From the IMG/VR virus record IMGVR_UViG_3300031473_000132, positions 1 to 51,974 of that record: 51,974 nt of DNA; one strand, 5' to 3'. Positions within the stretch are counted from its first letter, which is position 1. Each line of letters begins with the position of its first letter. A model generated the notes under the pieces. The model saw only the letters and a list, made by a program, of their open reading frames with translations, searched no databases and was not told the DNA's origin. Origin of the DNA: a virus. Taxonomy: Duplodnaviria > Caudoviricetes. The position numbers were made by a program, and so were the translations under genes. Of this stretch, positions 1 to 51,974 are shown piece after piece.

Positions 1-171
1 ATGACCATCAAAAAGCCCATCACCGTAGACGAACCGCGAACCGCGCTGACCCCGCAGGAACGAGAGATCGCCCGGAAGGCCATGATCGATGCGATTCGTC
101 ACTGCCGGAAGCTTGGAGCGGAAATTCTTGCCGAGCGTGCCGACGCACTCCCGAACGACAAGGCGGCCTGA
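1..171 (+). CDS. Small hypothetical phage protein (56 aa, MTIKKPITVDEPRT...DKAA)
   Basis: Manual translation from ATG1 to TGA171. Confidence 0.55.
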   Translation: MTIKKPITVDEPRTALTPQEREIARKAMIDAIRHCRKLGAEILAERADALPNDKAA

Positions 172-336
172 GTGATAACGACTCCCCCGGTGCGTATAGC
201 GATCGGTGCACCTCTCCCCGCACTGATCGGGCTGCGCACCGGGCGCGTGGTTCCAGCAGCCACCCGCTCGACCCCTTTCGGCGGTTGCGATGCGGCAAAC
301 GTCGCAACCGTCACCCATCTCACTCAGGAGGTTCCG

Positions 337-621
337 ATGCCAACGACCGACCCGTTCCTCAATGTTCCCGATGATGCCGAGGTCCGTATTCGCTACTTCA
401 CCGGCACCCGCGATCAGCTGGCGATCGTCCCGACCGTCACCGAGGCCCGCCTCCGCCTGCCACGTCTGGTTCGTATTCCGGGTGTCCGAGAACTCCGGAC
501 CGTTGCCGCCTGGGAAGACGAGCGAGGCCTCTGCCAGATGCGCGCGATCGTCCGCGACGGCAAGACCACCCAGCGCTTCACCTGCACCCCTGTCCCTGTT
601 CTCACCCAGACAGCGGCGTAG
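337..621 (+). CDS. Hypothetical phage protein
   Basis: AGGAGG RBS before ATG337 within ORF 172..621. Confidence 0.7.
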   Translation: MPTTDPFLNVPDDAEVRIRYFTGTRDQLAIVPTVTEARLRLPRLVRIPGVRELRTVAAWEDERGLCQMRAIVRDGKTTQRFTCTPVPVLTQTAA

Positions 622-1045
622 AACCATGACATCCCTCGTTTTCCGTGGCCGGGATCGTCCCGCGCTCATCTCCATTCCCTCTCCCCTCGTGGCGGGCACG
701 ACGTCATCCCCTGACGCCCGCCGCCGGAACGTCCGTGTGTTGGGACGTCCCGCGATGCGCTCCGGTCATGTTCTCACTGCCGGTTGCGGGACCGACGTGG
801 CGAGCTGGGCCCGGCCGGAACGCATCGCGGGGTGTCGCAGCGATACCCCACCTCCATTCCACAAGGCCGGTACGGCCCTAATCCGTATCGACCTCCCAGC
901 CGGTGCCTTCACGCGGGGCACCGGTGCGGGGACCGATGCGCGTCGCATTCAGCTAGGAGGTCCAAGCGTCCGGACGGTTCCGGATCGCATGTCCACAGTA
1001 GTCCCGTTCGACCCGCAGCCAATCAATTCGACCGAAGGAAATCCC

Positions 1046-1381
1046 GTGGCTAATGTTGCCGATCCCCGCGACGACGCAATCATCGACCTTCGCATCGTCT
1101 ACAAGGCGATCTATCAGGAGTACCAGTCCAACGACGGCAGGATCGATTCGAGCGAGCAACACACGCTGACCCTGCTCGAGAGTGCTGCCAACGTCGTGTC
1201 GACCTACCGGCTGCGCGAGAAGGCCGCCGACGCCTTCGTGAAAGTGGGAATCAATAAATATACGAGGTCGCTTTTCCGGGACGCCGATGCGGTGATCGCG
1301 ATCTTCACACCGTCGTCGGATGTTCCCTCCAACGTGGTCCCGTTTTCCGGGCACGGTCATTCCCCGCTTGAAGCATCTTGA
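1046..1381 (+). CDS. Hypothetical phage protein
   Basis: GAAGGA RBS before GTG1046; protein-like composition only in this part of ORF 290..1381. Confidence 0.65.
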   Translation: MANVADPRDDAIIDLRIVYKAIYQEYQSNDGRIDSSEQHTLTLLESAANVVSTYRLREKAADAFVKVGINKYTRSLFRDADAVIAIFTPSSDVPSNVVPFSGHGHSPLEAS

Positions 1382-1435
1382 AACGCGAAAATGCCTCCCC
1401 GACCAACAGGGAGACACTTTCTACAGGAGGTTCCT

Positions 1436-1753
1436 ATGAACACGATCAATGATAACACCGATGACCCGGCAATTCGCTTCTTGTCCGAGAACCACGTCGT
1501 CCCGACTGACGAAGATCGAATGATTTGGTTCCTGATGAAATACGGCCATTATCCAAGCCGATCAGCCGCCGTTCTCGTGGCCGAAATGGGAGTCGCCACG
1601 GAGCACGCAATTGCCGATGGAACGATGACCATCAACACCGTTGACAACAAGCCGGTCGGAATCACACGCGACGAGCAGCTGCATAGCCTCGCTCAAATGT
1701 GCCTTATTGCTTGCCGGATGTTCCTGAACGACCAGAACGAGGTTGCATCATGA
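1436..1753 (+). CDS. Hypothetical phage protein
   Basis: AGGAGG RBS; ATGA overlap with next gene. Confidence 0.7.
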   Translation: MNTINDNTDDPAIRFLSENHVVPTDEDRMIWFLMKYGHYPSRSAAVLVAEMGVATEHAIADGTMTINTVDNKPVGITRDEQLHSLAQMCLIACRMFLNDQNEVAS

Positions 1754-2037
1754 TCGTCCGCAATGATTTTACAAACCAGAGAACCTCCCCGACCCGACCG
1801 GCACCCAAGCCCGCCCGTTCCCCGCGTCAGGTCGCGACCGGCGAACGCCTGCGCCAGATCAACGAGCAGGGGAACACACTCCACACGCAGTTGCTTGACG
1901 CGCTGGATCACGGTCGTCACGTCACTGCCCATCACCTCATCGACCGGCTGCTTGCATTGCACGACGAGCGGGACGCGGTGATGGCGGCAGCCCAGGACGA
2001 TGCCGGAATTCACGAGTGGGAGTGGATGCCGAGATGA
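1750..2037 (+). CDS. Hypothetical phage protein
   Basis: ATGA overlaps on both sides. Confidence 0.65.
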   Translation: MIVRNDFTNQRTSPTRPAPKPARSPRQVATGERLRQINEQGNTLHTQLLDALDHGRHVTAHHLIDRLLALHDERDAVMAAAQDDAGIHEWEWMPR

Positions 2038-2165
2038 CCACCACCACCACCACGCCGGTCATCGTCGGCATGATGTCGAACGGTCTCCTGATCGTCACCA
2101 GCGGGCACGGCCTTTATCTCGTACACCCTCAATGGCTCGTTACCTCCAGGAGCGTCACACGATGA
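2034..2165 (+). CDS. Small hypothetical protein (43 aa, MTTTTTTPVIVG...)
   Basis: Manual translation; ATGA overlaps at both ends. Confidence 0.5.
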   Translation: MTTTTTTPVIVGMMSNGLLIVTSGHGLYLVHPQWLVTSRSVTR

Positions 2166-2488
2166 GCAGCGTCCAGAAGCCGTACTCCCCCGACGCCGTG
2201 CCGTTGGTCGACTACGACGCCGGGTTCTCGTACGTCAAACGAAGCCTGGACGCCTGCGATGCGGACCGGATCGCGCTGGTCGCGAAACTCAGCGAGAACG
2301 CCCGCGACCGATCGTACGGCGTGAACGAGGTCGCGGACCTGCTCGACGTTGCGGTTCCCACCATCCACTCCCGGATACACCGGGGAAAGATGCCCTTCGC
2401 GGGATTCCGGATCGGCTGGGAGTGGCGATTTGCGAAGCACGACGTCCACGCCTGGATCGACGCCGCCAATTCCATCGCCGCTGACTAA
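2162..2488 (+). CDS. Excisionase-like helix-turn-helix DNA-binding protein
   Basis: YGVNEVADLLDVAVPTIHSRIHRGKMP..RIGWEWRFAKHDVHAWI fits the HTH_17/Xis pattern. Confidence 0.8.
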   Translation: MSSVQKPYSPDAVPLVDYDAGFSYVKRSLDACDADRIALVAKLSENARDRSYGVNEVADLLDVAVPTIHSRIHRGKMPFAGFRIGWEWRFAKHDVHAWIDAANSIAAD

Positions 2489-2545
2489 TCCACCCGCCGG
2501 GCGGCTTTCGGGTCGCCCGCTGCGTTGCCCGGAAGGACACACGAC

Positions 2546-3520
2546 ATGGCAGACAGAAACGCGCTCATGACAACAGACGACCAACCGATGCTCCCGGCCC
2601 AGAACGAGTGGGCGCTGATGATGGACATGGCGAGGGCGCTGGTTCCCACCGGATTCCTCCCGGAAACGATCAAGAAGCCCGAGCAAGCCGTCGCGATCAT
2701 GTTGAAAGGTCGAGAACTTCGGGTTCCGGCGATGTACGCCCTCTCCAACATCGCGATCGTCAAGGGCAAGCCGACCGTCTCCGCCGAGATGATGCTCGCC
2801 CTGATCTATCGCGACCACGGCAAGAAGGCGATCCGGATCAAGGAATCCACCAACGACCATTGCACGATCGAATACCGGCTCGATGGGTGGGATGGAACGT
2901 CCCTGTACACCTTCTCGATCGACGATGCAAAGCAGGCCGGCATCTACATCAACATGTGGTTGAAGTACCCCGCCCCGATGTTGCGGGCACGGTGTATCAG
3001 CGCGGTTGCCCGCATGGCGTTCCCAGAATCGATCGGCGGCATGTACGTCCCGGGCGAATTGGGCGATGAGGTCACGATCACCGACAGCGGGGAAGTCCTG
3101 AGCGTCTCCGGATCGATCGTGGATCAGGACACCGGCGAGATCGAAACCCCGCAGGACGCATGGGAGAGAGCATCCAGACGACTCCACGCGGTCGCCGGCG
3201 AACATGGCATCGGGCACGAGGTCCTGCACATGTGGGCAAACGAGAACGGATTCGCAAGCACGCGCGACATGCCAACTGACGATCTGGAATTTCTTGCCGC
3301 CGAACTCCGAGCCAACCCCGACGCCGCCAAGCGATGGGCTGCGAAACGCATCTCCATGAAGGCGACGCCAGCCGAACCGGAACTGGAACTAATCGACATC
3401 GAGCCGCGCCCGGTCACCACCGGACCGCCGACCGATGAAGAGGTCAACGCCGCATTGGCGTCAGCAACGCCGACCTCCCTGCCGTTCGACGTGCCTAATC
3501 CGGAGAAATACACACGATGA
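2546..3520 (+). CDS. RecT/Bet-like single-strand annealing recombinase
   Basis: PEQAVAIMLKGREL..PAMYALSNIAIVKGKPTVSAEMMLALI and WLKYPAPMLRARCIS..RMAFPE motifs. Confidence 0.75.
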   Translation: MADRNALMTTDDQPMLPAQNEWALMMDMARALVPTGFLPETIKKPEQAVAIMLKGRELRVPAMYALSNIAIVKGKPTVSAEMMLALIYRDHGKKAIRIKESTNDHCTIEYRLDGWDGTSLYTFSIDDAKQAGIYINMWLKYPAPMLRARCISAVARMAFPESIGGMYVPGELGDEVTITDSGEVLSVSGSIVDQDTGEIETPQDAWERASRRLHAVAGEHGIGHEVLHMWANENGFASTRDMPTDDLEFLAAELRANPDAAKRWAAKRISMKATPAEPELELIDIEPRPVTTGPPTDEEVNAALASATPTSLPFDVPNPEKYTR

Positions 3521-3687
3521 ATGCACTAATCGAACGCGCCGCCGAGGCAGCATATTGCGCCCATCATCGCGACATGTTCGATATCTCCTGGAAGGACATG
3601 CCGGACTGGAAGAAAGAACGATGGAGATGGGCAGCGAAGGCCGTCATCGAGACCGTGCAGGCACGGTTCAACAGAGAGGCCGCGTAA
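3517..3687 (+). CDS. Small hypothetical protein (56 aa, MNALIERAAEAAY...)
   Basis: Manual translation; ATGA overlap with upstream gene. Confidence 0.6.
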   Translation: MNALIERAAEAAYCAHHRDMFDISWKDMPDWKKERWRWAAKAVIETVQARFNREAA

Positions 3688-3689
3688 CG

Positions 3690-4625
3690 ATGGAGCAACT
3701 ATCGCTCGGAAGATTCCAACTCTTCTCTCCGCTCTCCGATGAACGGTATCAGGCGCTCAAGTCCGCCATCGCCAAGGACGGAGTGCTGGTTGCGGTCGAG
3801 ATCGACCAGAACGGTCAGGTGCTGGACGGCCATCATCGCATAAAGGCGTGGAACGAACTCCGCGCCGAAGGGGTTAAGGTCGCGGACTACCCGCGCATGA
3901 TCCGCACATTCGACAACGATGATGATCGCGAAGAGCACGCCGCCAAACTCAATGCTCACCGGCGCGATGTCTCGACGGAAAACAAGAAGCGCAACGCGTT
4001 GCGATGGCGTCAACGTGGTTGGCCGTATCGACGGATCGCGGATGCGTTGGCGGTGAATCACGAAACGATCAGACGGTGGATGCCAGAAGAAGAATCAGGT
4101 GTCGCACGTGCGACACCTGAACACCCAACAAGAGTGACCGGAGCCGACGGAAAGTCCTACGCCGCCACGAAGCCGAAACCGGCAGTCATGGCGACGTCCG
4201 CCAAGGAACAGGAACGGGCGCTCGACGCCCTTGACGATCTCGACGGTGATGAGTTTATCAGCACCGCGACGGGAGAGATCGTGACATCCAAGGATGTTCA
4301 GCGCGCGGCGAAGAATCGTCACCGAGATGACACCGAGAAGCAGGCAAAGTCGGAGCAGGCAAAGAGCGACTCCTATATGGAGGTAGTAGGCGATCCGAAC
4401 GGGAACGTTGCACGCGCACGTCTTCTCAACCAATTCTCATCGATCCGTACGTCGATCTATGACCGTCTGCTTCCGCTGAATGTTGAAGCAGTCGCCACCA
4501 CATTGGACGAACGCGACGCGGAGTTTACCCGTCGTTTCATCGTCGACTGCCGGTCATGGCTCGACGATCTGGAAGGCGAACTGTCCGGCGGGATTCGTCT
4601 CATCCGACGAAAGGATGCGAGCTAA
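3690..4625 (+). CDS. ParB/Srx N-terminal domain protein with HTH
   Basis: LSDERYQALKSAIAKDGV..VLDGHHRIKA motif; WPYRRIADALAVNHETIRRW HTH. Confidence 0.8.
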   Translation: MEQLSLGRFQLFSPLSDERYQALKSAIAKDGVLVAVEIDQNGQVLDGHHRIKAWNELRAEGVKVADYPRMIRTFDNDDDREEHAAKLNAHRRDVSTENKKRNALRWRQRGWPYRRIADALAVNHETIRRWMPEEESGVARATPEHPTRVTGADGKSYAATKPKPAVMATSAKEQERALDALDDLDGDEFISTATGEIVTSKDVQRAAKNRHRDDTEKQAKSEQAKSDSYMEVVGDPNGNVARARLLNQFSSIRTSIYDRLLPLNVEAVATTLDERDAEFTRRFIVDCRSWLDDLEGELSGGIRLIRRKDAS

Positions 4626-5179
4626 TGGCCTATACCAGCGCACTCAACACCGAAGACCGGGATTGGATCGATACGGAAATAAGCGAGATTGTCCGCGATC
4701 GCGCCTCCATCCGCACCGGAGAAGTCACACAGGATCTCATCGCCAAACTCGAAACCGTTGCCTCATCGGGATCGCCACAGGACGCGGTTACAGCGAGTCG
4801 TGTGCTCAGGTCACTCGCATTCGACGGCGTTCGCCGGCTTGTGGAAACAGCAATAAAACGTGAACAGGGGACGGTCCGACTCTCGGGAACCGGACGCGTG
4901 GTCAGTGTTCCCGCCCGTGTTGGAAGTCGCGTTCGTGACGAGGACGGCGTGTCGCTCAAAGTCTTCCAACAGACGCTTTGGTACGAAATGACATGGGATG
5001 ACTTCGTCGCCATGATCGCCAGTCGCCTCCACCACATCGCGCAGTTGTCAGACAAGGTAGCTGCCTTCCAGGAAGTTCTTCGATACCGCGACCAATTCCC
5101 GGAAACGCGAACTCCGGGCGAGGCATTGGAGCGCGCGGGTATTGATCCGCAGTCGATCGCCTTTGAAGAAGCAGCATAG
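4625..5179 (+). CDS. Hypothetical phage protein
   Basis: TAATG overlap with ParB-domain gene. Confidence 0.7.
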   Translation: MAYTSALNTEDRDWIDTEISEIVRDRASIRTGEVTQDLIAKLETVASSGSPQDAVTASRVLRSLAFDGVRRLVETAIKREQGTVRLSGTGRVVSVPARVGSRVRDEDGVSLKVFQQTLWYEMTWDDFVAMIASRLHHIAQLSDKVAAFQEVLRYRDQFPETRTPGEALERAGIDPQSIAFEEAA

Positions 5180-5190
5180 GAGACGGATTC

Positions 5191-6243
5191 ATGGCGCGTC
5201 GACGCTATCTGAGCACGGACATTTCAACTGACGTGGCCGTGAATCGGCTCGCGACGAACGCCGGTGACTTTGCTGCCCTGCTTTACACCTGGATGATCCC
5301 TCACGCCGGAGACAACGGACAATTGCCCGGCGATCCCGAGCAACTGATGTTCATCGTCTGCCCCGGACGGCGTGACAAACAGCCGGACGATATCCGTGAG
5401 GCGCTTGCCGCCATGGAAGACCTCGGGCTGATCTCGTGGGATATCGAAAACGGGATCGTCGAGTTCCCGGAGTCGTTCTACAAGCACCAGACCTACATTA
5501 CCGAGAAGCGCCGCACGGACGCGCACAAGAGCGCACCTTCCAAGCCGCAACCACACGAACCCGAGAGAAGCGATCCTCCGGCGCAAAACAGCGCAGATCA
5601 GCGCACTTCTGAAAATATCGCGGGAAACGGCGCTTTGTTTTCGTCTTCGTTATCGTCTTTGTCTTCGTTATCGTCTTCGGTTTCGGTTTCGGATGTTCCT
5701 GCGGAACCTGCGACGCACGCGTCGCCACCCCAACCGGACCCACCGGAACCACTCGAACCTGATCGGCCACTTACTCCGAGCCGAACGCCCAAGCAACTGG
5801 CGGCAGATATCGCGTTTCAGCGCCGCAAGGGGTTGTACGACGCATGGTGCCGCGGTATCGGGCTCGATCCGGACGGTGACGAGTCCGCCGTCGGGCGAGA
5901 TGTCGCATTCCGGAATCTCAAGCCGATCGTGCCAGAAGCATCGCCATCGATTCAGGACTTCGAGGCGTGTACCGCCTATCTCGTCTCTCAGGACTGGCGA
6001 ACCGATCCGCCATCGATCCCCCAGGTGATTCAGGGATTCGCGGCCTGGGTCTCGAAGGACAGGCCGGAGAAAGCAGAATCCAAGGTCTCGCAGATATCGT
6101 CACGACAAGGGCAGAGCCGATACGAAACTCCCGCCGAACGCAACGCAAAGTCGTTCGATGCCTACCGCGCAGAACTCCGAGACCAGATCCCCAACCCGTC
6201 TGACGATCCGAATGTGATCGACGTGAAAGTGAGCGGATCATGA
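5191..6243 (+). CDS. Phage replication initiator / replisome organiser
   Basis: N-terminal ALLYTWMIPHAGDNGQL..EALAAMEDLGLI winged helix, low-complexity linker, position upstream of helicase loader. Confidence 0.7.
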   Translation: MARRRYLSTDISTDVAVNRLATNAGDFAALLYTWMIPHAGDNGQLPGDPEQLMFIVCPGRRDKQPDDIREALAAMEDLGLISWDIENGIVEFPESFYKHQTYITEKRRTDAHKSAPSKPQPHEPERSDPPAQNSADQRTSENIAGNGALFSSSLSSLSSLSSSVSVSDVPAEPATHASPPQPDPPEPLEPDRPLTPSRTPKQLAADIAFQRRKGLYDAWCRGIGLDPDGDESAVGRDVAFRNLKPIVPEASPSIQDFEACTAYLVSQDWRTDPPSIPQVIQGFAAWVSKDRPEKAESKVSQISSRQGQSRYETPAERNAKSFDAYRAELRDQIPNPSDDPNVIDVKVSGS

Positions 6244-6788
6244 CTCCAAATGACCAGATTGTACTCAGCGAGGCCATCCAGGTGCTTGCTGACCACCACC
6301 CGAGACAAGACGTTCCCGTGTCGACCATCAAGGCGTATGTCGGATCACTCTCGGACCTGCCGATGGCCGCCGTGCTTCCCGCGCTCGAACGATGCGCCAA
6401 GACGATCAGGTTCTTCCCGAGTGTTGCCGAGATCCGGGAGGAAATCGGCGCGGTGGCCAACAACGCCGAGCTGATCGCCGAAACGGCATGGGTGGAAGTC
6501 GAACGCCAGATCCGGATCTGCGGAGCGACCAAGACGCAGACGTTCTACGGGGGTGAGTTCCACGAGTCGCCGGACCCGGAGTTCAGCACCGACCTGATCG
6601 GTCGCGTCGTGGAATCGATCGGCTGGCGGAACCTCTGCCTGGAACCGCAGTCCAAGATGCGCTTGGACTTCATATTCGCCTATCGGAGCCTCTTCACGGC
6701 GGCAGTGAGCCGCATCCAGCGGGGCACGATCGTGACCGGGGAACCCCTGCCGGCAAACGTCTCCAGCATGAAGGAAATCGCATCGTGA
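6240..6788 (+). CDS. Replicative helicase loader/inhibitor (G39P-like)
   Basis: LSDLPMAAV..TIRFFPSVAEIRE and AETAWVEV motifs; synteny. Confidence 0.7.
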   Translation: MTPNDQIVLSEAIQVLADHHPRQDVPVSTIKAYVGSLSDLPMAAVLPALERCAKTIRFFPSVAEIREEIGAVANNAELIAETAWVEVERQIRICGATKTQTFYGGEFHESPDPEFSTDLIGRVVESIGWRNLCLEPQSKMRLDFIFAYRSLFTAAVSRIQRGTIVTGEPLPANVSSMKEIAS

Positions 6789-6937
6789 AGCCGTATTACG
6801 AGCAGGAAAACCTTCACCTGTTCAAAAACAAATCCGAACACAACAAGGCTCATCGCTCGTTCGCAAATCTTCTCAAAAGCCTGATTGAGGACGGAACAGT
6901 CCGTTTCAACGCAGAGACGGGGAGGTATGAGCGATGA
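6785..6937 (+). pseudogene. Chimeric remnant: methyltransferase-like start fused to HNH-like tail (50 aa)
   Basis: MKPYYEQ followed by ENLHLFKNKSEHNKAH; GTGA and ATGA overlaps. Confidence 0.5.
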
Positions 6938-7743
6938 CATTGCCAACCCCTTATTACCACGATGAGAACTCCGGCATCACGATCTATCACGGGGATTGCC
7001 GGGAAATTCTTCCGGACCTTGTCCCAGAGTCGGTCACGCTGTTATGGACTGATCCCCCATATGGTCATGCGAACCAGAATGGTGATCTTCAGTCAGCTAG
7101 AGTCGGCGTCAAGGGCGCCCGACAGCGACAAGCCGTGCCCATCCGTAACGATGATGCCTTATCAATGCGAGAAGTTGTAGACAAGGCGTTAGAACTGTCT
7201 ATCCCGCTTCTCAAGAAGGATTCGTGCTGCTGCTGCTGCTGCGGAGGAGGAGGCCCGGAACCTACGTTCGCGTGGCTTGCAGATCGTCTGGACCGAAAGG
7301 GGCTTTCATTTTTCCATGCATTGATTTGGGACAAGACCGCCCGTGGTCCGGGCTTGGGGTGGAGATTTCGTCGAGACTACGAAATGGTAATGGTTGCTCA
7401 CGCCAAAGGAGGAAAGTTGTCATGGAATCCCGAAGCTGCGGCGACGTCGAACATCCTCAGATTTGCACCCGAACCAAACATTTACCATCCAACAACCAAG
7501 CCTGTATCCATGTGTCGGTCTTTTATTGGCTGGCACACCAGGGCAAATGATTTTGTACTCGATCCCTTTATGGGATCGGGCACAACCCTGCGCGCTGCCA
7601 AGGACCTCGGACGCAAAGCGATCGGGATCGAGCTCGAGGAACGTTACGTTGAGATCGCGATCAAGCGGCTCCAGCAGAGCGTCTTACCCCTCGAGGAACC
7701 CCTGTCCGATCCTGTGAATGGAGCGCGTCATGCTCTGTTTTAG
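6934..7743 (+). CDS. N6-adenine/N4-cytosine DNA methyltransferase (beta class)
   Basis: IYHGDC, TDPPY, HPTTKP and VLDPFMGSGTT motifs. Confidence 0.93.
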   Translation: MTLPTPYYHDENSGITIYHGDCREILPDLVPESVTLLWTDPPYGHANQNGDLQSARVGVKGARQRQAVPIRNDDALSMREVVDKALELSIPLLKKDSCCCCCCGGGGPEPTFAWLADRLDRKGLSFFHALIWDKTARGPGLGWRFRRDYEMVMVAHAKGGKLSWNPEAAATSNILRFAPEPNIYHPTTKPVSMCRSFIGWHTRANDFVLDPFMGSGTTLRAAKDLGRKAIGIELEERYVEIAIKRLQQSVLPLEEPLSDPVNGARHALF

Positions 7744-8209
7744 TCATCACTTGCAGGTTTTCCAACGCGTTGTTGTGCCCATCTACGTCAATGTGGTGCA
7801 CAACCTCCTCGGGTGTGAGAAAGCGCCCCATGTGCTTCTCCATCACGAGCCGATGCTCCATGACGTATCCCTTACTGTCCGCGAACGGATGATGAGGTGT
7901 GAGACAAGCCCAGTATCCCCCGTTGCGTCCATACGTGATGCGGCCTTGGAACGTAGGGTGGTTCTCTCCTCGAATGTTGGCACTCTGCCACGCCCATTTA
8001 CATTCCAGCGAACAGAACTTCTGGGATCTCTTCCCGGTAGACGAGATATCCGCCCCGCATTGCCGACAGTGGTTAGCCGGTGTGCTTCCCCATCTGGCGG
8101 CTCGGTAGCAGTCACGAGAACAATACTTCGAGGTTTTTTCACGCCCGTATTCGGGGTGAAAAGGCTTGTTGCATTGGACGCATTCAAGCGTCAGTGTTTC
8201 TCTTTTCAT
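7661..8209 (-). CDS. Zn-finger HNH endonuclease, antisense to early operon, probably leaderless
   Basis: CxxC/YCSxxC repeats; GYVMEHRLVME..VHHIDVDGHNNALENL; TGCTATAAT 6 nt before ATG8209. Confidence 0.9.
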   Translation of the reverse strand: MKRETLTLECVQCNKPFHPEYGREKTSKYCSRDCYRAARWGSTPANHCRQCGADISSTGKRSQKFCSLECKWAWQSANIRGENHPTFQGRITYGRNGGYWACLTPHHPFADSKGYVMEHRLVMEKHMGRFLTPEEVVHHIDVDGHNNALENLQVMTKTEHDALHSQDRTGVPRGVRRSAGAA

Positions 8210-8299
8210 TGCCACATTATAGCATGCGAAGAGAAATACTGCGAGATCGCCGCACGCCGTCTTCGGCAGTCCGTGTTGCCGCTGGAAGGTGTCGCCTAA
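7730..8299 (+). other. Stop-free bridging frame opposite the HNH gene, ending in a second methyltransferase C-terminus
   Basis: GGAG before ATG7730; ends CEEKYCEIAARRLRQSVLPLEGVA with TAATG overlap to next gene. Confidence 0.45.
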
Positions 8300-8667
8300 T
8301 GGTTGCTGCATACGCCACCACCTTCCTGCCCGAGAACGGCAAGCGCGCCCTCACCCCCGACGAGCAACTGGATGTAAATGATGTCTTAGACGCGGCTCAA
8401 GATTGGCAAGCCGGCAAGCTCCCGTGGGAAGCCGCCGCCAACGTCGGGACGATCCTCTGCGAAGGCCGCCCGTCCTCCGGGTATTCGCGCTTCATCGCCT
8501 TATTGCTCACCCCGAAGACCGATCCCCGCCGGCGGGGATTGGAGGCGCTTGGCAGGCACCTCGACACCCAGCAGGGGCTGCGGGTGACCCCGCGCGGCAC
8601 GTTCTCGCAGCGCGACATCAACGAGCTCCACGAGTCCGAGCGCATCATGAAACGGAGAGCAGCATGA
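8299..8667 (+). CDS. Hypothetical phage protein
   Basis: GGAAGG RBS before ATG8299. Confidence 0.65.
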   Translation: MVAAYATTFLPENGKRALTPDEQLDVNDVLDAAQDWQAGKLPWEAAANVGTILCEGRPSSGYSRFIALLLTPKTDPRRRGLEALGRHLDTQQGLRVTPRGTFSQRDINELHESERIMKRRAA

Positions 8668-9095
8668 GCATCACACACAACGATCTCAGTGCATACATCA
8701 TCAAAGCCAGAAAAGCCTCGGGGCTTTCCCAACGAGCATTGGCAGACAAGGTGGGAATGTCCCGAGGTTACCTCTGTGATATCGAAAAGGGGCGTGTATC
8801 ACGACCTTCGCACGACATCATTCTTCGTATCGCAACGGAGGCCGGATGTGATGCCAAAGAGTTGGCACTGATTGCAATAGGGTTCAGTGCGGACAAGCCG
8901 GGCGAATGTACTCACGAGCACATCTCATGGGCAAATGCACGTACCCACGATCGAATCGCGTGCAAGGTGTGTGGAATCCATATCGCAAACGCGAATCCTC
9001 CCGAGAAGATGAACAGCTATCAGGCGTATCGACAAGCGAGGGGAATCTTTGCTGGTTATGGATCGCGACGTAACGCAAGAAGGGCCACAGCATGA
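8664..9095 (+). CDS. XRE-family HTH protein with C-terminal Cys/His motif
   Basis: ARKASGLSQRALADKVGMSRGYLCDIEKG. Confidence 0.85.
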   Translation: MSITHNDLSAYIIKARKASGLSQRALADKVGMSRGYLCDIEKGRVSRPSHDIILRIATEAGCDAKELALIAIGFSADKPGECTHEHISWANARTHDRIACKVCGIHIANANPPEKMNSYQAYRQARGIFAGYGSRRNARRATA

Positions 9096-9283
9096 CCACC
9101 CCCATCCGCTTCTACACCGACCGCGTGATCACCAAAGAGCGTGGCGGCCTACCTGAAGGCTCTCAGGCGGCCGCTGACGCCATCGAACGGGTCAAACAGC
9201 AGCTCAAGCCGAAGCGGGGCCGCAAACCGCGGGGCATCAGCCTGGTGGACGCACGGACAGGGAAGAAAGAGGTGACGCAATGA
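9092..9283 (+). CDS. Hypothetical phage protein
   Basis: ATGA overlaps on both sides. Confidence 0.6.
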   Translation: MTTPIRFYTDRVITKERGGLPEGSQAAADAIERVKQQLKPKRGRKPRGISLVDARTGKKEVTQ

Positions 9284-9531
9284 TCGCGTTCAATTTCGAG
9301 GAAGCAATCGGTTGGCAGGTGCTGCGAGCGGCGCAAGAGGCGGTCACGAACGCCCCCAAGGCGACCATGAATGAAACCGTGTTCATCGAAGTCAAGATTC
9401 ACGCGTACACCGATTCGTGGCCCGGCACGACTGAATCGGGTCGGTCCAAGTCGCGTCTGATCGGACACGCGTCGTGCGCGTATGTGCCAAGGAACGATCG
9501 GCCACGCATCGAGGAGGACGCAGCGTCATGA
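9280..9531 (+). CDS. Hypothetical phage protein
   Basis: GAGG RBS; ATGA overlaps. Confidence 0.6.
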   Translation: MIAFNFEEAIGWQVLRAAQEAVTNAPKATMNETVFIEVKIHAYTDSWPGTTESGRSKSRLIGHASCAYVPRNDRPRIEEDAAS

Positions 9532-9641
9532 TCCGCATCGCACTGGAAGTCCTCGGCCTGCTGATCTGCGGGGCGGTTGCCGGGTACGGCATCTTGTGGG
9601 GAATGGCGGTTGTCGGTTCGTATCTGATCGGAGGTTCTTGA
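9528..9641 (+). CDS. Small hydrophobic membrane peptide (37 aa)
   Basis: MIRIALEVLGLLICGAVAGYGILWGMAVVGSYLIGGS; overlaps neighbours on both sides. Confidence 0.55.
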   Translation: MIRIALEVLGLLICGAVAGYGILWGMAVVGSYLIGGS

Positions 9642-10750
9642 TGAATGAACACACGAATACGCCTGACTACGCCGAAATATCCGCGAAGATCGACGACCGC
9701 TGGGTCTCGTACGGGGATTGGGATGCGAACCCTGCCGGAGTCGAAGCGAAAGTCAGGCACGAGCTTGACCCGATCATTGCAGATATTCAACGGAGCCTGA
9801 TTGAGCGGATGATTGCGGATGTGTCTGTACAACGTGGACGATGGAACGGATGTAATCCCGGAGCCTACGCCTCCCATGATGGGACGTTCGATGATGCAAC
9901 TTGGGTCCTGGACGAACATGATATCGCTGATGCGATCCGAACCTACCTGCCCACCGAAGACGAGGACGATGATGAAGACACCCCGCCCGCCGTCGCGCCC
10001 GTGGGGGAGGACGTGAAGACCGTGCGTGACACGTTGCTTCGTGCGGTCAAGCGGTATACCGGCATCTACTGCACGAACGATGAGGGCTTTGGCGATGAAC
10101 TGATGTCGATTGCTCGGCAAGCCACCCCGCCCGCCGTCGCGAGAAATTATGGGCATATCGACTACTATGGTCCGCTGTGTGGACCGATCACCGCTGCTTC
10201 CGACATAGCCCCGCCCGCCGTCGCGGATGCCGGGGAGACGGGGGAAAAGACGATGTCTCGGTACAGCCGCGAAGATTACTCCGAACGGGAGATCGAAGAG
10301 ATGGAACGCGAGGATGCCGGGGAGACGGGGGAGGATGACCTGTTCGACTTCACGATCACCGGGACGCTTGAGGATGATCACAAGGAGATGCAGTCGGACA
10401 ATTCATTCAAGGGAGTTCTCTATCGTCTTGCGTACATGGAGGCACGAGACGATATCAATCGTGAAGAAGTGGCGGCGTTGCGGCGGGACGTGGAGGGTAT
10501 AGACAAATTACTTGGGTACTTCGTACATCCGCTCATCGGAGATTTCAGTGACATCCGCGAAAGAATCGAATCCCTCGAATCCCGCGAGCGCCCGAATGCG
10601 GGCACGATCAAGGTGACGGAGAAGATGCTGGGTGCATTCTTCGACAAGCTGACAACAGACGCGAAGAAGGGCCTGCACTGGACCGATGCGAAGTTTGCCA
10701 TCGAGGCCGCACTCGCGGCCAGAGAGATTGAAGGACGAAAAACCCTATGA
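9641..10750 (+). CDS. Acidic mosaic hypothetical protein with internal direct repeats
   Basis: GGAGG RBS; PPAVA x3 and DAGETGE x2. Confidence 0.7.
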   Translation: MNEHTNTPDYAEISAKIDDRWVSYGDWDANPAGVEAKVRHELDPIIADIQRSLIERMIADVSVQRGRWNGCNPGAYASHDGTFDDATWVLDEHDIADAIRTYLPTEDEDDDEDTPPAVAPVGEDVKTVRDTLLRAVKRYTGIYCTNDEGFGDELMSIARQATPPAVARNYGHIDYYGPLCGPITAASDIAPPAVADAGETGEKTMSRYSREDYSEREIEEMEREDAGETGEDDLFDFTITGTLEDDHKEMQSDNSFKGVLYRLAYMEARDDINREEVAALRRDVEGIDKLLGYFVHPLIGDFSDIRERIESLESRERPNAGTIKVTEKMLGAFFDKLTTDAKKGLHWTDAKFAIEAALAAREIEGRKTL

Positions 10751-10763
10751 ATCCAACGATTTA

Positions 10764-10845
10764 TGATATAATCAAAGTAACGAAATACGAGTGCTCCGGC
10801 GTGGTTGGACCCACCCGGAGCGCGTCACTGGAAGGTCTAATTCCA
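10764..10845 (+). promoter_or_regulatory. Nuclease-cassette leader copy A
   Basis: TGATATAAT..GCTCCGG-C-GTGG-TTGGAC-CCAC-CCGGAGC-GCGTCAC-TGGAAggtctaaTTCCA-ATG. Confidence 0.75.
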
Positions 10846-11499
10846 ATGAATCCTCAGGATACCTCATCCGACATCCCCTACGGGTATTGCCACTGCGGTT
10901 GCGGCCAGAAAACCTCGATCGCCCAAAACTCTGCACCACATCGAGGGTATCTTCGGGGCGAGCCATCCAAGTACATTGCAAATCACTTTCACGCGCCTAA
11001 TCGCCCAGCTACCGAACCTGAAGCACGATTCTGGAAGTTAGTTGACCGACGTGGTCCTAACCAGTGCTGGGAATTCAAGGGTTCAAAAGGCAGGAACGGG
11101 TATGGGCAGGTCTGGTCGTACGGAAAGATAATCCGAACACATCGATTTTCTTGGACCATCCACCACGGCCCGATTCCGGATGGAATGTTCGTCTGTCATC
11201 GTTGTGACAACCCGTCTTGTGTCAATCCGGATCACCTATTTCTAGGGACACATCTTGAGAACATGGCCGACATGACCCGGAAGGGTCGTGGGAGAAATTC
11301 AGGAGAAGGTCGTCCCGGAGAAAACAATCCGTGCCATATCCTCACCGAAGTAGACGTTCTTGCTATTCGTAATGACCCTGAATTGAGCAAGCTCTCACAA
11401 GTTGAGGTTGGCCTACGGTTCGGCGTCTCCCGCCAAACGGTTTCCGACATTCGGAGCGGGAAGCGGTGGCGATATCTGCTTGAAGAGGCCGGACGATGA
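10846..11499 (+). CDS. HNH endonuclease (CxCGCG N-terminus, HNH_3-type core, C-terminal HTH)
   Basis: YCHCGCG, RFWKLV..CWEF, HRFSW..VCHRCDNPSCVNPDHLFLGT..N; in-frame upstream ATG at 10747. Confidence 0.92.
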   Translation: MNPQDTSSDIPYGYCHCGCGQKTSIAQNSAPHRGYLRGEPSKYIANHFHAPNRPATEPEARFWKLVDRRGPNQCWEFKGSKGRNGYGQVWSYGKIIRTHRFSWTIHHGPIPDGMFVCHRCDNPSCVNPDHLFLGTHLENMADMTRKGRGRNSGEGRPGENNPCHILTEVDVLAIRNDPELSKLSQVEVGLRFGVSRQTVSDIRSGKRWRYLLEEAGR

Positions 11500-11642
11500 G
11501 CGAAGGGATCATCATGTTTGCCGCAGTCGTCACCCTCCTTTTGCTCATCGTCCTGTTTACAAACATGTTCAATGAAATTGCCGACCTGCGACATCGGGTC
11601 AATGACCTGGAGTCGAGCGCAAGAAGGGACGGTGGCACATGA
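11496..11642 (+). CDS. Small single-pass membrane protein (48 aa)
   Basis: MSEGIIMFAAVVTLLLLIVLF...; ATGA overlaps at both ends. Confidence 0.55.
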   Translation: MSEGIIMFAAVVTLLLLIVLFTNMFNEIADLRHRVNDLESSARRDGGT

Positions 11643-11905
11643 GCACCCGCATCGTCCGCGACAAGGCCGTTTACAACGGCGCTCCCATCATCGCTGGAAC
11701 GAGATGGCCCACGTCCAACGCTCGCAACTTCGGCTACGACGTGGATGCGATCGCATCCGCGTATCCGCATGTGAGCATCAGTCAGATCGAGGCGGCTATT
11801 TCATTCGAACGCAGTTGGCATCGCCGCCTGGAACACGCATGGTGGGCGCTGCGGCACCGGCTGGGCGCGTGGATCGCGGGATGGGATGGGCCGGGGGATG
11901 AATGA
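11639..11905 (+). CDS. DUF433-family protein
   Basis: RIVRDKAVYNGAPIIAGTR..IASAYPHVSISQIEAAISF. Confidence 0.8.
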   Translation: MSTRIVRDKAVYNGAPIIAGTRWPTSNARNFGYDVDAIASAYPHVSISQIEAAISFERSWHRRLEHAWWALRHRLGAWIAGWDGPGDE

Positions 11906-12305
11906 GCCGTTGATCGTCAACATTCCCGGCACGGTCACGCTGATGCATTCACCGAACGGCCGGGCGCATTGGCGCACGAAACACAAGCTGACCGCAGAAC
12001 TCCGGTACACGGCGCGTATGGCCACGATCGAAGCGGTTGGCGGCGATCCCAACGTGTGTTATCCGTTTCCGTCCTATCCGATCCGACTCGACTACACCGT
12101 GGGGTGGGAGTCCAGGCGGCGTCATTTTTGGGATGACGACAACTTTATTGGCGCCGCAAAATTGATCAGAGACGCCATCGCGTCCGTGCTCGGAATCGAT
12201 GATAGGCATTTCATCACTGGCAGCGTGACGCAGGAATACGACCCGGCCAAGCGCGGATACATCCTGGTCAGGATCGCCAGCGTCGCGGAGGAGGCAGCAG
12301 CATGA
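11898..12305 (+). CDS. RusA-like Holliday junction resolvase
   Basis: SPNGRAHW..DDDNFIGAAKLIRDAIA..IDDRHF acidic motif. Confidence 0.7.
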   Translation: MNEPLIVNIPGTVTLMHSPNGRAHWRTKHKLTAELRYTARMATIEAVGGDPNVCYPFPSYPIRLDYTVGWESRRRHFWDDDNFIGAAKLIRDAIASVLGIDDRHFITGSVTQEYDPAKRGYILVRIASVAEEAAA

Positions 12306-12727
12306 AGGCCATCAGCATCATCCAGCCATGGGCGTCTTTAATCGGCCTTGGTGAGAAACGGATCGAAACTCGCTCCTGGTCGACACACTACCGCGGACCT
12401 ATCGCGATCCACGCCTCGAAGGCAATACCCCGCGAGGTCCTGGAACTGGTCCATTCCACGCCTCACCTACGCCGAGCCCTCATACATTGTGGCGTCCACG
12501 CACTGGCGGACCTCCCGAGAGGGGGAATTGTCGCGACCGCGACGCTCGTCGACTGTGTTCGCATCGACAATCATTTCGACTTTACCGGATATCCCGAATA
12601 CGAGCGATCGCTTGGGTTTTACGCTGAAGGGCGGTTCGGCTGGATTATGGAGAACATTGCGGCGTTGCCTGACCTTGTTCCGGCCAAAGGCAATCTCGGT
12701 ATCTGGGAGTGGGAAGACGCAGCATGA
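12302..12727 (+). CDS. ASCH domain protein
   Basis: MKAISIIQPWASLI..GEKRIETRSW..YRGPIAIHAS..KGNLGIW. Confidence 0.92.
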   Translation: MKAISIIQPWASLIGLGEKRIETRSWSTHYRGPIAIHASKAIPREVLELVHSTPHLRRALIHCGVHALADLPRGGIVATATLVDCVRIDNHFDFTGYPEYERSLGFYAEGRFGWIMENIAALPDLVPAKGNLGIWEWEDAA

Positions 12728-13119
12728 TCGATCCCATTACTTTGGGCAAATACCACGACGAGCGGTGGGCAAAGGTATGGCGTTACATACGTCAATGGTG
12801 CTCTGGGTGGGAGTATCAGATCGCGCTTGCGCTCCTTGGATATACGCCACACATTGTCGATCGTTGGGCTGATGGCATTGCGCCACAACCAGACGATTTG
12901 AGTCTTGAGCAGTCTGCACGAATCAACAAGCTTGTGGAGGTTATCAACGCAAAGATGACGCGCAAGTATTGGGTGACGGGCAGCGGCCTGCGGTACGAAT
13001 GGCGAGAGGACAACAAGATAGTGGAAGTGCCGTGGACGACAGGTGACGATCACCCGGGGGACGTCGCACCGATAGCAGATCTCGAGGTATTTCGCCGAAA
13101 ACAGGTGGTGACACCATGA
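12724..13119 (+). CDS. Hypothetical phage protein
   Basis: ATGA overlap with ASCH gene. Confidence 0.6.
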   Translation: MIDPITLGKYHDERWAKVWRYIRQWCSGWEYQIALALLGYTPHIVDRWADGIAPQPDDLSLEQSARINKLVEVINAKMTRKYWVTGSGLRYEWREDNKIVEVPWTTGDDHPGDVAPIADLEVFRRKQVVTP

Positions 13120-13407
13120 CCACCATCGCAACCCGCCGCACTGCATGGCCAGCGTCCGGTGGGCGTGCGCGAAGCTGGCCGGGAGATGCGTAAAGCAGCC
13201 CTCCCAGACGACACTCCGGCCCTGATCGTGCGATGATGCCGACGTTGGCGGGCGGTTGTTGCCACTCCTCCCGCCGACGCCCGTCCGGGGCGGTTGGTGG
13301 ACGATAGCAGCCGCCCCGGACACCCTCACCCCCACTGGCCGTCTGCGCCGCAGAGAAAAGCAAGATAGAAGAAGTCAAAACACCAGGAGATTCGTGCTCC
13401 AAACCCC

Positions 13408-13437
13408 TTGACGTTGTTATATAACATGTTGTAATAT
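13408..13437 (+). promoter_or_regulatory. Sigma70-like promoter with palindromic operator in the spacer
   Basis: TTGACG-N18-TAATAT; TGTTATATAACA palindrome at 13415-13426. Confidence 0.7.
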
Positions 13438-13489
13438 ATACAGAGAGATGAGGGGAATGCCCTTACACAACAGCACAAAGGGAAGCGCA

Positions 13490-13807
13490 ATGATTCGATA
13501 CCACGAAGCCACTGATGCGAATCGTGTCGCCGAGCTGGTGGCAAGCATGGAAGTCAACGGCTGGCAAGGGTCGCCCTTGGTCACACTCGGTGATGGCGAG
13601 TTGTTGACCGGCGCGCACCGGCATACCGCCTACGTCCAAGTTTTTGATACGGATTACGGCATTCCAACCATCTCGCTCGACGACGTGTTCACCGAGGCGG
13701 GGCTTGATCTCGCGGGCGTCATGGAGGAGGAGCGGTGTGAGTTGATCTATGTGCTCGATCACCTCCCGGCCGATGTCCGCCAGGAGTACGGCATTGATAT
13801 CCACTAA
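13490..13807 (+). CDS. Stand-alone ParB/Srx-like domain protein
   Basis: VAELVASMEVNGWQGSPLV..LLTGAHRHTAY. Confidence 0.7.
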   Translation: MIRYHEATDANRVAELVASMEVNGWQGSPLVTLGDGELLTGAHRHTAYVQVFDTDYGIPTISLDDVFTEAGLDLAGVMEEERCELIYVLDHLPADVRQEYGIDIH

Positions 13808-14210
13808 GAGAACATGGACGTCTAGCCAGATCGTTGCCCTGCGGGACCGGCACGGCTGGTCTCAGCGGGAGATGGCCGAACACTTGACCGCTCACGATTC
13901 CAACCTGCGGACCGTCACGACCACAGTGAGCGGGTGGGAGCGAGGACATCGCTCGCCCGGAGCCCATGCCAGTTCCGCGCTGACGGCCGTCGCCTTGCAC
14001 GCGGGCTATCCCGTCACCGTGACCATGCACGACGGTCGGACCCGGTCCGGCACGCTCACGACGGAGTCCTCTGCCAGTTCCTACGGCTTGCCAGTCGTGG
14101 TGATTGGCGGCATGGCATACGGCTCCGGCGACATCAGTGACGTTGATGCCGGTGATGTGCCGGGTGGCATCCGCGACGCTGCCACCCGTGCGGGATACAT
14201 GATGCGATGA
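13794..14210 (+). CDS. XRE-like HTH protein
   Basis: IVALRDRHGWSQREMAEHL..TVSGWERGHRSP; AGGAG before TTG13794. Confidence 0.7.
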   Translation: MISTKRTWTSSQIVALRDRHGWSQREMAEHLTAHDSNLRTVTTTVSGWERGHRSPGAHASSALTAVALHAGYPVTVTMHDGRTRSGTLTTESSASSYGLPVVVIGGMAYGSGDISDVDAGDVPGGIRDAATRAGYMMR

Positions 14211-14217
14211 ATTCATC

Positions 14218-14769
14218 ATGACGCGCGCCTATGCCAAACGATCGGCGTGCATCGATTGCGGGCAGCCAACGGGACGACCGAACACGCGGTGCGCGGCATG
14301 TGCCAGGATCGCCAGGTCTGCCCGGAACAAGGAATATCAGCAGCGCTACCACGTCGAGCATCGACCCAGCCCGCAACCGAGACCGCAGCGAGACCCCGCC
14401 TTGCCACCGTACGGCGAGATCGTCACCGACGATGAGCGCATCCAGTGCCACGTTTGTGGAACGTTCTACGGATCGCTCGTGACGCATATCCGGACGCATG
14501 GTCTCGACGCCGATCGCTACAAGGAGCGGTTCGACCTTCCCCGGACGTGCTCGCTGCTGGGACCGGCGGCGGCGGCGAAACAGCGCGCGGCGGCCATCGC
14601 GCGCAACCAGGGCGAGATCGGACGAGCGAATATCCCTCGCGGTTCAAGCCGCCCGAGGGGGTTGCCGATGCGGCTGGGATCGCGCATCAATGCGCGCGAT
14701 GGGCAGCGAGCCCCTGCTGCGAAAAAAGCCACCACCGGCCGCCGGGAACCCGATGCGCCTCTTGACTGA
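14218..14769 (+). CDS. Ros/MucR-like Zn-finger protein
   Basis: IQCHVCGTFYGSLVTHIRTHGLDADRYKERFDLP plus N-terminal CxxC pairs. Confidence 0.75.
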   Translation: MTRAYAKRSACIDCGQPTGRPNTRCAACARIARSARNKEYQQRYHVEHRPSPQPRPQRDPALPPYGEIVTDDERIQCHVCGTFYGSLVTHIRTHGLDADRYKERFDLPRTCSLLGPAAAAKQRAAAIARNQGEIGRANIPRGSSRPRGLPMRLGSRINARDGQRAPAAKKATTGRREPDAPLD

Positions 14770-14827
14770 CCCATAGATCGAATTGGGACGGCGGTAACAG
14801 GTGCGGCAAGACTGGTTGGTAAAGGTA

Positions 14828-14857
14828 TTGACACATAACACCAGTGTGGTGTATATT
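14828..14857 (+). promoter_or_regulatory. Sigma70-like promoter with inverted repeat in the spacer
   Basis: TTGACA-N18-TATATT; ACACCA-GTG-TGGTGT at 14838-14852. Confidence 0.7.
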
Positions 14858-14914
14858 AATTACATCAGGAACGGGAAGCGATCCCGGCCACAATCACCGA
14901 GGGAGATGACGATA

Positions 14915-15181
14915 ATGAACACCCAGACCACGAGGGACGAGACGGAAGGTGTACTGATCGCCGCCAATGACGCGGTAAACGAAGCCCTCAAAGTGCGCGA
15001 GGCCGCGATCCGCCACCTGCTACAGGTGGTCAAAATCGAGGGAGCCTGGGACCTTCACGCCGAAGCCCGCCAGGCGATGAATGCCACGAAAGCGCCCCTG
15101 CGAGCGGCATCAGAGGCCTACCGTGCCGCAAGTGTCGCGTGGGCCATGTGCCATTACCCCGGCGATGAAGTTCCAGCCTAA
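14915..15181 (+). CDS. Hypothetical phage protein
   Basis: GGGAG RBS; first gene after promoter. Confidence 0.6.
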   Translation: MNTQTTRDETEGVLIAANDAVNEALKVREAAIRHLLQVVKIEGAWDLHAEARQAMNATKAPLRAASEAYRAASVAWAMCHYPGDEVPA

Positions 15182-15237
15182 TCGTTCATCAGGGGAGCCA
15201 CGATCCGCTCCCCACGTTCAACCCGGAAAGGACCATC

Positions 15238-15534
15238 ATGACCACTACAACGATCAGCCGGAAGTCGCGGAATCTCGCCTACACATGGATGCACGTCACC
15301 GACCATCCGTATACCGGGACATCACATGGCGATCCATTCCCGGAGACCACCGACAAGCGCATGTCGTATTCGCAGATGATCGACGAACGCGAACGCGAAC
15401 AACGCGAGACGGCATGGACCACCGGAGCGTTGTACGTTGATGGAAAGCGCGTTCTGACTCCGGTCCGCGACGTGCTCGAAGACCTCTCGTTGCTCGTTCC
15501 TGGCGAAACATGCGCGGTTGAGGTGGCATCATGA
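15238..15534 (+). CDS. Hypothetical phage protein
   Basis: AAAGGA RBS. Confidence 0.65.
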   Translation: MTTTTISRKSRNLAYTWMHVTDHPYTGTSHGDPFPETTDKRMSYSQMIDEREREQRETAWTTGALYVDGKRVLTPVRDVLEDLSLLVPGETCAVEVAS

Positions 15535-16151
15535 CGGGGCTCGACTTCGATCCGGCCCATGTGCCGACGTGGGTATCGGACGAATCGACTGAGAAACTGG
15601 AAGGGCTTCTCGGCCAGGCCTATCGCGAACAGCGTGTCACCACGATCAAGGTGAAAAGCGGAAGGCTGCTCTCCACCGAGATCATGAGCTGGAACAATTC
15701 CACGGTCACATTCCGCATCCTCGACAACGACCAGATCATGACGCGCGGATTCGTCGCTCTCAGCGAGGTCGTGCTCACGCTGAGATCAACGAACACCCTC
15801 GACAAGGCGCGGTTCACCGCCTCAATCGAACGCGAGCGGACATCGATCGGCCAACTGGTCCGGGAAGAGCGGCAACGTTCTGGCCTTACGCAAGCCCAAC
15901 TCGGCAGGGAAACGGGAGTATCGGCGAATTACATCTCGAACATCGAAAACGGGAGCGCGATTCCCACGAACAGCGACACGATTCGCAAGCTCGCCGATGC
16001 GCTCCATGTCTCCGATTACGAGGTGTTTGCCGCCGCCCAGCGCGTTCCGGATGATGTTCTCGAATACCTCTCCGGGAATGCGGAGGCCATCAAGCGCGTT
16101 CGGGAGATGCAGGAGTTCACGGAACGACGCCACGACAAGAAACCGGAATAA
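15531..16151 (+). CDS. Protein with C-terminal XRE HTH domain
   Basis: IGQLVREERQRSGLTQAQLGRETGVSANYISNIENG. Confidence 0.85.
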   Translation: MTGLDFDPAHVPTWVSDESTEKLEGLLGQAYREQRVTTIKVKSGRLLSTEIMSWNNSTVTFRILDNDQIMTRGFVALSEVVLTLRSTNTLDKARFTASIERERTSIGQLVREERQRSGLTQAQLGRETGVSANYISNIENGSAIPTNSDTIRKLADALHVSDYEVFAAAQRVPDDVLEYLSGNAEAIKRVREMQEFTERRHDKKPE

Positions 16152-16321
16152 ATGCAATCAGACAGCTCGACTTGGCCGCGCCTAGACCGACACGCCGGCC
16201 AGCCGCAGCACGGCGTCCGCATCCTCGTGGGTCGGCGACAGTCGACGCACATCGCAGATTGCTTACCTTTTGGACCGCCACATTGAGGACAAACTCTGCT
16301 GAGTGTATTATGGGGACGCAT
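16016..16321 (-). pseudogene. Truncated Zn-finger (nuclease-like) gene
   Basis: CPQCGGPKGKQSAMCVDC N-terminus, no nuclease domain, runs into the convergent XRE gene. Confidence 0.5.
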
Positions 16322-16402
16322 CGAAGTTACTCCTTCGGTGTCATGGCGGGAGGTGCTGATAACACCTTCCGCCGCTTGCGTTTCGTTCTCATAATTATAG
16401 CA
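16322..16402 (-). promoter_or_regulatory. Nuclease-cassette leader copy B
   Basis: TGCTATAAT..GGCGGAAGGTG-TTATCAG-CACCTCCCGCC-ATGACAC-CGAAGgagtaaCTTCG-ATG. Confidence 0.75.
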
Positions 16403-16424
16403 GAATCGTTGATTCTATGGGTAT

Positions 16425-16676
16425 TTATGTGATATTCGGAGCCTTTCCGGTAGTTGCGGCAGTATCGACTGCGCTCTGCACACTGTTCTTGGAATACACG
16501 TAATTCCTGATGACCGGTCCCACGGCAACGATCAGCACCGAGAAGGCGATGACGGTCGCGATGATCGCGTTCTTCTGGTCGGGCGTGACGTTGATGTTGA
16601 ACGCCACGAGCAAGCCGATCACGGCGGCGATGAATCCGGTGACGGCGGTGGTGATGACGGCAGCTTCCTTGTCCAT
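16425..16676 (-). CDS. Holin (two TM helices)
   Basis: Two hydrophobic helices; AAGGAG RBS; directly after endolysin. Confidence 0.75.
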   Translation of the reverse strand: MDKEAAVITTAVTGFIAAVIGLLVAFNINVTPDQKNAIIATVIAFSVLIVAVGPVIRNYVYSKNSVQSAVDTAATTGKAPNIT

Positions 16677-16757
16677 GACGGTGCTCCTTGGGAAACGCTA
16701 TGCAGGGAAACGTTCATTGCACCCTGCGCTATGAACGGAAAGGGCCGGTTGCGTTCG

Positions 16758-18323
16758 TTAGTCCTTGACGCGCTTGAAATCGGCGGCCTTGAAGATGGTG
16801 TACCAGTCCGAGTAATAGACCTCCGTGCCGTCCTTGCACTGGATCAGGAAGAGCACATGCGCCGTGTCATCCTTCTTCAGGACCGGGCCAACCTCATCCT
16901 TGAGGTCTACCTTCTGATACCGCTTGGTATCCCGGATTGCCTTGACCGTGTCGTTGACCCATGTTGCCGTGCCAATACTCGTATCTACGGTCGCGTTGGC
17001 TGTGTCCGCGTCCTTCACCGAGAAATTCACGAGTTCAGGGATTGCTTGTGGCTTGGCGTACTGCGGAGCCGGGGGTGTCACCACGGGAGAAACTCCCGGA
17101 GGGGTGACCACATCGCCGCCGCCGAGCTGGTAGGTTTTCATGATGGCCGCCGCCGCTGCAATCAATCGGTCGGTGTTTTCCATCAGCCACGGGCCGGGGC
17201 AGATCTTGCCGGTCCCGATCGTCCACTCCTGGTGCCAGGTCACGGCACTGATTCCGGTCACGGGATGGATCGGCGCCTTGTCCCAGGCGATCTTGAATTG
17301 ATCGAACCAGTAGGCAAGGAACTTCGCGTCTTCGCCGAATGCGAAGTCGGAGACCGCATCGTTGTACTGACCGCTGTGTTCGATGGAGACACCACACACG
17401 TTGCAGATCGAGACGCCCCACTTGTTGCCTGACCACTGGATCCATTTGAGTGCGTCGCCATACGGGGCGCTGACGGGACCGGATGACCAGCCGGCGCGAT
17501 AGCCTCGCGGATCGTTCCATTGGATAATCTTCCCATCGGATGCCTGGCCATCGACGTTGCTCGTGCCGAGTCCGAAGTCGGTCAGGGCCTGCGTGGATGC
17601 CTGCGGGAAATAGCTGTCGGTACTGTTGAGGGTTCCGAGCATGCGATGCAGCACCACGAACATCGGCGTCCGGCGTCCGAGATTATCCCAGCCGATCCCT
17701 TCCGGCTTGTTCGCCGTGGCGGCCTTGCGGTCCACGAATCCGGGAAACGGAACCCTGCCATAGGTCAGTGTTGTGCTCACAGGTGTCTCCTTTGACGGGG
17801 TTGGCACGGAACTTGCATCCGTGTATTCACCCCAATAGGCGGTATAGCGTTCGATGAGTAACCGGGGGTAATCGGGGTCTTCAGCCCATGTGCCGTTGCC
17901 CATATCGGCGGTCGTTGATACGGTGTCTTCCAGTGATGCCTCGAACACGGCATTCCAGCGCGGGTCGAGCTTTTGATCGGCCTCTGAAACATCAACGCCG
18001 AGGTAGGCGCACCAATGAATGACCTGGGCTCTGGCGGCCCCTGTCGCGGTGTATTTCAGCCCCTGTGGCGGTCCCTTGGACGGCACGCCGAAGCCGGCAA
18101 CGTTCCCGTCGTTGACGTAGAACCCCGACGTGAACGCACCTGTTTCCAGATCCGCCTGCCCCACGAGCACGTCGCTGTCGAGCCCGTATTTCGGAGCGAA
18201 TGCATAGAGTTCGGTGAGGTAGGGGAGCAGGAAGTCGAGGCGCTGTGCCCCGCGTCGCTTGGCGATCGTGAATGCTGCACCTGCCGATCCTTTCGCTGTT
18301 CCGCGTATCGGAATTCCGGTCAT
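16758..18323 (-). CDS. Endolysin (glucosaminidase-like domain plus Amidase_2-like domain)
   Basis: GQADLETG..WAEDPDY (GH73-like); VVLHRM..SIEHSG..WHQEW..KICPG (Zn amidase-like). Confidence 0.8.
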   Translation of the reverse strand: MTGIPIRGTAKGSAGAAFTIAKRRGAQRLDFLLPYLTELYAFAPKYGLDSDVLVGQADLETGAFTSGFYVNDGNVAGFGVPSKGPPQGLKYTATGAARAQVIHWCAYLGVDVSEADQKLDPRWNAVFEASLEDTVSTTADMGNGTWAEDPDYPRLLIERYTAYWGEYTDASSVPTPSKETPVSTTLTYGRVPFPGFVDRKAATANKPEGIGWDNLGRRTPMFVVLHRMLGTLNSTDSYFPQASTQALTDFGLGTSNVDGQASDGKIIQWNDPRGYRAGWSSGPVSAPYGDALKWIQWSGNKWGVSICNVCGVSIEHSGQYNDAVSDFAFGEDAKFLAYWFDQFKIAWDKAPIHPVTGISAVTWHQEWTIGTGKICPGPWLMENTDRLIAAAAAIMKTYQLGGGDVVTPPGVSPVVTPPAPQYAKPQAIPELVNFSVKDADTANATVDTSIGTATWVNDTVKAIRDTKRYQKVDLKDEVGPVLKKDDTAHVLFLIQCKDGTEVYYSDWYTIFKAADFKRVKD

Positions 18324-18724
18324 CCCTTTCCTCCCTCATTGCCAACATAATCCGCTTGGCCCAGGTCGATCATTGCCTGCCCCACGTCCCGCAGGGTGCC
18401 GTCGTCGCCTTCGATATAGAGATCGGCGACGTACCGGTCGAAGCTTTTGGCGTCTTTTCTCGTGGCCACGTAGAGCGTGCTGCCGACCGGCAGCAGGGCC
18501 GCGAGCGCCGCCTTCGCCGTCTGCCCCTCCGGCGTTCCGTGGGCGCCGAACACCTCCGGCGCGTTGATGTCCGCGATTCGCAAGTTAATCTCGCGGCTGA
18601 TGCGCATTCCGAGGTCACAGACCACCCGGACGGTGTCCCCGTCCGTGATCCGGCTCACCGTGGAACGGTACCGATATGCAGGAAACTCTTCCGGCACGCT
18701 GCGTAGCTTCACAAGTCCGGTCAT
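18320..18724 (-). CDS. Thermonuclease (SNase-like) family protein
   Basis: RITDGDTVRV..LRIADINAPE..FDRYVADLY. Confidence 0.88.
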   Translation of the reverse strand: MTGLVKLRSVPEEFPAYRYRSTVSRITDGDTVRVVCDLGMRISREINLRIADINAPEVFGAHGTPEGQTAKAALAALLPVGSTLYVATRKDAKSFDRYVADLYIEGDDGTLRDVGQAMIDLGQADYVGNEGGKG

Positions 18725-19326
18725 GGCGATTCCTCCCTGTCCGTGTCGCGTGTGTCCTGGGCTGCCTGCCGGACATCGGCTACCGCTTCACGCGTATCGG
18801 CTACCGCTTCGCGTGTATCCGCGATCTCCTGCCGGGTGTCAGCTATTCCCTCACGCGCATCGAGCGTGTCTTCCCGTGCTATTTGCCGTCGCGCGATCCG
18901 GATTGCCTGTTCGCCCTGAAACGTTTCGCGTTCGTTCTGTTCTTTTTCCCGAATATCCTGGCGTTCGTTCACGTCTTCGTTCCCTCCCCAGCTTTCACGC
19001 CGGATTTCCGACAGGAACCGCAGGCGGTGATAGGTCGTGATATACGTCACGAGGCCCACGGCGACATACAGGGCGATGCGTTCGGTACCGTTGAAGATAT
19101 AGATGTCCCACGTCACGATCACGGCGAGCAGGAGGTCGAAGACCGCCCGGACGCTGCTCTTGACGCCGAGCCAGAATTCACCCCGGGTCAGCTCGACCCC
19201 CAGCCGCGCCTCGTTTCGTTGGCGACGCAGTATCCACCACGTCGTGAGATGGATGATCGCCTGCGTCACCGAACTGAGGAACAGCGACCAGACGGCGAAG
19301 AGCGCGAACATGCGTTCAGGTATCAC
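18721..19326 (-). CDS. Membrane protein (about 3 TM) with C-terminal heptad repeats
   Basis: AGGAGG before GTG19326; hydrophobic segments; ADTREAV-type repeats. Confidence 0.7.
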   Translation of the reverse strand: MIPERMFALFAVWSLFLSSVTQAIIHLTTWWILRRQRNEARLGVELTRGEFWLGVKSSVRAVFDLLLAVIVTWDIYIFNGTERIALYVAVGLVTYITTYHRLRFLSEIRRESWGGNEDVNERQDIREKEQNERETFQGEQAIRIARRQIAREDTLDAREGIADTRQEIADTREAVADTREAVADVRQAAQDTRDTDREESP

Positions 19327-19561
19327 GGTCGCCCTCCTGACGTGACGGACGGTTGGTAAGGTAGGCCCGTTCGAGGACGTTGGGGCGCAGGTGCAAGACT
19401 TTCTGGTCCTCGCCGATCCGCCCGGCATCGAGATCGTTGGTGAACGTGATCAGCCGCCGCTTGACGACCAATAGCTCCTCGGATTCCCGGATCGCGTCCC
19501 GGACGTGCGGGCTTTGGCGGTCAGGTATCAGGCGCCCGGTGATCCACCTCATGAAGCTCAT
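19316..19561 (-). CDS. Hypothetical lysis-region protein (MSFMRWITG...)
   Basis: GGAGG RBS; ATGA overlap with upstream gene. Confidence 0.65.
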   Translation of the reverse strand: MSFMRWITGRLIPDRQSPHVRDAIRESEELLVVKRRLITFTNDLDAGRIGEDQKVLHLRPNVLERAYLTNRPSRQEGDRDT

Positions 19562-19785
19562 TGCGGACCTCCCGGCACGATCTGCACGCCCTGCGCGCGG
19601 AGCAGGCTTGCCTGCAACGCGATCAGGTCGCGGGACGCCTTGTTGGATTCGTCGAGCTTGATCTCCAGCTTGTCGTTTTCCGTCTTCAAATCCTTGATCT
19701 CTGCCCGCAAGTAGAGAATCACGGCGGTCGTGAACGAGGACAAGAGCGTGAAGAGTCCGCCGATCGCCAGGTATTCGGGTGGCAA
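19558..19785 (-). CDS. Holin-like protein (one TM plus coiled coil)
   Basis: GGGGAG before TTG19785; LAIGGLFTLLSSFTTAVILYL followed by coiled coil. Confidence 0.65.
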   Translation of the reverse strand: MPPEYLAIGGLFTLLSSFTTAVILYLRAEIKDLKTENDKLEIKLDESNKASRDLIALQASLLRAQGVQIVPGGPQ

Positions 19786-19920
19786 AATTATTCTCCCCAC
19801 TTCGGCGATAGGGAGCACCCCTGATGAGGTTGGGGTGTAGATATGTTTTCATCTCCGTGCCCTTTCGTTTTTGGCATCCAGGACTGTTGATATCCAAAAC
19901 TGTTGATTTGGCGGGGATTT

Positions 19921-20009
19921 TGGTATACTTGTGGGGACGCAAAGTGACCCGGCGCAGCGCTAACTGCCCAGGTCGTGGCACCCCAGAAGCCTGTAAGGAG
20001 GCCCCCAAG
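19921..20009 (+). promoter_or_regulatory. Nuclease-cassette leader copy C
   Basis: TGGTATACT..GACCCGG-C-GCAG-CGCTAA-CTGC-CCAGGTC-GTGGCAC..GCCTgtaaggAGGC..ATG. Confidence 0.7.
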
Positions 20010-20549
20010 ATGCTCACCAAGAATACTCCAAACTCCATGTGCAAAACTTGTGGAGTCTCTTTCCGCAGAACTCCTTCCCAAATAAAAACAGGGAGGAAAT
20101 TGTATTGTTCCAAATCCTGTTCTATTCAAGGGCAGTACGGACGGCGAACCTTCGACAACATGCTTTGCCAGCAATGCGGAAAATCGTTCAGAGCAAAGCC
20201 GTATCGAATCGGCAGCGTGAAGTATTGCTCCATGAAGTGCTACAGGAAGGCACGAAAGGGGACTCCTCTTCGGCGAATAGAGGGCGTGACGGTTGAGATA
20301 TGCCATCGTGGATATCGCCATATTTGGCTTCCTCAACATCCATCGTGTGACTCGGAGGGATACGTTTCTGAGCATCGACTGGTCGCCGCAGCAATGCTGG
20401 GTCGCATGCTGAATGATCGTGAAATTGTTCACCACAAAGACGGCAATCGTCTGAACAATGACCCTTCCAACCTTCAGGTTATGTCCCAATCGGCTCACAT
20501 GAAGCTCCATCGCAATCAAGAACGAGAGTTGCGAGACAAGGCAGCGTGA
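20010..20549 (+). CDS. Zn-finger HNH endonuclease, antisense to late operon
   Basis: CxxC/YCSxxC repeats; GYVSEHRLV..VHHKDGNRLNNDPSNL. Confidence 0.92.
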   Translation: MLTKNTPNSMCKTCGVSFRRTPSQIKTGRKLYCSKSCSIQGQYGRRTFDNMLCQQCGKSFRAKPYRIGSVKYCSMKCYRKARKGTPLRRIEGVTVEICHRGYRHIWLPQHPSCDSEGYVSEHRLVAAAMLGRMLNDREIVHHKDGNRLNNDPSNLQVMSQSAHMKLHRNQERELRDKAA

Positions 20550-20633
20550 CTCATCAGGGTCGCCCTCCTTTCTGCGGTACGGAGCCCCGCGCACGAGCAC
20601 GTCGCTGATGTAGATGCCCATCGCGTATTCCTT

Positions 20634-21422
20634 TCATCTCACTCGTCTCGCAACCATCATCGACCCCGCGTAGACAGACACCTGCTGTCCGCTCGTGGGA
20701 GAGACGAACTGCATGCGGACCGTCCCCATCGCCGTCGAGCCGCGCACGCTGGCCGTCACCCGCGCCGATCCCGTCGTGCCGCCGCCCGTGTAGAAGATCG
20801 TCCCGCACTGCCGGGCATCGGAGAGCTTGACGACGCCGGACACGGTGCTCGCGTTGTCGGTCCCGGGCCCGCTGTAGACCTGAAGCGTCGAGCAGGAGAC
20901 CGGCGTCACCATTCCCAGCCGGATCCCGTTCGCCGCGGTAATCGCACCGATGCCGAGCGTGTAATCGACCGTCCATTGCTCGCCGGCCGGGACCGTGAAG
21001 GTGAACGCGTCGATCGTGCTCATGACGGTGTTCGAGGACGTGCCGAGGTCCGCCCCGAGCACACGGACGATCGTTCCGCTCCTCAGCGCATCCACATCCA
21101 GCGCGGTCGCCGGTAACGGATCGTCGGCCTGCCCCGGCTGCGGGATGACGCCCACGATCAGCTCGCCACCGCCGAGGCGGAGGGTGAGCACGTCATCGCC
21201 CGCCTGCATCCGCAGGTTCCGCAGCCGCGCGACCGCGTGCGCGACCGGATCGGACGGGTCGGGCGACGTCACCCGGACCATCCCGGCATCGTCGATGTCG
21301 ACCACCTGGCGACGGTCCACGATGCCCGCGACCGATCGCTTCATGTCTCGCGCGAGTTGCGACCAGAGGCCCGTCGTCAACCCCTGCGGCACCGTGACCG
21401 GTCGTTCCTTGGTGTCCATCAC
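20634..21422 (-). CDS. Minor tail / tail tip protein
   Basis: Position at end of tail module; beta-rich C-terminus. Confidence 0.6.
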   Translation of the reverse strand: MMDTKERPVTVPQGLTTGLWSQLARDMKRSVAGIVDRRQVVDIDDAGMVRVTSPDPSDPVAHAVARLRNLRMQAGDDVLTLRLGGGELIVGVIPQPGQADDPLPATALDVDALRSGTIVRVLGADLGTSSNTVMSTIDAFTFTVPAGEQWTVDYTLGIGAITAANGIRLGMVTPVSCSTLQVYSGPGTDNASTVSGVVKLSDARQCGTIFYTGGGTTGSARVTASVRGSTAMGTVRMQFVSPTSGQQVSVYAGSMMVARRVR

Positions 21423-23983
21423 AGATATGCCTCAATGCGAAAAACTTCCGAGGACGTGCGGGCGGTGACGCCCTTGAGCTGCATCGTCCACGCGCGCCGG
21501 AACCAGGTGCCGTCGTAGGTCACCTCGCGGTGCCGGACGTCGAGGCCGATGATGTCGTGGGCACCGGCATCGAGATCGATCACGGTCTCGATCGCCAGCT
21601 TGCGGTAATAGCTCGCGCTGGTACTCAACAGCAGGGCCGCCTTCGCGTCCGCGTCCGCATTGCTCGTGACCTGCGAATCCTCGATCGTGTCCGCCAGCAC
21701 CATCCCGATCCGGTCGCGGTGCAGGGGATGGTTCGGATTGACGATCTCCGCCATGCCGAAGATCGTCGGCTTGCTGGGCGAGATGCTGCGCACCGTGACC
21801 CGGTTGCGCAGGCGCGACCAATCGGGCTGTTCGCCGATCGGCGGGATCAGCTGCACGTTGTCGCCCTGCGTCGAATAGGTCTGTTTCGGGCTCGCCGTTT
21901 GCAGGTTCTGGTAGGGCGTCGTGCGAATCAGACCGTCGCCGTCCATCCACACCGCGTACCAGTTCGCCGCGTTGTAGAGGTCGTTGATCACCTTGAGGCG
22001 GCTCGTCCCCGCGTCGAAATGCATGGCCGTCGTGAGATTGAATCCCGTGTCCGGCAAGACGAGCTGGGAGGGGGCGAACCCGCCGTCAATCGCGACGCGG
22101 CGCGCGCCCGCCCCCGGGTCGAGGCCGGTAAAGAAGTTGAGGGCGAACGGGAGCGTGTCTCGTTGCAGCAGGAACGTCACGTCCTGCGCTTCCAGCGACC
22201 CGCTGAAGCGCCCCGGCGTCAGGGACGTATTCGGCGGCGTCACGAGGTAGTGCCCCATCTGACGCGTCGTGCGGGTGCCGGACGCATCGGTGAGCGTGAT
22301 CTCGGGAATCACGAAATCCGAGAACGGCGTGAAATAGTGCGGGCTGTTGACCGTCAGTGACAGCTTGCGCTTGACGTCGCGATCCTCGTTGTAGTCGAGT
22401 GCGCCCTGGATCGGGATCGAGACCGGCACTCGCTCGCTTCGGTTGCCATAGCGGTCGGCACGCCAGAGCACGATCTGCACCGCGTAGGCGCCACTCCGGT
22501 TGAGGACGTTGGTGACGCGTGGCACGTTCGGCAGCGTGATCGTCTGCACGCTGCCCGTTGCGCTGAGGCTGACCGTCGCGCTGTCGGTTGCCGGGATCGT
22601 GGTTGCAACGCCCGGCGTCTCCACCAGCGTGATCGTGAGCGTCTGCGACTGGGAGAGCGTCGCGGCGATGCTGCGCGTCTCCGTCAGGGAGACGGTGGGA
22701 TTGTCGGCAACACCCATTCCACTGGTTGCCGCCGTGCTCACCGTCGCGGCGTCGTAGCCCTGTAGACTCGCGGCGATCGCCGGTTGGGCGGTTGTCGATA
22801 CCGTCGGCGCATCGGCTGCCGTGAGCGTGGCGCTGGCGGTTGAAGTCTCCGACGTGCCGACCGTGACGGTATCGGCACTCGTGAGCCCCACCGCCACGAG
22901 TGCCGTTTCAGTGGTACTGACGGTCACGGTGTCACTGGACGAAGCGGTCGTGATCGTGCTCACGTCGCTGACGGCGGTTGCGCTGACGGTTGGACTATCC
23001 GCTCCGGAGAGCGTCGCAGTGGCGGTCGGCAGGGCAACTGTGGAGACCGTCATCGTGTCGGACCCGGCAAGGGCAGTCGAACTCGACGCCAACGCTGCTG
23101 CGTCCACCATGACCGCATCCGCCCCACTCACGGTCCCGGCAATGCCCGCTTGTTCGGTGGTGCTGGTCGTGAGCGTGTCAGACCCGGCGATCGTCGCAAG
23201 GCTCGTGACACTGCCGGATTCGGTGAGACTGACCGTAGAGCTGTCGGTTCCGGTCAGGGTGGCGGAGAGCGCGCCCGCTTCCGAGGTGGACGCCGTGACG
23301 CTATCGCTGCCGGAGACGGTGATCGGGCCGGTCGATACCGGTGCGATCGTGTTACTGAACTCGATCCACGGGTTGAGCGCAGTGGTGGTGGTCTCATCTT
23401 CCGGGAGGTCGCTGGCGTTGTTATCGCCGAAGATACCGGTGCCGGTCGAAGCGGTCGTCACGGTGGCGTTGATCCGATAGCCGACTTCGATCACGATCCG
23501 GTCACCGCTGCTTGCCGTGACATCTGTGAGGGTCTGGCTTGCGCCTCGCGGAGCCTGGCGACTGGTCCCGATATTGGCGACAGACGACAACGGGAACTCG
23601 GACGTGGGGCTGGTTGTTATCGACTCCGGGTCTCCGGCATAGGCCACGCCGCGAAGGGTTGCACCGTCTCCACTCACGACACTGACCAGCACCTGCATGC
23701 GGTAGTTCGCGGCGCTGGCGTTTTCCCGCGCACGGATCTGGCCCTTGACCGTTCCGCTGATCGTCTGTGCGCCAATCGGGTCGGAGACGTACTGTCGCCA
23801 GATCACGTCCTGCCCGGTTTGGTTGCTCGCCCCCTTTGCGGTCGTCTTGTCCGCCATCGCCGAGCTGATGCGCGTCGTGACGAGCGCAAGCCGATCAACG
23901 CCGGTCTGGATATCCCATTCGGCGCTGATCGCGGGGCTGACGGCAGCCGCCCCGGAACTCGGAAAATAATAGCGAGTCGCCAC
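21419..23983 (-). CDS. Minor tail protein with Ser/Thr-rich repeats and hub-like C-terminal domain
   Basis: xGxDxxTVSxxE repeats; C-terminal SRLKVINDL..VWMDGDG..NRVTV. Confidence 0.65.
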   Translation of the reverse strand: MATRYYFPSSGAAAVSPAISAEWDIQTGVDRLALVTTRISSAMADKTTAKGASNQTGQDVIWRQYVSDPIGAQTISGTVKGQIRARENASAANYRMQVLVSVVSGDGATLRGVAYAGDPESITTSPTSEFPLSSVANIGTSRQAPRGASQTLTDVTASSGDRIVIEVGYRINATVTTASTGTGIFGDNNASDLPEDETTTTALNPWIEFSNTIAPVSTGPITVSGSDSVTASTSEAGALSATLTGTDSSTVSLTESGSVTSLATIAGSDTLTTSTTEQAGIAGTVSGADAVMVDAAALASSSTALAGSDTMTVSTVALPTATATLSGADSPTVSATAVSDVSTITTASSSDTVTVSTTETALVAVGLTSADTVTVGTSETSTASATLTAADAPTVSTTAQPAIAASLQGYDAATVSTAATSGMGVADNPTVSLTETRSIAATLSQSQTLTITLVETPGVATTIPATDSATVSLSATGSVQTITLPNVPRVTNVLNRSGAYAVQIVLWRADRYGNRSERVPVSIPIQGALDYNEDRDVKRKLSLTVNSPHYFTPFSDFVIPEITLTDASGTRTTRQMGHYLVTPPNTSLTPGRFSGSLEAQDVTFLLQRDTLPFALNFFTGLDPGAGARRVAIDGGFAPSQLVLPDTGFNLTTAMHFDAGTSRLKVINDLYNAANWYAVWMDGDGLIRTTPYQNLQTASPKQTYSTQGDNVQLIPPIGEQPDWSRLRNRVTVRSISPSKPTIFGMAEIVNPNHPLHRDRIGMVLADTIEDSQVTSNADADAKAALLLSTSASYYRKLAIETVIDLDAGAHDIIGLDVRHREVTYDGTWFRRAWTMQLKGVTARTSSEVFRIEAYL

Positions 23984-23986
23984 GAC

Positions 23987-24364
23987 TTAGCTGATTCCCA
24001 TAGTCACAGTTATTGTGAAAACTTTCGTTTCTGTAGCGGCTTTCGTTCCGTTATCGGCAACCGTTCTGTTCATCATCGTGCCCACCGTAGAAGCGTTGTG
24101 GACGCCGAACTCGGCCCACACGTGGTTCGCGTCCGACGTTCCGAATGTCGAGCGAAACGTCATCACGTTTCCGGACACCTGCGGGTAGGTCGCGTCCATC
24201 GCCTTGCGCGTCTTGGTTGCGCCCTGTAAATCGGTCTGCGTGGCCGCGAAGGCCGCGCTGCTGATGCCGACGCCGATGTAGGCGTTGGCATTGTTGAAGA
24301 ACGTCACCGCGCCGCCTGTCGTGGCGAGTGCGAGCCAATCCCGATACGCATTTGTTCCTGGCAT
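23987..24364 (-). CDS. Minor tail protein
   Basis: YIGVG..TDLQG..FGTSDANHVWAEFGV..MMNR, typical of small tail proteins. Confidence 0.65.
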   Translation of the reverse strand: MPGTNAYRDWLALATTGGAVTFFNNANAYIGVGISSAAFAATQTDLQGATKTRKAMDATYPQVSGNVMTFRSTFGTSDANHVWAEFGVHNASTVGTMMNRTVADNGTKAATETKVFTITVTMGIS

Positions 24365-24368
24365 GTCG

Positions 24369-24584
24369 TTACCCTTCTGTGCTGATTAATGCGTCCAGCG
24401 CGGCAATCCGCGCCGGGTCCGTGACTTCGATCGGGCCGTCCGATCCCGGTTCCCACCATGCCGAATCGGTCTCGATGCCGCTTGGATCGCCCGCCTCACC
24501 GGCGTCGATCTGTTCGGCGGTCCAGTCACCGCCATAGGTCACGATCGATGTCGCCACCTTGTACGGCTGCGCTAGCTGGTCCAT
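24369..24584 (-). CDS. Hypothetical virion-module protein
   Basis: GGAG RBS; overlaps upstream gene end. Confidence 0.6.
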   Translation of the reverse strand: MDQLAQPYKVATSIVTYGGDWTAEQIDAGEAGDPSGIETDSAWWEPGSDGPIEVTDPARIAALDALISTEG

Positions 24585-27232
24585 GGGTCAACTCCCTGCT
24601 GTTGGTCTATTTCCGTAAACGTCAGGTCCATCTTGCCGAGCTTGCTGCTGTGTTCGTCGCTCTCGCCGCCGCTCGTGAGCACGACATAGAACAACCTCCG
24701 CTTTGGATCGCGATAGAGCACGACCCTCGGCAGCGGGTAGCCGTCATCGCCGATCCGTGGCCGCGCAATCTGGCGGACCGTCGCGATCACGTCTCGCGCC
24801 GTGTAGGTGCCGTTCGGATCGTCCATCACGGCGAACGACCCGCTCAGAACGCTGCTATCCGCATTCCCGGAGAAAATCACTGGTTTGCTTCCCCATGTCG
24901 CGATCACCTCCACGTCGTTGACCCATTCCAGGGACCGGTCCGTCCAGTACCGCAGCGGGCAGCCGAGGTCGTCGTCGTCCATCGTCACGATCGTGCTGTG
25001 CTTGAGCGTGACGCTCGATTGCGCGACGGCGGGCACACTCTCGACCATATCGAAGGTGTTGACCCGCTTGAGATAGGTCGCCCGGTATTCGTAAGCCACT
25101 CCAGAGAGGGCCGTCCGGTCGATGAAGAGCCGGGCATCCCGTGTCAGGGTGTGCGCCAGGACAATCGATTGCTGCGTCTCGAGGTTGACCCGCCGCAGCA
25201 CGTAGCCGCCGAAGTCGACGTCCGCGACCTGCGCGACGGTGGCCGCGTCCCAGGTGACGCTGATCCGGCTCCACTCGGACGGATCGGTGGCGTGCTCGAA
25301 TGGTCCCGCCAACGTGCTGGCAGCGATCGTGGTGAGCGCGGAGGGTGCCGGATAGGCGATGGAGAATGTGCGGCTGACCGTCGTGATCAGGCCGTCCGAC
25401 GTGGTGAGCGTCAGATCGAGCCGGTAGCGGCGTCCGTTGTGGAGTTGTGCCGCTGGCGTTCCGATGTTCGTGATCGCGCTTCCGTACGTGTCGTGCCGGA
25501 CCTGCCCGTCACCGGTCACGTTGCCGCCCGCGTCCACCTCCGTCACGACGATCAGCTTCGAGGTCTGCGTACGGTCCACCGTCCACGTGAACGTGGGAGT
25601 GCCGATGGCATATGCCTGCTCCGCCGTGGGCGAGGTGATCACGATCGTTGGCGCCGTGACGTAATTGATCGCGGTCCACGCCGAGAACGCGCCCGCCTTG
25701 CCCCATGCGTCAGTTGCCGCAACCGACCACTGGTACGCCCCCACGCCGGAGGGGAAGAGCGTCGCCGAGGCCGCGACCTCGTGCCGACCGGTGGCGCTGT
25801 TGTAGGAGCCGGAAACCGAAACACCGTTCCCCGAGTCCGAGGCGAGCCGGACGCGGAAGGTTGAGCTCAGCGTGCTCGTGTCGTTGGTCGCATCGGTGAT
25901 CAGCGCCGAGAGCACCGGGAAGTTCGCGAACGAGGTGCCAGCGGCAGGGGTTAACGATGTCGGCGCGTCCGGCATCGCATTGACCGTGATGAAATCCGTC
26001 GCCGCCCACGGGGACAGGATGCCGTTGATATCGAGACCCTGCGTCTCGATCCGGCAGACCGTGCCCTCTGGCAGGGGAGCAAACCCGCCGCCTGCCGCCG
26101 CCCACTCGGCGAAGGTGAATGCCGTGGTGCCGCCATTGGCAACGGATTTTGCGATATACCGCTCTCCACGCAGCGGCGTCGGATTGCCGCCAAGCGCGAC
26201 GATGGCCGCGCCTGCCGGGTCAAGGATGCGAACGTTCAAGCCCTGCATCGCAAGACCGTCCTGGCTCTGCCAGAGGACGCTCGCGCCTGGTGTCGTGCTG
26301 TTGGTGACGGCGTACCTGTCGTTGCCGATCCCGGCCACCACACCCGCCGCGAATGACGGGATCGTGGTCCCGCCCGCGCTGACCGCGAAGTTCCATTCGG
26401 CGACCGGCGACGGGGTATCGAACTGATCGTAGACGGTCGCCCGCGCCACGTAGGAACCGGGGGAGAGTGACGTGGGGCACGTCCATGACACACGGCGGGC
26501 CGTCTGCTGCCCGGTCGTGGCGGTGGTGATATTCGAGGTCGCGAGACGGCTCGTTTTTGCCGTGTTCCAGATCTCGAACAGGTACTTCTTGACCTTGTCG
26601 GCCTGCCCGAGCGTGAATCCGGGAAGCACTTCATCGGGATCGCGGAAGTCGCAGGCGAGCGTTGGCGTCGAGGTCGCCACGCGCCCGTTGGCGACCGGTG
26701 AGAGTCCGGTCGGTTTGTCCGGGGGCCGGTTGGTCGTGATCTCCGCCCACAGCGACATCTTCCCTTCGGGCCGGTTATTGTCCGGTGTCCACGTATCCGC
26801 AAACCCCGTAATGGATGTGTCTTCGTACATCATCCAGCCAGAGCCGTCTTGGCCATGCGCGATACTGGCACCGGAGGCACGCACGCCGAGCGCGACGTAC
26901 GAACCGTCCCCGTACGGCGCGCCGGGACCGATCATGACCGGCACGGTTGCCTTGCTCGTGTAATCAGAGCCTGAGGCGTTGTCGATCATCGGTATGGAGA
27001 CGGTGAACGTGCCGGAGACGCCGAGGAGATCGCCCATCAGGTTGTTCCGAAACCCGGAGACCGCGAACTGGGCGGTAGACGACGTGCCCGTATTGCGCCC
27101 CAGCCGCCCGCCAAAGCTTGTCAGCCAGCCGTTCTGAGCAATATTGCCGAAGACACTTCCCCGTGCGTGGTTCGGCAGCATCTCGCCATAGCCGATATCG
27201 TTCCCTGCCGGCTTGCGGCCAATGGTCGTCAT
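24572..27232 (-). CDS. Minor tail protein with Ig/FN3-like domains
   Basis: NRPPDKPT, NAMPDAPT, YQWSVAATD, YEYRATY motifs; follows tape measure via TAATG overlap. Confidence 0.7.
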   Translation of the reverse strand: MTTIGRKPAGNDIGYGEMLPNHARGSVFGNIAQNGWLTSFGGRLGRNTGTSSTAQFAVSGFRNNLMGDLLGVSGTFTVSIPMIDNASGSDYTSKATVPVMIGPGAPYGDGSYVALGVRASGASIAHGQDGSGWMMYEDTSITGFADTWTPDNNRPEGKMSLWAEITTNRPPDKPTGLSPVANGRVATSTPTLACDFRDPDEVLPGFTLGQADKVKKYLFEIWNTAKTSRLATSNITTATTGQQTARRVSWTCPTSLSPGSYVARATVYDQFDTPSPVAEWNFAVSAGGTTIPSFAAGVVAGIGNDRYAVTNSTTPGASVLWQSQDGLAMQGLNVRILDPAGAAIVALGGNPTPLRGERYIAKSVANGGTTAFTFAEWAAAGGGFAPLPEGTVCRIETQGLDINGILSPWAATDFITVNAMPDAPTSLTPAAGTSFANFPVLSALITDATNDTSTLSSTFRVRLASDSGNGVSVSGSYNSATGRHEVAASATLFPSGVGAYQWSVAATDAWGKAGAFSAWTAINYVTAPTIVITSPTAEQAYAIGTPTFTWTVDRTQTSKLIVVTEVDAGGNVTGDGQVRHDTYGSAITNIGTPAAQLHNGRRYRLDLTLTTSDGLITTVSRTFSIAYPAPSALTTIAASTLAGPFEHATDPSEWSRISVTWDAATVAQVADVDFGGYVLRRVNLETQQSIVLAHTLTRDARLFIDRTALSGVAYEYRATYLKRVNTFDMVESVPAVAQSSVTLKHSTIVTMDDDDLGCPLRYWTDRSLEWVNDVEVIATWGSKPVIFSGNADSSVLSGSFAVMDDPNGTYTARDVIATVRQIARPRIGDDGYPLPRVVLYRDPKRRLFYVVLTSGGESDEHSSKLGKMDLTFTEIDQQQGVDPWTS

Positions 27233-30200
27233 TACCTACCCATCCCGTTGACATCGACGTAATCCTGATGCATCACCTGGACGATCCGGCGCGCCAGTTG
27301 CTCCCCGTCTTCACCTGGTTGCTGGGTGATCTGGTTCGTGGTGTAGTAATTGACGGTCGAGGATGTTCCGGAGGATGCTGGCGCATTGGCCCAGAGCGCG
27401 GCTGCCGGGCTGACCGCGCCGAACCCGTAGCCGGTCGGGACCGCAACCAGGGCGGCACTGGCACGGGCGACGGCCGGGATCATGTCCCGGATGCCCATCT
27501 CGAAGCCTTGACCCGTGAAGCGTCCGAGCTTGCCAAAGAGCTTCGAGGGGGACGCGATTCTGGCTTTGGCCCGGATCGCAGCATCCGCCGCCGCGACCAT
27601 CGCCCCCGCTGCTGCCTGGATTGCCCCGAGTGCCGAGTACATTCCGGAGGCGAAGCTACTGCTGATATTCGCTCCGGCGCTGTAGGCGGCACCCGCGGCA
27701 CTGGCGCCGATGGAACTGACGATCCCCGGGATTGCCCCGAGCGCGCTCTGCACTTGTCCCGCTGCATTCCTCGCACCATTTCCAAGACCTGATGCGAGTT
27801 GGTTTCCGGCGTTGCTGGCCGCACTTCCGACCTGAGACGCCATGCTCGACGCCGCACTGCTGATCGAAGAACAGGCGCTCTGGAACGCACTTGATGCCTG
27901 CTGTGCTCCCGATGTGACTGCCGACCTGAATGTATTCATCCCACTCGCGCCGCTCGCCCCTACGACAATCATTGCCGACGCAACGGTTGCTGTCATCGAG
28001 ATAATCGACGAAGACATTGCACTAGCCGCGCTCGACGCTCCGGTCCTGATTGCATTGGTAAAGGTCGCCATTCCGCTCGTCGCGCTGGCCGCAACAACAA
28101 TCAGGGCCGACGCAACGGTTGCCGTCATCGCAATCACTGACGAACTCATCGCCACCGTCGCGCTCGCCACAAGGGTTCCGGTCGTGATGAATCCGGTTGC
28201 CAGTCCGGTCAGGGAGACGCCCACGTTGATACTCATCGTGGAGACTGCGAGGTCGAACGTCACCAGACCGAGCGCCCACGCCGTGAGTGCGGTGGTGATG
28301 AGCGTTCCCGTCATGATGAAACCCGTAGCGAGTCCGGTAAGAGCAACGCCCACGTTGATGCTCATGGTCGTCACGGCCAGCTCGAATGCGGTCATTCCCA
28401 GACCCCACGCCAGGAACGCAGCGGTCAGCAGAACGCCGGTCATAATGAAACCCGTCGCGAGCGCAGTCAGCGATATTCCCACGGTTGTCGCCATTAGGGT
28501 GACTGCCATTGTGAACGTCGTTAATCCAAGTGCCCACGCCGTGAATGCAGCGGTAAGCAGGGTGCCAGTCATGATGAAGCCGGTCGCCAACGCGGTGAGC
28601 GTTGCTCCGACGGTCACGCTCATGGTCGTCACGGCGGTTGAGAACGTGGTCAGTCCGGTCGTGACGGTGGTAAGGAACGTCGTGACACCCGTGGACCAAC
28701 CCGACATCGAAGTCAGTGTCGCTCCCACGAACGTGGCAATCGTGGTGCTGACAATCGGGAATCCGGCGTTGAGTGTGGTCAAGGGTCCGCTGTTGAGCGT
28801 CGTCAGGAAGGTTGTCATCGCTGTAGACCAGCCGGACATCAGCCCGAGCGTGGAGCCGACGAACCCCGCGATCGTAGCCGCTACAATAGGAAATCCGGCG
28901 TTGAGTGTCGTGAGTGGTCCATCGTTAAGCGATGACACTGCAATACCGAAGGCGTTTATATACCCGCCAAGACCGCTGATTGCCGACCCGACCGTATTCA
29001 GTCCGCTGTTTAATGTGGTCAGGGAACCGTAGAGCTTGTCGACCGCCTTCTGGAGGTCAGCGATATTCGCGGGATTGGGAATAGCCGGAGCCGGTGCCGC
29101 ATTTCCCTTGTCATCCTTCTTCCCACTACTGCCGGTCAGGAAGTCTGCACCGCTCTGAAGCAGACTGTATCCCTTGTTTGATGCTTCCTGTGCCTTGCTA
29201 ATAACGCCATTGATCGCATCGCCGATACCTGAAATGATTCCCTTCATGCCATCGAAGGCGGTCGTGATTGCACTGAGATCAATGAGCGAGGCAAGTCTGT
29301 CTCCTACCTCGCTGAAGATCGTCTTCAGCGCGCCAATTGCCCCAGTCCATGCATCGACACCACCCTGCACCGCATCTTTGATCTTCGTGCTAATCGCATC
29401 CTTGATATTGCCGAGTCCCTTGGCAACATCGCCAGATATGTCCTTGACCGCACCGGTTGCCGCGCTCGGAAGAGCCGCAAGATTGCTTGCCAGTGCCTGC
29501 ACTCCGCCAAGCACCCATCGTGCGGCGGCGGCGCCAAACTGGCCAAGCTTCTGAATGATCCTTCCGACGACCTCCGGAACTGCACCAACAATTGCGGACG
29601 GAAGGCTCGCCAGATTCGCGACAAGCGCCTGTATACCGGTCAATACCCATCGAGCCGCAGCCGCCGCGAAGCTGCCCAGCTTGGCGATGATCGACGCAAC
29701 CACGTCAGGAACGGCTCCGACCACAGCAGAGGGAAGTGACGCCAAGTTGGCGACAAGCGCCTGCACACCTCCAAGGACCCAGAGGGCAGCGCCCGCCGCA
29801 AACGTTCCAAGCTTCGTGAAGATTTGAGCAACCACCTCAGGAACTGCGGAGACGATAGCCGAAGGAAGTGATGCGAGGTTGGCAACAAGGGCTTGGACGC
29901 CACCCAATACCCAGAGCGCTGCCCCTGCCGCAAATGCTCCTAGCTTGACGAAGATTTGCGTAACCACCTCTGGCACAGCACCAAGAACGGCTCCGGAAAT
30001 ACTTGCGAGGTTACTCACCAACGCCTGCACTCCACTCAGCACCCACATTGCAGCGCCTGCCGCAAAGGTGCCTAGCTTTGTGAAGATCGATGCAACCACT
30101 TCCGGAACGGCAGCTATAATTGCGCTTGGCAGACTGGCGAGGTTGGCCACAAGCGCCTGAATCCCTCCAAGTACCCAGAGAGCGGCACCTGCGGCAAAGG

Positions 30201-33200
30201 TTCCGAGCTTCGTAAAGATTTGACCCACAACTTCGGGCACGGCAGCTACGATCGCCGAAGAGAGAGAAGCAAGGTTGCTAACCAACGCTTGCACACCACC
30301 GAGTACCCACAGAGCCGCGCCTGCCGCAAAGGTTCCAAGCTTGGTGAATATCTGTGTCACGACCTCAGGAACGGCGGAGACAATCGCGCTCGGCAAACTT
30401 GCAAGATTGCTTACAAGTGCCTGTATTCCGCCCAGAACCCAAAGCGCAGCTCCGGCAGCGAATGTTCCAAGTTTTACGAATATCTGTCCGACAACTTCAG
30501 GAACGGCGGAAACAATCGCGGAAGGCAACGAGGCGAGGTTGGCGACCAATGCCTGAACTCCACCCAATACCCATGTAGCTGCCTTGCCTGCAAACTCTCC
30601 AAGCTTCGTAAAGATAGATGTCACAACCTCGGGAACTGCACCAACAACCGCCGATGCAAGCGAGGCGAGATTGCTGGCAATTGATCGAACACCACCAAGA
30701 ACCCAGAGTGCTGCTGGCCCCGCAAACTCTCCAAGTTTCGTGATGATCTGCGTTACGATTTCCGGCGCTGCCCCGACAGCGGCGCTGGCGATGCTTGCGA
30801 GATTGCTGGCAAGTGCCTGGACGCCACCCAATACCCATAAGGCAGCCCCGGCAGCGAATTGTCCCAACTTGCTGACGATCTGCGTCACAACTTCCGGCGC
30901 TGCGCTTACGACCGCACTGGCGATGCTCCCGAGGTTCGCAACGAGGGCCTGGACGCCACCGAGAACCCACAGAGCGGCAGCCGCGCCGAATGCACCCAGC
31001 TTCGTGATGATGTCACCAGTGATATCCTTGGCCCCATCGGCAATCGTAGAGAACTTGTCCCCTACTCCAGTCGCGGCATTGGTGATCCACGTACCGACGG
31101 CAGTTGCGAGGTCACCGAGCTTGGCCACGACTTCAAGCGCGATATCCTTCGCACCGCTTACGATCCCAGTGAAATCCACAGCACTCGCCGCATCGGCAAT
31201 CCATCTCCCAACAGCACCGGCCAGATCGCCGAGCTTGCCGATGATGCTTCCGGCAATATCGCCTGCCCCGCTGACAAGCGCAGACCAGTCCACCGCACCT
31301 GCGGCTGCACTAATCCACGACATGACCACGCCGCCAAGATCGCCCAGCAATCCTGGTATTGCCGAGACCGCCGCCTTCAGTCCATCAAAGAGTGCCGTCC
31401 ACGGGATCGCCCGGAACGCTTCCATGATGAACGTCGGCAGCGATGTGAAGCCCGACTTGACGAGTTCGATCGCGGACGTGGCGGCATCGCCCAAGCCCGA
31501 GAAGAACCCCGACACATCACCCTGAAGTAGCGACGAGAAGGCGTTGGCGAGTCCGCCGATGATGCCGATAAGCCCGTCGAAGATGCCGCCGATCGCGCCG
31601 ATCGTCCCACTAAAGGCGCTGAACTTCCCTTGCAGGTAGTCAACTGCACTGCCGAGCAGGCCACGAAGGCCGGACGCGGCAGCCCCCACGACGCCGAAGA
31701 GCGCCCCGAAGATGCCGGTGATGTACTGACCGAGACCGGTGAAGAGCGTCTTGACGCCGTCGATCGCGCCGCCGAAATCACCTTGCAAGAGGCTTCCAAC
31801 GGCGTGGAAGGCACCGCTGATCACATTGCCTGCGCCTCGCGCCGTCTGCCCGAGCCCGGTGAAGACCTTGGCGAGACCTGGAAACTGCTTCGCCAACCCG
31901 TCGAGCGCTTTCCCGGCGAGATCGTACGCTCCCTTTGCCCCCGTGCCGAAGTTCTTGAAGGCGGACCCGACGCTCCCCAAACCGGCGAGCAGCGAGCTGA
32001 GCGCGCCCGAGAAATCGCCCGAGAGCGCCTTCCCGATCGCGTCGCCGAATTGCTGGGCAGCAGTGCTGAGGAACGCGAACGCGCTCGACAACGGGCCGAG
32101 CACGCCCGCCAGTGCCGGGAACCGGAGGCTGAGGATGGCCAGCACGGCAGCAACCGCGCTGAGTGCCGCCGACACGGGATTCATCGTTTGACTGAGAGTG
32201 CCGAAAACGCTTGCGAAGAGCTGGACGTAGCCGATGACGGACTGAACGACGTTGCCGACCGCATCAAACCCGTTAGCAAGGCGCACGAGGAACGCCGGGG
32301 TGTTGTCCCCGTTGATTGCCCGTAACGCCGTCGCAATGGCATGGAAGATCGCGACAACCGGGTTCATCCCGAGCCCGGCTTCCTTGAAGTGGATAAGGGT
32401 GTTGCCGAGTTTGGTCACGCCTTCACCGCCGCCGGTCAGGTCGTCGAATGCGCTCTTGATGTTGCTGACGAAGTTCTTGACGCTATCGACAACACCATTG
32501 ATCAAGTCGCGGAACCCGAGGAAGTTCGTCTTGTAGGCGAGGTAGAAGATGGCGGCCGCTGCCGCTGCCGCCAGCAGCACCGGGATCATCGGCGCGATTG
32601 ACGAGATCAACCCACCGCTGCGCAGTCCGGTTTCGACATCCTTGACTCCGCGCAAGGCAGTACTGACGGCCAGGATCTTCGGCAACAGCAACAGGAAGCC
32701 GCCGCCCACAAGCGCGAGCACCCCGGCGATACCGGTGAACGCCGCAATCGCGGTCTGAATCCCGGACGGCAAGTTTAGGAAGCCGTTGACCACGGTGGTG
32801 ATGACTTCGACGATCTTCGTCAGCGCGGGCAGCAGCAGCGAACCGATCGTGATCGCGACCGTTTCGATCGAGCCCTTGAGCTGCTCGAGCTTGCCGGAGA
32901 AGTTGTTCATGCGAACGGCAGCCTGTTCCGCTGCCGTGCCGGTATCCGTCATCCGCTTCTTGCTGTCGACAAAGGCGTCACTGTTGTTGGCAACCGCTTT
33001 GGACTGCGCATCCATGATCGTGGTAAAGGCGGCCGCCCCGTCCTTGCCCGCGACCTGCTGGGCGAGACTCAGCTTCTGTTCCTGCGTCAGCCCTGACCAC
33101 GTCCCGGCGAGATCGTGGGTAATCGCCTCGAGTCCCCGAAACTGGCCGTTCGTGTCGTACGCCGAGACACCGACCCCTGCCAGCGCAACGGATCCCTCGG

Positions 33201-33948
33201 ACGATGTATCGGCCAGGTTGAGCATGATGTTGCGGAGCGCGGTGGCCCCGACCTCGCCCTTGATTCCGGCGTCCCCGAGAATGACCATCCCGGCCGCGAC
33301 GTCTTCCATTGGAATCCCGAGCGCCGCTGCCACCGGACCGGCACTCTTCAGCGCCAGCGCCCAGTCGTTGACGTCCAACGCACTCGCGTTCGCGCTTTGA
33401 GCGATCAGGTCCGTGGCGGTTGTGTAGTCCACGCCGAAGATGTTGACCGCCGCCGCCGCCGTTTCCGCTGCCAGCGGAACGTCTACCCCGGTCGCGTTCG
33501 CGAGTGCAAGGACTTGCTCGGTAGCGCCGTTGAGCACGTCAGGGAGGCTGGCGCCCGCCTTGATCATGATCTCCATCGCCTGCGCGGATTCGGTCGCGCT
33601 GAATGCGGTGTCCTTGCCGAGCCGGAGTGCCTCTTCACGCAGCTTGCCGATGTCCGATCCGGTCGCACCGGAGACCGACTGGACCGCGCTCATCTGTTGC
33701 TCGAACGAGGCGGCGCTCTTGACGGCAAAACCGAAGCCGCCCACCACCGCCGTGCCGAAGCCGACCATGCCGAGTCCGACCGCGCGGATCGATTGCTGGT
33801 TGCGCGTCGCCCAGCCCTGAAGGCCGGTCGCACTGCCGGACGTGGCGTCGAGGTTGCGCAGGCCCGCCCCGACCTGATTCAGCGCGGAAAGAGCGCCAGC
33901 AGCGTCGAGGTTGATGCGGCCTTCCGCGCTACCCAAACTATCTGTCAT
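27232..33948 (-). CDS. Tail tape measure protein (TP901-type core)
   Basis: FEQQMSAV..LREEALRLGKDTAFSATESAQAM..GIKGEVGATALRN; very long with tandem repeats; start ATG33948. Confidence 0.95.
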   Translation of the reverse strand: MTDSLGSAEGRINLDAAGALSALNQVGAGLRNLDATSGSATGLQGWATRNQQSIRAVGLGMVGFGTAVVGGFGFAVKSAASFEQQMSAVQSVSGATGSDIGKLREEALRLGKDTAFSATESAQAMEIMIKAGASLPDVLNGATEQVLALANATGVDVPLAAETAAAAVNIFGVDYTTATDLIAQSANASALDVNDWALALKSAGPVAAALGIPMEDVAAGMVILGDAGIKGEVGATALRNIMLNLADTSSEGSVALAGVGVSAYDTNGQFRGLEAITHDLAGTWSGLTQEQKLSLAQQVAGKDGAAAFTTIMDAQSKAVANNSDAFVDSKKRMTDTGTAAEQAAVRMNNFSGKLEQLKGSIETVAITIGSLLLPALTKIVEVITTVVNGFLNLPSGIQTAIAAFTGIAGVLALVGGGFLLLLPKILAVSTALRGVKDVETGLRSGGLISSIAPMIPVLLAAAAAAAIFYLAYKTNFLGFRDLINGVVDSVKNFVSNIKSAFDDLTGGGEGVTKLGNTLIHFKEAGLGMNPVVAIFHAIATALRAINGDNTPAFLVRLANGFDAVGNVVQSVIGYVQLFASVFGTLSQTMNPVSAALSAVAAVLAILSLRFPALAGVLGPLSSAFAFLSTAAQQFGDAIGKALSGDFSGALSSLLAGLGSVGSAFKNFGTGAKGAYDLAGKALDGLAKQFPGLAKVFTGLGQTARGAGNVISGAFHAVGSLLQGDFGGAIDGVKTLFTGLGQYITGIFGALFGVVGAAASGLRGLLGSAVDYLQGKFSAFSGTIGAIGGIFDGLIGIIGGLANAFSSLLQGDVSGFFSGLGDAATSAIELVKSGFTSLPTFIMEAFRAIPWTALFDGLKAAVSAIPGLLGDLGGVVMSWISAAAGAVDWSALVSGAGDIAGSIIGKLGDLAGAVGRWIADAASAVDFTGIVSGAKDIALEVVAKLGDLATAVGTWITNAATGVGDKFSTIADGAKDITGDIITKLGAFGAAAALWVLGGVQALVANLGSIASAVVSAAPEVVTQIVSKLGQFAAGAALWVLGGVQALASNLASIASAAVGAAPEIVTQIITKLGEFAGPAALWVLGGVRSIASNLASLASAVVGAVPEVVTSIFTKLGEFAGKAATWVLGGVQALVANLASLPSAIVSAVPEVVGQIFVKLGTFAAGAALWVLGGIQALVSNLASLPSAIVSAVPEVVTQIFTKLGTFAAGAALWVLGGVQALVSNLASLSSAIVAAVPEVVGQIFTKLGTFAAGAALWVLGGIQALVANLASLPSAIIAAVPEVVASIFTKLGTFAAGAAMWVLSGVQALVSNLASISGAVLGAVPEVVTQIFVKLGAFAAGAALWVLGGVQALVANLASLPSAIVSAVPEVVAQIFTKLGTFAAGAALWVLGGVQALVANLASLPSAVVGAVPDVVASIIAKLGSFAAAAARWVLTGIQALVANLASLPSAIVGAVPEVVGRIIQKLGQFGAAAARWVLGGVQALASNLAALPSAATGAVKDISGDVAKGLGNIKDAISTKIKDAVQGGVDAWTGAIGALKTIFSEVGDRLASLIDLSAITTAFDGMKGIISGIGDAINGVISKAQEASNKGYSLLQSGADFLTGSSGKKDDKGNAAPAPAIPNPANIADLQKAVDKLYGSLTTLNSGLNTVGSAISGLGGYINAFGIAVSSLNDGPLTTLNAGFPIVAATIAGFVGSTLGLMSGWSTAMTTFLTTLNSGPLTTLNAGFPIVSTTIATFVGATLTSMSGWSTGVTTFLTTVTTGLTTFSTAVTTMSVTVGATLTALATGFIMTGTLLTAAFTAWALGLTTFTMAVTLMATTVGISLTALATGFIMTGVLLTAAFLAWGLGMTAFELAVTTMSINVGVALTGLATGFIMTGTLITTALTAWALGLVTFDLAVSTMSINVGVSLTGLATGFITTGTLVASATVAMSSSVIAMTATVASALIVVAASATSGMATFTNAIRTGASSAASAMSSSIISMTATVASAMIVVGASGASGMNTFRSAVTSGAQQASSAFQSACSSISSAASSMASQVGSAASNAGNQLASGLGNGARNAAGQVQSALGAIPGIVSSIGASAAGAAYSAGANISSSFASGMYSALGAIQAAAGAMVAAADAAIRAKARIASPSKLFGKLGRFTGQGFEMGIRDMIPAVARASAALVAVPTGYGFGAVSPAAALWANAPASSGTSSTVNYYTTNQITQQPGEDGEQLARRIVQVMHQDYVDVNGMGR
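29416..30999 (-). repeat. Twelve 132-bp (44-aa) tandem repeats in tape measure gene
   Basis: LGxFAAGAALWVLGGVQALVxNLASLPSAIVxAVPEVVxxIFTK counted 12 times. Confidence 0.9.
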
Positions 33949-33983
33949 GGCAGCTCTTCCAGTACTAAGGAAGGGCCACCAAA

Positions 33984-34064
33984 TGGTATAATTGAGGAAC
34001 ACAAAAGGCCGGAGCACTGCGCAAACAGCCCCCGGCATGACACCTTAGCGATAGGACCGCCAAG
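33984..34064 (+). promoter_or_regulatory. Nuclease-cassette leader copy D
   Basis: TGGTATAAT..GCCGGAGCACTG-CGCAAA-CAGCCCCGGC-ATGACAC-CTTaGCGataggacCGCcAAG-ATG. Confidence 0.75.
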
Positions 34065-34883
34065 ATGCCCCCCCAGTTTACTCAGCTTCCTCTTATTCCA
34101 TCCACTCCAATTGACCCATACTCGCGTTCCGGTAAGGTGTTCTCGTGTGAATTGTGTGGTACACCATTCTACCGATACCTTGCGGACATTCGAAAAGCTG
34201 AATCTCGCGGAGCTCGTATTAGGTTCTGTTCGAACATCTGTGCTCGCAAGGAAAAGGCTTCCACAAACAGAAAATGCACCTGTGAGCAGTGTGGTGAATC
34301 GTTCATCGTCTGGGCTAGTGTGTTCATTCATGCAGTGGAGTGGGGTAACGGTGCCGGCAGATTCTGTTCCGCAAATTGTCGCGATGTTTTTATGGCAGAG
34401 GCTCGCCGCACCGCGATAATGGTTCCGTGCATGACGTGTGGCAAACTGCACCGCAGAATCCCCGCACTGATCAGAGAGCGTATGTTTTGCTCTGCCAAGT
34501 GCATGGGCGCGCAAGTCCAAGCGTGGGCCCGCTTCAGCTTTTACGGCATAGGGGGGAAGCGCGCCGATATCGGAAACCACTACTTCCGAAGTCGATGGGA
34601 AGCGAATATCGCTCGAATGCTTAACGCTATGAATATGACGTGGGAATACGAACCGCGAACCTTCGACTGCGCTACTGGGTTCTACACACCGGATTTTCTT
34701 ATCGATGGAAAGTATTGGATTGAAGTGAAGGGGTACCTGACGCCGATTGCGAGAGCGAAGATGGATGCGTTTCGCATGCAATATCCCGACGAGCGCCTCG
34801 TTGTTATCGATCGTGCCATGTACAAAACTTTGCAGCGCGAATGGGAACCCCGTATTCCTGAATGGGAGCACTCTGCTACTTGA
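34065..34883 (+). CDS. Zn-finger PD-(D/E)XK endonuclease, antisense to late operon
   Basis: Three CxxC..FCSxxC units; FRSRWEANIA..WEYEP..YTPDF..IEVKGY. Confidence 0.88.
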   Translation: MPPQFTQLPLIPSTPIDPYSRSGKVFSCELCGTPFYRYLADIRKAESRGARIRFCSNICARKEKASTNRKCTCEQCGESFIVWASVFIHAVEWGNGAGRFCSANCRDVFMAEARRTAIMVPCMTCGKLHRRIPALIRERMFCSAKCMGAQVQAWARFSFYGIGGKRADIGNHYFRSRWEANIARMLNAMNMTWEYEPRTFDCATGFYTPDFLIDGKYWIEVKGYLTPIARAKMDAFRMQYPDERLVVIDRAMYKTLQREWEPRIPEWEHSAT

Positions 34884-34906
34884 TTCGGTTGTGGGGGGCG
34901 CCAAAG

Positions 34907-35001
34907 AGCGCGAGATGTGCATGCAAAAGCTCCGATGCTGGAGCCTCGCCTGCGCATCTCGCGCTACGGAGGACTTATACTGATCTGCGAGAATTATACC
35001 A
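34907..35001 (-). promoter_or_regulatory. Internal leftward promoter with structured leader
   Basis: TGGTATAAT at 35001-34993; GCGCGAGATG..CATCTCGCGC stem enclosing GCTCC-agcatc-GGAGC-TTTT. Confidence 0.6.
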
Positions 35002-35042
35002 TTGATGCGAATCGCAGCGGTGACGAGCGAAGGGATCCGGGT

Positions 35043-35537
35043 ATGGGGTTGTTCGGCAAGAAGAAGACAAAAAGCGATCGTGAAATATACCTAGAATCAC
35101 TCTCGAAAACATATCAGAAAATTCTGCATAAAGATGCCATACTGGAAACGGTAAACAACTTGATGCCTGGAGAATCAATCGTGATTGTGATTCAGGGATT
35201 GTGGGATTCAGCGATCATTGCCACAGAGCATCGAGTGTTCATCTACAAACGCGGCATGATGGGAGGGGCCATGGGTGGTTCCAAGCTCATTACGTGGGAC
35301 ATGGACGTTATCCATGGAGTGCAAATGGAGTTCGGCAAGAATACCGGCTTCATATCATTACAAACGCCGAATGCAACAGTAGCTGATATGAGTTACTGGG
35401 CGACCGATGCCACATCGCCGCAAAAAGCGCCCAACGCAATCGCGATCAACAAGCCGCTCAAGAATCAAGCAAATATCGGTGTCATTCAACTCCGGACGCT
35501 TCTCTTTCAGCGAAAGCATATAAGCACTTCCGATTGA
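35043..35537 (+). CDS. Moron-like gene encoding a bacterial PH-domain-like protein
   Basis: Lower GC, opposite strand; AIIATEHRVFIYKRG..IHGVQMEFGKNTGFISL. Confidence 0.7.
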   Translation: MGLFGKKKTKSDREIYLESLSKTYQKILHKDAILETVNNLMPGESIVIVIQGLWDSAIIATEHRVFIYKRGMMGGAMGGSKLITWDMDVIHGVQMEFGKNTGFISLQTPNATVADMSYWATDATSPQKAPNAIAINKPLKNQANIGVIQLRTLLFQRKHISTSD

Positions 35538-35607
35538 AGGTAGGCCTTCGACGCGGGAATGACCCCGCATCGATCTCTTCCAATACTTATCCCGGCTCAA
35601 TCCCTTT

Positions 35608-35955
35608 CTACAACAGCGCCGTGGGCAAGTGCGACAACGCTTCGGACGCTGGCAACGTCACGTCACCAGGCGCATCCTCATCGACGTCGAACAACAATTG
35701 GAACATCGTGTACTTCGGCACCTGAATCACCGTGCTGCCCTTCGGCGGCGCCTTCGGCATCGAAACGACCTTGTCCACCAGTTCGTCGCGACGATTCTCG
35801 ATCACCCGCGCCAGCGACATCACCGCCCGGTCGAAATCGTAGGCCGTCGTGGGCGAATAGCCGTTCGCCTCAAGTCGCATCCGGTCGGACGGCATCTGTC
35901 CGTACCGCTGACAGAGCTGGTCGAGGTCCCACACTTCGAGCCGGTTGCTCAGGAA
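35608..35955 (-). CDS. Tail assembly chaperone C-terminal extension (frameshift product)
   Basis: FLSNRLEVWDLDQLCQRYGQMPSD..AYDFDRAV in +1 frame of the upstream chaperone. Confidence 0.6.
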   Translation of the reverse strand, partial: FLSNRLEVWDLDQLCQRYGQMPSDRMRLEANGYSPTTAYDFDRAVMSLARVIENRRDELVDKVVSMPKAPPKGSTVIQVPKYTMFQLLFDVDEDAPGDVTLPASEALSHLPTALL

Positions 35956-36418
35956 ACGTGGCAAACTGCTTCGCCTCCACGCCACTCGTGCCGAAGCTGC
36001 GCAGCATGTATTCCCGGCGATCCCGCGAATCGACCTCATCGACACTGATCTGCGTGTCCTCATTCGTGACCACGTCCACGACCTGCGGTTCGATCCAGCC
36101 GAGCTTCACCAGCGCGATCCCGATCTCGTATTCGCGGTTCAGGACCTCGTCACCGGGCAGACCGGCGAACGGGTTGGCCTCATCGTCCAGCTCTTCGGAG
36201 GGCTTGCCGCGCAACGTCGCGCTTGCCGCAATCGACTTGTAGATCATCTGCTGGAGTTCGGACGGGAATGTGCCAATGATCGCGTGGTCGGTGATGTCGA
36301 GATCTCGGACACGCACGACCGCACCGCTCGGCGCCTCCCACTCCGTTCCGGCGTTGCGTCGCTGGCGGTAGGCGCTGGCGGTGCTGATCTGTCGTGGCTC
36401 CTGGGTCTTGACTGGCAT
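35870..36418 (-). CDS. Tail assembly chaperone
   Basis: Between major tail and tape measure; PSGAVVRVR and WIEPQV motifs. Confidence 0.7.
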   Translation of the reverse strand: MPVKTQEPRQISTASAYRQRRNAGTEWEAPSGAVVRVRDLDITDHAIIGTFPSELQQMIYKSIAASATLRGKPSEELDDEANPFAGLPGDEVLNREYEIGIALVKLGWIEPQVVDVVTNEDTQISVDEVDSRDRREYMLRSFGTSGVEAKQFATFPEQPARSVGPRPALSAVRTDAVRPDAT

Positions 36419-36478
36419 GAAAGGGTTCCCCTCTGCGCTCGTCGCGCTCTGGAGTAAAGGCAAACGGTCAATCACTCG

Positions 36479-37009
36479 TTAGATGAGCGTGGTCCAGGTT
36501 GCGTACGCCTCATAGGTGTACAGCTCCTTGGTCGTGTCGGCCGGGATCGCCTTGGCGCTCACGCTGAACTCGGCGAACTCGTTGTCCTTGAAACCGAAGT
36601 CCGGTCCGCCCTGCCACGCCACTTTGGGATAGGTGATCCGGGCCGCGCCGCCATCGCTGTCCTTCGTGCGGGTCTGGCCCACGAGCTTGTAATAAGCCAC
36701 GACGTCGTCGCTCTTGCGTACCAGTTTGGTGACGGCGGTCGTGCCGGTCCCCGCAGTGGAGACGGTACCTCCGGCACTCGCGGCAAGTGACACCGGGGTA
36801 TAGGCACCCAGGATGATCGTGAGGTCGAGCGAGTTGAATGTCGCGGCCGAGGCGATCACGCTATCGTCACCCCGGTTCTCGATCGTATCGATATTGGCGC
36901 TCTGTTCGATGGATTTGACGGCGACAATGTCCACGAGTGATCCGGCGACGCCTGCGACGTACGGATAGGCCGCCGCGTCCTGCAAGCTAAATGGTTGTGT
37001 TCCTGGCAT
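36479..37009 (-). CDS. Major tail (tube) protein
   Basis: 176 aa, ENRGDD motif, synteny; GGAGG RBS. Confidence 0.75.
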   Translation of the reverse strand: MPGTQPFSLQDAAAYPYVAGVAGSLVDIVAVKSIEQSANIDTIENRGDDSVIASAATFNSLDLTIILGAYTPVSLAASAGGTVSTAGTGTTAVTKLVRKSDDVVAYYKLVGQTRTKDSDGGAARITYPKVAWQGGPDFGFKDNEFAEFSVSAKAIPADTTKELYTYEAYATWTTLI

Positions 37010-37232
37010 GTGCGTGTTCCTCCGGCCCTGCGGCCTGTACTGGTATGGATTCCTGTGCGGCGCGGGTCACGAACGAGCCCGTCGCCAGATCGAAGACGTG
37101 GATCACCGCCTCTCCTTCGGCGGTGCGACAGAACCGATCCGCGCACCGCACTTCGAGCATGCCCGTCGCCTCGACCGCCCACCCCCACGTATTGCCGGGA
37201 CAGCGGAGCGGCTTGTAGCGACGACCGCTCAC
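36987..37232 (-). CDS. Small Cys-containing protein, weakly Com-like
   Basis: PLRCPG..MLEVRCADRFC. Confidence 0.5.
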   Translation of the reverse strand: MSGRRYKPLRCPGNTWGWAVEATGMLEVRCADRFCRTAEGEAVIHVFDLATGSFVTRAAQESIPVQAAGPEEHAHARNTTI

Positions 37233-37615
37233 ACCCGCACCACGAGGATGTCGTCATATACGCGAAACGCCTGTCGGTGTACCGGATGCATCCGCATCAG
37301 CACCTCGATGTCGTGCGACTCCATCTCGACCTCGAAGACGAACGGCCCGAAGACGTACGTACGGCTGAGACCATGTTCCGGTCCGAGCGTCAGTTGCGTC
37401 CGGCCTGGTACGCGCGCGAACCCCTGCATCTGGCGCTTGCGTTCCTGGTCCGTCAATTCCCGCCGCAACAGGGCCCGTTCGCGCAAATCCTGCTTGCGTT
37501 GCTCGCCAGATGACCGTATCGAGGCGGCGAGCATCTTCTGCACGTCGGGATAGGCATATGGTGAAAGCAGTCCAAGGAACTCGACACGTCGAATGCTTGT
37601 CGCGACAGCGTCCAC
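37229..37615 (-). CDS. Hypothetical tail-region protein
   Basis: GTG37615 just after upstream stop; GTGA overlap downstream. Confidence 0.6.
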   Translation of the reverse strand: MDAVATSIRRVEFLGLLSPYAYPDVQKMLAASIRSSGEQRKQDLRERALLRRELTDQERKRQMQGFARVPGRTQLTLGPEHGLSRTYVFGPFVFEVEMESHDIEVLMRMHPVHRQAFRVYDDILVVRV

Positions 37616-37616
37616 G

Positions 37617-37787
37617 CTACTTGCCCGTGCTCTTCGGATCGGTCTTCGGAGCGGGCTTCGACTCGTCGTCGGCGGTCTGGTACGGTTCCGGATCGCCGAA
37701 GTTGACACTCACCCCGGACGGCAACGGCGTGCCGTTCTTCAGCGCTTCCTCGACCTGCTTCTTCACTGCGTCACTGAGCTTCGCCAT
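37617..37787 (-). CDS. Small hypothetical protein (MAKLSDAVKK...)
   Basis: AGGAGG RBS. Confidence 0.65.
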   Translation of the reverse strand: MAKLSDAVKKQVEEALKNGTPLPSGVSVNFGDPEPYQTADDESKPAPKTDPKSTGK

Positions 37788-37788
37788 G

Positions 37789-38262
37789 TCACTGGCCTCC
37801 TGCGATATGCCGCACCGTTTGGACGCGGTAGCGGCGAAAGGTATTCCAGACATCACCGGGCAGTTCATCCGCTCTCAACGGCCGGGCCCGGTAGCCGGTC
37901 GCCGCGATGTCCGCGTTGCCGATCTGCACACCGTGCAGCAGTTCCATCACCCGCTGGTCGGCGGGGTCGAACGTCGCGGCCATCTGTGCACGTTCCGCGT
38001 AGAAGTAGCATTCCGGCCACAGGTCGGAATCGAGCCGCCGTTCGGGATTTCGGCCCACCGGCGAGTCAACTTCCTGCGGCTCGAGAAGAACGATTGTGGG
38101 TTTGAGCCGCTTGACGCCCGTCACCGGATTGGGCTGCCATGCCGCGCCCGTCACCGGATCGGTTGGCGAGAGCGGCTGATCGTAAATCCCGCCCACAAGG
38201 ATTGATGAAAGCAGAGCGTCTTCTCTCAAAATCCTTAGGATTTCGGAAAGAACGTAGCTCAT
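37789..38262 (-). CDS. Tail terminator-like protein
   Basis: ILRILREDALLSSILVGGIY; synteny after HK97 gp10-like gene. Confidence 0.6.
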   Translation of the reverse strand: MSYVLSEILRILREDALLSSILVGGIYDQPLSPTDPVTGAAWQPNPVTGVKRLKPTIVLLEPQEVDSPVGRNPERRLDSDLWPECYFYAERAQMAATFDPADQRVMELLHGVQIGNADIAATGYRARPLRADELPGDVWNTFRRYRVQTVRHIAGGQ

Positions 38263-38280
38263 ACCGAAATCCCGGTGGGG

Positions 38281-38357
38281 TATAATTGAGACAACGAAAA
38301 GCCGACGCGGTGGTGAGACACCCGTCGGCACGGCACATCAGTGATTGGACCACCAAC
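38281..38357 (+). promoter_or_regulatory. Nuclease-cassette leader copy E
   Basis: TATAAT..GCCGACG-C-GGTG-GTGAGA-CACC-CGTCGGC-ACGGCAC..GTGattggacCAC..ATG. Confidence 0.75.
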
Positions 38358-38963
38358 ATGCCTGCCAAGGGTACCACCGTCGTTACCAAGATCAAAAGAA
38401 CCTGTGCATTTTGTGGCGCTCCTTTCGAGATTTATCCTTCTCAGCTTCGATGGGGAGCTCGGAAGTTCTGTACTCGTAAGTGCGACAACCTTTCTCGCAT
38501 CCAGCCGCTTGAAGAGCGGTTTTGGAGCAAGGTTGACCGTAGTGGCGGTCCGAACGCTTGCTGGATGTGGATGGACCACAAATGGGGCCCGATGAGATAT
38601 GGCGGGTTCTACGTCGCCAAGCATGAGCATGTTTACGCACACCGCTTCGTCTGGGAATTGACGCATCAAGCGATCTCCGACGGTCAGTTTGTGTGCCACG
38701 TCTGCGACACCCCGGCTTGCGTGAACCCCGCACATCTCTTTCTTGGTTCCGCGAGAGACAATGTTCGAGATATGATCTCGAAGCGTCGCAATCAACACGG
38801 AGAACAACATCACAAGGCGCGTCTGACCGAGATTGATGTCATTGCCATTCGAGACATTTACGCACTGGGTAAAATGAATCAATACGAATTGGCACAACGA
38901 TTCAATGTGGGTCAACGCACAATTGGCGATATTGTGCTGCGGAAGACGTGGACGCATGTCTAA
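38358..38963 (+). CDS. Zn-finger HNH endonuclease, antisense to late operon
   Basis: CAFC..FCTRKC; RFWSKV..CWMW; AHRFVW..VCHVCDTPACVNPAHLFLGS..N; C-terminal HTH. Confidence 0.92.
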   Translation: MPAKGTTVVTKIKRTCAFCGAPFEIYPSQLRWGARKFCTRKCDNLSRIQPLEERFWSKVDRSGGPNACWMWMDHKWGPMRYGGFYVAKHEHVYAHRFVWELTHQAISDGQFVCHVCDTPACVNPAHLFLGSARDNVRDMISKRRNQHGEQHHKARLTEIDVIAIRDIYALGKMNQYELAQRFNVGQRTIGDIVLRKTWTHV

Positions 38964-38968
38964 CCCTT

Positions 38969-39325
38969 TCACCGGATCAATTGTTGCAATGACGCAAACA
39001 CGGCTGCATACGATCTTTGGAGTGCCGGAGTTATCGCCGCAAATCTCCCAGCGTTTTTGCGCTCTAGGTATATCGAGTAGGGCGCACCGCCAGAAATGAC
39101 GATGACCGCACCAACGGCGAGGCGAAATGCTCGCCCCAAAATGCTTCGACGGGCCAACCCCGTATGGTCCTGCCAAGGAGCTGACGACCGAGCGTCGTTT
39201 GCGATCCGTGACGCCCACTCGGTCGCCAGTGCGTAGACAGCGGCCAACAACCTTTTGGCGTAGCTCGTCACCCTGTCCGCCATAGATCCCGGCGACGTCT
39301 GCCACGTCACGTTTGCGCCTGGCAT
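38969..39325 (-). CDS. HK97 gp10-like tail completion protein
   Basis: APWQDHTGLARRSI..YSIYLE..FAAITPAL. Confidence 0.75.
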   Translation of the reverse strand: MPGANVTWQTSPGSMADRVTSYAKRLLAAVYALATEWASRIANDARSSAPWQDHTGLARRSILGRAFRLAVGAVIVISGGAPYSIYLERKNAGRFAAITPALQRSYAAVFASLQQLIR

Positions 39326-39690
39326 TACGACCCTCCCGTCGTCAGGCGAAACCCGGCCACCATGACACCATCAACCTCTTTGGCGCTGATCGTCACTTCT
39401 GCCGGATCTCCATCGACCATGAATAGATCACCTGCCTTTACGGTCAGCTCTTCGATGCGACCCGACAGGTCACCCTCAACGCCAATGACGTCGGTGGCCC
39501 CGCCGGTGCTGCCTTGCGGCTGTCGAGCGGCCCACTTGATGACGACCGTTACCGGCCCAACGACGACACCTTGTCGATCGAAGGCAATCAACCGTCCGTC
39601 AATGCCGAGCCGGATTTCAAGGCCCTCCGCCCGTAATCTGGGGATGGTGACGTGCATTGTCCGATCGGAGAGAATCGGTCGAGTTACCAC
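39325..39690 (-). CDS. Putative head closure protein
   Basis: Synteny; VKAGDLFMVDG. Confidence 0.55.
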   Translation of the reverse strand: MVTRPILSDRTMHVTIPRLRAEGLEIRLGIDGRLIAFDRQGVVVGPVTVVIKWAARQPQGSTGGATDVIGVEGDLSGRIEELTVKAGDLFMVDGDPAEVTISAKEVDGVMVAGFRLTTGGS

Positions 39691-40112
39691 GATCCATACT
39701 CCGATGCGATCGTTCCGGTCAGAAAGGGCATTTCGACCACCGTGATATCGCCGTAGTCACTCGCTTCGCCTGGCTGCACCGGATCAACGATCCAGGCGAC
39801 CTGCGCCTTCGCCTCACTCAGCAACGATTTCGCGTTGGCGAAGATCTGGTTCAGGCGATAGGAGTCGCCCGAGATCGAGACATCCATGTTGACCGCCAGC
39901 CGGTTCACGATCCGTTTGAGCGTGAAGTACCGGGCCAGCGGTTGCAGCCACAGGGGCGAGAGGGGATCGCTCAACACGACGAGCTGGTCCACCGCATCGA
40001 GCACCGGCCCGAGATTCGCGGGCGTATCGGTTCCCGCGATCCCGGCTTCCACCAGGAGCGTGTCGTATTCGATTGCCAGGAATCCGGTCAGTGTGGTGCG
40101 GTCGATCGCCAT
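39684..40112 (-). CDS. Putative head-tail adaptor
   Basis: Synteny; DVSISGDSYRLNQIF. Confidence 0.55.
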   Translation of the reverse strand: MAIDRTTLTGFLAIEYDTLLVEAGIAGTDTPANLGPVLDAVDQLVVLSDPLSPLWLQPLARYFTLKRIVNRLAVNMDVSISGDSYRLNQIFANAKSLLSEAKAQVAWIVDPVQPGEASDYGDITVVEMPFLTGTIASEYGSW

Positions 40113-40114
40113 CG

Positions 40115-40354
40115 CTAGTTGCCCTTCGCTTTCGTGGCGGGCTTGGCTGTGAGCGACGTATTGCCGATGACGTCAAGCACGTCAGCAATCCACTCCGCTC
40201 TTTCTGCTGATTCGCGGTTCGGGTCACGGCGGAAGACCGGGATTGGAGGAACATCGATGCCAAACCGATCAGCCAATTCAGGGATCGTTGACTCGATGCG
40301 TTCCTGGGCTTCCGCCTTCCGTCGATTCGTTCCAAGCAGGCTCGCCATATCCAT
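40115..40354 (-). CDS. Hypothetical head-region protein
   Basis: Tightly packed after capsid gene. Confidence 0.65.
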   Translation of the reverse strand: MDMASLLGTNRRKAEAQERIESTIPELADRFGIDVPPIPVFRRDPNRESAERAEWIADVLDVIGNTSLTAKPATKAKGN

Positions 40355-40360
40355 GACTTT

Positions 40361-41443
40361 CTACTTCTGGTAGACCAATGGCACGTCGTATGCACCACTG
40401 CCTTTGAGCTGGACGATGGCGACAGACAAGCGGTCAAACACGCCGTATCCAGAACGGTCGCGGAACTCACGACGATGAAGCGGATAGAACTCCTCTTCGG
40501 CTTCCAACAGGAACCCCTGAAGAGACGGAGCCGTTGGTATGCGCTTCTTAAGTGGGGGACGACCGATCACCTGACCGGTGATATAGCCCGATGGCGTCGT
40601 GCTGTCGTAAGTAAAAACGTGAACGTTGGTATCGCCGTCGACGCCAATGTAATCACCGGGGACCATCAATCCGCCCGGCTCTTGCGCCACTGATGCTGTT
40701 TGGGAGATCGATGCATCAATCGAAGCCGGGGCGTCGATGAAGTTCGGCAACTTGTCCCGAACGTCAATCAACTGAGCAGAATTGATGAAGGCCACAATTC
40801 GGCCCGACGGATACTGCATACGCAACTTGGCCCGAATCGTTGCCAGCGGGTTGTTCGTGCTGCTGATTGCACTTGAGAGGTAGTTGGAGACCACGTAGTG
40901 GTTCGCTTCAGCTTGCGACTCTGCCATTTCCAGAATTGCGCTCGCCGGATACAACGTACCGTCCTGATTGGCCAGCGCCTTGATATTCCGGTTGGTCCCC
41001 GTTTCGTTATCTTGGTGCGTCCAGTTTGCATTGTTGTACATGGCCCCAAAGATGGATCTGAGGTGCCATTTTCGATTGCCATTCACCTGTGCATCGAGCA
41101 CACGCTGGATATCACCGACCGTAAGGTATTGGAACGCCTCATGGTCCCAGCCGTGTGCCCACCCCTGGCGTATCCACGGATAGGCCACGTCGTACCCGCC
41201 TTCGGTCCGGGTCTCCAGCGCACGACCGTATCGGTCAACGGCCTGGCCTTCGTCGATTCCGTTGAGCACCACACGCTCTTCAGCTTTTGTCGTGGTTTCT
41301 GCGACAAAGAGCGATGTCGCGCGCGTTAGCTGCTCTTCATAGGCAGTGAAAATCTCTTCAATGCCGGAAAGAATATCGGCGAGCGGAATAGTCCGTGCGA
41401 GTGTTCCATCCTCTGTTCGGAGGATACCTGCGAGCAAACCCAT
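40361..41443 (-). CDS. Major capsid protein
   Basis: 360 aa; AAGGAGG RBS; follows scaffold and decoration genes. Confidence 0.75.
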   Translation of the reverse strand: MGLLAGILRTEDGTLARTIPLADILSGIEEIFTAYEEQLTRATSLFVAETTTKAEERVVLNGIDEGQAVDRYGRALETRTEGGYDVAYPWIRQGWAHGWDHEAFQYLTVGDIQRVLDAQVNGNRKWHLRSIFGAMYNNANWTHQDNETGTNRNIKALANQDGTLYPASAILEMAESQAEANHYVVSNYLSSAISSTNNPLATIRAKLRMQYPSGRIVAFINSAQLIDVRDKLPNFIDAPASIDASISQTASVAQEPGGLMVPGDYIGVDGDTNVHVFTYDSTTPSGYITGQVIGRPPLKKRIPTAPSLQGFLLEAEEEFYPLHRREFRDRSGYGVFDRLSVAIVQLKGSGAYDVPLVYQK

Positions 41444-41454
41444 CAGGAGCCTCC

Positions 41455-41895
41455 TTAAAGCGCCACTGGCACGAATGCCGGTGAAATGAAGAATCGGATG
41501 TACTTGAACCTGCCAGACCCGGTCGCGGTCTTGACCGCGCCCAACGGCACCACAACGTTCCCTGTACCGGTGGCCGCTGCGTCAGCGACCATTCCCGCCG
41601 TTGCGGAGGAGAGATACACCGTGGTGCCGTTGTCCACGGCGGAGAGGTTAAACCCCGCAAGTCGAACATCATCACCGTAGGTGACGGGCTCACCGGCATT
41701 TGCATCGTTCAGTGCGATGCCGCACGCCTTTGCCGTTGTGACTGCATTCGCCCGAGCCTTTGCGACGCGGCCATTCGTCTTTTCGTAAACTGGTTGGCCG
41801 CGGGTAACGGCTTCATCGGCAATCGCGTTGGTCGTACTCCGCTGACTGGTATCGAGGACTCGCACCTGATCCAGCGTGACTGTGAGATCTGCCAT
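41455..41895 (-). CDS. Head decoration / capsid cement protein
   Basis: ADEAVTRGQPVY..ACGIALNDANAGEPV..VYLSSATAG. Confidence 0.75.
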   Translation of the reverse strand: MADLTVTLDQVRVLDTSQRSTTNAIADEAVTRGQPVYEKTNGRVAKARANAVTTAKACGIALNDANAGEPVTYGDDVRLAGFNLSAVDNGTTVYLSSATAGMVADAAATGTGNVVVPLGAVKTATGSGRFKYIRFFISPAFVPVAL

Positions 41896-41905
41896 ACGTC
41901 TCCTC

Positions 41906-42475
41906 CTAGGAGTTCAGAATGTCATGTGCTGAAAGGGGCGACGTAACCTTGCCCCGTCTGTCACTGGGCGTCGGGTCGAACCCCGAGCCGCGCGGCTTCG
42001 GTTTGGTCGTGATATCCGCGAGACCGGCTTTGGCCTCCTTTGCCCATGCGAGCAACGCAGATGCGCTGGCGTCATTGCCGGGATGGATTCTCAGTAGCAC
42101 CTTGGCCGTGGGATCGTCCTTGAGGTCCTTGACCTGCTTGGTCACGGTCTCGACATCGGTACTGACGTACGACCGCAACGTCTCCAGTTCGGTCGTGGCG
42201 GATTCGAGATTCGTGGCGGTCTCGTTCAGGGAGGCTTCGCGCTTCTCCGCCAGTTCTTGCCACTTGCCCTGTTCCGCCTGCTTGTCCTCGTCTTCCTTGG
42301 CCTTCGCGGCCTTCAGGGTGTCGAGTTCCTTCACGGTCTCGCGTGCGATCTTTTCGGCGGCTTTGCGAGCGTCGCGCTCCTGCTCCAACGCCTTCTTGCC
42401 CGCCTCACCAAGCCCGTCGGTTTCAGATGCGACGATCTTCTCTTCGGTGGTTTCGATCGTGGTCGTGTCAGACAT
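41906..42475 (-). CDS. Capsid scaffolding protein
   Basis: LGEAGKKALEQER..AEQGKWQELAE coiled coil; AAGGAG RBS. Confidence 0.8.
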   Translation of the reverse strand: MSDTTTIETTEEKIVASETDGLGEAGKKALEQERDARKAAEKIARETVKELDTLKAAKAKEDEDKQAEQGKWQELAEKREASLNETATNLESATTELETLRSYVSTDVETVTKQVKDLKDDPTAKVLLRIHPGNDASASALLAWAKEAKAGLADITTKPKPRGSGFDPTPSDRRGKVTSPLSAHDILNS

Positions 42476-42520
42476 CGCGTCAGACTCCTTGGGCTGCGGC
42501 ATCGCGCCGGTCGGTGGACG

Positions 42521-42655
42521 ACAAAACGCCCTCTGCTGTGACCAGAGAGGGCATCGAGTGCCGTGTCCGGAAACATCAGAGGGCGAGCCAGCTAGGCGCT
42601 GGGTGGCCGTTTATTCGACTGATTACATAATACGCTTTATTCGTTCAGGTGTAAA
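42521..42655 (-). promoter_or_regulatory. Head-operon promoter with attenuator-like leader
   Basis: TTTACA-N17-TATTAT; two GCCCTCT arms competing for AGAGGGC followed by GTTTTGT. Confidence 0.65.
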
Positions 42656-42685
42656 CGCACTGCGCCAGGGAGGACGTTGCGACCG

Positions 42686-43597
42686 TCACGCCGCAGCCTT
42701 CACCCTGTAAGTGCTGTTGATAACACCATTGTCTGCCTTGCCGCGAACGTGAGCCGGAACCCAGAACGTTCCCGCGTACTTGCCAAATAGGGGTTTCTCA
42801 TCAGTGTAGTGGGCGAAATGGCCACGTGCGATGTGCAGCGCCTTCGACGGCTTTGTGCTGGGGTCCTTGCTCGTGGCATTGGTCGCGTAGGAGCGGTTCG
42901 GATCGATCACGATTTCATGGTACTTGAGGATCGGTTCGCCGGCTCGCTTTGCCGCACGTTGCTCGTGACGTTTCGGAAGACGTTCGACAATGTCGACGTT
43001 CTTACAGTGAGCGAAAAGAAATGATGCAAGCGCAATATACGTGGAACTTTTAGCTGATTTCGTTAACAGTTGGTCTAATACATGTTTCCCATGGGCATTA
43101 GGAGAATAAAGTCTCGAAGCCGTGTCCTTTGGTGAGTATGGGTATGAGATACCAAATCCGTCATTCGCAAGCGAGCCTTCCTCGGACCATGTCATGCTCA
43201 CCACAACACCAGAAATCATTGATACGATTGGGTTTTGATCAGGATAACTCCCCAAGAACATAAATTCGGTTTCGTGTTCAGTGGTCAGTGACAGACATGC
43301 AAATGGCGTTCCATCCACATCCCACTCCATCCACATATATGGAAATGGAGGAAAACACGGCATGGTAGTAAATGAGTTGCCTATATTTTCTTGAAGGTGA
43401 TTATCTTTCGCACCCAAGTCATAGACGTTCTGAATATTAAATAATGAGAAACCAGGACCATTCGCAATATCTCGAATAAGATCAAGGTCCCCATTCATTT
43501 TAGACGTGTCATACCCTTCGTATATCCCACATCTCCCTTTAGACAAGGTTGCGGTAAAAAGGGGAAAAGACGTCGAGGAAGTATTATTACTTCGCAT
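42686..43597 (-). CDS. Lower-GC hypothetical phage protein
   Basis: GGAGG RBS; C-terminal HIARGHF..FWVPAHVRG motif. Confidence 0.8.
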   Translation of the reverse strand: MRSNNTSSTSFPLFTATLSKGRCGIYEGYDTSKMNGDLDLIRDIANGPGFSLFNIQNVYDLGAKDNHLQENIGNSFTTMPCFPPFPYMWMEWDVDGTPFACLSLTTEHETEFMFLGSYPDQNPIVSMISGVVVSMTWSEEGSLANDGFGISYPYSPKDTASRLYSPNAHGKHVLDQLLTKSAKSSTYIALASFLFAHCKNVDIVERLPKRHEQRAAKRAGEPILKYHEIVIDPNRSYATNATSKDPSTKPSKALHIARGHFAHYTDEKPLFGKYAGTFWVPAHVRGKADNGVINSTYRVKAAA

Positions 43598-43622
43598 GTA
43601 GACCTCCGTCTGTGTGTCTCAA

Positions 43623-43790
43623 CTACGCGGCGATCTGTCGTTTCGCCTCAAGCAGGGCCAGCCCGGCAATCGCCTTGGCCAACCCGCTCGAATGCCGCTG
43701 CACCGCGTCTTGCAATTCCTTAAGCCGGTCATCCTCCGGCTTGGGCGGCACCGGCTTCGAGATCACCGTCGGCGTCGTGCGTGCGACCAT
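43623..43790 (-). CDS. Small hypothetical protein (55 aa, MVARTTPTV...)
   Basis: Manual translation. Confidence 0.5.
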   Translation of the reverse strand: MVARTTPTVISKPVPPKPEDDRLKELQDAVQRHSSGLAKAIAGLALLEAKRQIAA

Positions 43791-43972
43791 CGCTCACCGC
43801 CCTTCGGTTGAAATGCCTCATTGATCTCCCTCTTCAATTCCCGATCGCGATACTGTATCCAATTGTATTCTTTCCATTCATCCAGAGCAGCAGAGAGTTC
43901 ATAGAACGAGTATTTGGCATAGTCCTCTTCAGTCCAATCTGTAGGGTTCTTGAATCGTTTCTTTTTCATCAC
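43763..43972 (-). CDS. Hypothetical protein
   Basis: GGAGG RBS; GTGA overlap. Confidence 0.6.
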   Translation of the reverse strand: MMKKKRFKNPTDWTEEDYAKYSFYELSAALDEWKEYNWIQYRDRELKREINEAFQPKGGERWSHARRRR

Positions 43973-44184
43973 TCACCCTCCAGCGTCGCGGTGACGACGC
44001 CCGAATGCCGGACGACGGGCAACTCCAGCAGTTGACCTACCACCGCCTCCAGTGCGATTACCCGGCGTTCGAGCGGGCTGATATACGGTGGTCCGCTCGG
44101 GATGCGACCTCGGCCTTGACGGTCGATTGCGTCGAGGATGCGCCGCTTGGTCTCGAGTTCGGCTGCCGGTGTGCGTTCGATCAT
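43969..44184 (-). CDS. Hypothetical protein
   Basis: ATGA overlap with upstream gene. Confidence 0.6.
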   Translation of the reverse strand: MIERTPAAELETKRRILDAIDRQGRGRIPSGPPYISPLERRVIALEAVVGQLLELPVVRHSGVVTATLEGE

Positions 44185-44336
44185 GCTTTCCCCTTTCCCT
44201 CGGCAAGCCCCACCAACAGCGTGGACACTCCCATCAACCCAATCGGTGCGAGATACCAGGAAATGTGGTACACGGTGCCGAGGATCGCGTAGCAGATCAG
44301 CATCGCCGTCCCGCAGACGATCGCGGTGGGTTTCAT
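44181..44336 (-). CDS. Small two-TM membrane protein (51 aa)
   Basis: MKPTAIVCGTAMLICYAILG..; ATGA overlaps at both ends. Confidence 0.55.
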   Translation of the reverse strand: MKPTAIVCGTAMLICYAILGTVYHISWYLAPIGLMGVSTLLVGLAEGKGKA

Positions 44337-44665
44337 GATGGATCTTCTGGATCGTACCGATTTCCGGTCACCGTCAGGACATAGGAGAGTTCGAACCCGC
44401 CGCTTCTCGGATTCCCGGTTTGTGTCGCTTTCGTGTTTTCAAGCCGAAAGCCAATGCCGTACCCCTGTCGAGTCCAGATAATGCCCTCATCACCACGATC
44501 GTTGCGCTTGCCAAAGAACTCGATCCGTTCAGGATCGGCAAGCGTCCATTGCAATGACACACTCTCGCCTCCGAACTCAACGAATACGCCATCAGCATTT
44601 TCTGAATGCGACACAAACGGCGAGTCGGTATGGATCACCTTGGGGTGCATATCGGTGGGTTTCAT
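44333..44665 (-). CDS. Hypothetical protein
   Basis: GGAG RBS; tight packing. Confidence 0.6.
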   Translation of the reverse strand: MKPTDMHPKVIHTDSPFVSHSENADGVFVEFGGESVSLQWTLADPERIEFFGKRNDRGDEGIIWTRQGYGIGFRLENTKATQTGNPRSGGFELSYVLTVTGNRYDPEDPS

Positions 44666-44667
44666 GG

Positions 44668-45114
44668 CTACTCCAAACTCATATCTAGCGGCGGGTAAAC
44701 GTGCGGTCCAACTACAATACTCAATAAGTGGTCCTGAAACTCATCGGTGAGGTGTTTCGCGGTGTCGCCGTCCATCCCTGCCTCGATCAATTCGGCGTGA
44801 TAGAGCGCGACACGTCTTCCGAGATGGCGTAGGTCGGCGACGTTGTTCAGCGGCCACCGGACGTGGTTGACATGCGCGTGGAGTAGCTCATGGCAGCAGG
44901 TATTTCGGAATTGCTCGGGCTCGCTTTCCGCCCACTGTGGGTGAAATGAAACGACTGCCACCTTGAGGCCATACCGGACATCGATACACGCCGCGTGTTC
45001 TGGATGCTCCGGGGGATCATCCGAGACAAGAATCCTCCAATCGCGCAGGCCAACCAGATCGGCCAGCTCACGCAGGTACGGCTCGATCCTGTCCCGATCG
45101 CCATCGAAGATCAT
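44668..45114 (-). CDS. HExxH metallopeptidase-like protein
   Basis: LRELADLVGLRDWRI..CCHELLHAH. Confidence 0.65.
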   Translation of the reverse strand: MIFDGDRDRIEPYLRELADLVGLRDWRILVSDDPPEHPEHAACIDVRYGLKVAVVSFHPQWAESEPEQFRNTCCHELLHAHVNHVRWPLNNVADLRHLGRRVALYHAELIEAGMDGDTAKHLTDEFQDHLLSIVVGPHVYPPLDMSLE

Positions 45115-45323
45115 GCGATTGTGTCCTCTTCACCGATCACCAGCTCATGCACGAGGTTGGTTCGCGTGATCACGTCCTGGAAGGCGACGGTGCAGGTTGA
45201 AAGGGCGGGCTCGTAGACATGCCTTACCCGCAGTCTTGCGTAATAATCAGCGACGCGTTCGGCAACCTCCAGATCTTCATCAGACACCGTTCGCAACATC
45301 GTTTCAGGTCGTGGTTCCATCAT
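45111..45323 (-). CDS. Hypothetical protein
   Basis: GGAGG RBS; ATGA overlaps. Confidence 0.55.
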   Translation of the reverse strand: MMEPRPETMLRTVSDEDLEVAERVADYYARLRVRHVYEPALSTCTVAFQDVITRTNLVHELVIGEEDTIA

Positions 45324-46054
45324 GTCCTCCGTCTTGCTTGCTTCTCGGCCCGTACACTGCTCACCCACGACGCCACTGATTCCGACGATTCCACCAATTG
45401 CTCACGCATGACCAAGCCCGTCTGATCGAGCCACCCCCGGAACAACAGCTGTACCGCGTCCCGCACCTTGGCCGTTTCTCGCCGGTAGATCGCCAGATCG
45501 GCGGGGCCGAGATCGTCCGGCTCGCTGTCTAGTCCGTATTCGACCCGCAACTTCTCGACGAATGCGGAGATGTCCTCGGGTGGAAGTACATGTTGCTCGA
45601 CATTGCAACGGCAGGAAACGTGACGAGGGGGAAGAGGCATGTCTTTCGCCGGGTAGACACCAACACCAAGCCCTTCGTCATGACCCGCGATGTCTGAACA
45701 TTCATCGGGCACAACGTGGGATGCGGCCACGACGTATTTGAGATACCCGCCTAGCGGATCGACCATCGCGACCTGCTTGGCTGAGAGTGCATTCGCCCGA
45801 CGCATTTCATTACCCGCCAGCCGGTTGGCAGCATATTCCGCCTTCCCGTCCCCGGGTTGCGAGTAGGACGGACTCACGTAGCGCACGAGCCGGGTCGCGA
45901 TCTCCTCTACCGGCGTGCCATCGATCACGCCAACACGGAGAATCGCGTCGATGCTGGCTCTCATGTCGGCACGGTTTGACCATATTCGGTCGGAGAGATT
46001 GAACCCCCGTTTGTCGAGCCAGTCGCGGGTGTCATCTACAAAGGCATCAGTCAC
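45320..46054 (-). CDS. MuF/SPP1 gp7-like minor head protein
   Basis: LSDRIW; DECSDIA..GVYP..PPRHVSCRC. Confidence 0.8.
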   Translation of the reverse strand: MTDAFVDDTRDWLDKRGFNLSDRIWSNRADMRASIDAILRVGVIDGTPVEEIATRLVRYVSPSYSQPGDGKAEYAANRLAGNEMRRANALSAKQVAMVDPLGGYLKYVVAASHVVPDECSDIAGHDEGLGVGVYPAKDMPLPPRHVSCRCNVEQHVLPPEDISAFVEKLRVEYGLDSEPDDLGPADLAIYRRETAKVRDAVQLLFRGWLDQTGLVMREQLVESSESVASWVSSVRAEKQARRRT

Positions 46055-46391
46055 GATTCGCCTCCGCTTCCACCCGCTCTCTGAGTGTCAGGCTCATCAC
46101 AGCACGCCAGCGCGTGACCGATGCGTCCAACAGCTCGAAACGGGCTGCCGTGGCATCGCGGACCACGATCTCCGTCAGTGCCGCATCGGGATCACCGTTG
46201 TAACGGCCATAGATCATCGCAAGACTTCTATCAACCTCCGCCATGATGCGTAACCGGTCGAGCGTCATGATCGGCCTTCCGGGCGTCGTGTGACGGGCGA
46301 ACGCGTTCTCGATGCTGTCGCCAAGCACAGAGAACAGAAGTCTCACGTCACGGCGCTGGCGCTGCTCGATGATGCGCAATCGTTCACTCAT
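46047..46391 (-). CDS. Hypothetical protein, possibly the N-terminal part of a split MuF-like protein
   Basis: Helical; overlaps the MuF-like gene start. Confidence 0.6.
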   Translation of the reverse strand: MSERLRIIEQRQRRDVRLLFSVLGDSIENAFARHTTPGRPIMTLDRLRIMAEVDRSLAMIYGRYNGDPDAALTEIVVRDATAARFELLDASVTRWRAVMSLTLRERVEAEANRD

Positions 46392-46692
46392 CGACGCGCT
46401 CCACGTTCACGCTGTAGCCGCTTTCCTCGCCACGGTCCTTGCGCGCCACGATCTGGTAGTGCTGGTCGGGCAAGGCGTAAATCATCGTCTGCCCGTTGGA
46501 CGCGATCGGCGATTGAGGGTCTGGCCGTTCGGCGAACGGATCGCTGCCGTCGCCAAACGCATCGGCAAAGGCCGTTAAGGGATCGGCGTCAGCAGTCCGT
46601 TCCAGCGCCGTAGCGATGCGGGCCGTGTGTTCCACGATCAGACTCAACATGTCGATCACCGACGCGTCGGCGCCATTGAGCTTTGCCATCAC
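46384..46692 (-). CDS. Hypothetical protein
   Basis: Tight packing. Confidence 0.6.
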   Translation of the reverse strand: MMAKLNGADASVIDMLSLIVEHTARIATALERTADADPLTAFADAFGDGSDPFAERPDPQSPIASNGQTMIYALPDQHYQIVARKDRGEESGYSVNVERVDE

Positions 46693-46989
46693 TCACCCCT
46701 CATGACCGTATGCCTCTAGCCATTTCGCCATATCTCTGGCAATTATTGCCTGAACGTTGCTCATCTGATCGTCATACGGCCACTCCTCCAGATGCTCATT
46801 GGGATGCAGCCGGTTGTGCCCGTCGACATCTCGTTGCTCGTAAATTTCGGCAACAGACCGGAGTTCCGAGGGAAGAACGTTATCTTCGCCCAAAATGTCT
46901 AGAATCTCCCCGCTGGCATGGAGCACAACATCGTCGGTGTAAGCAGGAAGCTGCTTCAACTGTTGATCATTCACTGGCATCGTCATCAC
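46693..46989 (-). CDS. Hypothetical protein
   Basis: GTGA overlap with portal. Confidence 0.6.
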   Translation of the reverse strand: MMTMPVNDQQLKQLPAYTDDVVLHASGEILDILGEDNVLPSELRSVAEIYEQRDVDGHNRLHPNEHLEEWPYDDQMSNVQAIIARDMAKWLEAYGHEG

Positions 46990-48506
46990 CCTCCAAATCC
47001 GGACATCAGGTTCGACCTGTGGAGCATGGCGGTCTCGCGCTCGGTAATCAGCGTCGCGGCGTCCTTTTCATCGACTCCGAGGGCCACGAACGAATCCGCG
47101 TACTGAATCGTTTCGCGTCTGAGGATCAGGTCGAGCCGCTCCGCTTCGGTCATCGGCACGACGGGTCGTCCGAGAATCCCCATGTCGAGCGACCCCGCCG
47201 TGAAGCTCTCCTGCGTGTATGGCCGGAAGACCTCGTCGCGGCTCGTCGGCGCGTCCCATCGCCCGTCGTTGAGCGCCATCCCGCACATCGTGATCGCCAT
47301 CTGGAAGAGCTTGACGGTCTGCGGGTCGTGCTCCGCCCGCGCCTCGTTGGCCCGGCTGACGGCGTCCCCAAGCGCGCGTTCGACGGCGGGCCCGGTCAGT
47401 GTCGACATCCCCCGCAGGTCGTGGTAGAAGCTCGCCTCCGGGTTCTCTTCGAGAATGCCCTGCTTGATCTCGTTGAGGATCTCGATCGTCTTGCCGATAT
47501 CCGCCTGCAGGTACTCGTACCCGCTGTCCGGTCCGACCCGCTTGACATTCATACCTTCCGCCAGCATCGACGAATCTTCCTCGCGACCCGGTCCCAAGAC
47601 CTCGCGCACCTTGGAGACACCGGTCTGACTGCCCTTGAGCAAGACGGCCGCAGAGAACGGCTTGCGCTGGTAATCGATCGCGTGACTCATGAAGCTGTTG
47701 TATTCGAAGAGCGCCTGCCTGATGCCCGCGATCGCCGACAGGCCACGATCTCCCCACACCGTCTTGTGCCGGTCCCAGATTGCGGGCACGAAGCCGTAAG
47801 GGTTCACCTGCACGGCCTCGCCATGCCCATCGGGATCGCGCCACGGCTGATCGTCTCGGAAGTAGCGATACTGCTCCTTGTCGACCTCCTTCCGGTAGCG
47901 GAAGGTGACCATCCGGCCCCGTTCCTCGCGGGTGATCGCGTACTCGAGCGTGTACGCCTTAATGTCCCCGACGATGTCGAGCTCGAGTTCGGTTACGTAG
48001 CCGGGCCAGACCAGTTGCGGCCAGACGGCATGGCGGGCGGGATCGTCCACCAGTTGCGTCAGGCAGTCGCCGAGCGCCGCCGCGTAGCGTGGCCGCAGCC
48101 GCATCGAGCGTTGGAACTTCCAGCGGCTCCACAGCTCGGCCGTCGCGATCAGCAATTGCTCGTTGGCGGCATCGTCGCCGGTTTGCGGATCGAGCGGGAT
48201 CGCGCCGGGCGACCCGTCCGGGAGCGGCTTGCCATCGGTCGAGAGTTGGCCCTGGTAGACGGTCGATGCGTAAAAGTCCACGACCGCCGCCACCGGCTTG
48301 TAGACGAGGCGTGTGTTTCGGTACACCCGTTCATCTTTGAAGATGCCGCGACGCTGCCAGACCGAATCGAACATGGTCCCTGTGTACAATGCCCAGTTCG
48401 CGGCATACCGTTCACCCAGCGTTTCTGGCGTGTCGGGAGCGCTATACCCCTGCCAACCCATAACCGCACCCTGTCCAGCACTCATAAGTCGCTCCCACAC
48501 ACTCAT
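46986..48506 (-). CDS. Portal protein
   Basis: 506 aa directly after TerL; NPYGFVP and TLTGPAVER motifs (SPP1-like). Confidence 0.85.
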   Translation of the reverse strand: MSVWERLMSAGQGAVMGWQGYSAPDTPETLGERYAANWALYTGTMFDSVWQRRGIFKDERVYRNTRLVYKPVAAVVDFYASTVYQGQLSTDGKPLPDGSPGAIPLDPQTGDDAANEQLLIATAELWSRWKFQRSMRLRPRYAAALGDCLTQLVDDPARHAVWPQLVWPGYVTELELDIVGDIKAYTLEYAITREERGRMVTFRYRKEVDKEQYRYFRDDQPWRDPDGHGEAVQVNPYGFVPAIWDRHKTVWGDRGLSAIAGIRQALFEYNSFMSHAIDYQRKPFSAAVLLKGSQTGVSKVREVLGPGREEDSSMLAEGMNVKRVGPDSGYEYLQADIGKTIEILNEIKQGILEENPEASFYHDLRGMSTLTGPAVERALGDAVSRANEARAEHDPQTVKLFQMAITMCGMALNDGRWDAPTSRDEVFRPYTQESFTAGSLDMGILGRPVVPMTEAERLDLILRRETIQYADSFVALGVDEKDAATLITERETAMLHRSNLMSGFGG

Positions 48507-48507
48507 C

Positions 48508-50043
48508 TCACGCCAGCTCCCGGTTCATCTGGGCGATGACATCGTCCGATTCGTCGTCTGCATACCCGAGCATCGTCACCGACAGCCCCCACACCAAAGC
48601 ATCCATGCGGTCAGGCGATGGCATGCCGGGCTTCCAGGTGCACATCTGCCGCTCAAGCTCGGGGAAAAGTTTCAGATGGTGCACACGTCCATCCTCGTAG
48701 AGCTTCTGGACCGGTTCGGCCCGCGTCCGCTTGCCCCGGCTGGCGTGGACCAGCATCACGCCGGGTGCTCCGCTGATCGTGCCGATCGTGATCGCGACCA
48801 TCTGCCCGCCATTGTTTTTCTCGGCAATCAGGAGGTCGGCATTGAAGTCGTGATAGGCGGCAACCGACGCCTCGGCCCACGCCTTGGGGCCGCCGGACAC
48901 GGTGTAGTCGGCGAGGACGTACGCGTGCGGTCGATCCCACATCCGTTCGTCCCATTGCCGCGAGGTTGAAGTCACGATGATGCCAGCCTCGTCGCCCGTA
49001 CCCTCCGTGTTGGGGTCGACCGCGACCGCGATGATGTCCATCTCCGGCAGCCGTTGTCCGGCCGGAACGCGGAACGTATCGATGTCGCGCGCCTTTTGCC
49101 AGAGCCCGCCCTCGACCTCATCGACCTCGTGCTGGGCCTCACGCAGGAACGCGCCCAGTCCCCACTCGTTGATCTGCTGTTCGCAGGTGGCCACGTTCTG
49201 GCCCGCCCACGTCGCCTGGCCGCCGGTGATCGCGTAGCGCGGCGTGCCGTCCGGCTGGATACGCTGTTCGTACTGAAGACCCGTGATCGCCGGTTCGACG
49301 GTGGCGGGGAGACGGTCGTGCAGGAAGTCGGCACGTCCGTCGCAGAGCTGGGAGACGATCCCGTCCTTGTGGATCTTGTTCTGGATCACGATCACGGCGC
49401 AATCGGTCGACCCGGACGGCAGCACCGTCGTGGTGATCACATCGACCTTCTTGCTCACGGTATCGACGGTGTCGTGCCGTCCGTCGATGTCATCGAAGAT
49501 GATGATGTCCGGTCGGTACTCGTCGAGCTTGACGCCGCGCATGCCCGAATCGAGGCCGAAGGCGGTCACGTTGAAGCCGTTGGCGGTGCGGATTTCCTCG
49601 TGCCGCCATCCCTTGGACGATCCGTATTCGTTGATTGCCCGCTGCACGCCGACGCGTTCCAGCATCCCGGCAATCGCCGCGACGTGCTTATTGGCCTGCG
49701 CCTGGGTGTTGCTCACGTAGAGGACATAATGGCGGCGTGGGGTGGGCTCCGATCCGATGTAGGTGCAGCCGAGTTCGAGTGTGGAACTCTTGGCCCCGCC
49801 GCGGCTCCAGACCTCGACGCGTGCCCGTGGTCGAACGCCGGGCTGCAATGTGGCGATCCAGTCCCAGAACCGGATATGACGATCGGCGAAGGGAGCGAAC
49901 GTGTAGGAGGCGAAGTGAGCGCCCAGCCATTCCCGCCATGGGCGACTGTGGGTGTCCAGCCGTAATCCGGACGTGAAGAGGCTAGGCAGTGAGGCGGCCA
50001 AGCTCATCCGCGATGGCCGCGAGGGTGTCAGGATCATGGACAT
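48508..50043 (-). CDS. terL: Terminase large subunit
   Basis: SRGGAKS Walker A, IIFDDID Walker B, VAVDP, IAEKNNGG, SPDRMDA nuclease motifs. Confidence 0.93.
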   Translation of the reverse strand: MSMILTPSRPSRMSLAASLPSLFTSGLRLDTHSRPWREWLGAHFASYTFAPFADRHIRFWDWIATLQPGVRPRARVEVWSRGGAKSSTLELGCTYIGSEPTPRRHYVLYVSNTQAQANKHVAAIAGMLERVGVQRAINEYGSSKGWRHEEIRTANGFNVTAFGLDSGMRGVKLDEYRPDIIIFDDIDGRHDTVDTVSKKVDVITTTVLPSGSTDCAVIVIQNKIHKDGIVSQLCDGRADFLHDRLPATVEPAITGLQYEQRIQPDGTPRYAITGGQATWAGQNVATCEQQINEWGLGAFLREAQHEVDEVEGGLWQKARDIDTFRVPAGQRLPEMDIIAVAVDPNTEGTGDEAGIIVTSTSRQWDERMWDRPHAYVLADYTVSGGPKAWAEASVAAYHDFNADLLIAEKNNGGQMVAITIGTISGAPGVMLVHASRGKRTRAEPVQKLYEDGRVHHLKLFPELERQMCTWKPGMPSPDRMDALVWGLSVTMLGYADDESDDVIAQMNRELA

Positions 50044-50605
50044 GACGTTGCACCGCCTGTTGCAGCTGTGCGATGAAGAGCATTACCTGTCCGGTCGTCA
50101 CCATGTCCTGCATCGCGACCCGGCGCTTCTGCTCGGATTCCACGAGCTTGCGTCGTGCTTCTGCGAGCTGCATGGCCTCGGCCCGAATCATGTACGGAGC
50201 AGAACCGCGTTTGATCAGGTCGCTGATCTCCATTGACGCGAGCATCTCGGCCGATCGATCGCCTTCGGCTTTCGCCCCTTGATACGCGCCCCACGTCTCT
50301 TGCAGCTTGGTCCACAACGCACCACTCTCTCCCGTCTCCAAGCCCTTGAGTGCGTCCGAGGTGAATGTATCGATCAGAGAGATTTCCGAGGTGAGGTTGA
50401 GGAGGTCGGGATCTGTTCGAGCTCCCTCGTACCGTGCCTGTAGACGGGTGGGAAGGTCTTCGGAATATCGACCATGTTTGAGTGTTGCTGACGCGACCCC
50501 GCGTGGAGACCTCCCACCGTGGTGATAACAGACATCCCGCCCCTTCATCGGTGGACGCTGGCACTGTTGACCCGTGCGCTTTGATCGCGCTTTGCACAAG
50601 ATCAT
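49982..50605 (-). CDS. terS: Terminase small subunit (HGGxSTG-type)
   Basis: CKARSKRTGQQC..CYHHGGRS..KHGRYS; upstream of TerL; start may be GTG50626. Confidence 0.8.
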   Translation of the reverse strand: MILCKARSKRTGQQCQRPPMKGRDVCYHHGGRSPRGVASATLKHGRYSEDLPTRLQARYEGARTDPDLLNLTSEISLIDTFTSDALKGLETGESGALWTKLQETWGAYQGAKAEGDRSAEMLASMEISDLIKRGSAPYMIRAEAMQLAEARRKLVESEQKRRVAMQDMVTTGQVMLFIAQLQQAVQRHVHDPDTLAAIADELGRLTA

Positions 50606-50609
50606 GGCG

Positions 50610-50640
50610 TGACATGGGGTGTCCACGCTGACATGGGGTG
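50610..50640. repeat. 12-bp direct repeat TGACATGGGGTG x2
   Basis: Copies at 50610-50621 and 50629-50640. Confidence 0.8.
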
Positions 50641-50790
50641 ATTTACTTGTGCAGGGGAGTCCGCCACGGCCGCCTCACGAAAACGCCGCATGACGAGAAC
50701 GCTTCCGCGACCCCTCAGACGGCTGTCATCGTGTATGCGGTTGTCGAACGCGGGGGACCGGCAAATCCTGCCCGCGCCGGTAGTGGTCCC

Positions 50791-50799
50791 AGTTTAGCA
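50791..50799 (-). promoter_or_regulatory. Candidate extended -10 promoter for the packaging operon
   Basis: TGCTAAACT, same TGn-TAnnnT style as other promoters in this phage. Confidence 0.4.
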
Positions 50800-50834
50800 T
50801 GTGGACGTGCTGGTGGATTGCCTGACGCGCCAAG

Positions 50835-51974
50835 CTATCCGATCTGGCCTTTCGGCTGGTGCGAGACCGAGAAGAGGAAATTGATGATATCACCGTCCTG
50901 TACGACGTAGGTCTTGCCCTCTCGTCTCAGCGCACCGGCCTTGCGCACTTCCGCCATCGTCCTCGCCTCGATCATCGCGTCGTAGCCGATCACCTCGCCT
51001 CGGATGAAACCGCGCTGGATGTCGGAATGAATCTCTCCTGCCGCTTCCAGCGCGGTCGCTCCGCGGCGAATCGTCCAGGCCCGGCATTCGTCTGGGCCAA
51101 CCGTGAAGAAGGGCATGAGACCCAGTAGATTGAACGATTCACGGATGATCCGATCGAGTCCGGATTCCCTGATGCCGAGATCTGCCATGAACGCGCTGGC
51201 GTCCTCGGCGTCGAGCTGGCCGATTTCCATCTCGATCTTTCCAGCGATCGCATCGATCGACACCTTCGGACCGCCAAGCGTTGCCCGGGCCTTGGCGAGC
51301 AATGCTTCCGTCGGCTCACCGAGTTGATCCTCACCAGTGTTCAGCAGGATCAGAAGAGGTTTTGCGGTGAGAAAGCCGAACCCTCGAACGAGCTTGTAGT
51401 CGTCCGGATCGATGTCGTCGATCACTTCCCGGAGTGGCTTGTCGCTTTCGATCGCGGCCTTCAGGATCACAAGGACCGCCAACTCCCGCTCGTTGATCTC
51501 CTTCTCGGGCCCGCGCATCTTGCCGAGTTGGCTTTCGATGCGAAGCATTCGTTTTTCGATCAGACCAAGATCGCTGAAAAGCAACTCCAAATTAAGCGTT
51601 TCGATGTCGCGGATCGGATCGACCGTCTCCTCAGTATGGGCAATATTGCTGTCCTCGAAGGCTCTCACGACATGAACGAGCGTGTCAGCCTGGGAGAGAT
51701 GTCCCAACAATTGCCCACTCATGCCCTTTTCAGCGATCCCTTTCGCGATGCCCGCGACGTCCAGATATTGAACATCCGCAGGCATCTTGCGCTCGGGCTT
51801 GAAGAGGTCGGTCAGGGCATCGAGCCGTGGATCGGGGACTTTCACCGTCGCAAGATTCGGCTCATCGCCGCTTGCGCCGAAGTTGCCCGTGGCGGCCTCG
51901 GCGTGCGTCAGCGCGTTGAAGACGGTTGTTTTGCCGGTTGAGGGTAGACCGATGATGACGAGTTTGGTAGCCAC
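50835..51974 (-). CDS. ychF: Ribosome-binding ATPase YchF (host gene)
   Basis: GLPSTGKTTVFNALT, VPDPRL, DVAGI, FFTVG..AWT, AGEIHSDIQRGFIRGEV, EGKTYVVQDGD. Confidence 0.97.
   Translation of the reverse strand: MATKLVIIGLPSTGKTTVFNALTHAEAATGNFGASGDEPNLATVKVPDPRLDALTDLFKPERKMPADVQYLDVAGIAKGIAEKGMSGQLLGHLSQADTLVHVVRAFEDSNIAHTEETVDPIRDIETLNLELLFSDLGLIEKRMLRIESQLGKMRGPEKEINERELAVLVILKAAIESDKPLREVIDDIDPDDYKLVRGFGFLTAKPLLILLNTGEDQLGEPTEALLAKARATLGGPKVSIDAIAGKIEMEIGQLDAEDASAFMADLGIRESGLDRIIRESFNLLGLMPFFTVGPDECRAWTIRRGATALEAAGEIHSDIQRGFIRGEVIGYDAMIEARTMAEVRKAGALRREGKTYVVQDGDIINFLFSVSHQPKGQIG

Follow-up and report, generated by a model that had tools for sequence, protein, structure and literature searches.

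The window, that is the whole stretch of 51,974 nucleotides analysed here, is a siphovirus-type prophage of about 52 kb. Four nuclease genes in it are oriented opposite to the operon surrounding them. Pfam and PHROG matches show that all four are real genes, three encoding HNH proteins (HNH-1, HNH-2 and HNH-4) and one an endonuclease I/VII-like protein (Endo-3). They are members of one family of free-standing homing-nuclease cassettes. Each consists of an extended -10 promoter, a short or ~70-nt leader and the nuclease gene, whose product combines zinc-finger DNA-binding repeats with an HNH or endonuclease I/VII-like domain. Zinc-finger N-termini are common to all four proteins, and promoter and ~70-nt leader to three cassettes (HNH-2, Endo-3 and HNH-4); protein identity among the four falls to about 33-43%. 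The cassettes are sited at gene boundaries or no more than a few codons inside either end of a host gene. At least two appear to lie inside the terminal codons of host genes (the methylase 3' end and the tape-measure 5' end), a siting that explains the use of the host's own stop and start signals by the frames described below.

Anatomy of the cassettes and their bridges

A preliminary description had reported a stop-free frame on the operon strand opposite each antisense nuclease. All four of these frames, here termed bridges, exist. Coordinate arithmetic agrees with that description in placing every bridge in codon register with its nuclease; each also runs through the nuclease promoter.

HNH-1 (182 aa; 7661..8209, minus strand) matches PF13392 HNH_3 (E 5e-10) and PHROG HNH families. 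Its refined start is ATG 8209: in the long ORF, the PHROG matches set in only at residues 30-41, and the N-terminus MKRETLTLECVQC is similar to those of the other cassettes. The -10 box TGCTATAAT (8216..8221, minus strand), recognized from sequence only, lies 8 nt upstream of the ATG, a spacing that suggests an mRNA almost without a leader. Bridge 1 (189 codons; 7730..8299, plus strand) starts at GGAG-N5-ATG, 14 nt within the methylase end, and finishes at TAATG (8297-8301) on the ATG 8299 of the next gene. The live methylase (6934-7743; PHROG_67, E 6e-46) contains the C-terminal segment EERYVEIAIKRLQQSVLPLEE (copy 1; 7636..7698, plus strand). A diverged duplicate of this segment with its stop, EEKYCEIAARRLRQSVLPLEGVA (copy 2; 8228..8299, plus strand), forms the C-terminus of bridge 1. 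The copies are identical at 15 of 21 residues but differ at synonymous sites, and the ancestral-looking stop of copy 2 overlaps the next gene.

HNH-2 (179 aa; 20010..20549, plus strand; HNH_3, E 5e-12) was assigned its start, ATG 20010, by means of the common leader and the 179-aa database protein P0001. Its -10 box TGGTATACT (19924..19929, plus strand) precedes the common leader, here of ~80 nt. Bridge 2 (277 codons; 20621-19788, minus strand) starts at AAGGA-N7-ATG, 12 nt past the stop of orf262 and in the frame of that gene, and ends with TAA, separated by a 2-nt gap from TTG 19785 of the next gene.

Endo-3 (272 aa; 34065..34883, plus strand) combines zf-FCS repeats with an endonuclease I/VII-like domain. 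It matches PF06467 (E 3e-6), PF05367 (E 3e-5, below Pfam's cut-off) and PHROG resolvase and endonuclease families (E down to 1e-13; 31 homologues). The common leader, here of 72 nt, follows the -10 box TGGTATAAT (33987..33992, plus strand). Bridge 3 (325 codons; 33945..34922, minus strand) runs from GGAG-N7-ATG 34922 to ATGA at 33948-33945, on the present tape-measure ATG 33948. A co-occurring variant contig skips 965 nt (33917..34881); in run X7 its joint 33916->34882 has a depth of 20, against 10 for the cassette form. Assuming no extra letters at the joint, the variant reads in frame from ATG 34922 into codon 12 of the tape-measure gene, which suggests that this ATG, the start of bridge 3, was originally that of the tape-measure gene. 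The 965 nt, likely the extent of cassette 3, contain a new RBS, ATG 33948 and 11 new tape-measure codons. The -10 box TGGTATAAT recurs on the operon strand 70 nt upstream of ATG 34922 (34993..34998, minus strand), where it forms with the Endo-3 promoter the arms of a perfect 12-nt inverted repeat. Adjoining the cassette in the same late operon is an antisense moron (35043..35537, plus strand) which lacks a bridge.

HNH-4 (201 aa; 38358..38963, plus strand; HNH_3, E 3e-7; PHROG_1872, E 2e-27) begins at ATG 38358, placed by the common leader downstream of the -10 box GGTATAATTGA (38281..38286, plus strand). Bridge 4 (38259..38972, minus strand) comprises 237 codons from a GTG overlapping the orf118 stop (GTGA), or 232 from AAGGG-N6-ATG 38957, and terminates at ATGA (38262-38259) on ATG 38262. 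A paralogue 43% identical to HNH-4 is oriented in sense (10846..11499, plus strand) and provides an internal control.

The starts at ribosome-binding sites or stop/start overlaps and the ends on, or 2 nt before, the next gene's start given in the preliminary description were thus seen at all four bridges. Its nuclease starts had to be moved downstream for HNH-1, HNH-2 and HNH-4, and consequently 30-74 codons per bridge cover promoter, leader and flanking DNA instead of nuclease codons. Since three cassettes have a common leader, the open frames over the leaders are not three independent events. Shine-Dalgarno energies at the bridge starts (-4.5 to -5.8) are only average, being equalled by 22-32% of random ATGs. 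At the two downstream starts that overlap a bridge stop as ATGA, the Shine-Dalgarno sites are weak, with energies of -3.3 and -4.7 kcal/mol where the median is -5.8.

Codon depletion and orientation of relatives

Stops in the in-register antisense frame correspond to TTA, CTA and TCA codons of the nuclease, of which the longest nuclease ORFs contain 2, 0, 0 and 0. Each of their other two antisense frames has 5-15 stops. The four refined coding sequences retain one such codon in 830. Expected counts, whose computation had been proposed beforehand, were 7.6 (P 0.0044), 17.8 (P 3.5e-7) and 18.5 (P 1.8e-7) under three null models. As the preliminary description had it, nuclease sequence overlapped by the bridges has none of these codons; HNH-1 keeps a TCA at 7715-7717, immediately outside bridge 1. 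Both internal controls behave as had been described, with eight of these codons in 216 for the sense HNH paralogue and six, each an in-register stop, in 163 for the moron. The GC3 of the nucleases is 0.52-0.59; none of the eight other genes with GC3 <0.62 has a zero count (range 2-12). A-ending codons are not avoided overall in the nucleases (A occupies 18% of third positions), and TCT, CTT and TTG stand in for the depleted codons.

Relatives were collected for three nuclease families, A2, A3 and A4, with at least 141, 37 and 57 unique loci, each scan comprising the best 80 or fewer matches. Orientation classes were taken from self-trained gene calls, which left 67 of the 235 unique loci among the matches listed as 'mixed', and a frame was considered open when it ran stop-free along 90% or more of the nuclease ORF. 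Among the matches listed, the frame was open in 8 of 14 antisense-flanked homologues versus 3 of 136 sense-flanked ones (Fisher 8.4e-8). Equal depletion in sense-oriented homologues was looked for and not found, the sense set containing 1277 TTA, CTA and TCA codons in 28148 (among the matches listed). The earlier proposal that selection keeps the operon-strand frame open is therefore well supported.

In seven of nine open or near-open loci, the bridge stop falls between -5 and +14 nt relative to the start called for the downstream gene. The junctions of L088 and L090 end in ATGA and that of L115 in TGATG. In L208, an Endo-3 homologue with a homologous leader lies antisense directly upstream of the tape-measure gene of another phage, and its bridge of 461 codons opens at an ATGA overlap and closes at a TGATG overlap. 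The downstream gene has a strong Shine-Dalgarno site in L025, L028, L088 and L090, so coupling is not obviously needed there. Six of the 14 antisense-flanked homologues among the matches listed lack an open frame; one of these six, L056, fits tightly between terminase and portal genes and has 13 stops. These six homologues, the average Shine-Dalgarno sites at the bridge starts and the unbridged moron beside cassette 3 weaken the case for relayed translation as the purpose of the open frame. RNA runs were searched for this DNA, and none contained it.

Related homing-endonuclease insertions

The bridged antisense cassettes are akin to known stop-free homing-endonuclease insertions, namely the hidden HNH of ShiLan and inteins with antisense endonucleases. 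The seg and mob genes of T4-type phages are free-standing homing endonuclease genes; mobE has start/stop overlaps with its neighbours (UAAUGA), and T4 segD is described as antisense (PMC2988022). As in the sections of that source drawn on here, the window has promoter-bearing nuclease genes placed between conserved host genes or at their ends, and the element has to suit the expression programme of its host. Those sections mention no antisense gene spanned by an open frame on the operon strand, whereas all four window cassettes have one and, unlike seg and mob genes as presented there, appear to bring replacement gene ends.

The ShiLan domain is a hidden HNH in mycobacteriophage DNA methylases (PMC11855218; PMC9957025). 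According to the former source, it likewise involves an HNH gene of the same family within a host gene, no stop in the host frame and no splicing motif, and a methylase is among the targets. HNH-2 and ShiLan gp65 are 34% identical. However, in ShiLan the HNH gene shares the strand of its host gene but not its frame, and the host protein is read through on both sides; in the window, the nuclease is on the opposite strand in codon register and the open frame is a separate ORF between the stop and start of its neighbours. The window methylase and gp65 have only an N-terminal motif in common, and the insertion site differs.

Inteins with an antisense homing endonuclease (Gorbalenya 1998 and Gogarten 2002, as cited in bioRxiv 10.1101/2025.01.02.630785) resemble the cassettes, in the outline given there, in having about 0.6-1 kb readable on both strands and a nuclease on the opposite strand with its own promoter. 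Terminase genes contain relatives of HNH-1 and HNH-2 in this layout. Unlike such inteins as outlined, none of the four bridges carried a Hint or intein domain in the Pfam search, they do not continue the reading frame of a host protein at both ends, and there is no splicing. In Aeh1, mobE reportedly splits nrdA, yielding genes-in-pieces through homing-endonuclease insertion. There too, a homing endonuclease gene is located inside a host gene whose function is kept from separately translated pieces. In contrast, the window inserts displace and replace a few terminal codons only, and the DNA between remains translatable on the host strand.

Explanations for the open frames

GC-rich DNA often has open antisense frames in register, and the preliminary description had cautioned that the bridges might be an artefact of this kind. 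The portal gene (GC3 0.82) has no TTA, CTA or TCA in 506 codons and a 618-aa shadow ORF (46683-48539, plus strand), and zero counts occur in 5 of 56 non-nuclease genes. However, GC3 is 0.76 or higher in all five of these genes, above the nuclease range, in which none of eight other genes has a zero count. The caution does not hold against a depletion beyond every null model used (P 0.004 to 2e-7), sense homologues with about 0.023 such codons per codon at the same GC3, and an open frame that depends on orientation. Several open relatives have low GC3 (L152 0.19, L025 0.28, L028 0.39 and L064 0.44, with 6.7-10.5 stops expected), which makes chance shadow frames very unlikely there; for the four bridges, chance is extremely improbable. 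It is also very doubtful that the bridges are genes for proteins of their own, such as a regulator or nuclease immunity factor encoded antisense to the nuclease. ATG starts with moderate Shine-Dalgarno sites and the operon-strand -10 box of bridge 3 would suit such genes, but Pfam and PHROG searches of all four bridges returned no match, and each has its sequence imposed by the nuclease gene opposite, which differs from cassette to cassette. Equally unrelated are the bridges in L025, L028, L152 and L208, the absence of stops being the sole common feature.

The stop-free frame may instead be a carried-over trait, which this nuclease family evolved for residence in host sequence that is itself translated, for example as terminase inteins or in-frame insertions of the ShiLan type. 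The window cassettes would then still carry it, or have needed it only on landing in a gene end, and bridge translation would now be useless. Among the matches listed, at 18 of 141 unique loci of the HNH family (family 1) the gene lies nested antisense within a long host ORF, in most cases a terminase intein, and the property could be inherited from that lifestyle. Of 15 nested hosts scanned, six had terminase domains and seven intein/Hint-type matches, most below Pfam's cut-off. Two window cassettes lie within host gene ends, only TGA and four codons separate bridge 2 from orf262, whose frame it shares, and antisense cases without a bridge exist. Yet the host uses the other antisense frame (frame 3) in 11 of 15 viral-contig nested loci, not the in-register one, whereas every free-standing case with an open frame has it in the nuclease register. 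Despite having diverged so far in protein sequence that synonymous sites are saturated, the four window cassettes all remain open, and bridge stops fall exactly on downstream starts in the window and in L025, L028, L088, L090, L115 and L208. Considering this evidence, we regard inheritance of the trait as rather unlikely.

The explanation that we consider probable is that antisense homing cassettes are kept stop-free on the operon strand as a translated relay across the insert. Selection would exclude stops from the nuclease-register frame along the entire cassette, over promoter and leader as well as nuclease codons, from the stop of the upstream gene, or the old start of the host in bridge 3, to the downstream start codon. 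Ribosomes on the operon mRNA would make a meaningless 'relay' peptide across the insert and terminate exactly at the start of the next gene. The purpose of the open frame would presumably be to relay translation against polarity or for coupling: Rho and RNases would meet no long stretch without ribosomes, and the next gene would stay coupled by termination-reinitiation. If the bridges are translated in this way, the selfish gene may, by leaving no exposed mRNA and preserving coupling, impose a low cost on its host without RNA or protein splicing.

Nuclease cassettes and their setting

The record, a whole provirus record in IMG/VR, comprises 51,974 bp with ~60% GC, and PHROG matches divide it into two gene blocks. 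The early or replication block (1-16151, +) contains RecT-like, ParB-like and RusA genes and a DNA methyltransferase (6934-7743, +), while the late block (16425-51974, -) contains the terminase large subunit (48508-50043, -), major head (40361-41443, -), major tail (36479-37009, -), tail proteins and the tape measure (27232-34038 as longest ORF, -). The latter start, 34038, would enter the leader of the Endo-3 nuclease gene and is probably wrong; from ATG 33948, the tape-measure gene (27232-33948) is very long, with ~2238 codons. Four nuclease genes are oriented against their own block, and a fifth HNH gene (the sense HNH, 10846-11499, +) runs with it. Pfam HNH_3 was retrieved above cut-off in the sense HNH and in three of the four antisense cassettes, in the long ORFs of HNH-1 (7661-8311, -), HNH-2 (19824-20549, +) and HNH-4 (38286-38963, +). 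Endo-3 (34065-34883, +) is recognized as a homing-type nuclease by zf-FCS and endonuclease matches, namely an endonuclease I match below the Pfam cut-off and PHROG resolvase/endonuclease matches down to 1e-13.

All four antisense nucleases have their own expression signal, a -10 box (TATAAT or TATACT) upstream of the gene. Alignment of the upstream regions (alignment A1) revealed that HNH-2, Endo-3 and HNH-4 have in common a -10 box of the form GGTATAATTG or GGTATACTTG and a leader of ~70-80 nt ending GGACCNCCAAG-ATG-CC; on this basis, their starts were set at 20010, 34065 and 38358, respectively. A database protein, P0001, corresponds to the 179-aa form of HNH-2. The start of HNH-1 is most likely ATG 8209, with TGCTATAAT 8 nt upstream. 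The N-termini of all four contain CxxCG...F...(F/Y)CSxxC repeats that are absent from the sense HNH. Considering these common repeats and the upstream anatomy, the four constitute one cassette family with different catalytic ends. A generic promoter/terminator scan detected no convincing terminator downstream of the nucleases, and it missed the extended -10 boxes.

The leader is common to the three window cassettes (19930-20009, 33993-34064 and 38287-38357) and to positions 4790-4868 of L208, a homologue locus from another phage. It includes a GC-rich hairpin and a conserved GGACC..CAA-ATG end and might serve to control translation of the nucleases. At HNH-1, an 18-nt inverted repeat (8192-8209 / 8224-8241) spans the start codon and the -10 box, and the position of this box, only 8 nt from the ATG, suggests a putatively leaderless mRNA. 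Directly upstream of the HNH-2 -10 box lies a tandem 16-nt repeat, TTGGCATCCAGGACTG / TTGATATCCAAAACTG (19871-19902), which could be an operator.

Searches for close relatives of the phage with megablast and blastn against phage records returned short HNH matches only, and a major-capsid query had no match in viral, genome or metagenome contigs. With single-protein queries, HNH-2 led to two distant loci and Endo-3 to none; a promoter-leader pattern search likewise found no relative. One rock-metagenome run (X7) also contains a diverged strain of greater depth and ~85-95% likeness, seen at 35235-35890 and 36365-37800 of the window; stretches of 197 letters are replaced in its moron and tail-gene regions. 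Among RNA runs, none was listed for 33500-39500.

Stop-free frames on the operon strand

As the preliminary description proposed, each antisense nuclease is crossed by an operon-strand frame that is stop-free, in codon register with the nuclease and open through the -10 box (bridges 1-4, at 7730-8299 (+), 20621-19788 (-), 34922-33945 (-) and 38972-38259 (-)). The ends it gave for these frames were also recovered. Bridges terminate at the start of the next gene (TAATG at 8297-8301; 2 nt before TTG 19785; ATGA at 33948-33945; ATGA at 38262-38259) and begin at a ribosome-binding site or overlap (GGAG-N5-ATG 7730; AAGGA-N7-ATG 20621; GGAG-N7-ATG 34922; GTGA 38972 or AAGGG-N6-ATG 38957). Upstream, bridge 1 overlaps its neighbour by 14 nt, bridge 2 is separated by a 12-nt gap and bridge 4 has a GTGA overlap; bridge 3 has no adjoining upstream gene. 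With such stop/start overlaps or gaps of a few nucleotides to same-strand neighbours, the bridges resemble coupled operon ORFs. None of the four matched Pfam (E 0.01 or better) or PHROGs. For their stretches outside the nuclease codons, shuffling gave probabilities of an open frame between 0.045 and 0.75, and the leaders shared by three cassettes do not count as independent cases. Bridge 2 is in frame with the upstream orf262, with only a TGA and four codons between them (20621-20636), as if it were a former read-through extension of that gene.

TTA, CTA and TCA codons in a nuclease are stops in the in-register antisense frame. Their depletion was confirmed: the refined coding sequences contain one in 830 codons, a TCA of HNH-1 (7715-7717) that bridge 1 does not reach. 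Expected counts for these 830 codons were obtained with three null models, for each of which the probability of at most one such codon was calculated. Synonymous resampling with the usage of all other genes gave 7.6 expected codons (P 0.0044), resampling with that of low-GC3 genes 17.8 (P 3.5e-7) and a Poisson fit to 91 sense-oriented homologues 18.5 (P 1.8e-7). The check proposed earlier, a comparison with expectation from codon usage, thus set one observed codon against 7.6-18.5, and a reading of the bridges as chance shadow ORFs in frame -1 was rejected.

The same depletion is visible in a survey of 60 provisional genes in the window, taken as longest ORFs (the four nucleases and 56 others). 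Three nucleases out of four (GC3 0.54-0.58) are free of in-register stops, as are five of the 56 other genes, every one with GC3 of at least 0.76. The eight other genes with GC3 below 0.62 contain 2-12, none having a zero count. A-ending codons are not generally avoided by the nucleases, which use TCT, CTT and TTG instead of the depleted codons. Both internal controls behaved as described: the sense HNH uses eight of these codons in 216, vs none in 200 in HNH-4, to which it is 43% identical, and the moron, an antisense gene at 35043-35537, has six in-register stops in 163 codons and is unbridged. The initial caveat that antisense ORFs are common artefacts in GC-rich DNA applies to the portal-like gene and not to the bridges, where depletion exceeds all null models. 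Opposite the portal-like gene, which has GC3 0.82 and none of the three codons in 506, lies a 618-aa shadow ORF (46683-48539); in contrast to the bridges, it is an ordinary GC-rich artefact.

Orientation and junctions among nuclease homologues

Since no close phage relative was found, the generality of the pattern was tested on homologues of the nucleases. For HNH-1/HNH-2 (set A2), the 80 best of at least 579 viral matches and the 80 best of at least 582 metagenome matches were taken as loci; for HNH-4/sense HNH (A3), 43 loci were fetched, and for Endo-3 (A4), the best 80 of 497 loci. ORFs running off the contig or too short were left out, as were duplicates by C-terminal identity, which left 141 (A2), 37 (A3) and 57 (A4) unique loci. 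Orientation was assigned from the strand of both neighbours in crude self-trained gene calls, with 67 'mixed' and 18 'nested' loci outside the comparison, and a locus was termed open when the in-register antisense frame covered at least 90% of the nuclease ORF.

Among the matches listed, 3 of 136 sense-flanked homologues were open, vs 8 of 14 antisense-flanked ones (Fisher's exact P 8.4e-8), so the equal depletion in sense-oriented homologues that would have spoken against the idea was not observed. The three open sense-flanked cases have GC3 0.61-0.75, and the sense homologues among these matches contain 1277 TTA/CTA/TCA in 28148 codons. Low-GC3 cases are found among the open antisense loci: L152 (GC3 0.19) has no stops where 10.5 are expected, L025 (0.28) three, all at the ends (10.1 expected), L028 (0.39) one, at the end (6.7 expected), and L064 (0.44) none (7.1 expected). 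For several low-GC3 open loci, PHROG matches confirmed true minus-strand neighbours. However, 6 of the 14 antisense-flanked homologues among the matches listed are not open, and L056 is a clear unbridged counter-example, its antisense HNH (3299-3874) having 13 in-register stops although it is tightly enclosed by terminase and portal genes. At L010, an 87-aa gene (5110-5373) upstream of an antisense HNH matches only positions 3-86 of 169 of PHROG_1167 and, judging from this partial match, looks like a host gene split by insertion.

The junctions recur as well. Of nine antisense loci that are open or nearly so, seven have a bridge stop positioned -5 to +14 nt relative to the start called for the following gene. 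Two short contigs, L088 and L115, have the same GGTATAATTGA promoter as the window, and their bridges end on the next start with ATGA and TGATG, respectively; in L090 (GC3 0.25), the bridge likewise ends with ATGA. L208 belongs to a different, high-GC phage and encodes a 404-aa Endo-3 homologue with a homologous leader, antisense and directly upstream of the tape-measure gene. Its bridge of 461 codons extends from an ATGA on the upstream stop to a TGATG on the tape-measure start.

The main rival explanation is that the stop-free trait was inherited from a nested life inside host ORFs. The same HNH family is indeed nested antisense in long host ORFs, mostly terminase inteins, in 18 of 141 unique loci among the matches listed. 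However, in 11 of the 15 nested loci of the viral scan, again among the matches listed, the host frame differs from the antisense frame used by the bridges.

Insertion sites, known systems and a proposed relay

The C-terminus of bridge 1, EEKYCEIAARRLRQSVLPLEGVA before the stop, matches that of the live methylase, EERYVEIAIKRLQQSVLPLEE, at 15 of 21 residues, with differing synonymous sites; the duplication is detectable at the protein level only. Cassette 1 is therefore placed inside the 3' end of the methylase gene, whose end piece has been duplicated, and the old methylase stop appears to survive in the TAATG that overlaps the next gene. When repeats were searched from exact seeds, no target-site duplications emerged around the cassettes.

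For cassette 3, contigs of run X7 include a variant that skips 33917-34881 (depth 20 vs 10), its joint known by its two sides alone. The joined variant reads MHISRSLAPPTTES-INLDAAG... in the tape-measure frame. This suggests that the tape measure originally started at ATG 34922 and that the cassette, an insert of 965 nt (not divisible by 3), supplied a new RBS together with ATG 33948 and 11 codons, where bridge 3 terminates. A second X7 joint, read from its two sides alone, connects 38177 to 39269; orf118 and the gene that follows it are not duplicates. An operon-strand -10 box identical to that of Endo-3 lies 70 nt upstream of ATG 34922, just past the unbridged moron, where late transcription may be restarted from it. 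The Endo-3 promoter (33982-33993) and this box (34992-35003) are the two arms of a perfect 12-nt inverted repeat, AATGGTATAATT.

In the accessible text of its report, ShiLan has a hidden same-strand HNH insertion that leaves the methylase frame open (PMC11855218). The likeness is that the host-strand frame across the window nucleases is stop-free; however, ShiLan-type HNHs are same-strand and out of frame, whereas the window nucleases are on the opposite strand and in register, and the ShiLan-type host protein continues on both sides, whereas the window methylase stops at 7743, before the end of bridge 1. A placement of HNH-1 at the ShiLan site was considered and rejected. Inteins with antisense endonucleases are already published, as the available portion of bioRxiv 10.1101/2025.01.02.630785 indicates. 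These carry Hint/splicing blocks in frame with exteins, whereas the bridges have no intein domain in Pfam and are bounded by stop and start codons. A T4 review, in the section available, notes that a homing endonuclease gene must generally spare its neighbours and mentions the antisense segD (PMC2988022). The literature searched does not describe any separate bridge ORF that crosses an antisense free-standing endonuclease cassette from stop to start.

Depending on orientation, the nucleases have lost precisely the codons that would be stops in the operon-strand frame, and this frame extends from the stop of one neighbouring gene to the start of the other. In the mechanism we propose, operon ribosomes would translate the bridge, which would shield the operon from Rho-dependent polarity or decay and keep termination-reinitiation. 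The poor Shine-Dalgarno sequences at the two ATGA-coupled downstream starts (-3.3 and -4.7 kcal/mol) point weakly towards it. Weak pointers against it are the average Shine-Dalgarno at the bridge starts (-4.5 to -5.8 kcal/mol, equalled by 22-32% of random ATGs) and the strong sites of downstream genes in several relatives. The C/G ratio, considered as a hint of Rho sites, was set aside as too weak (1.00-1.10 in bridge RNA, on the operon strand, vs 0.83-0.98 in flanking genes).

It is possible, if somewhat short of probable, that some free-standing homing-nuclease cassettes have evolved a third, splicing-free way inside essential operons, beside introns and inteins. They would combine backward insertion, a built-in relay frame and replacement gene ends (the tape-measure RBS, ATG and 11 codons; the spare methylase C-terminus), so that ribosomes cross the insert and restart at the next gene; antisense orientation with avoidance of in-register stops would then be an adaptive design common to the HNH and endonuclease VII-like families, found in phages that are not related to each other. 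For annotation, where gene callers may give either the nuclease or the bridge, the signature would be an antisense nuclease with zero TTA/CTA/TCA and a bridge stopping on the next start. For experiments, the phage is well suited, since it has four cassettes and a cassette-free allele probably exists in its habitat. If ribosomes do cross in this way, the relay would provide a concrete case in which selection on the non-coding sense of an antisense frame can be tested, against the habit of dismissing frame -1 ORFs as artefacts, and would explain how selfish nucleases can lie in the middle of structural operons without introns or inteins.

Follow-up and report, generated by a model that had tools for sequence, protein, structure and literature searches.

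The window analyzed, i.e. the whole stretch of 51,974 bases from a Caudoviricetes virus, carries five copies of one element (L1–L5), each located 5′ of a nuclease-type ORF. With the filters off, a covariance model trained on the five copies recovered only these in the window, at 37.6–46.9 bits, and the next best match in the genome reached 15.1 bits. All copies have the same order of parts, namely a predicted extended −10 promoter, an A-rich tail, a stem-loop of 29 nt (P1), a box of the form RYGNCAC, a second hairpin (P2) with the Shine-Dalgarno sequence, and the start codon. In detail, on the plus strand, L1 (10764–10848; 45.5 bits) has the −10 box TGATATAAT at 10764–10772, P1 at 10793–10821, the box GCGTCAC at 10822–10828 and the ATG at 10846; L3 (19921–20012; 46.8 bits) has TGGTATACT at 19921–19929, P1 at 19946–19974, GTGGCAC at 19975–19981 and the ATG at 20010; L4 (33984–34067; 46.9 bits) has TGGTATAAT at 33984–33992, P1 at 34008–34036, ATGACAC at 34037–34043 and the ATG at 34065; and L5 (38278–38360; 46.7 bits) has GGGTATAAT at 38278–38286, P1 at 38301–38329, ACGGCAC at 38330–38336 and the ATG at 38358. 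L2 (16319–16402; 37.6 bits) lies on the minus strand, with TGCTATAAT at 16402–16394, P1 at 16373–16345, ATGACAC at 16344–16338 and the ATG at 16321. This confirmed the original prediction, which had placed five loci of shared architecture at these sites and had quoted the five boxes, as found here, immediately 3′ of P1. Its reading of the −10 boxes as TGnTATAMT in four copies was also correct, L5 being the copy without TG; the TATAMT hexamer occurs only nine times on both strands of the whole genome.

P1 is part of the predicted minimum-energy structure of each of the five copies. In L1, L3, L4, and L5, a bulged C divides the P1 stem into 7 bp and an upper 4 bp, the loop is 6 nt long, and in L4 two A·C mismatches adjoin the bulged C. 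P1 of L2 instead has two runs of 5 bp separated by an A·C mismatch, and its loop is 7 nt long, so that the bulged stem with a 6–7 nt loop claimed earlier holds for four copies, while L2 carries a mismatch in place of the bulge. P2, at whose base the box pairs with the start codon, was predicted around the Shine-Dalgarno sequence in L1–L4 and was weak in L5, and to the same extent the claimed second hairpin enclosing this sequence stands. P2 of L2 is CGAAG/CTTCG with the Shine-Dalgarno sequence in its loop, and in L5 the GGCA of the box pairs with the UGCC of AUGCC. A sense-strand U-tract follows the leader stem-loop in none of the five copies, which thus do not qualify as intrinsic terminators on this strand, and no consistent loop–loop complementarity was seen by eye among the five window copies and two related loci.

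The ORFs that follow are dissimilar, although all five copies precede nuclease-type cassettes, as had been proposed for this genome. n1 (10846–11499, plus strand; 217 aa) encodes an HNH_3 endonuclease (8.6e-16) with a C-terminal HTH. n5 (38358–38963, plus strand; 201 aa), a zinc-finger plus HNH_3 endonuclease antisense to the head–tail genes, is 43% identical to n1 over 156 aa and has the same HNH_3 architecture; n3 (20010–20549, plus strand; 179 aa), another zinc-finger plus HNH_3 endonuclease, antisense to the surrounding tail genes, represents a second one. n4 (34065–34883, plus strand; 272 aa), divergent from the tape-measure gene, combines zf-FCS repeats with an endonuclease-I-like PD-(D/E)XK domain, whose Pfam score of 24.3 bits is below the cut-off of 29.1 while PHROG endonuclease/resolvase families are matched at 1e-13. 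n2 (16016–16321, minus strand) is a 101-aa ORF with an N-terminal CxxC…CxxC zinc ribbon; neither a nuclease domain within it nor a nuclease remnant downstream of it was found, and its 3′ part overlaps a convergent regulator gene (15531–16151). The proposed nuclease classes, two HNH styles and one PD-(D/E)XK, are thus upheld, and so is the sharing of the leader by unlike ORFs (HNH_3 in two architectures, PD-(D/E)XK, and a zinc-ribbon ORF), while the description of n2 as truncated is not. A sixth HNH_3 gene, n6 (7661–8224, minus strand; ORF 7661–8209), was absent from the original prediction and is 33.5% identical to n3. It has the −10 sequence TGCTATAAT at 8224–8216, six bases 5′ of its ATG (8209), and a covariance-model scan of the genome detected no P1/P2 leader at it; n6 probably gives a leaderless transcript and forms a contrast case to n1–n5.

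The stem covariation claimed before was borne out both in the five copies and in a larger set. In the five copies alone, both sides change at 8 of the 11 P1 base pairs and pairing is kept in 87.3% of the cells, a covariation that none of 500 shuffles equaled, and slid controls gave 31–47%. Across 46 distinct sequences, in an alignment that was fitted to the covariance model, 94.8% of the P1 cells pair (slid controls, again 31–47%) and double changes occur at 11/11 pairs; the compensatory cells numbered 135 vs. a shuffled mean of 35.8, with 0/500 shuffles reaching the observed value. Sequence conservation was found as well: the bulged C is kept in 40/46 sequences, the last two P1 loop bases are A in 42/46 and 35/46, the box G is kept in 39/46, and the pairs beside the bulge are G–C in 41/46 and 37/46. 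That the bulged C and the loop AA are kept so strictly does not follow from a structural role in cis alone, and hints at a partner.

The leader also occurs beyond this phage. It was found 5′ of n1-like HNH genes in 39/80 metagenome loci and 9/50 IMG/VR loci, and on related viral contigs it precedes a PF01844 HNH gene, an HNH_3-AP2 gene, and a 68-aa ORF of no known function. Unbiased scans gave matches in 15/151 Chloroflexota and 27/151 Actinomycetota genomes, where the genes behind it encode large serine recombinases, tyrosine integrases, solo Cas1, GIY-YIG, T5orf172, and SWIM proteins, excisionase-like HTH_17 and LuxR; several genomes carry 4–7 copies of the hairpin. With recombinases, Cas1, and further unrelated genes behind the bacterial copies, the leader is not dedicated to zinc-finger nuclease cassettes as had been claimed. 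Some copies lack an ORF and lie near tRNA genes, and others are followed by a terminator; neither kind accords with a translational role. Rfam 15 gave no match at the gathering threshold in the window, only chance miRNA-type matches for three leaders at E up to 10, and nothing relevant for seven bacterial loci at E up to 1. The leader is a large covarying family without a match in Rfam 15, in line with the earlier failure to assign it a name there.

Features outside P1 are constrained across the family too. TGn is present in 37/48 leaders, the TATAAT match is at least 5/6 in 37/48, and in all 48 the distance from the end of the −10 box down to P1 is 12–26 nt, while the A-rich tail contains 200 A in 360 bases vs. 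20% A genome-wide. In 35 leaders the box ends in NCA(C/A/T) and P2 abuts the start codon, and in 30 of these the base at +4 is C; the ORFs behind them include HNH, PD-(D/E)XK, serine recombinase, Cas1, and GIY-YIG genes. In these 35 leaders, the base that precedes CA in the box and the +4 base form G:C in 21, A:U in two, U:A in one (n1), and G:U in one, and are A:C in eight and other non-pairs in two, the eight A:C combinations indicating that this outer helix is imperfect. In box-to-start folds the unpaired probability of the AUG had a median of 0.36 and was below 0.5 in 33/47 leaders, and that of the Shine-Dalgarno sequence had a median of 0.60 and was below 0.5 in 17/47. Since the Shine-Dalgarno sequence lies mostly in the loop, its sequestration would be partial at best, and a hairpin of the P2 type could instead present it. 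P2 is not unusually stable (mean z-score −0.9 vs. mononucleotide shuffles), and 69.2% of its cells pair vs. 58.3% in shuffled sequences (MAFFT alignment of 20 leaders).

The cassettes vary between strains. A co-occurring relative in one run is represented by contigs that match the window to the left and to the right of n3, n4, and n5 while lacking the cassettes (skipped segments 19783–20551, 33917–34881, and 38178–39268). On the right, the breaks at n3 and n4 fall no more than 3 nt from the stop codons, and the left break points lie 67–139 nt upstream of the −10 boxes, i.e. outside the leader. The DNA of another relative, 86% identical in the terminase region, has a different HNH cassette at another site, and the P1 of that cassette matches L1 exactly over 40 nt with different flanks. 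The closest leader pairs in the window are L4/L5 and L1/L2, despite their unrelated ORFs.

Taken together, we favor, with moderate confidence, the reading that one and the same conserved, promoter-proximal 5′ leader RNA is present at all five loci, and that promoter and leader form a portable module of mobile gene cassettes which attenuates or insulates translation, a mechanism that we infer from sequence. The original prediction is partly supported, since its portable, cis-acting, covarying leader shared by dissimilar ORFs is retained. Each cassette would be self-contained, comprising promoter, leader, and ORF, and the compact extended −10 promoter, which needs no −35 element, is predicted to start transcription in any genomic context. 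The transcript would begin with an A-rich, unpaired tail of 5–19 nt, which argues against P1 as a simple 5′-end stabilizer, followed by a stable P1, in which the bulged C separates 7 bp from 4 bp and the last two hexaloop bases are AA. Immediately 3′ of P1, the box (RYG-NCAC) would pair weakly, as the 5′ strand, with the start codon plus the first base or bases of codon 2 (GCA with UGC), and the outer helix so formed would close P2 with the Shine-Dalgarno sequence in the P2 loop and 3′ arm. The ribosome-binding region would thereby be wrapped, in cis, in a context-independent structure stacked on P1. Such a module could provide a low and reproducible dose of a potentially harmful DNA-cutting or recombining enzyme at any landing site or on any read-through transcript.

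Alternatively, though this seems doubtful, P1 may be the operator hairpin of a putative trans-acting factor that sets translation or mRNA life, rather than acting by its fold alone; candidates would be the encoded enzymes or, on the host side, an RNA-binding protein or RNase that Actinomycetota and Chloroflexota share. The near-invariant unpaired positions with their flanking G–C pairs, and the occurrence of the hairpin 5′ of unrelated genes in two phyla and in several copies per genome, argue for such a factor, as does the form of a 5′ bulge, a 4-bp upper stem, and a 6-nt loop, which resembles the coat-protein operators of RNA phages. However, folding or stacking on P2 could instead account for the conservation near the bulge, and the cassettes have no protein in common, which makes autoregulation by each enzyme unlikely. 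Were an operator present, a single signal would tie together the expression of many unrelated mobility genes.

Could the opposite strand carry the selected function instead? P1 and the complement of the tail, read antisense, would form an intrinsic terminator that blocks transcription running against the cassette and ends tRNA operons at the ORF-less copies, a role that we consider improbable. Consistent with it, the GC hairpin is followed by UUUUCGUU in L5 or CUUUUGUGUU in L4, by U5–U7 in the family members L233, L235, and L221, and by similar tracts in L009 and L012; the motif lies antisense about 100–200 nt downstream of tRNA genes in 3/5 tRNA-adjacent ORF-less copies; a simple terminator scan flagged L2 antisense as terminator-like; and in P1 the numbers of G·U pairs (17) and A·C-type mismatches (15) are nearly equal, so that neither strand is favored as the functional one. 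Yet the hairpin-plus-U-tract form was found in some copies only, such as L4, L5, L233, and L235, and the gap between stem and U-tract is 1–6 bases in most, including L1, L2, and L3. Moreover, a terminator would not need the conserved bulge, loop AA, box, P2, and +4 constraint, all sense-strand features; the promoter keeps a fixed sense-side distance in 37/48 leaders, and at n3–n5 a terminator would cut the phage's own late operon. More improbable still is that the repeat acts as DNA, either as homology for cassette exchange or as a folded single-strand recombination site, with an incidental RNA fold. The 40 nt shared at 100% by L1 and the related phage's cassette between unlike flanks, the similarity of L4/L5 and L1/L2 before unrelated ORFs, and the presence or absence of cassettes between strains are in its favor, and the PeSL promoter/stem-loop cassettes are described as mediating such shuffling (PMC4122927, PMC2839356). 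Against it, the stems differ between copies and leave only short homology to recombine, compensatory change keeps the pairing and not the sequence, the contig breaks lie outside the leader, and the +4 constraint and Shine-Dalgarno placement are RNA-level features. A DNA-level role in exchange can coexist with a leader function.

The favored translational module has partial counterparts in T-even phages, whose selfish nuclease genes (I-TevI, I-TevII/III, segB, Aeh1 mobE) have hairpins at the ribosome-binding region; these hairpins are documented to limit translation, as described in PMC3014915 and PMC2988022, and are thought to hold it low. Similar to P1, a very stable hairpin lies just 5′ of an unsequestered RBS at seg43(25) of Aeromonas phage 25 (PMC2988022, PMC3014915). 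The proposed analogy to I-TevI holds loosely, as an RBS hairpin, but not in promoter position: in the T-even cases described, the hairpin contains a late or middle promoter and therefore silences read-through transcripts alone, whereas in the phage leader the promoter is 5′ of both hairpins, and in all 48 leaders the −10 box is upstream of P1. Further, the T-even hairpins are single cases, whereas the present leader is a covarying family of dozens of members that extends beyond nucleases and phages.

In PeSL elements, the stem-loop is located upstream of its promoter, unlike the present one, which is downstream of the −10 box, inside the predicted transcript, and without a sense U-tract. According to PMC2839356, the PeSL stem-loop works as a terminator, read as stopping transcription begun upstream of the element. 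The two are alike in that PeSL, in T4-like phages, is a repeated composite of a sigma70-type promoter, stem-loop, Shine-Dalgarno sequence, and start codon before accessory ORFs, linked to their gain, loss, and swapping (PMC2839356, PMC4122927); here, five such composites occur in the window, and the extended −10 is found in 37/48 leaders.

The SAS of Cluster K mycobacteriophages is a 13-nt sequence, GGGATAGGAGCCC, located 3–7 nt 5′ of the ATG, with the Shine-Dalgarno sequence between short complementary ends; it is present in multiple copies before genes of different families, about half of them with an inverted repeat 5′ (ESAS) (PMC3203893). The ESAS inverted repeats are 17 bp with arms that keep a consensus, and because deviations do not compensate, the authors favored a DNA-binding site (PMC3203893). 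Unlike these, the leader arms differ and covary, with compensatory changes at 11/11 P1 pairs, and SAS and ESAS are not tied to a promoter as the present leader is. No ESAS was recovered in TM4 with covariance model R2, whose best match there (22 bits) lies within a gene. P2 of L4 (GCGATAGGACCGC) and of L5 resembles the SAS form, with a 3-bp stem and a 7-nt loop, and most family members carry other P2 sequences.

All five loci that the original prediction had described as sharing one leader architecture were recovered as described, far beyond chance expectation. In each copy (L1–L5), a 29-nt hairpin, P1, follows an A-rich stretch and is succeeded in order by a RYGNCAC box, a small second hairpin (P2) and the ATG. 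The extended -10 form TGnTATAMT was found in the four copies for which it was claimed, and L5 carries GGGTATAAT instead. In four copies, P1 has a 7-bp and a 4-bp stem segment separated by a bulged C and capped by a 6-nt loop, and in L2 two 5-bp segments flank an A.C mismatch under a 7-nt loop; the RNAfold minimum-energy structure included P1 in all five. Only nine TATAMT hexamers occur in the genome on both strands. By eye, an extended or near-extended -10 form is recognisable in seven: those of the five leaders, that ahead of a sixth HNH gene and another at 34998 on the minus strand. None of the five leader promoters was detected by the consensus promoter and terminator scans, because these require a -35 box and an unbulged stem.

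The predicted covariation of P1 was also borne out. In a gap-free alignment of the five copies, 8 of 11 pairs changed on both sides and 87.3% of the cells paired, a value reached by 0/500 shuffles, and sliding the partner strand gave 31–47% pairing. R1, a covariance model of the five, retrieved them with filters off at 37.6–46.9 bits, the next best match in the genome scoring 15.1 bits. A strand comparison of P1 counted 17 G.U pairs vs. 15 A.C mismatches and so favoured neither strand. The most alike leaders in the window are L4/L5 and L1/L2, despite their unrelated ORFs.

The window, a complete virus record in one contig of 51,974 bases with ~60% G+C, carries early and replication genes on the plus strand at ~290–16,150, with PHROG matches to RecT-like, ParB-like, methyltransferase, regulator and RusA-like families, and structural genes on the minus strand from ~16,400 to its end. 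PHROG matches in the latter block include the large terminase (48511–50043), major head (40364–41443), major tail (36482–37009) and tape measure (up to 2268 aa, ending at 27235) genes, all on the minus strand, and further tail proteins. An ATG within L4 (34038, minus strand) opens the longest form of the tape-measure ORF, and the more likely start is the in-frame ATG at 33948, with GGAAGAG upstream (33946–34038, minus strand); PHROG matches begin at about residue 43–55 of the long form. No similar phage was found in INPHARED by megablast with 12 kb of the window or tblastn with two large proteins, and relatives came only from IMG/VR and metagenomes. Of the public sequencing runs in which the phage is listed, none is an RNA data set. 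Terminase relatives of 39–46% identity occurred in 4/301 Chloroflexota genomes and in 0/301 of the Actinomycetota genomes searched, and both leader-bearing loci in the genome_contigs set with a gene resembling n1, the ORF behind L1, belong to Chloroflexota MAGs. The phage host is likely a member of the Chloroflexota, as judged from these sequence relationships.

Behind the leaders lie n1 (10846–11499, L1) and n5 (38358–38963, L5), two HNH_3 enzymes of 43% identity; n3 (20010–20549, L3), an HNH_3 enzyme of an architecture unlike theirs; and n4 (34065–34883, L4), with zf-FCS repeats and an endonuclease-I-like domain, which scored under the Pfam cut-off and matched PHROG endonuclease/resolvase families at 1e-13. 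The ORF behind L2, n2 (16321–16016, minus strand), is a 101-aa zinc-ribbon ORF without a nuclease domain; it had been read as a truncated nuclease, and no remnant was found downstream when all nucleases were compared with 15400–16400 by tblastn. Zinc-finger repeats are common to n3, n4 and n5, which are antisense to the surrounding late operon, and n1 and n2 are co-directional with their neighbours. The sixth HNH_3 gene, n6 (7661–8209, minus strand; 7661–8224 with its promoter), is antisense to the early operon, has TGCTATAAT six bases 5′ of its ATG and lacks the P1/P2 leader; from this arrangement its mRNA is probably leaderless.

R1 and then R2, a second model built from 13 sequences, were used to search for further copies. 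Leaders accompanied n1-like HNH genes at 9/50 IMG/VR loci when E was limited to 0.01, with one further weak match, at 39/80 metagenome loci, each ~20–120 nt from the tblastn match, and at 2/6 loci in genome_contigs, always on the same strand and just 5′ of the gene. More IMG/VR loci had the same layout by eye below threshold. Of 60 loci with n3-like HNH homologues, none had a leader at E up to 0.01, and L108 and L109 share an identical sub-threshold 13.8-bit match ~105 nt upstream of an n3-like HNH gene. Therefore, the leader is not general to HNH genes. An IMG/VR search for relatives of n4 gave no pattern match.

In total, 48 distinct leaders were collected. Across 46 aligned distinct sequences, all 11 P1 pairs changed on both sides, 94.8% of cells paired, and 135 cells were compensatory vs. 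35.8 after shuffling (0/500 shuffles reached the observed value), in an alignment fitted to the model and thus favouring it. The bulged C was conserved in 40/46, A at the last two loop positions in 42/46 and 35/46, and the box G in 39/46. TGn was present in 37/48 leaders, TATAAT was matched at ≥5/6 positions in 37/48, and the end of the -10 box lies 12–26 nt 5′ of P1. The eight bases 5′ of P1 are 56% A (200/360), vs. 20% A genome-wide.

P2 differs widely in sequence between copies, and a small hairpin with the Shine-Dalgarno (SD) in its loop and 3′ arm is possible in every leader. Of the P2 cells in 20 leaders aligned with MAFFT, 69.2% paired vs. 58.3% after shuffling, with 0/500 shuffles reaching the observed value, which gives P2 moderate formal support; the stability of the segment was not unusual (mean z -0.9). 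In 35 leaders the box ends in NCA(C/A/T) and the hairpin abuts the start codon, and here the first base after the start codon (+4) is C in 30. The box base before CA and +4 form G:C in 21, A:U in 2, and U:A and G:U in one each, the U:A case being n1 (box GUCAC with AUGA); the non-pairs were A:C in 8 and others in 2. Since these 35 leaders precede unrelated proteins, the +4 constraint acts on RNA, and the pairing points to an outer helix that closes over the start codon, with the box as its 5′ strand. The remaining 41 leaders mostly have GGCC or GGUC as the box, with GAC before the start in 21, A at +4 in 29 and AGC as second codon in 11. The median unpaired probability of the AUG was 0.36.

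Other arrangements of the leader were also inspected by eye. No consistent complementarity of the P1 loop to P2 or downstream sequence was seen in the five copies of the window or in two related loci, the box did not covary as an alternative partner of the P1 5′ arm in the family alignment, and an upstream mini-ORF was not conserved across leaders. ATG or GTG occurs in the box of L2, L3 and L4 and opens 4–6 codons in L2 and L4 only.

The leader proved not to be dedicated to nucleases, contrary to the original prediction. Whole-record scans of viral contigs placed further copies before a PF01844 HNH gene, an HNH_3-AP2 gene, a 68-aa unknown and a second n1-like gene. R2 was also run without bias over bacterial genomes, with E limited to 0.001 per genome, and gave 22 hits in 15/151 Chloroflexota and 41 in 27/151 Actinomycetota genomes, the latter tally including one unpublished genome. 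The phyla of a Desulfurivibrionaceae MAG and an Erysipelotrichales MAG gave 1/151 and 0/151, respectively, and are weak specificity controls because of their lower G+C. At 21 Chloroflexota and 20 Actinomycetota or other loci that were read, Pfam scans of the ORFs behind the same P1–box–P2 leader identified three large serine recombinases and a truncated look-alike, as well as five Phage_integrase-family genes, one beginning 77 nt after the box and two (23.8 and 26.1 bits) under the Pfam cut-off of 27.1 bits. Three Cas1-family genes (L220, L237 and L238), in Chloroflexota and Actinomycetota genomes, lie directly 3′ of the leader without visible CRISPR context, one with an N-terminal zinc-finger region, and may be casposase-like solo Cas1 genes. 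The others were one GIY-YIG/NUMOD3 endonuclease, one T5orf172 protein, two SWIM zinc-finger proteins, two excisionase-like HTH_17 proteins, one LuxR-type regulator and one zinc-finger protein, plus several unknowns. The core of the original prediction survives, and the structured leader is real and widespread.

About ten hits had no ORF. Five of these, in Chloroflexota, lie ~100–200 nt from tRNA genes and consist of P1, the box AUGGCCA and a second hairpin without SD. Three (L216, L233 and L235) are antisense to and downstream of the tRNAs and look terminator-like with a U5–U7 tract, and two are on the tRNA strand, L230 after a clear promoter (TTGACT...TATGAT) and L221 after a weaker one (TTGACA...TACAAT). 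At three further Chloroflexota loci (L226, L228 and L231), P1 and the box are separated by ~25 nt (caccgaaccaaggaagg...) from a downstream hairpin that carries a U-run, possibly a small RNA of ~110 nt that shares the 5′ module of the leader. No Rfam family matched the bacterial leader loci, ORF-less copies included, and one actinobacterial leader had no blastn match in the phage collection.

The mobility of the cassettes was evaluated by comparing contigs of four public DNA runs with window 19500–39400. Related-strain contigs from one run join across 19782–20552, 33916–34882 and 38177–39269, indicating that n3, n4 and n5 are skipped together with their own leaders in the related strain; two joints have just 30 nt on their shorter side, and intervening letters at the joints are possible and undetectable by this comparison. 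The right-hand breaks of n3 and n4 are ≤3 nt from the stop codons, and at n5 the joint takes out portions of the neighbouring genes as well. Further, L051, a 7.3-kb contig that shares 86% identity with the window over the terminase region, carries upstream of that region an HNH_3-like cassette absent from the window. Its positions 181–220 are 100% identical over 40 nt to window 10785–10824, a stretch that covers P1 and the eight preceding bases of L1, while promoter, box and P2 differ, the flanks are unrelated, and the genome positions and nuclease cassettes are different. Together with the likeness of L4/L5 and L1/L2, these comparisons indicated that promoter, leader and ORF are gained and lost as one unit and that leaders are swapped between cassettes.

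The leader is a sense-strand fold that is conserved, covaries and keeps a fixed spacing to a compact promoter; its constraint extends into the first codon of unrelated ORFs, and it is linked to self-contained mobile cassettes. On balance, we consider it probable that this fold acts in cis and limits or insulates translation. The transcript would start 6–8 nt after the -10 box, and P1 would be a stable, context-independent anchor on which a weak P2 outer helix stacks, keeping the start codon and part of the SD in a defined structure; translation would thereby be low and independent of flanking RNA, and the A-rich tail may be an unstructured landing site for the 30S subunit. An antisense terminator function of P1 would explain some copies, as would a role in DNA-level recombination, but both leave the box, P2 and the +4 constraint unexplained; the terminator is improbable and the recombination role slightly more so.

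A cis-acting fold does not account for the near-invariant bulged C and loop AA, and these features sustain the main rival, a P1 that is a protein-bound operator, which we regard as a serious contender of rather low probability. A more specific proposal, speculative and somewhat unlikely, is that P1, with its bulged C and loop ending in AA, and the box dock a single host factor or signal conserved across Actinomycetota and Chloroflexota, by which unrelated mobile elements tie translation of DNA-mobility enzymes to a common host state. It covers phage homing-endonuclease cassettes, serine recombinases and solo-Cas1 elements, as well as prophage or island integrases and excisionases, and if true, these would form a shared 'mobilome leader' regulon rather than a set of independent hairpins.

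The type of control proposed for the cis-acting fold is already known in kind, and the leader is a variant of it. To our knowledge, structured leaders that throttle homing endonucleases have been described only case by case, in T4-like phages. The leader resembles the T-even homing-endonuclease hairpins in proposed action, whereas their defining nested promoter is absent here. The phage element PeSL is likewise a repeated promoter/stem-loop cassette tied to ORF shuffling, but the leader stem-loop lies within the transcript and is not an upstream terminator; the SAS/ESAS elements of Cluster K mycobacteriophages are similar in layout, but the arms of the leader covary and those of ESAS do not. 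Membership in ESAS was ruled out, as R2 found none in the Cluster K genome TM4. The proposed low translation matches the need to limit homing-endonuclease expression that two reports document (PMC2988022, PMC3014915), and would suit integrases and recombinases equally.

No description of the leader was found in the literature on PeSL and T4-type stem-loops, free-standing homing endonucleases, Cluster K start-associated sequences, or integrase and Actinobacteria RNA motifs. In its main text, the 224-motif paper lists neither an entry for HNH or endonuclease genes nor an actinobacterial motif linked to integrases, novelty being judged on that main text, so that a motif present only in the Rfam-source supplements (PMC5737381) could remove it. 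The leader is a candidate new RNA family, one small RNA motif with compensatory changes before at least 10 unrelated gene kinds (HNH, PD-(D/E)XK, GIY-YIG, T5orf172, solo Cas1, serine recombinases, tyrosine recombinases, excisionase-like HTH, SWIM and LuxR), present in phages and in ~10–18% of sampled genomes of two phyla. If it does control translation, it would be a regulatory currency shared by mobile DNA across these lineages; it could offer high-GC Gram-positive and Chloroflexota hosts a compact natural part, made of promoter and leader, for expression that is low and independent of context, and a simple marker for mobile cassettes in metagenomes.

Two plus-strand ORFs (34917–35534 and 35559–36239) lie behind n4 within the minus-strand structural block. 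They lie in the lowest-GC part of the genome (53%), match no Pfam family and have only one weak PHROG match, and they may be further inserted cargo. On the minus strand, a TGGTATAAT box (34998–34990) is followed ~45 nt on by the hairpin GCTCC-AGCAT-CGGAGC plus TTTT, so laid out that 34915–34998, between n4 and the next ORF, could encode a small RNA of ~65 nt; one variant contig skips 34978–35039.
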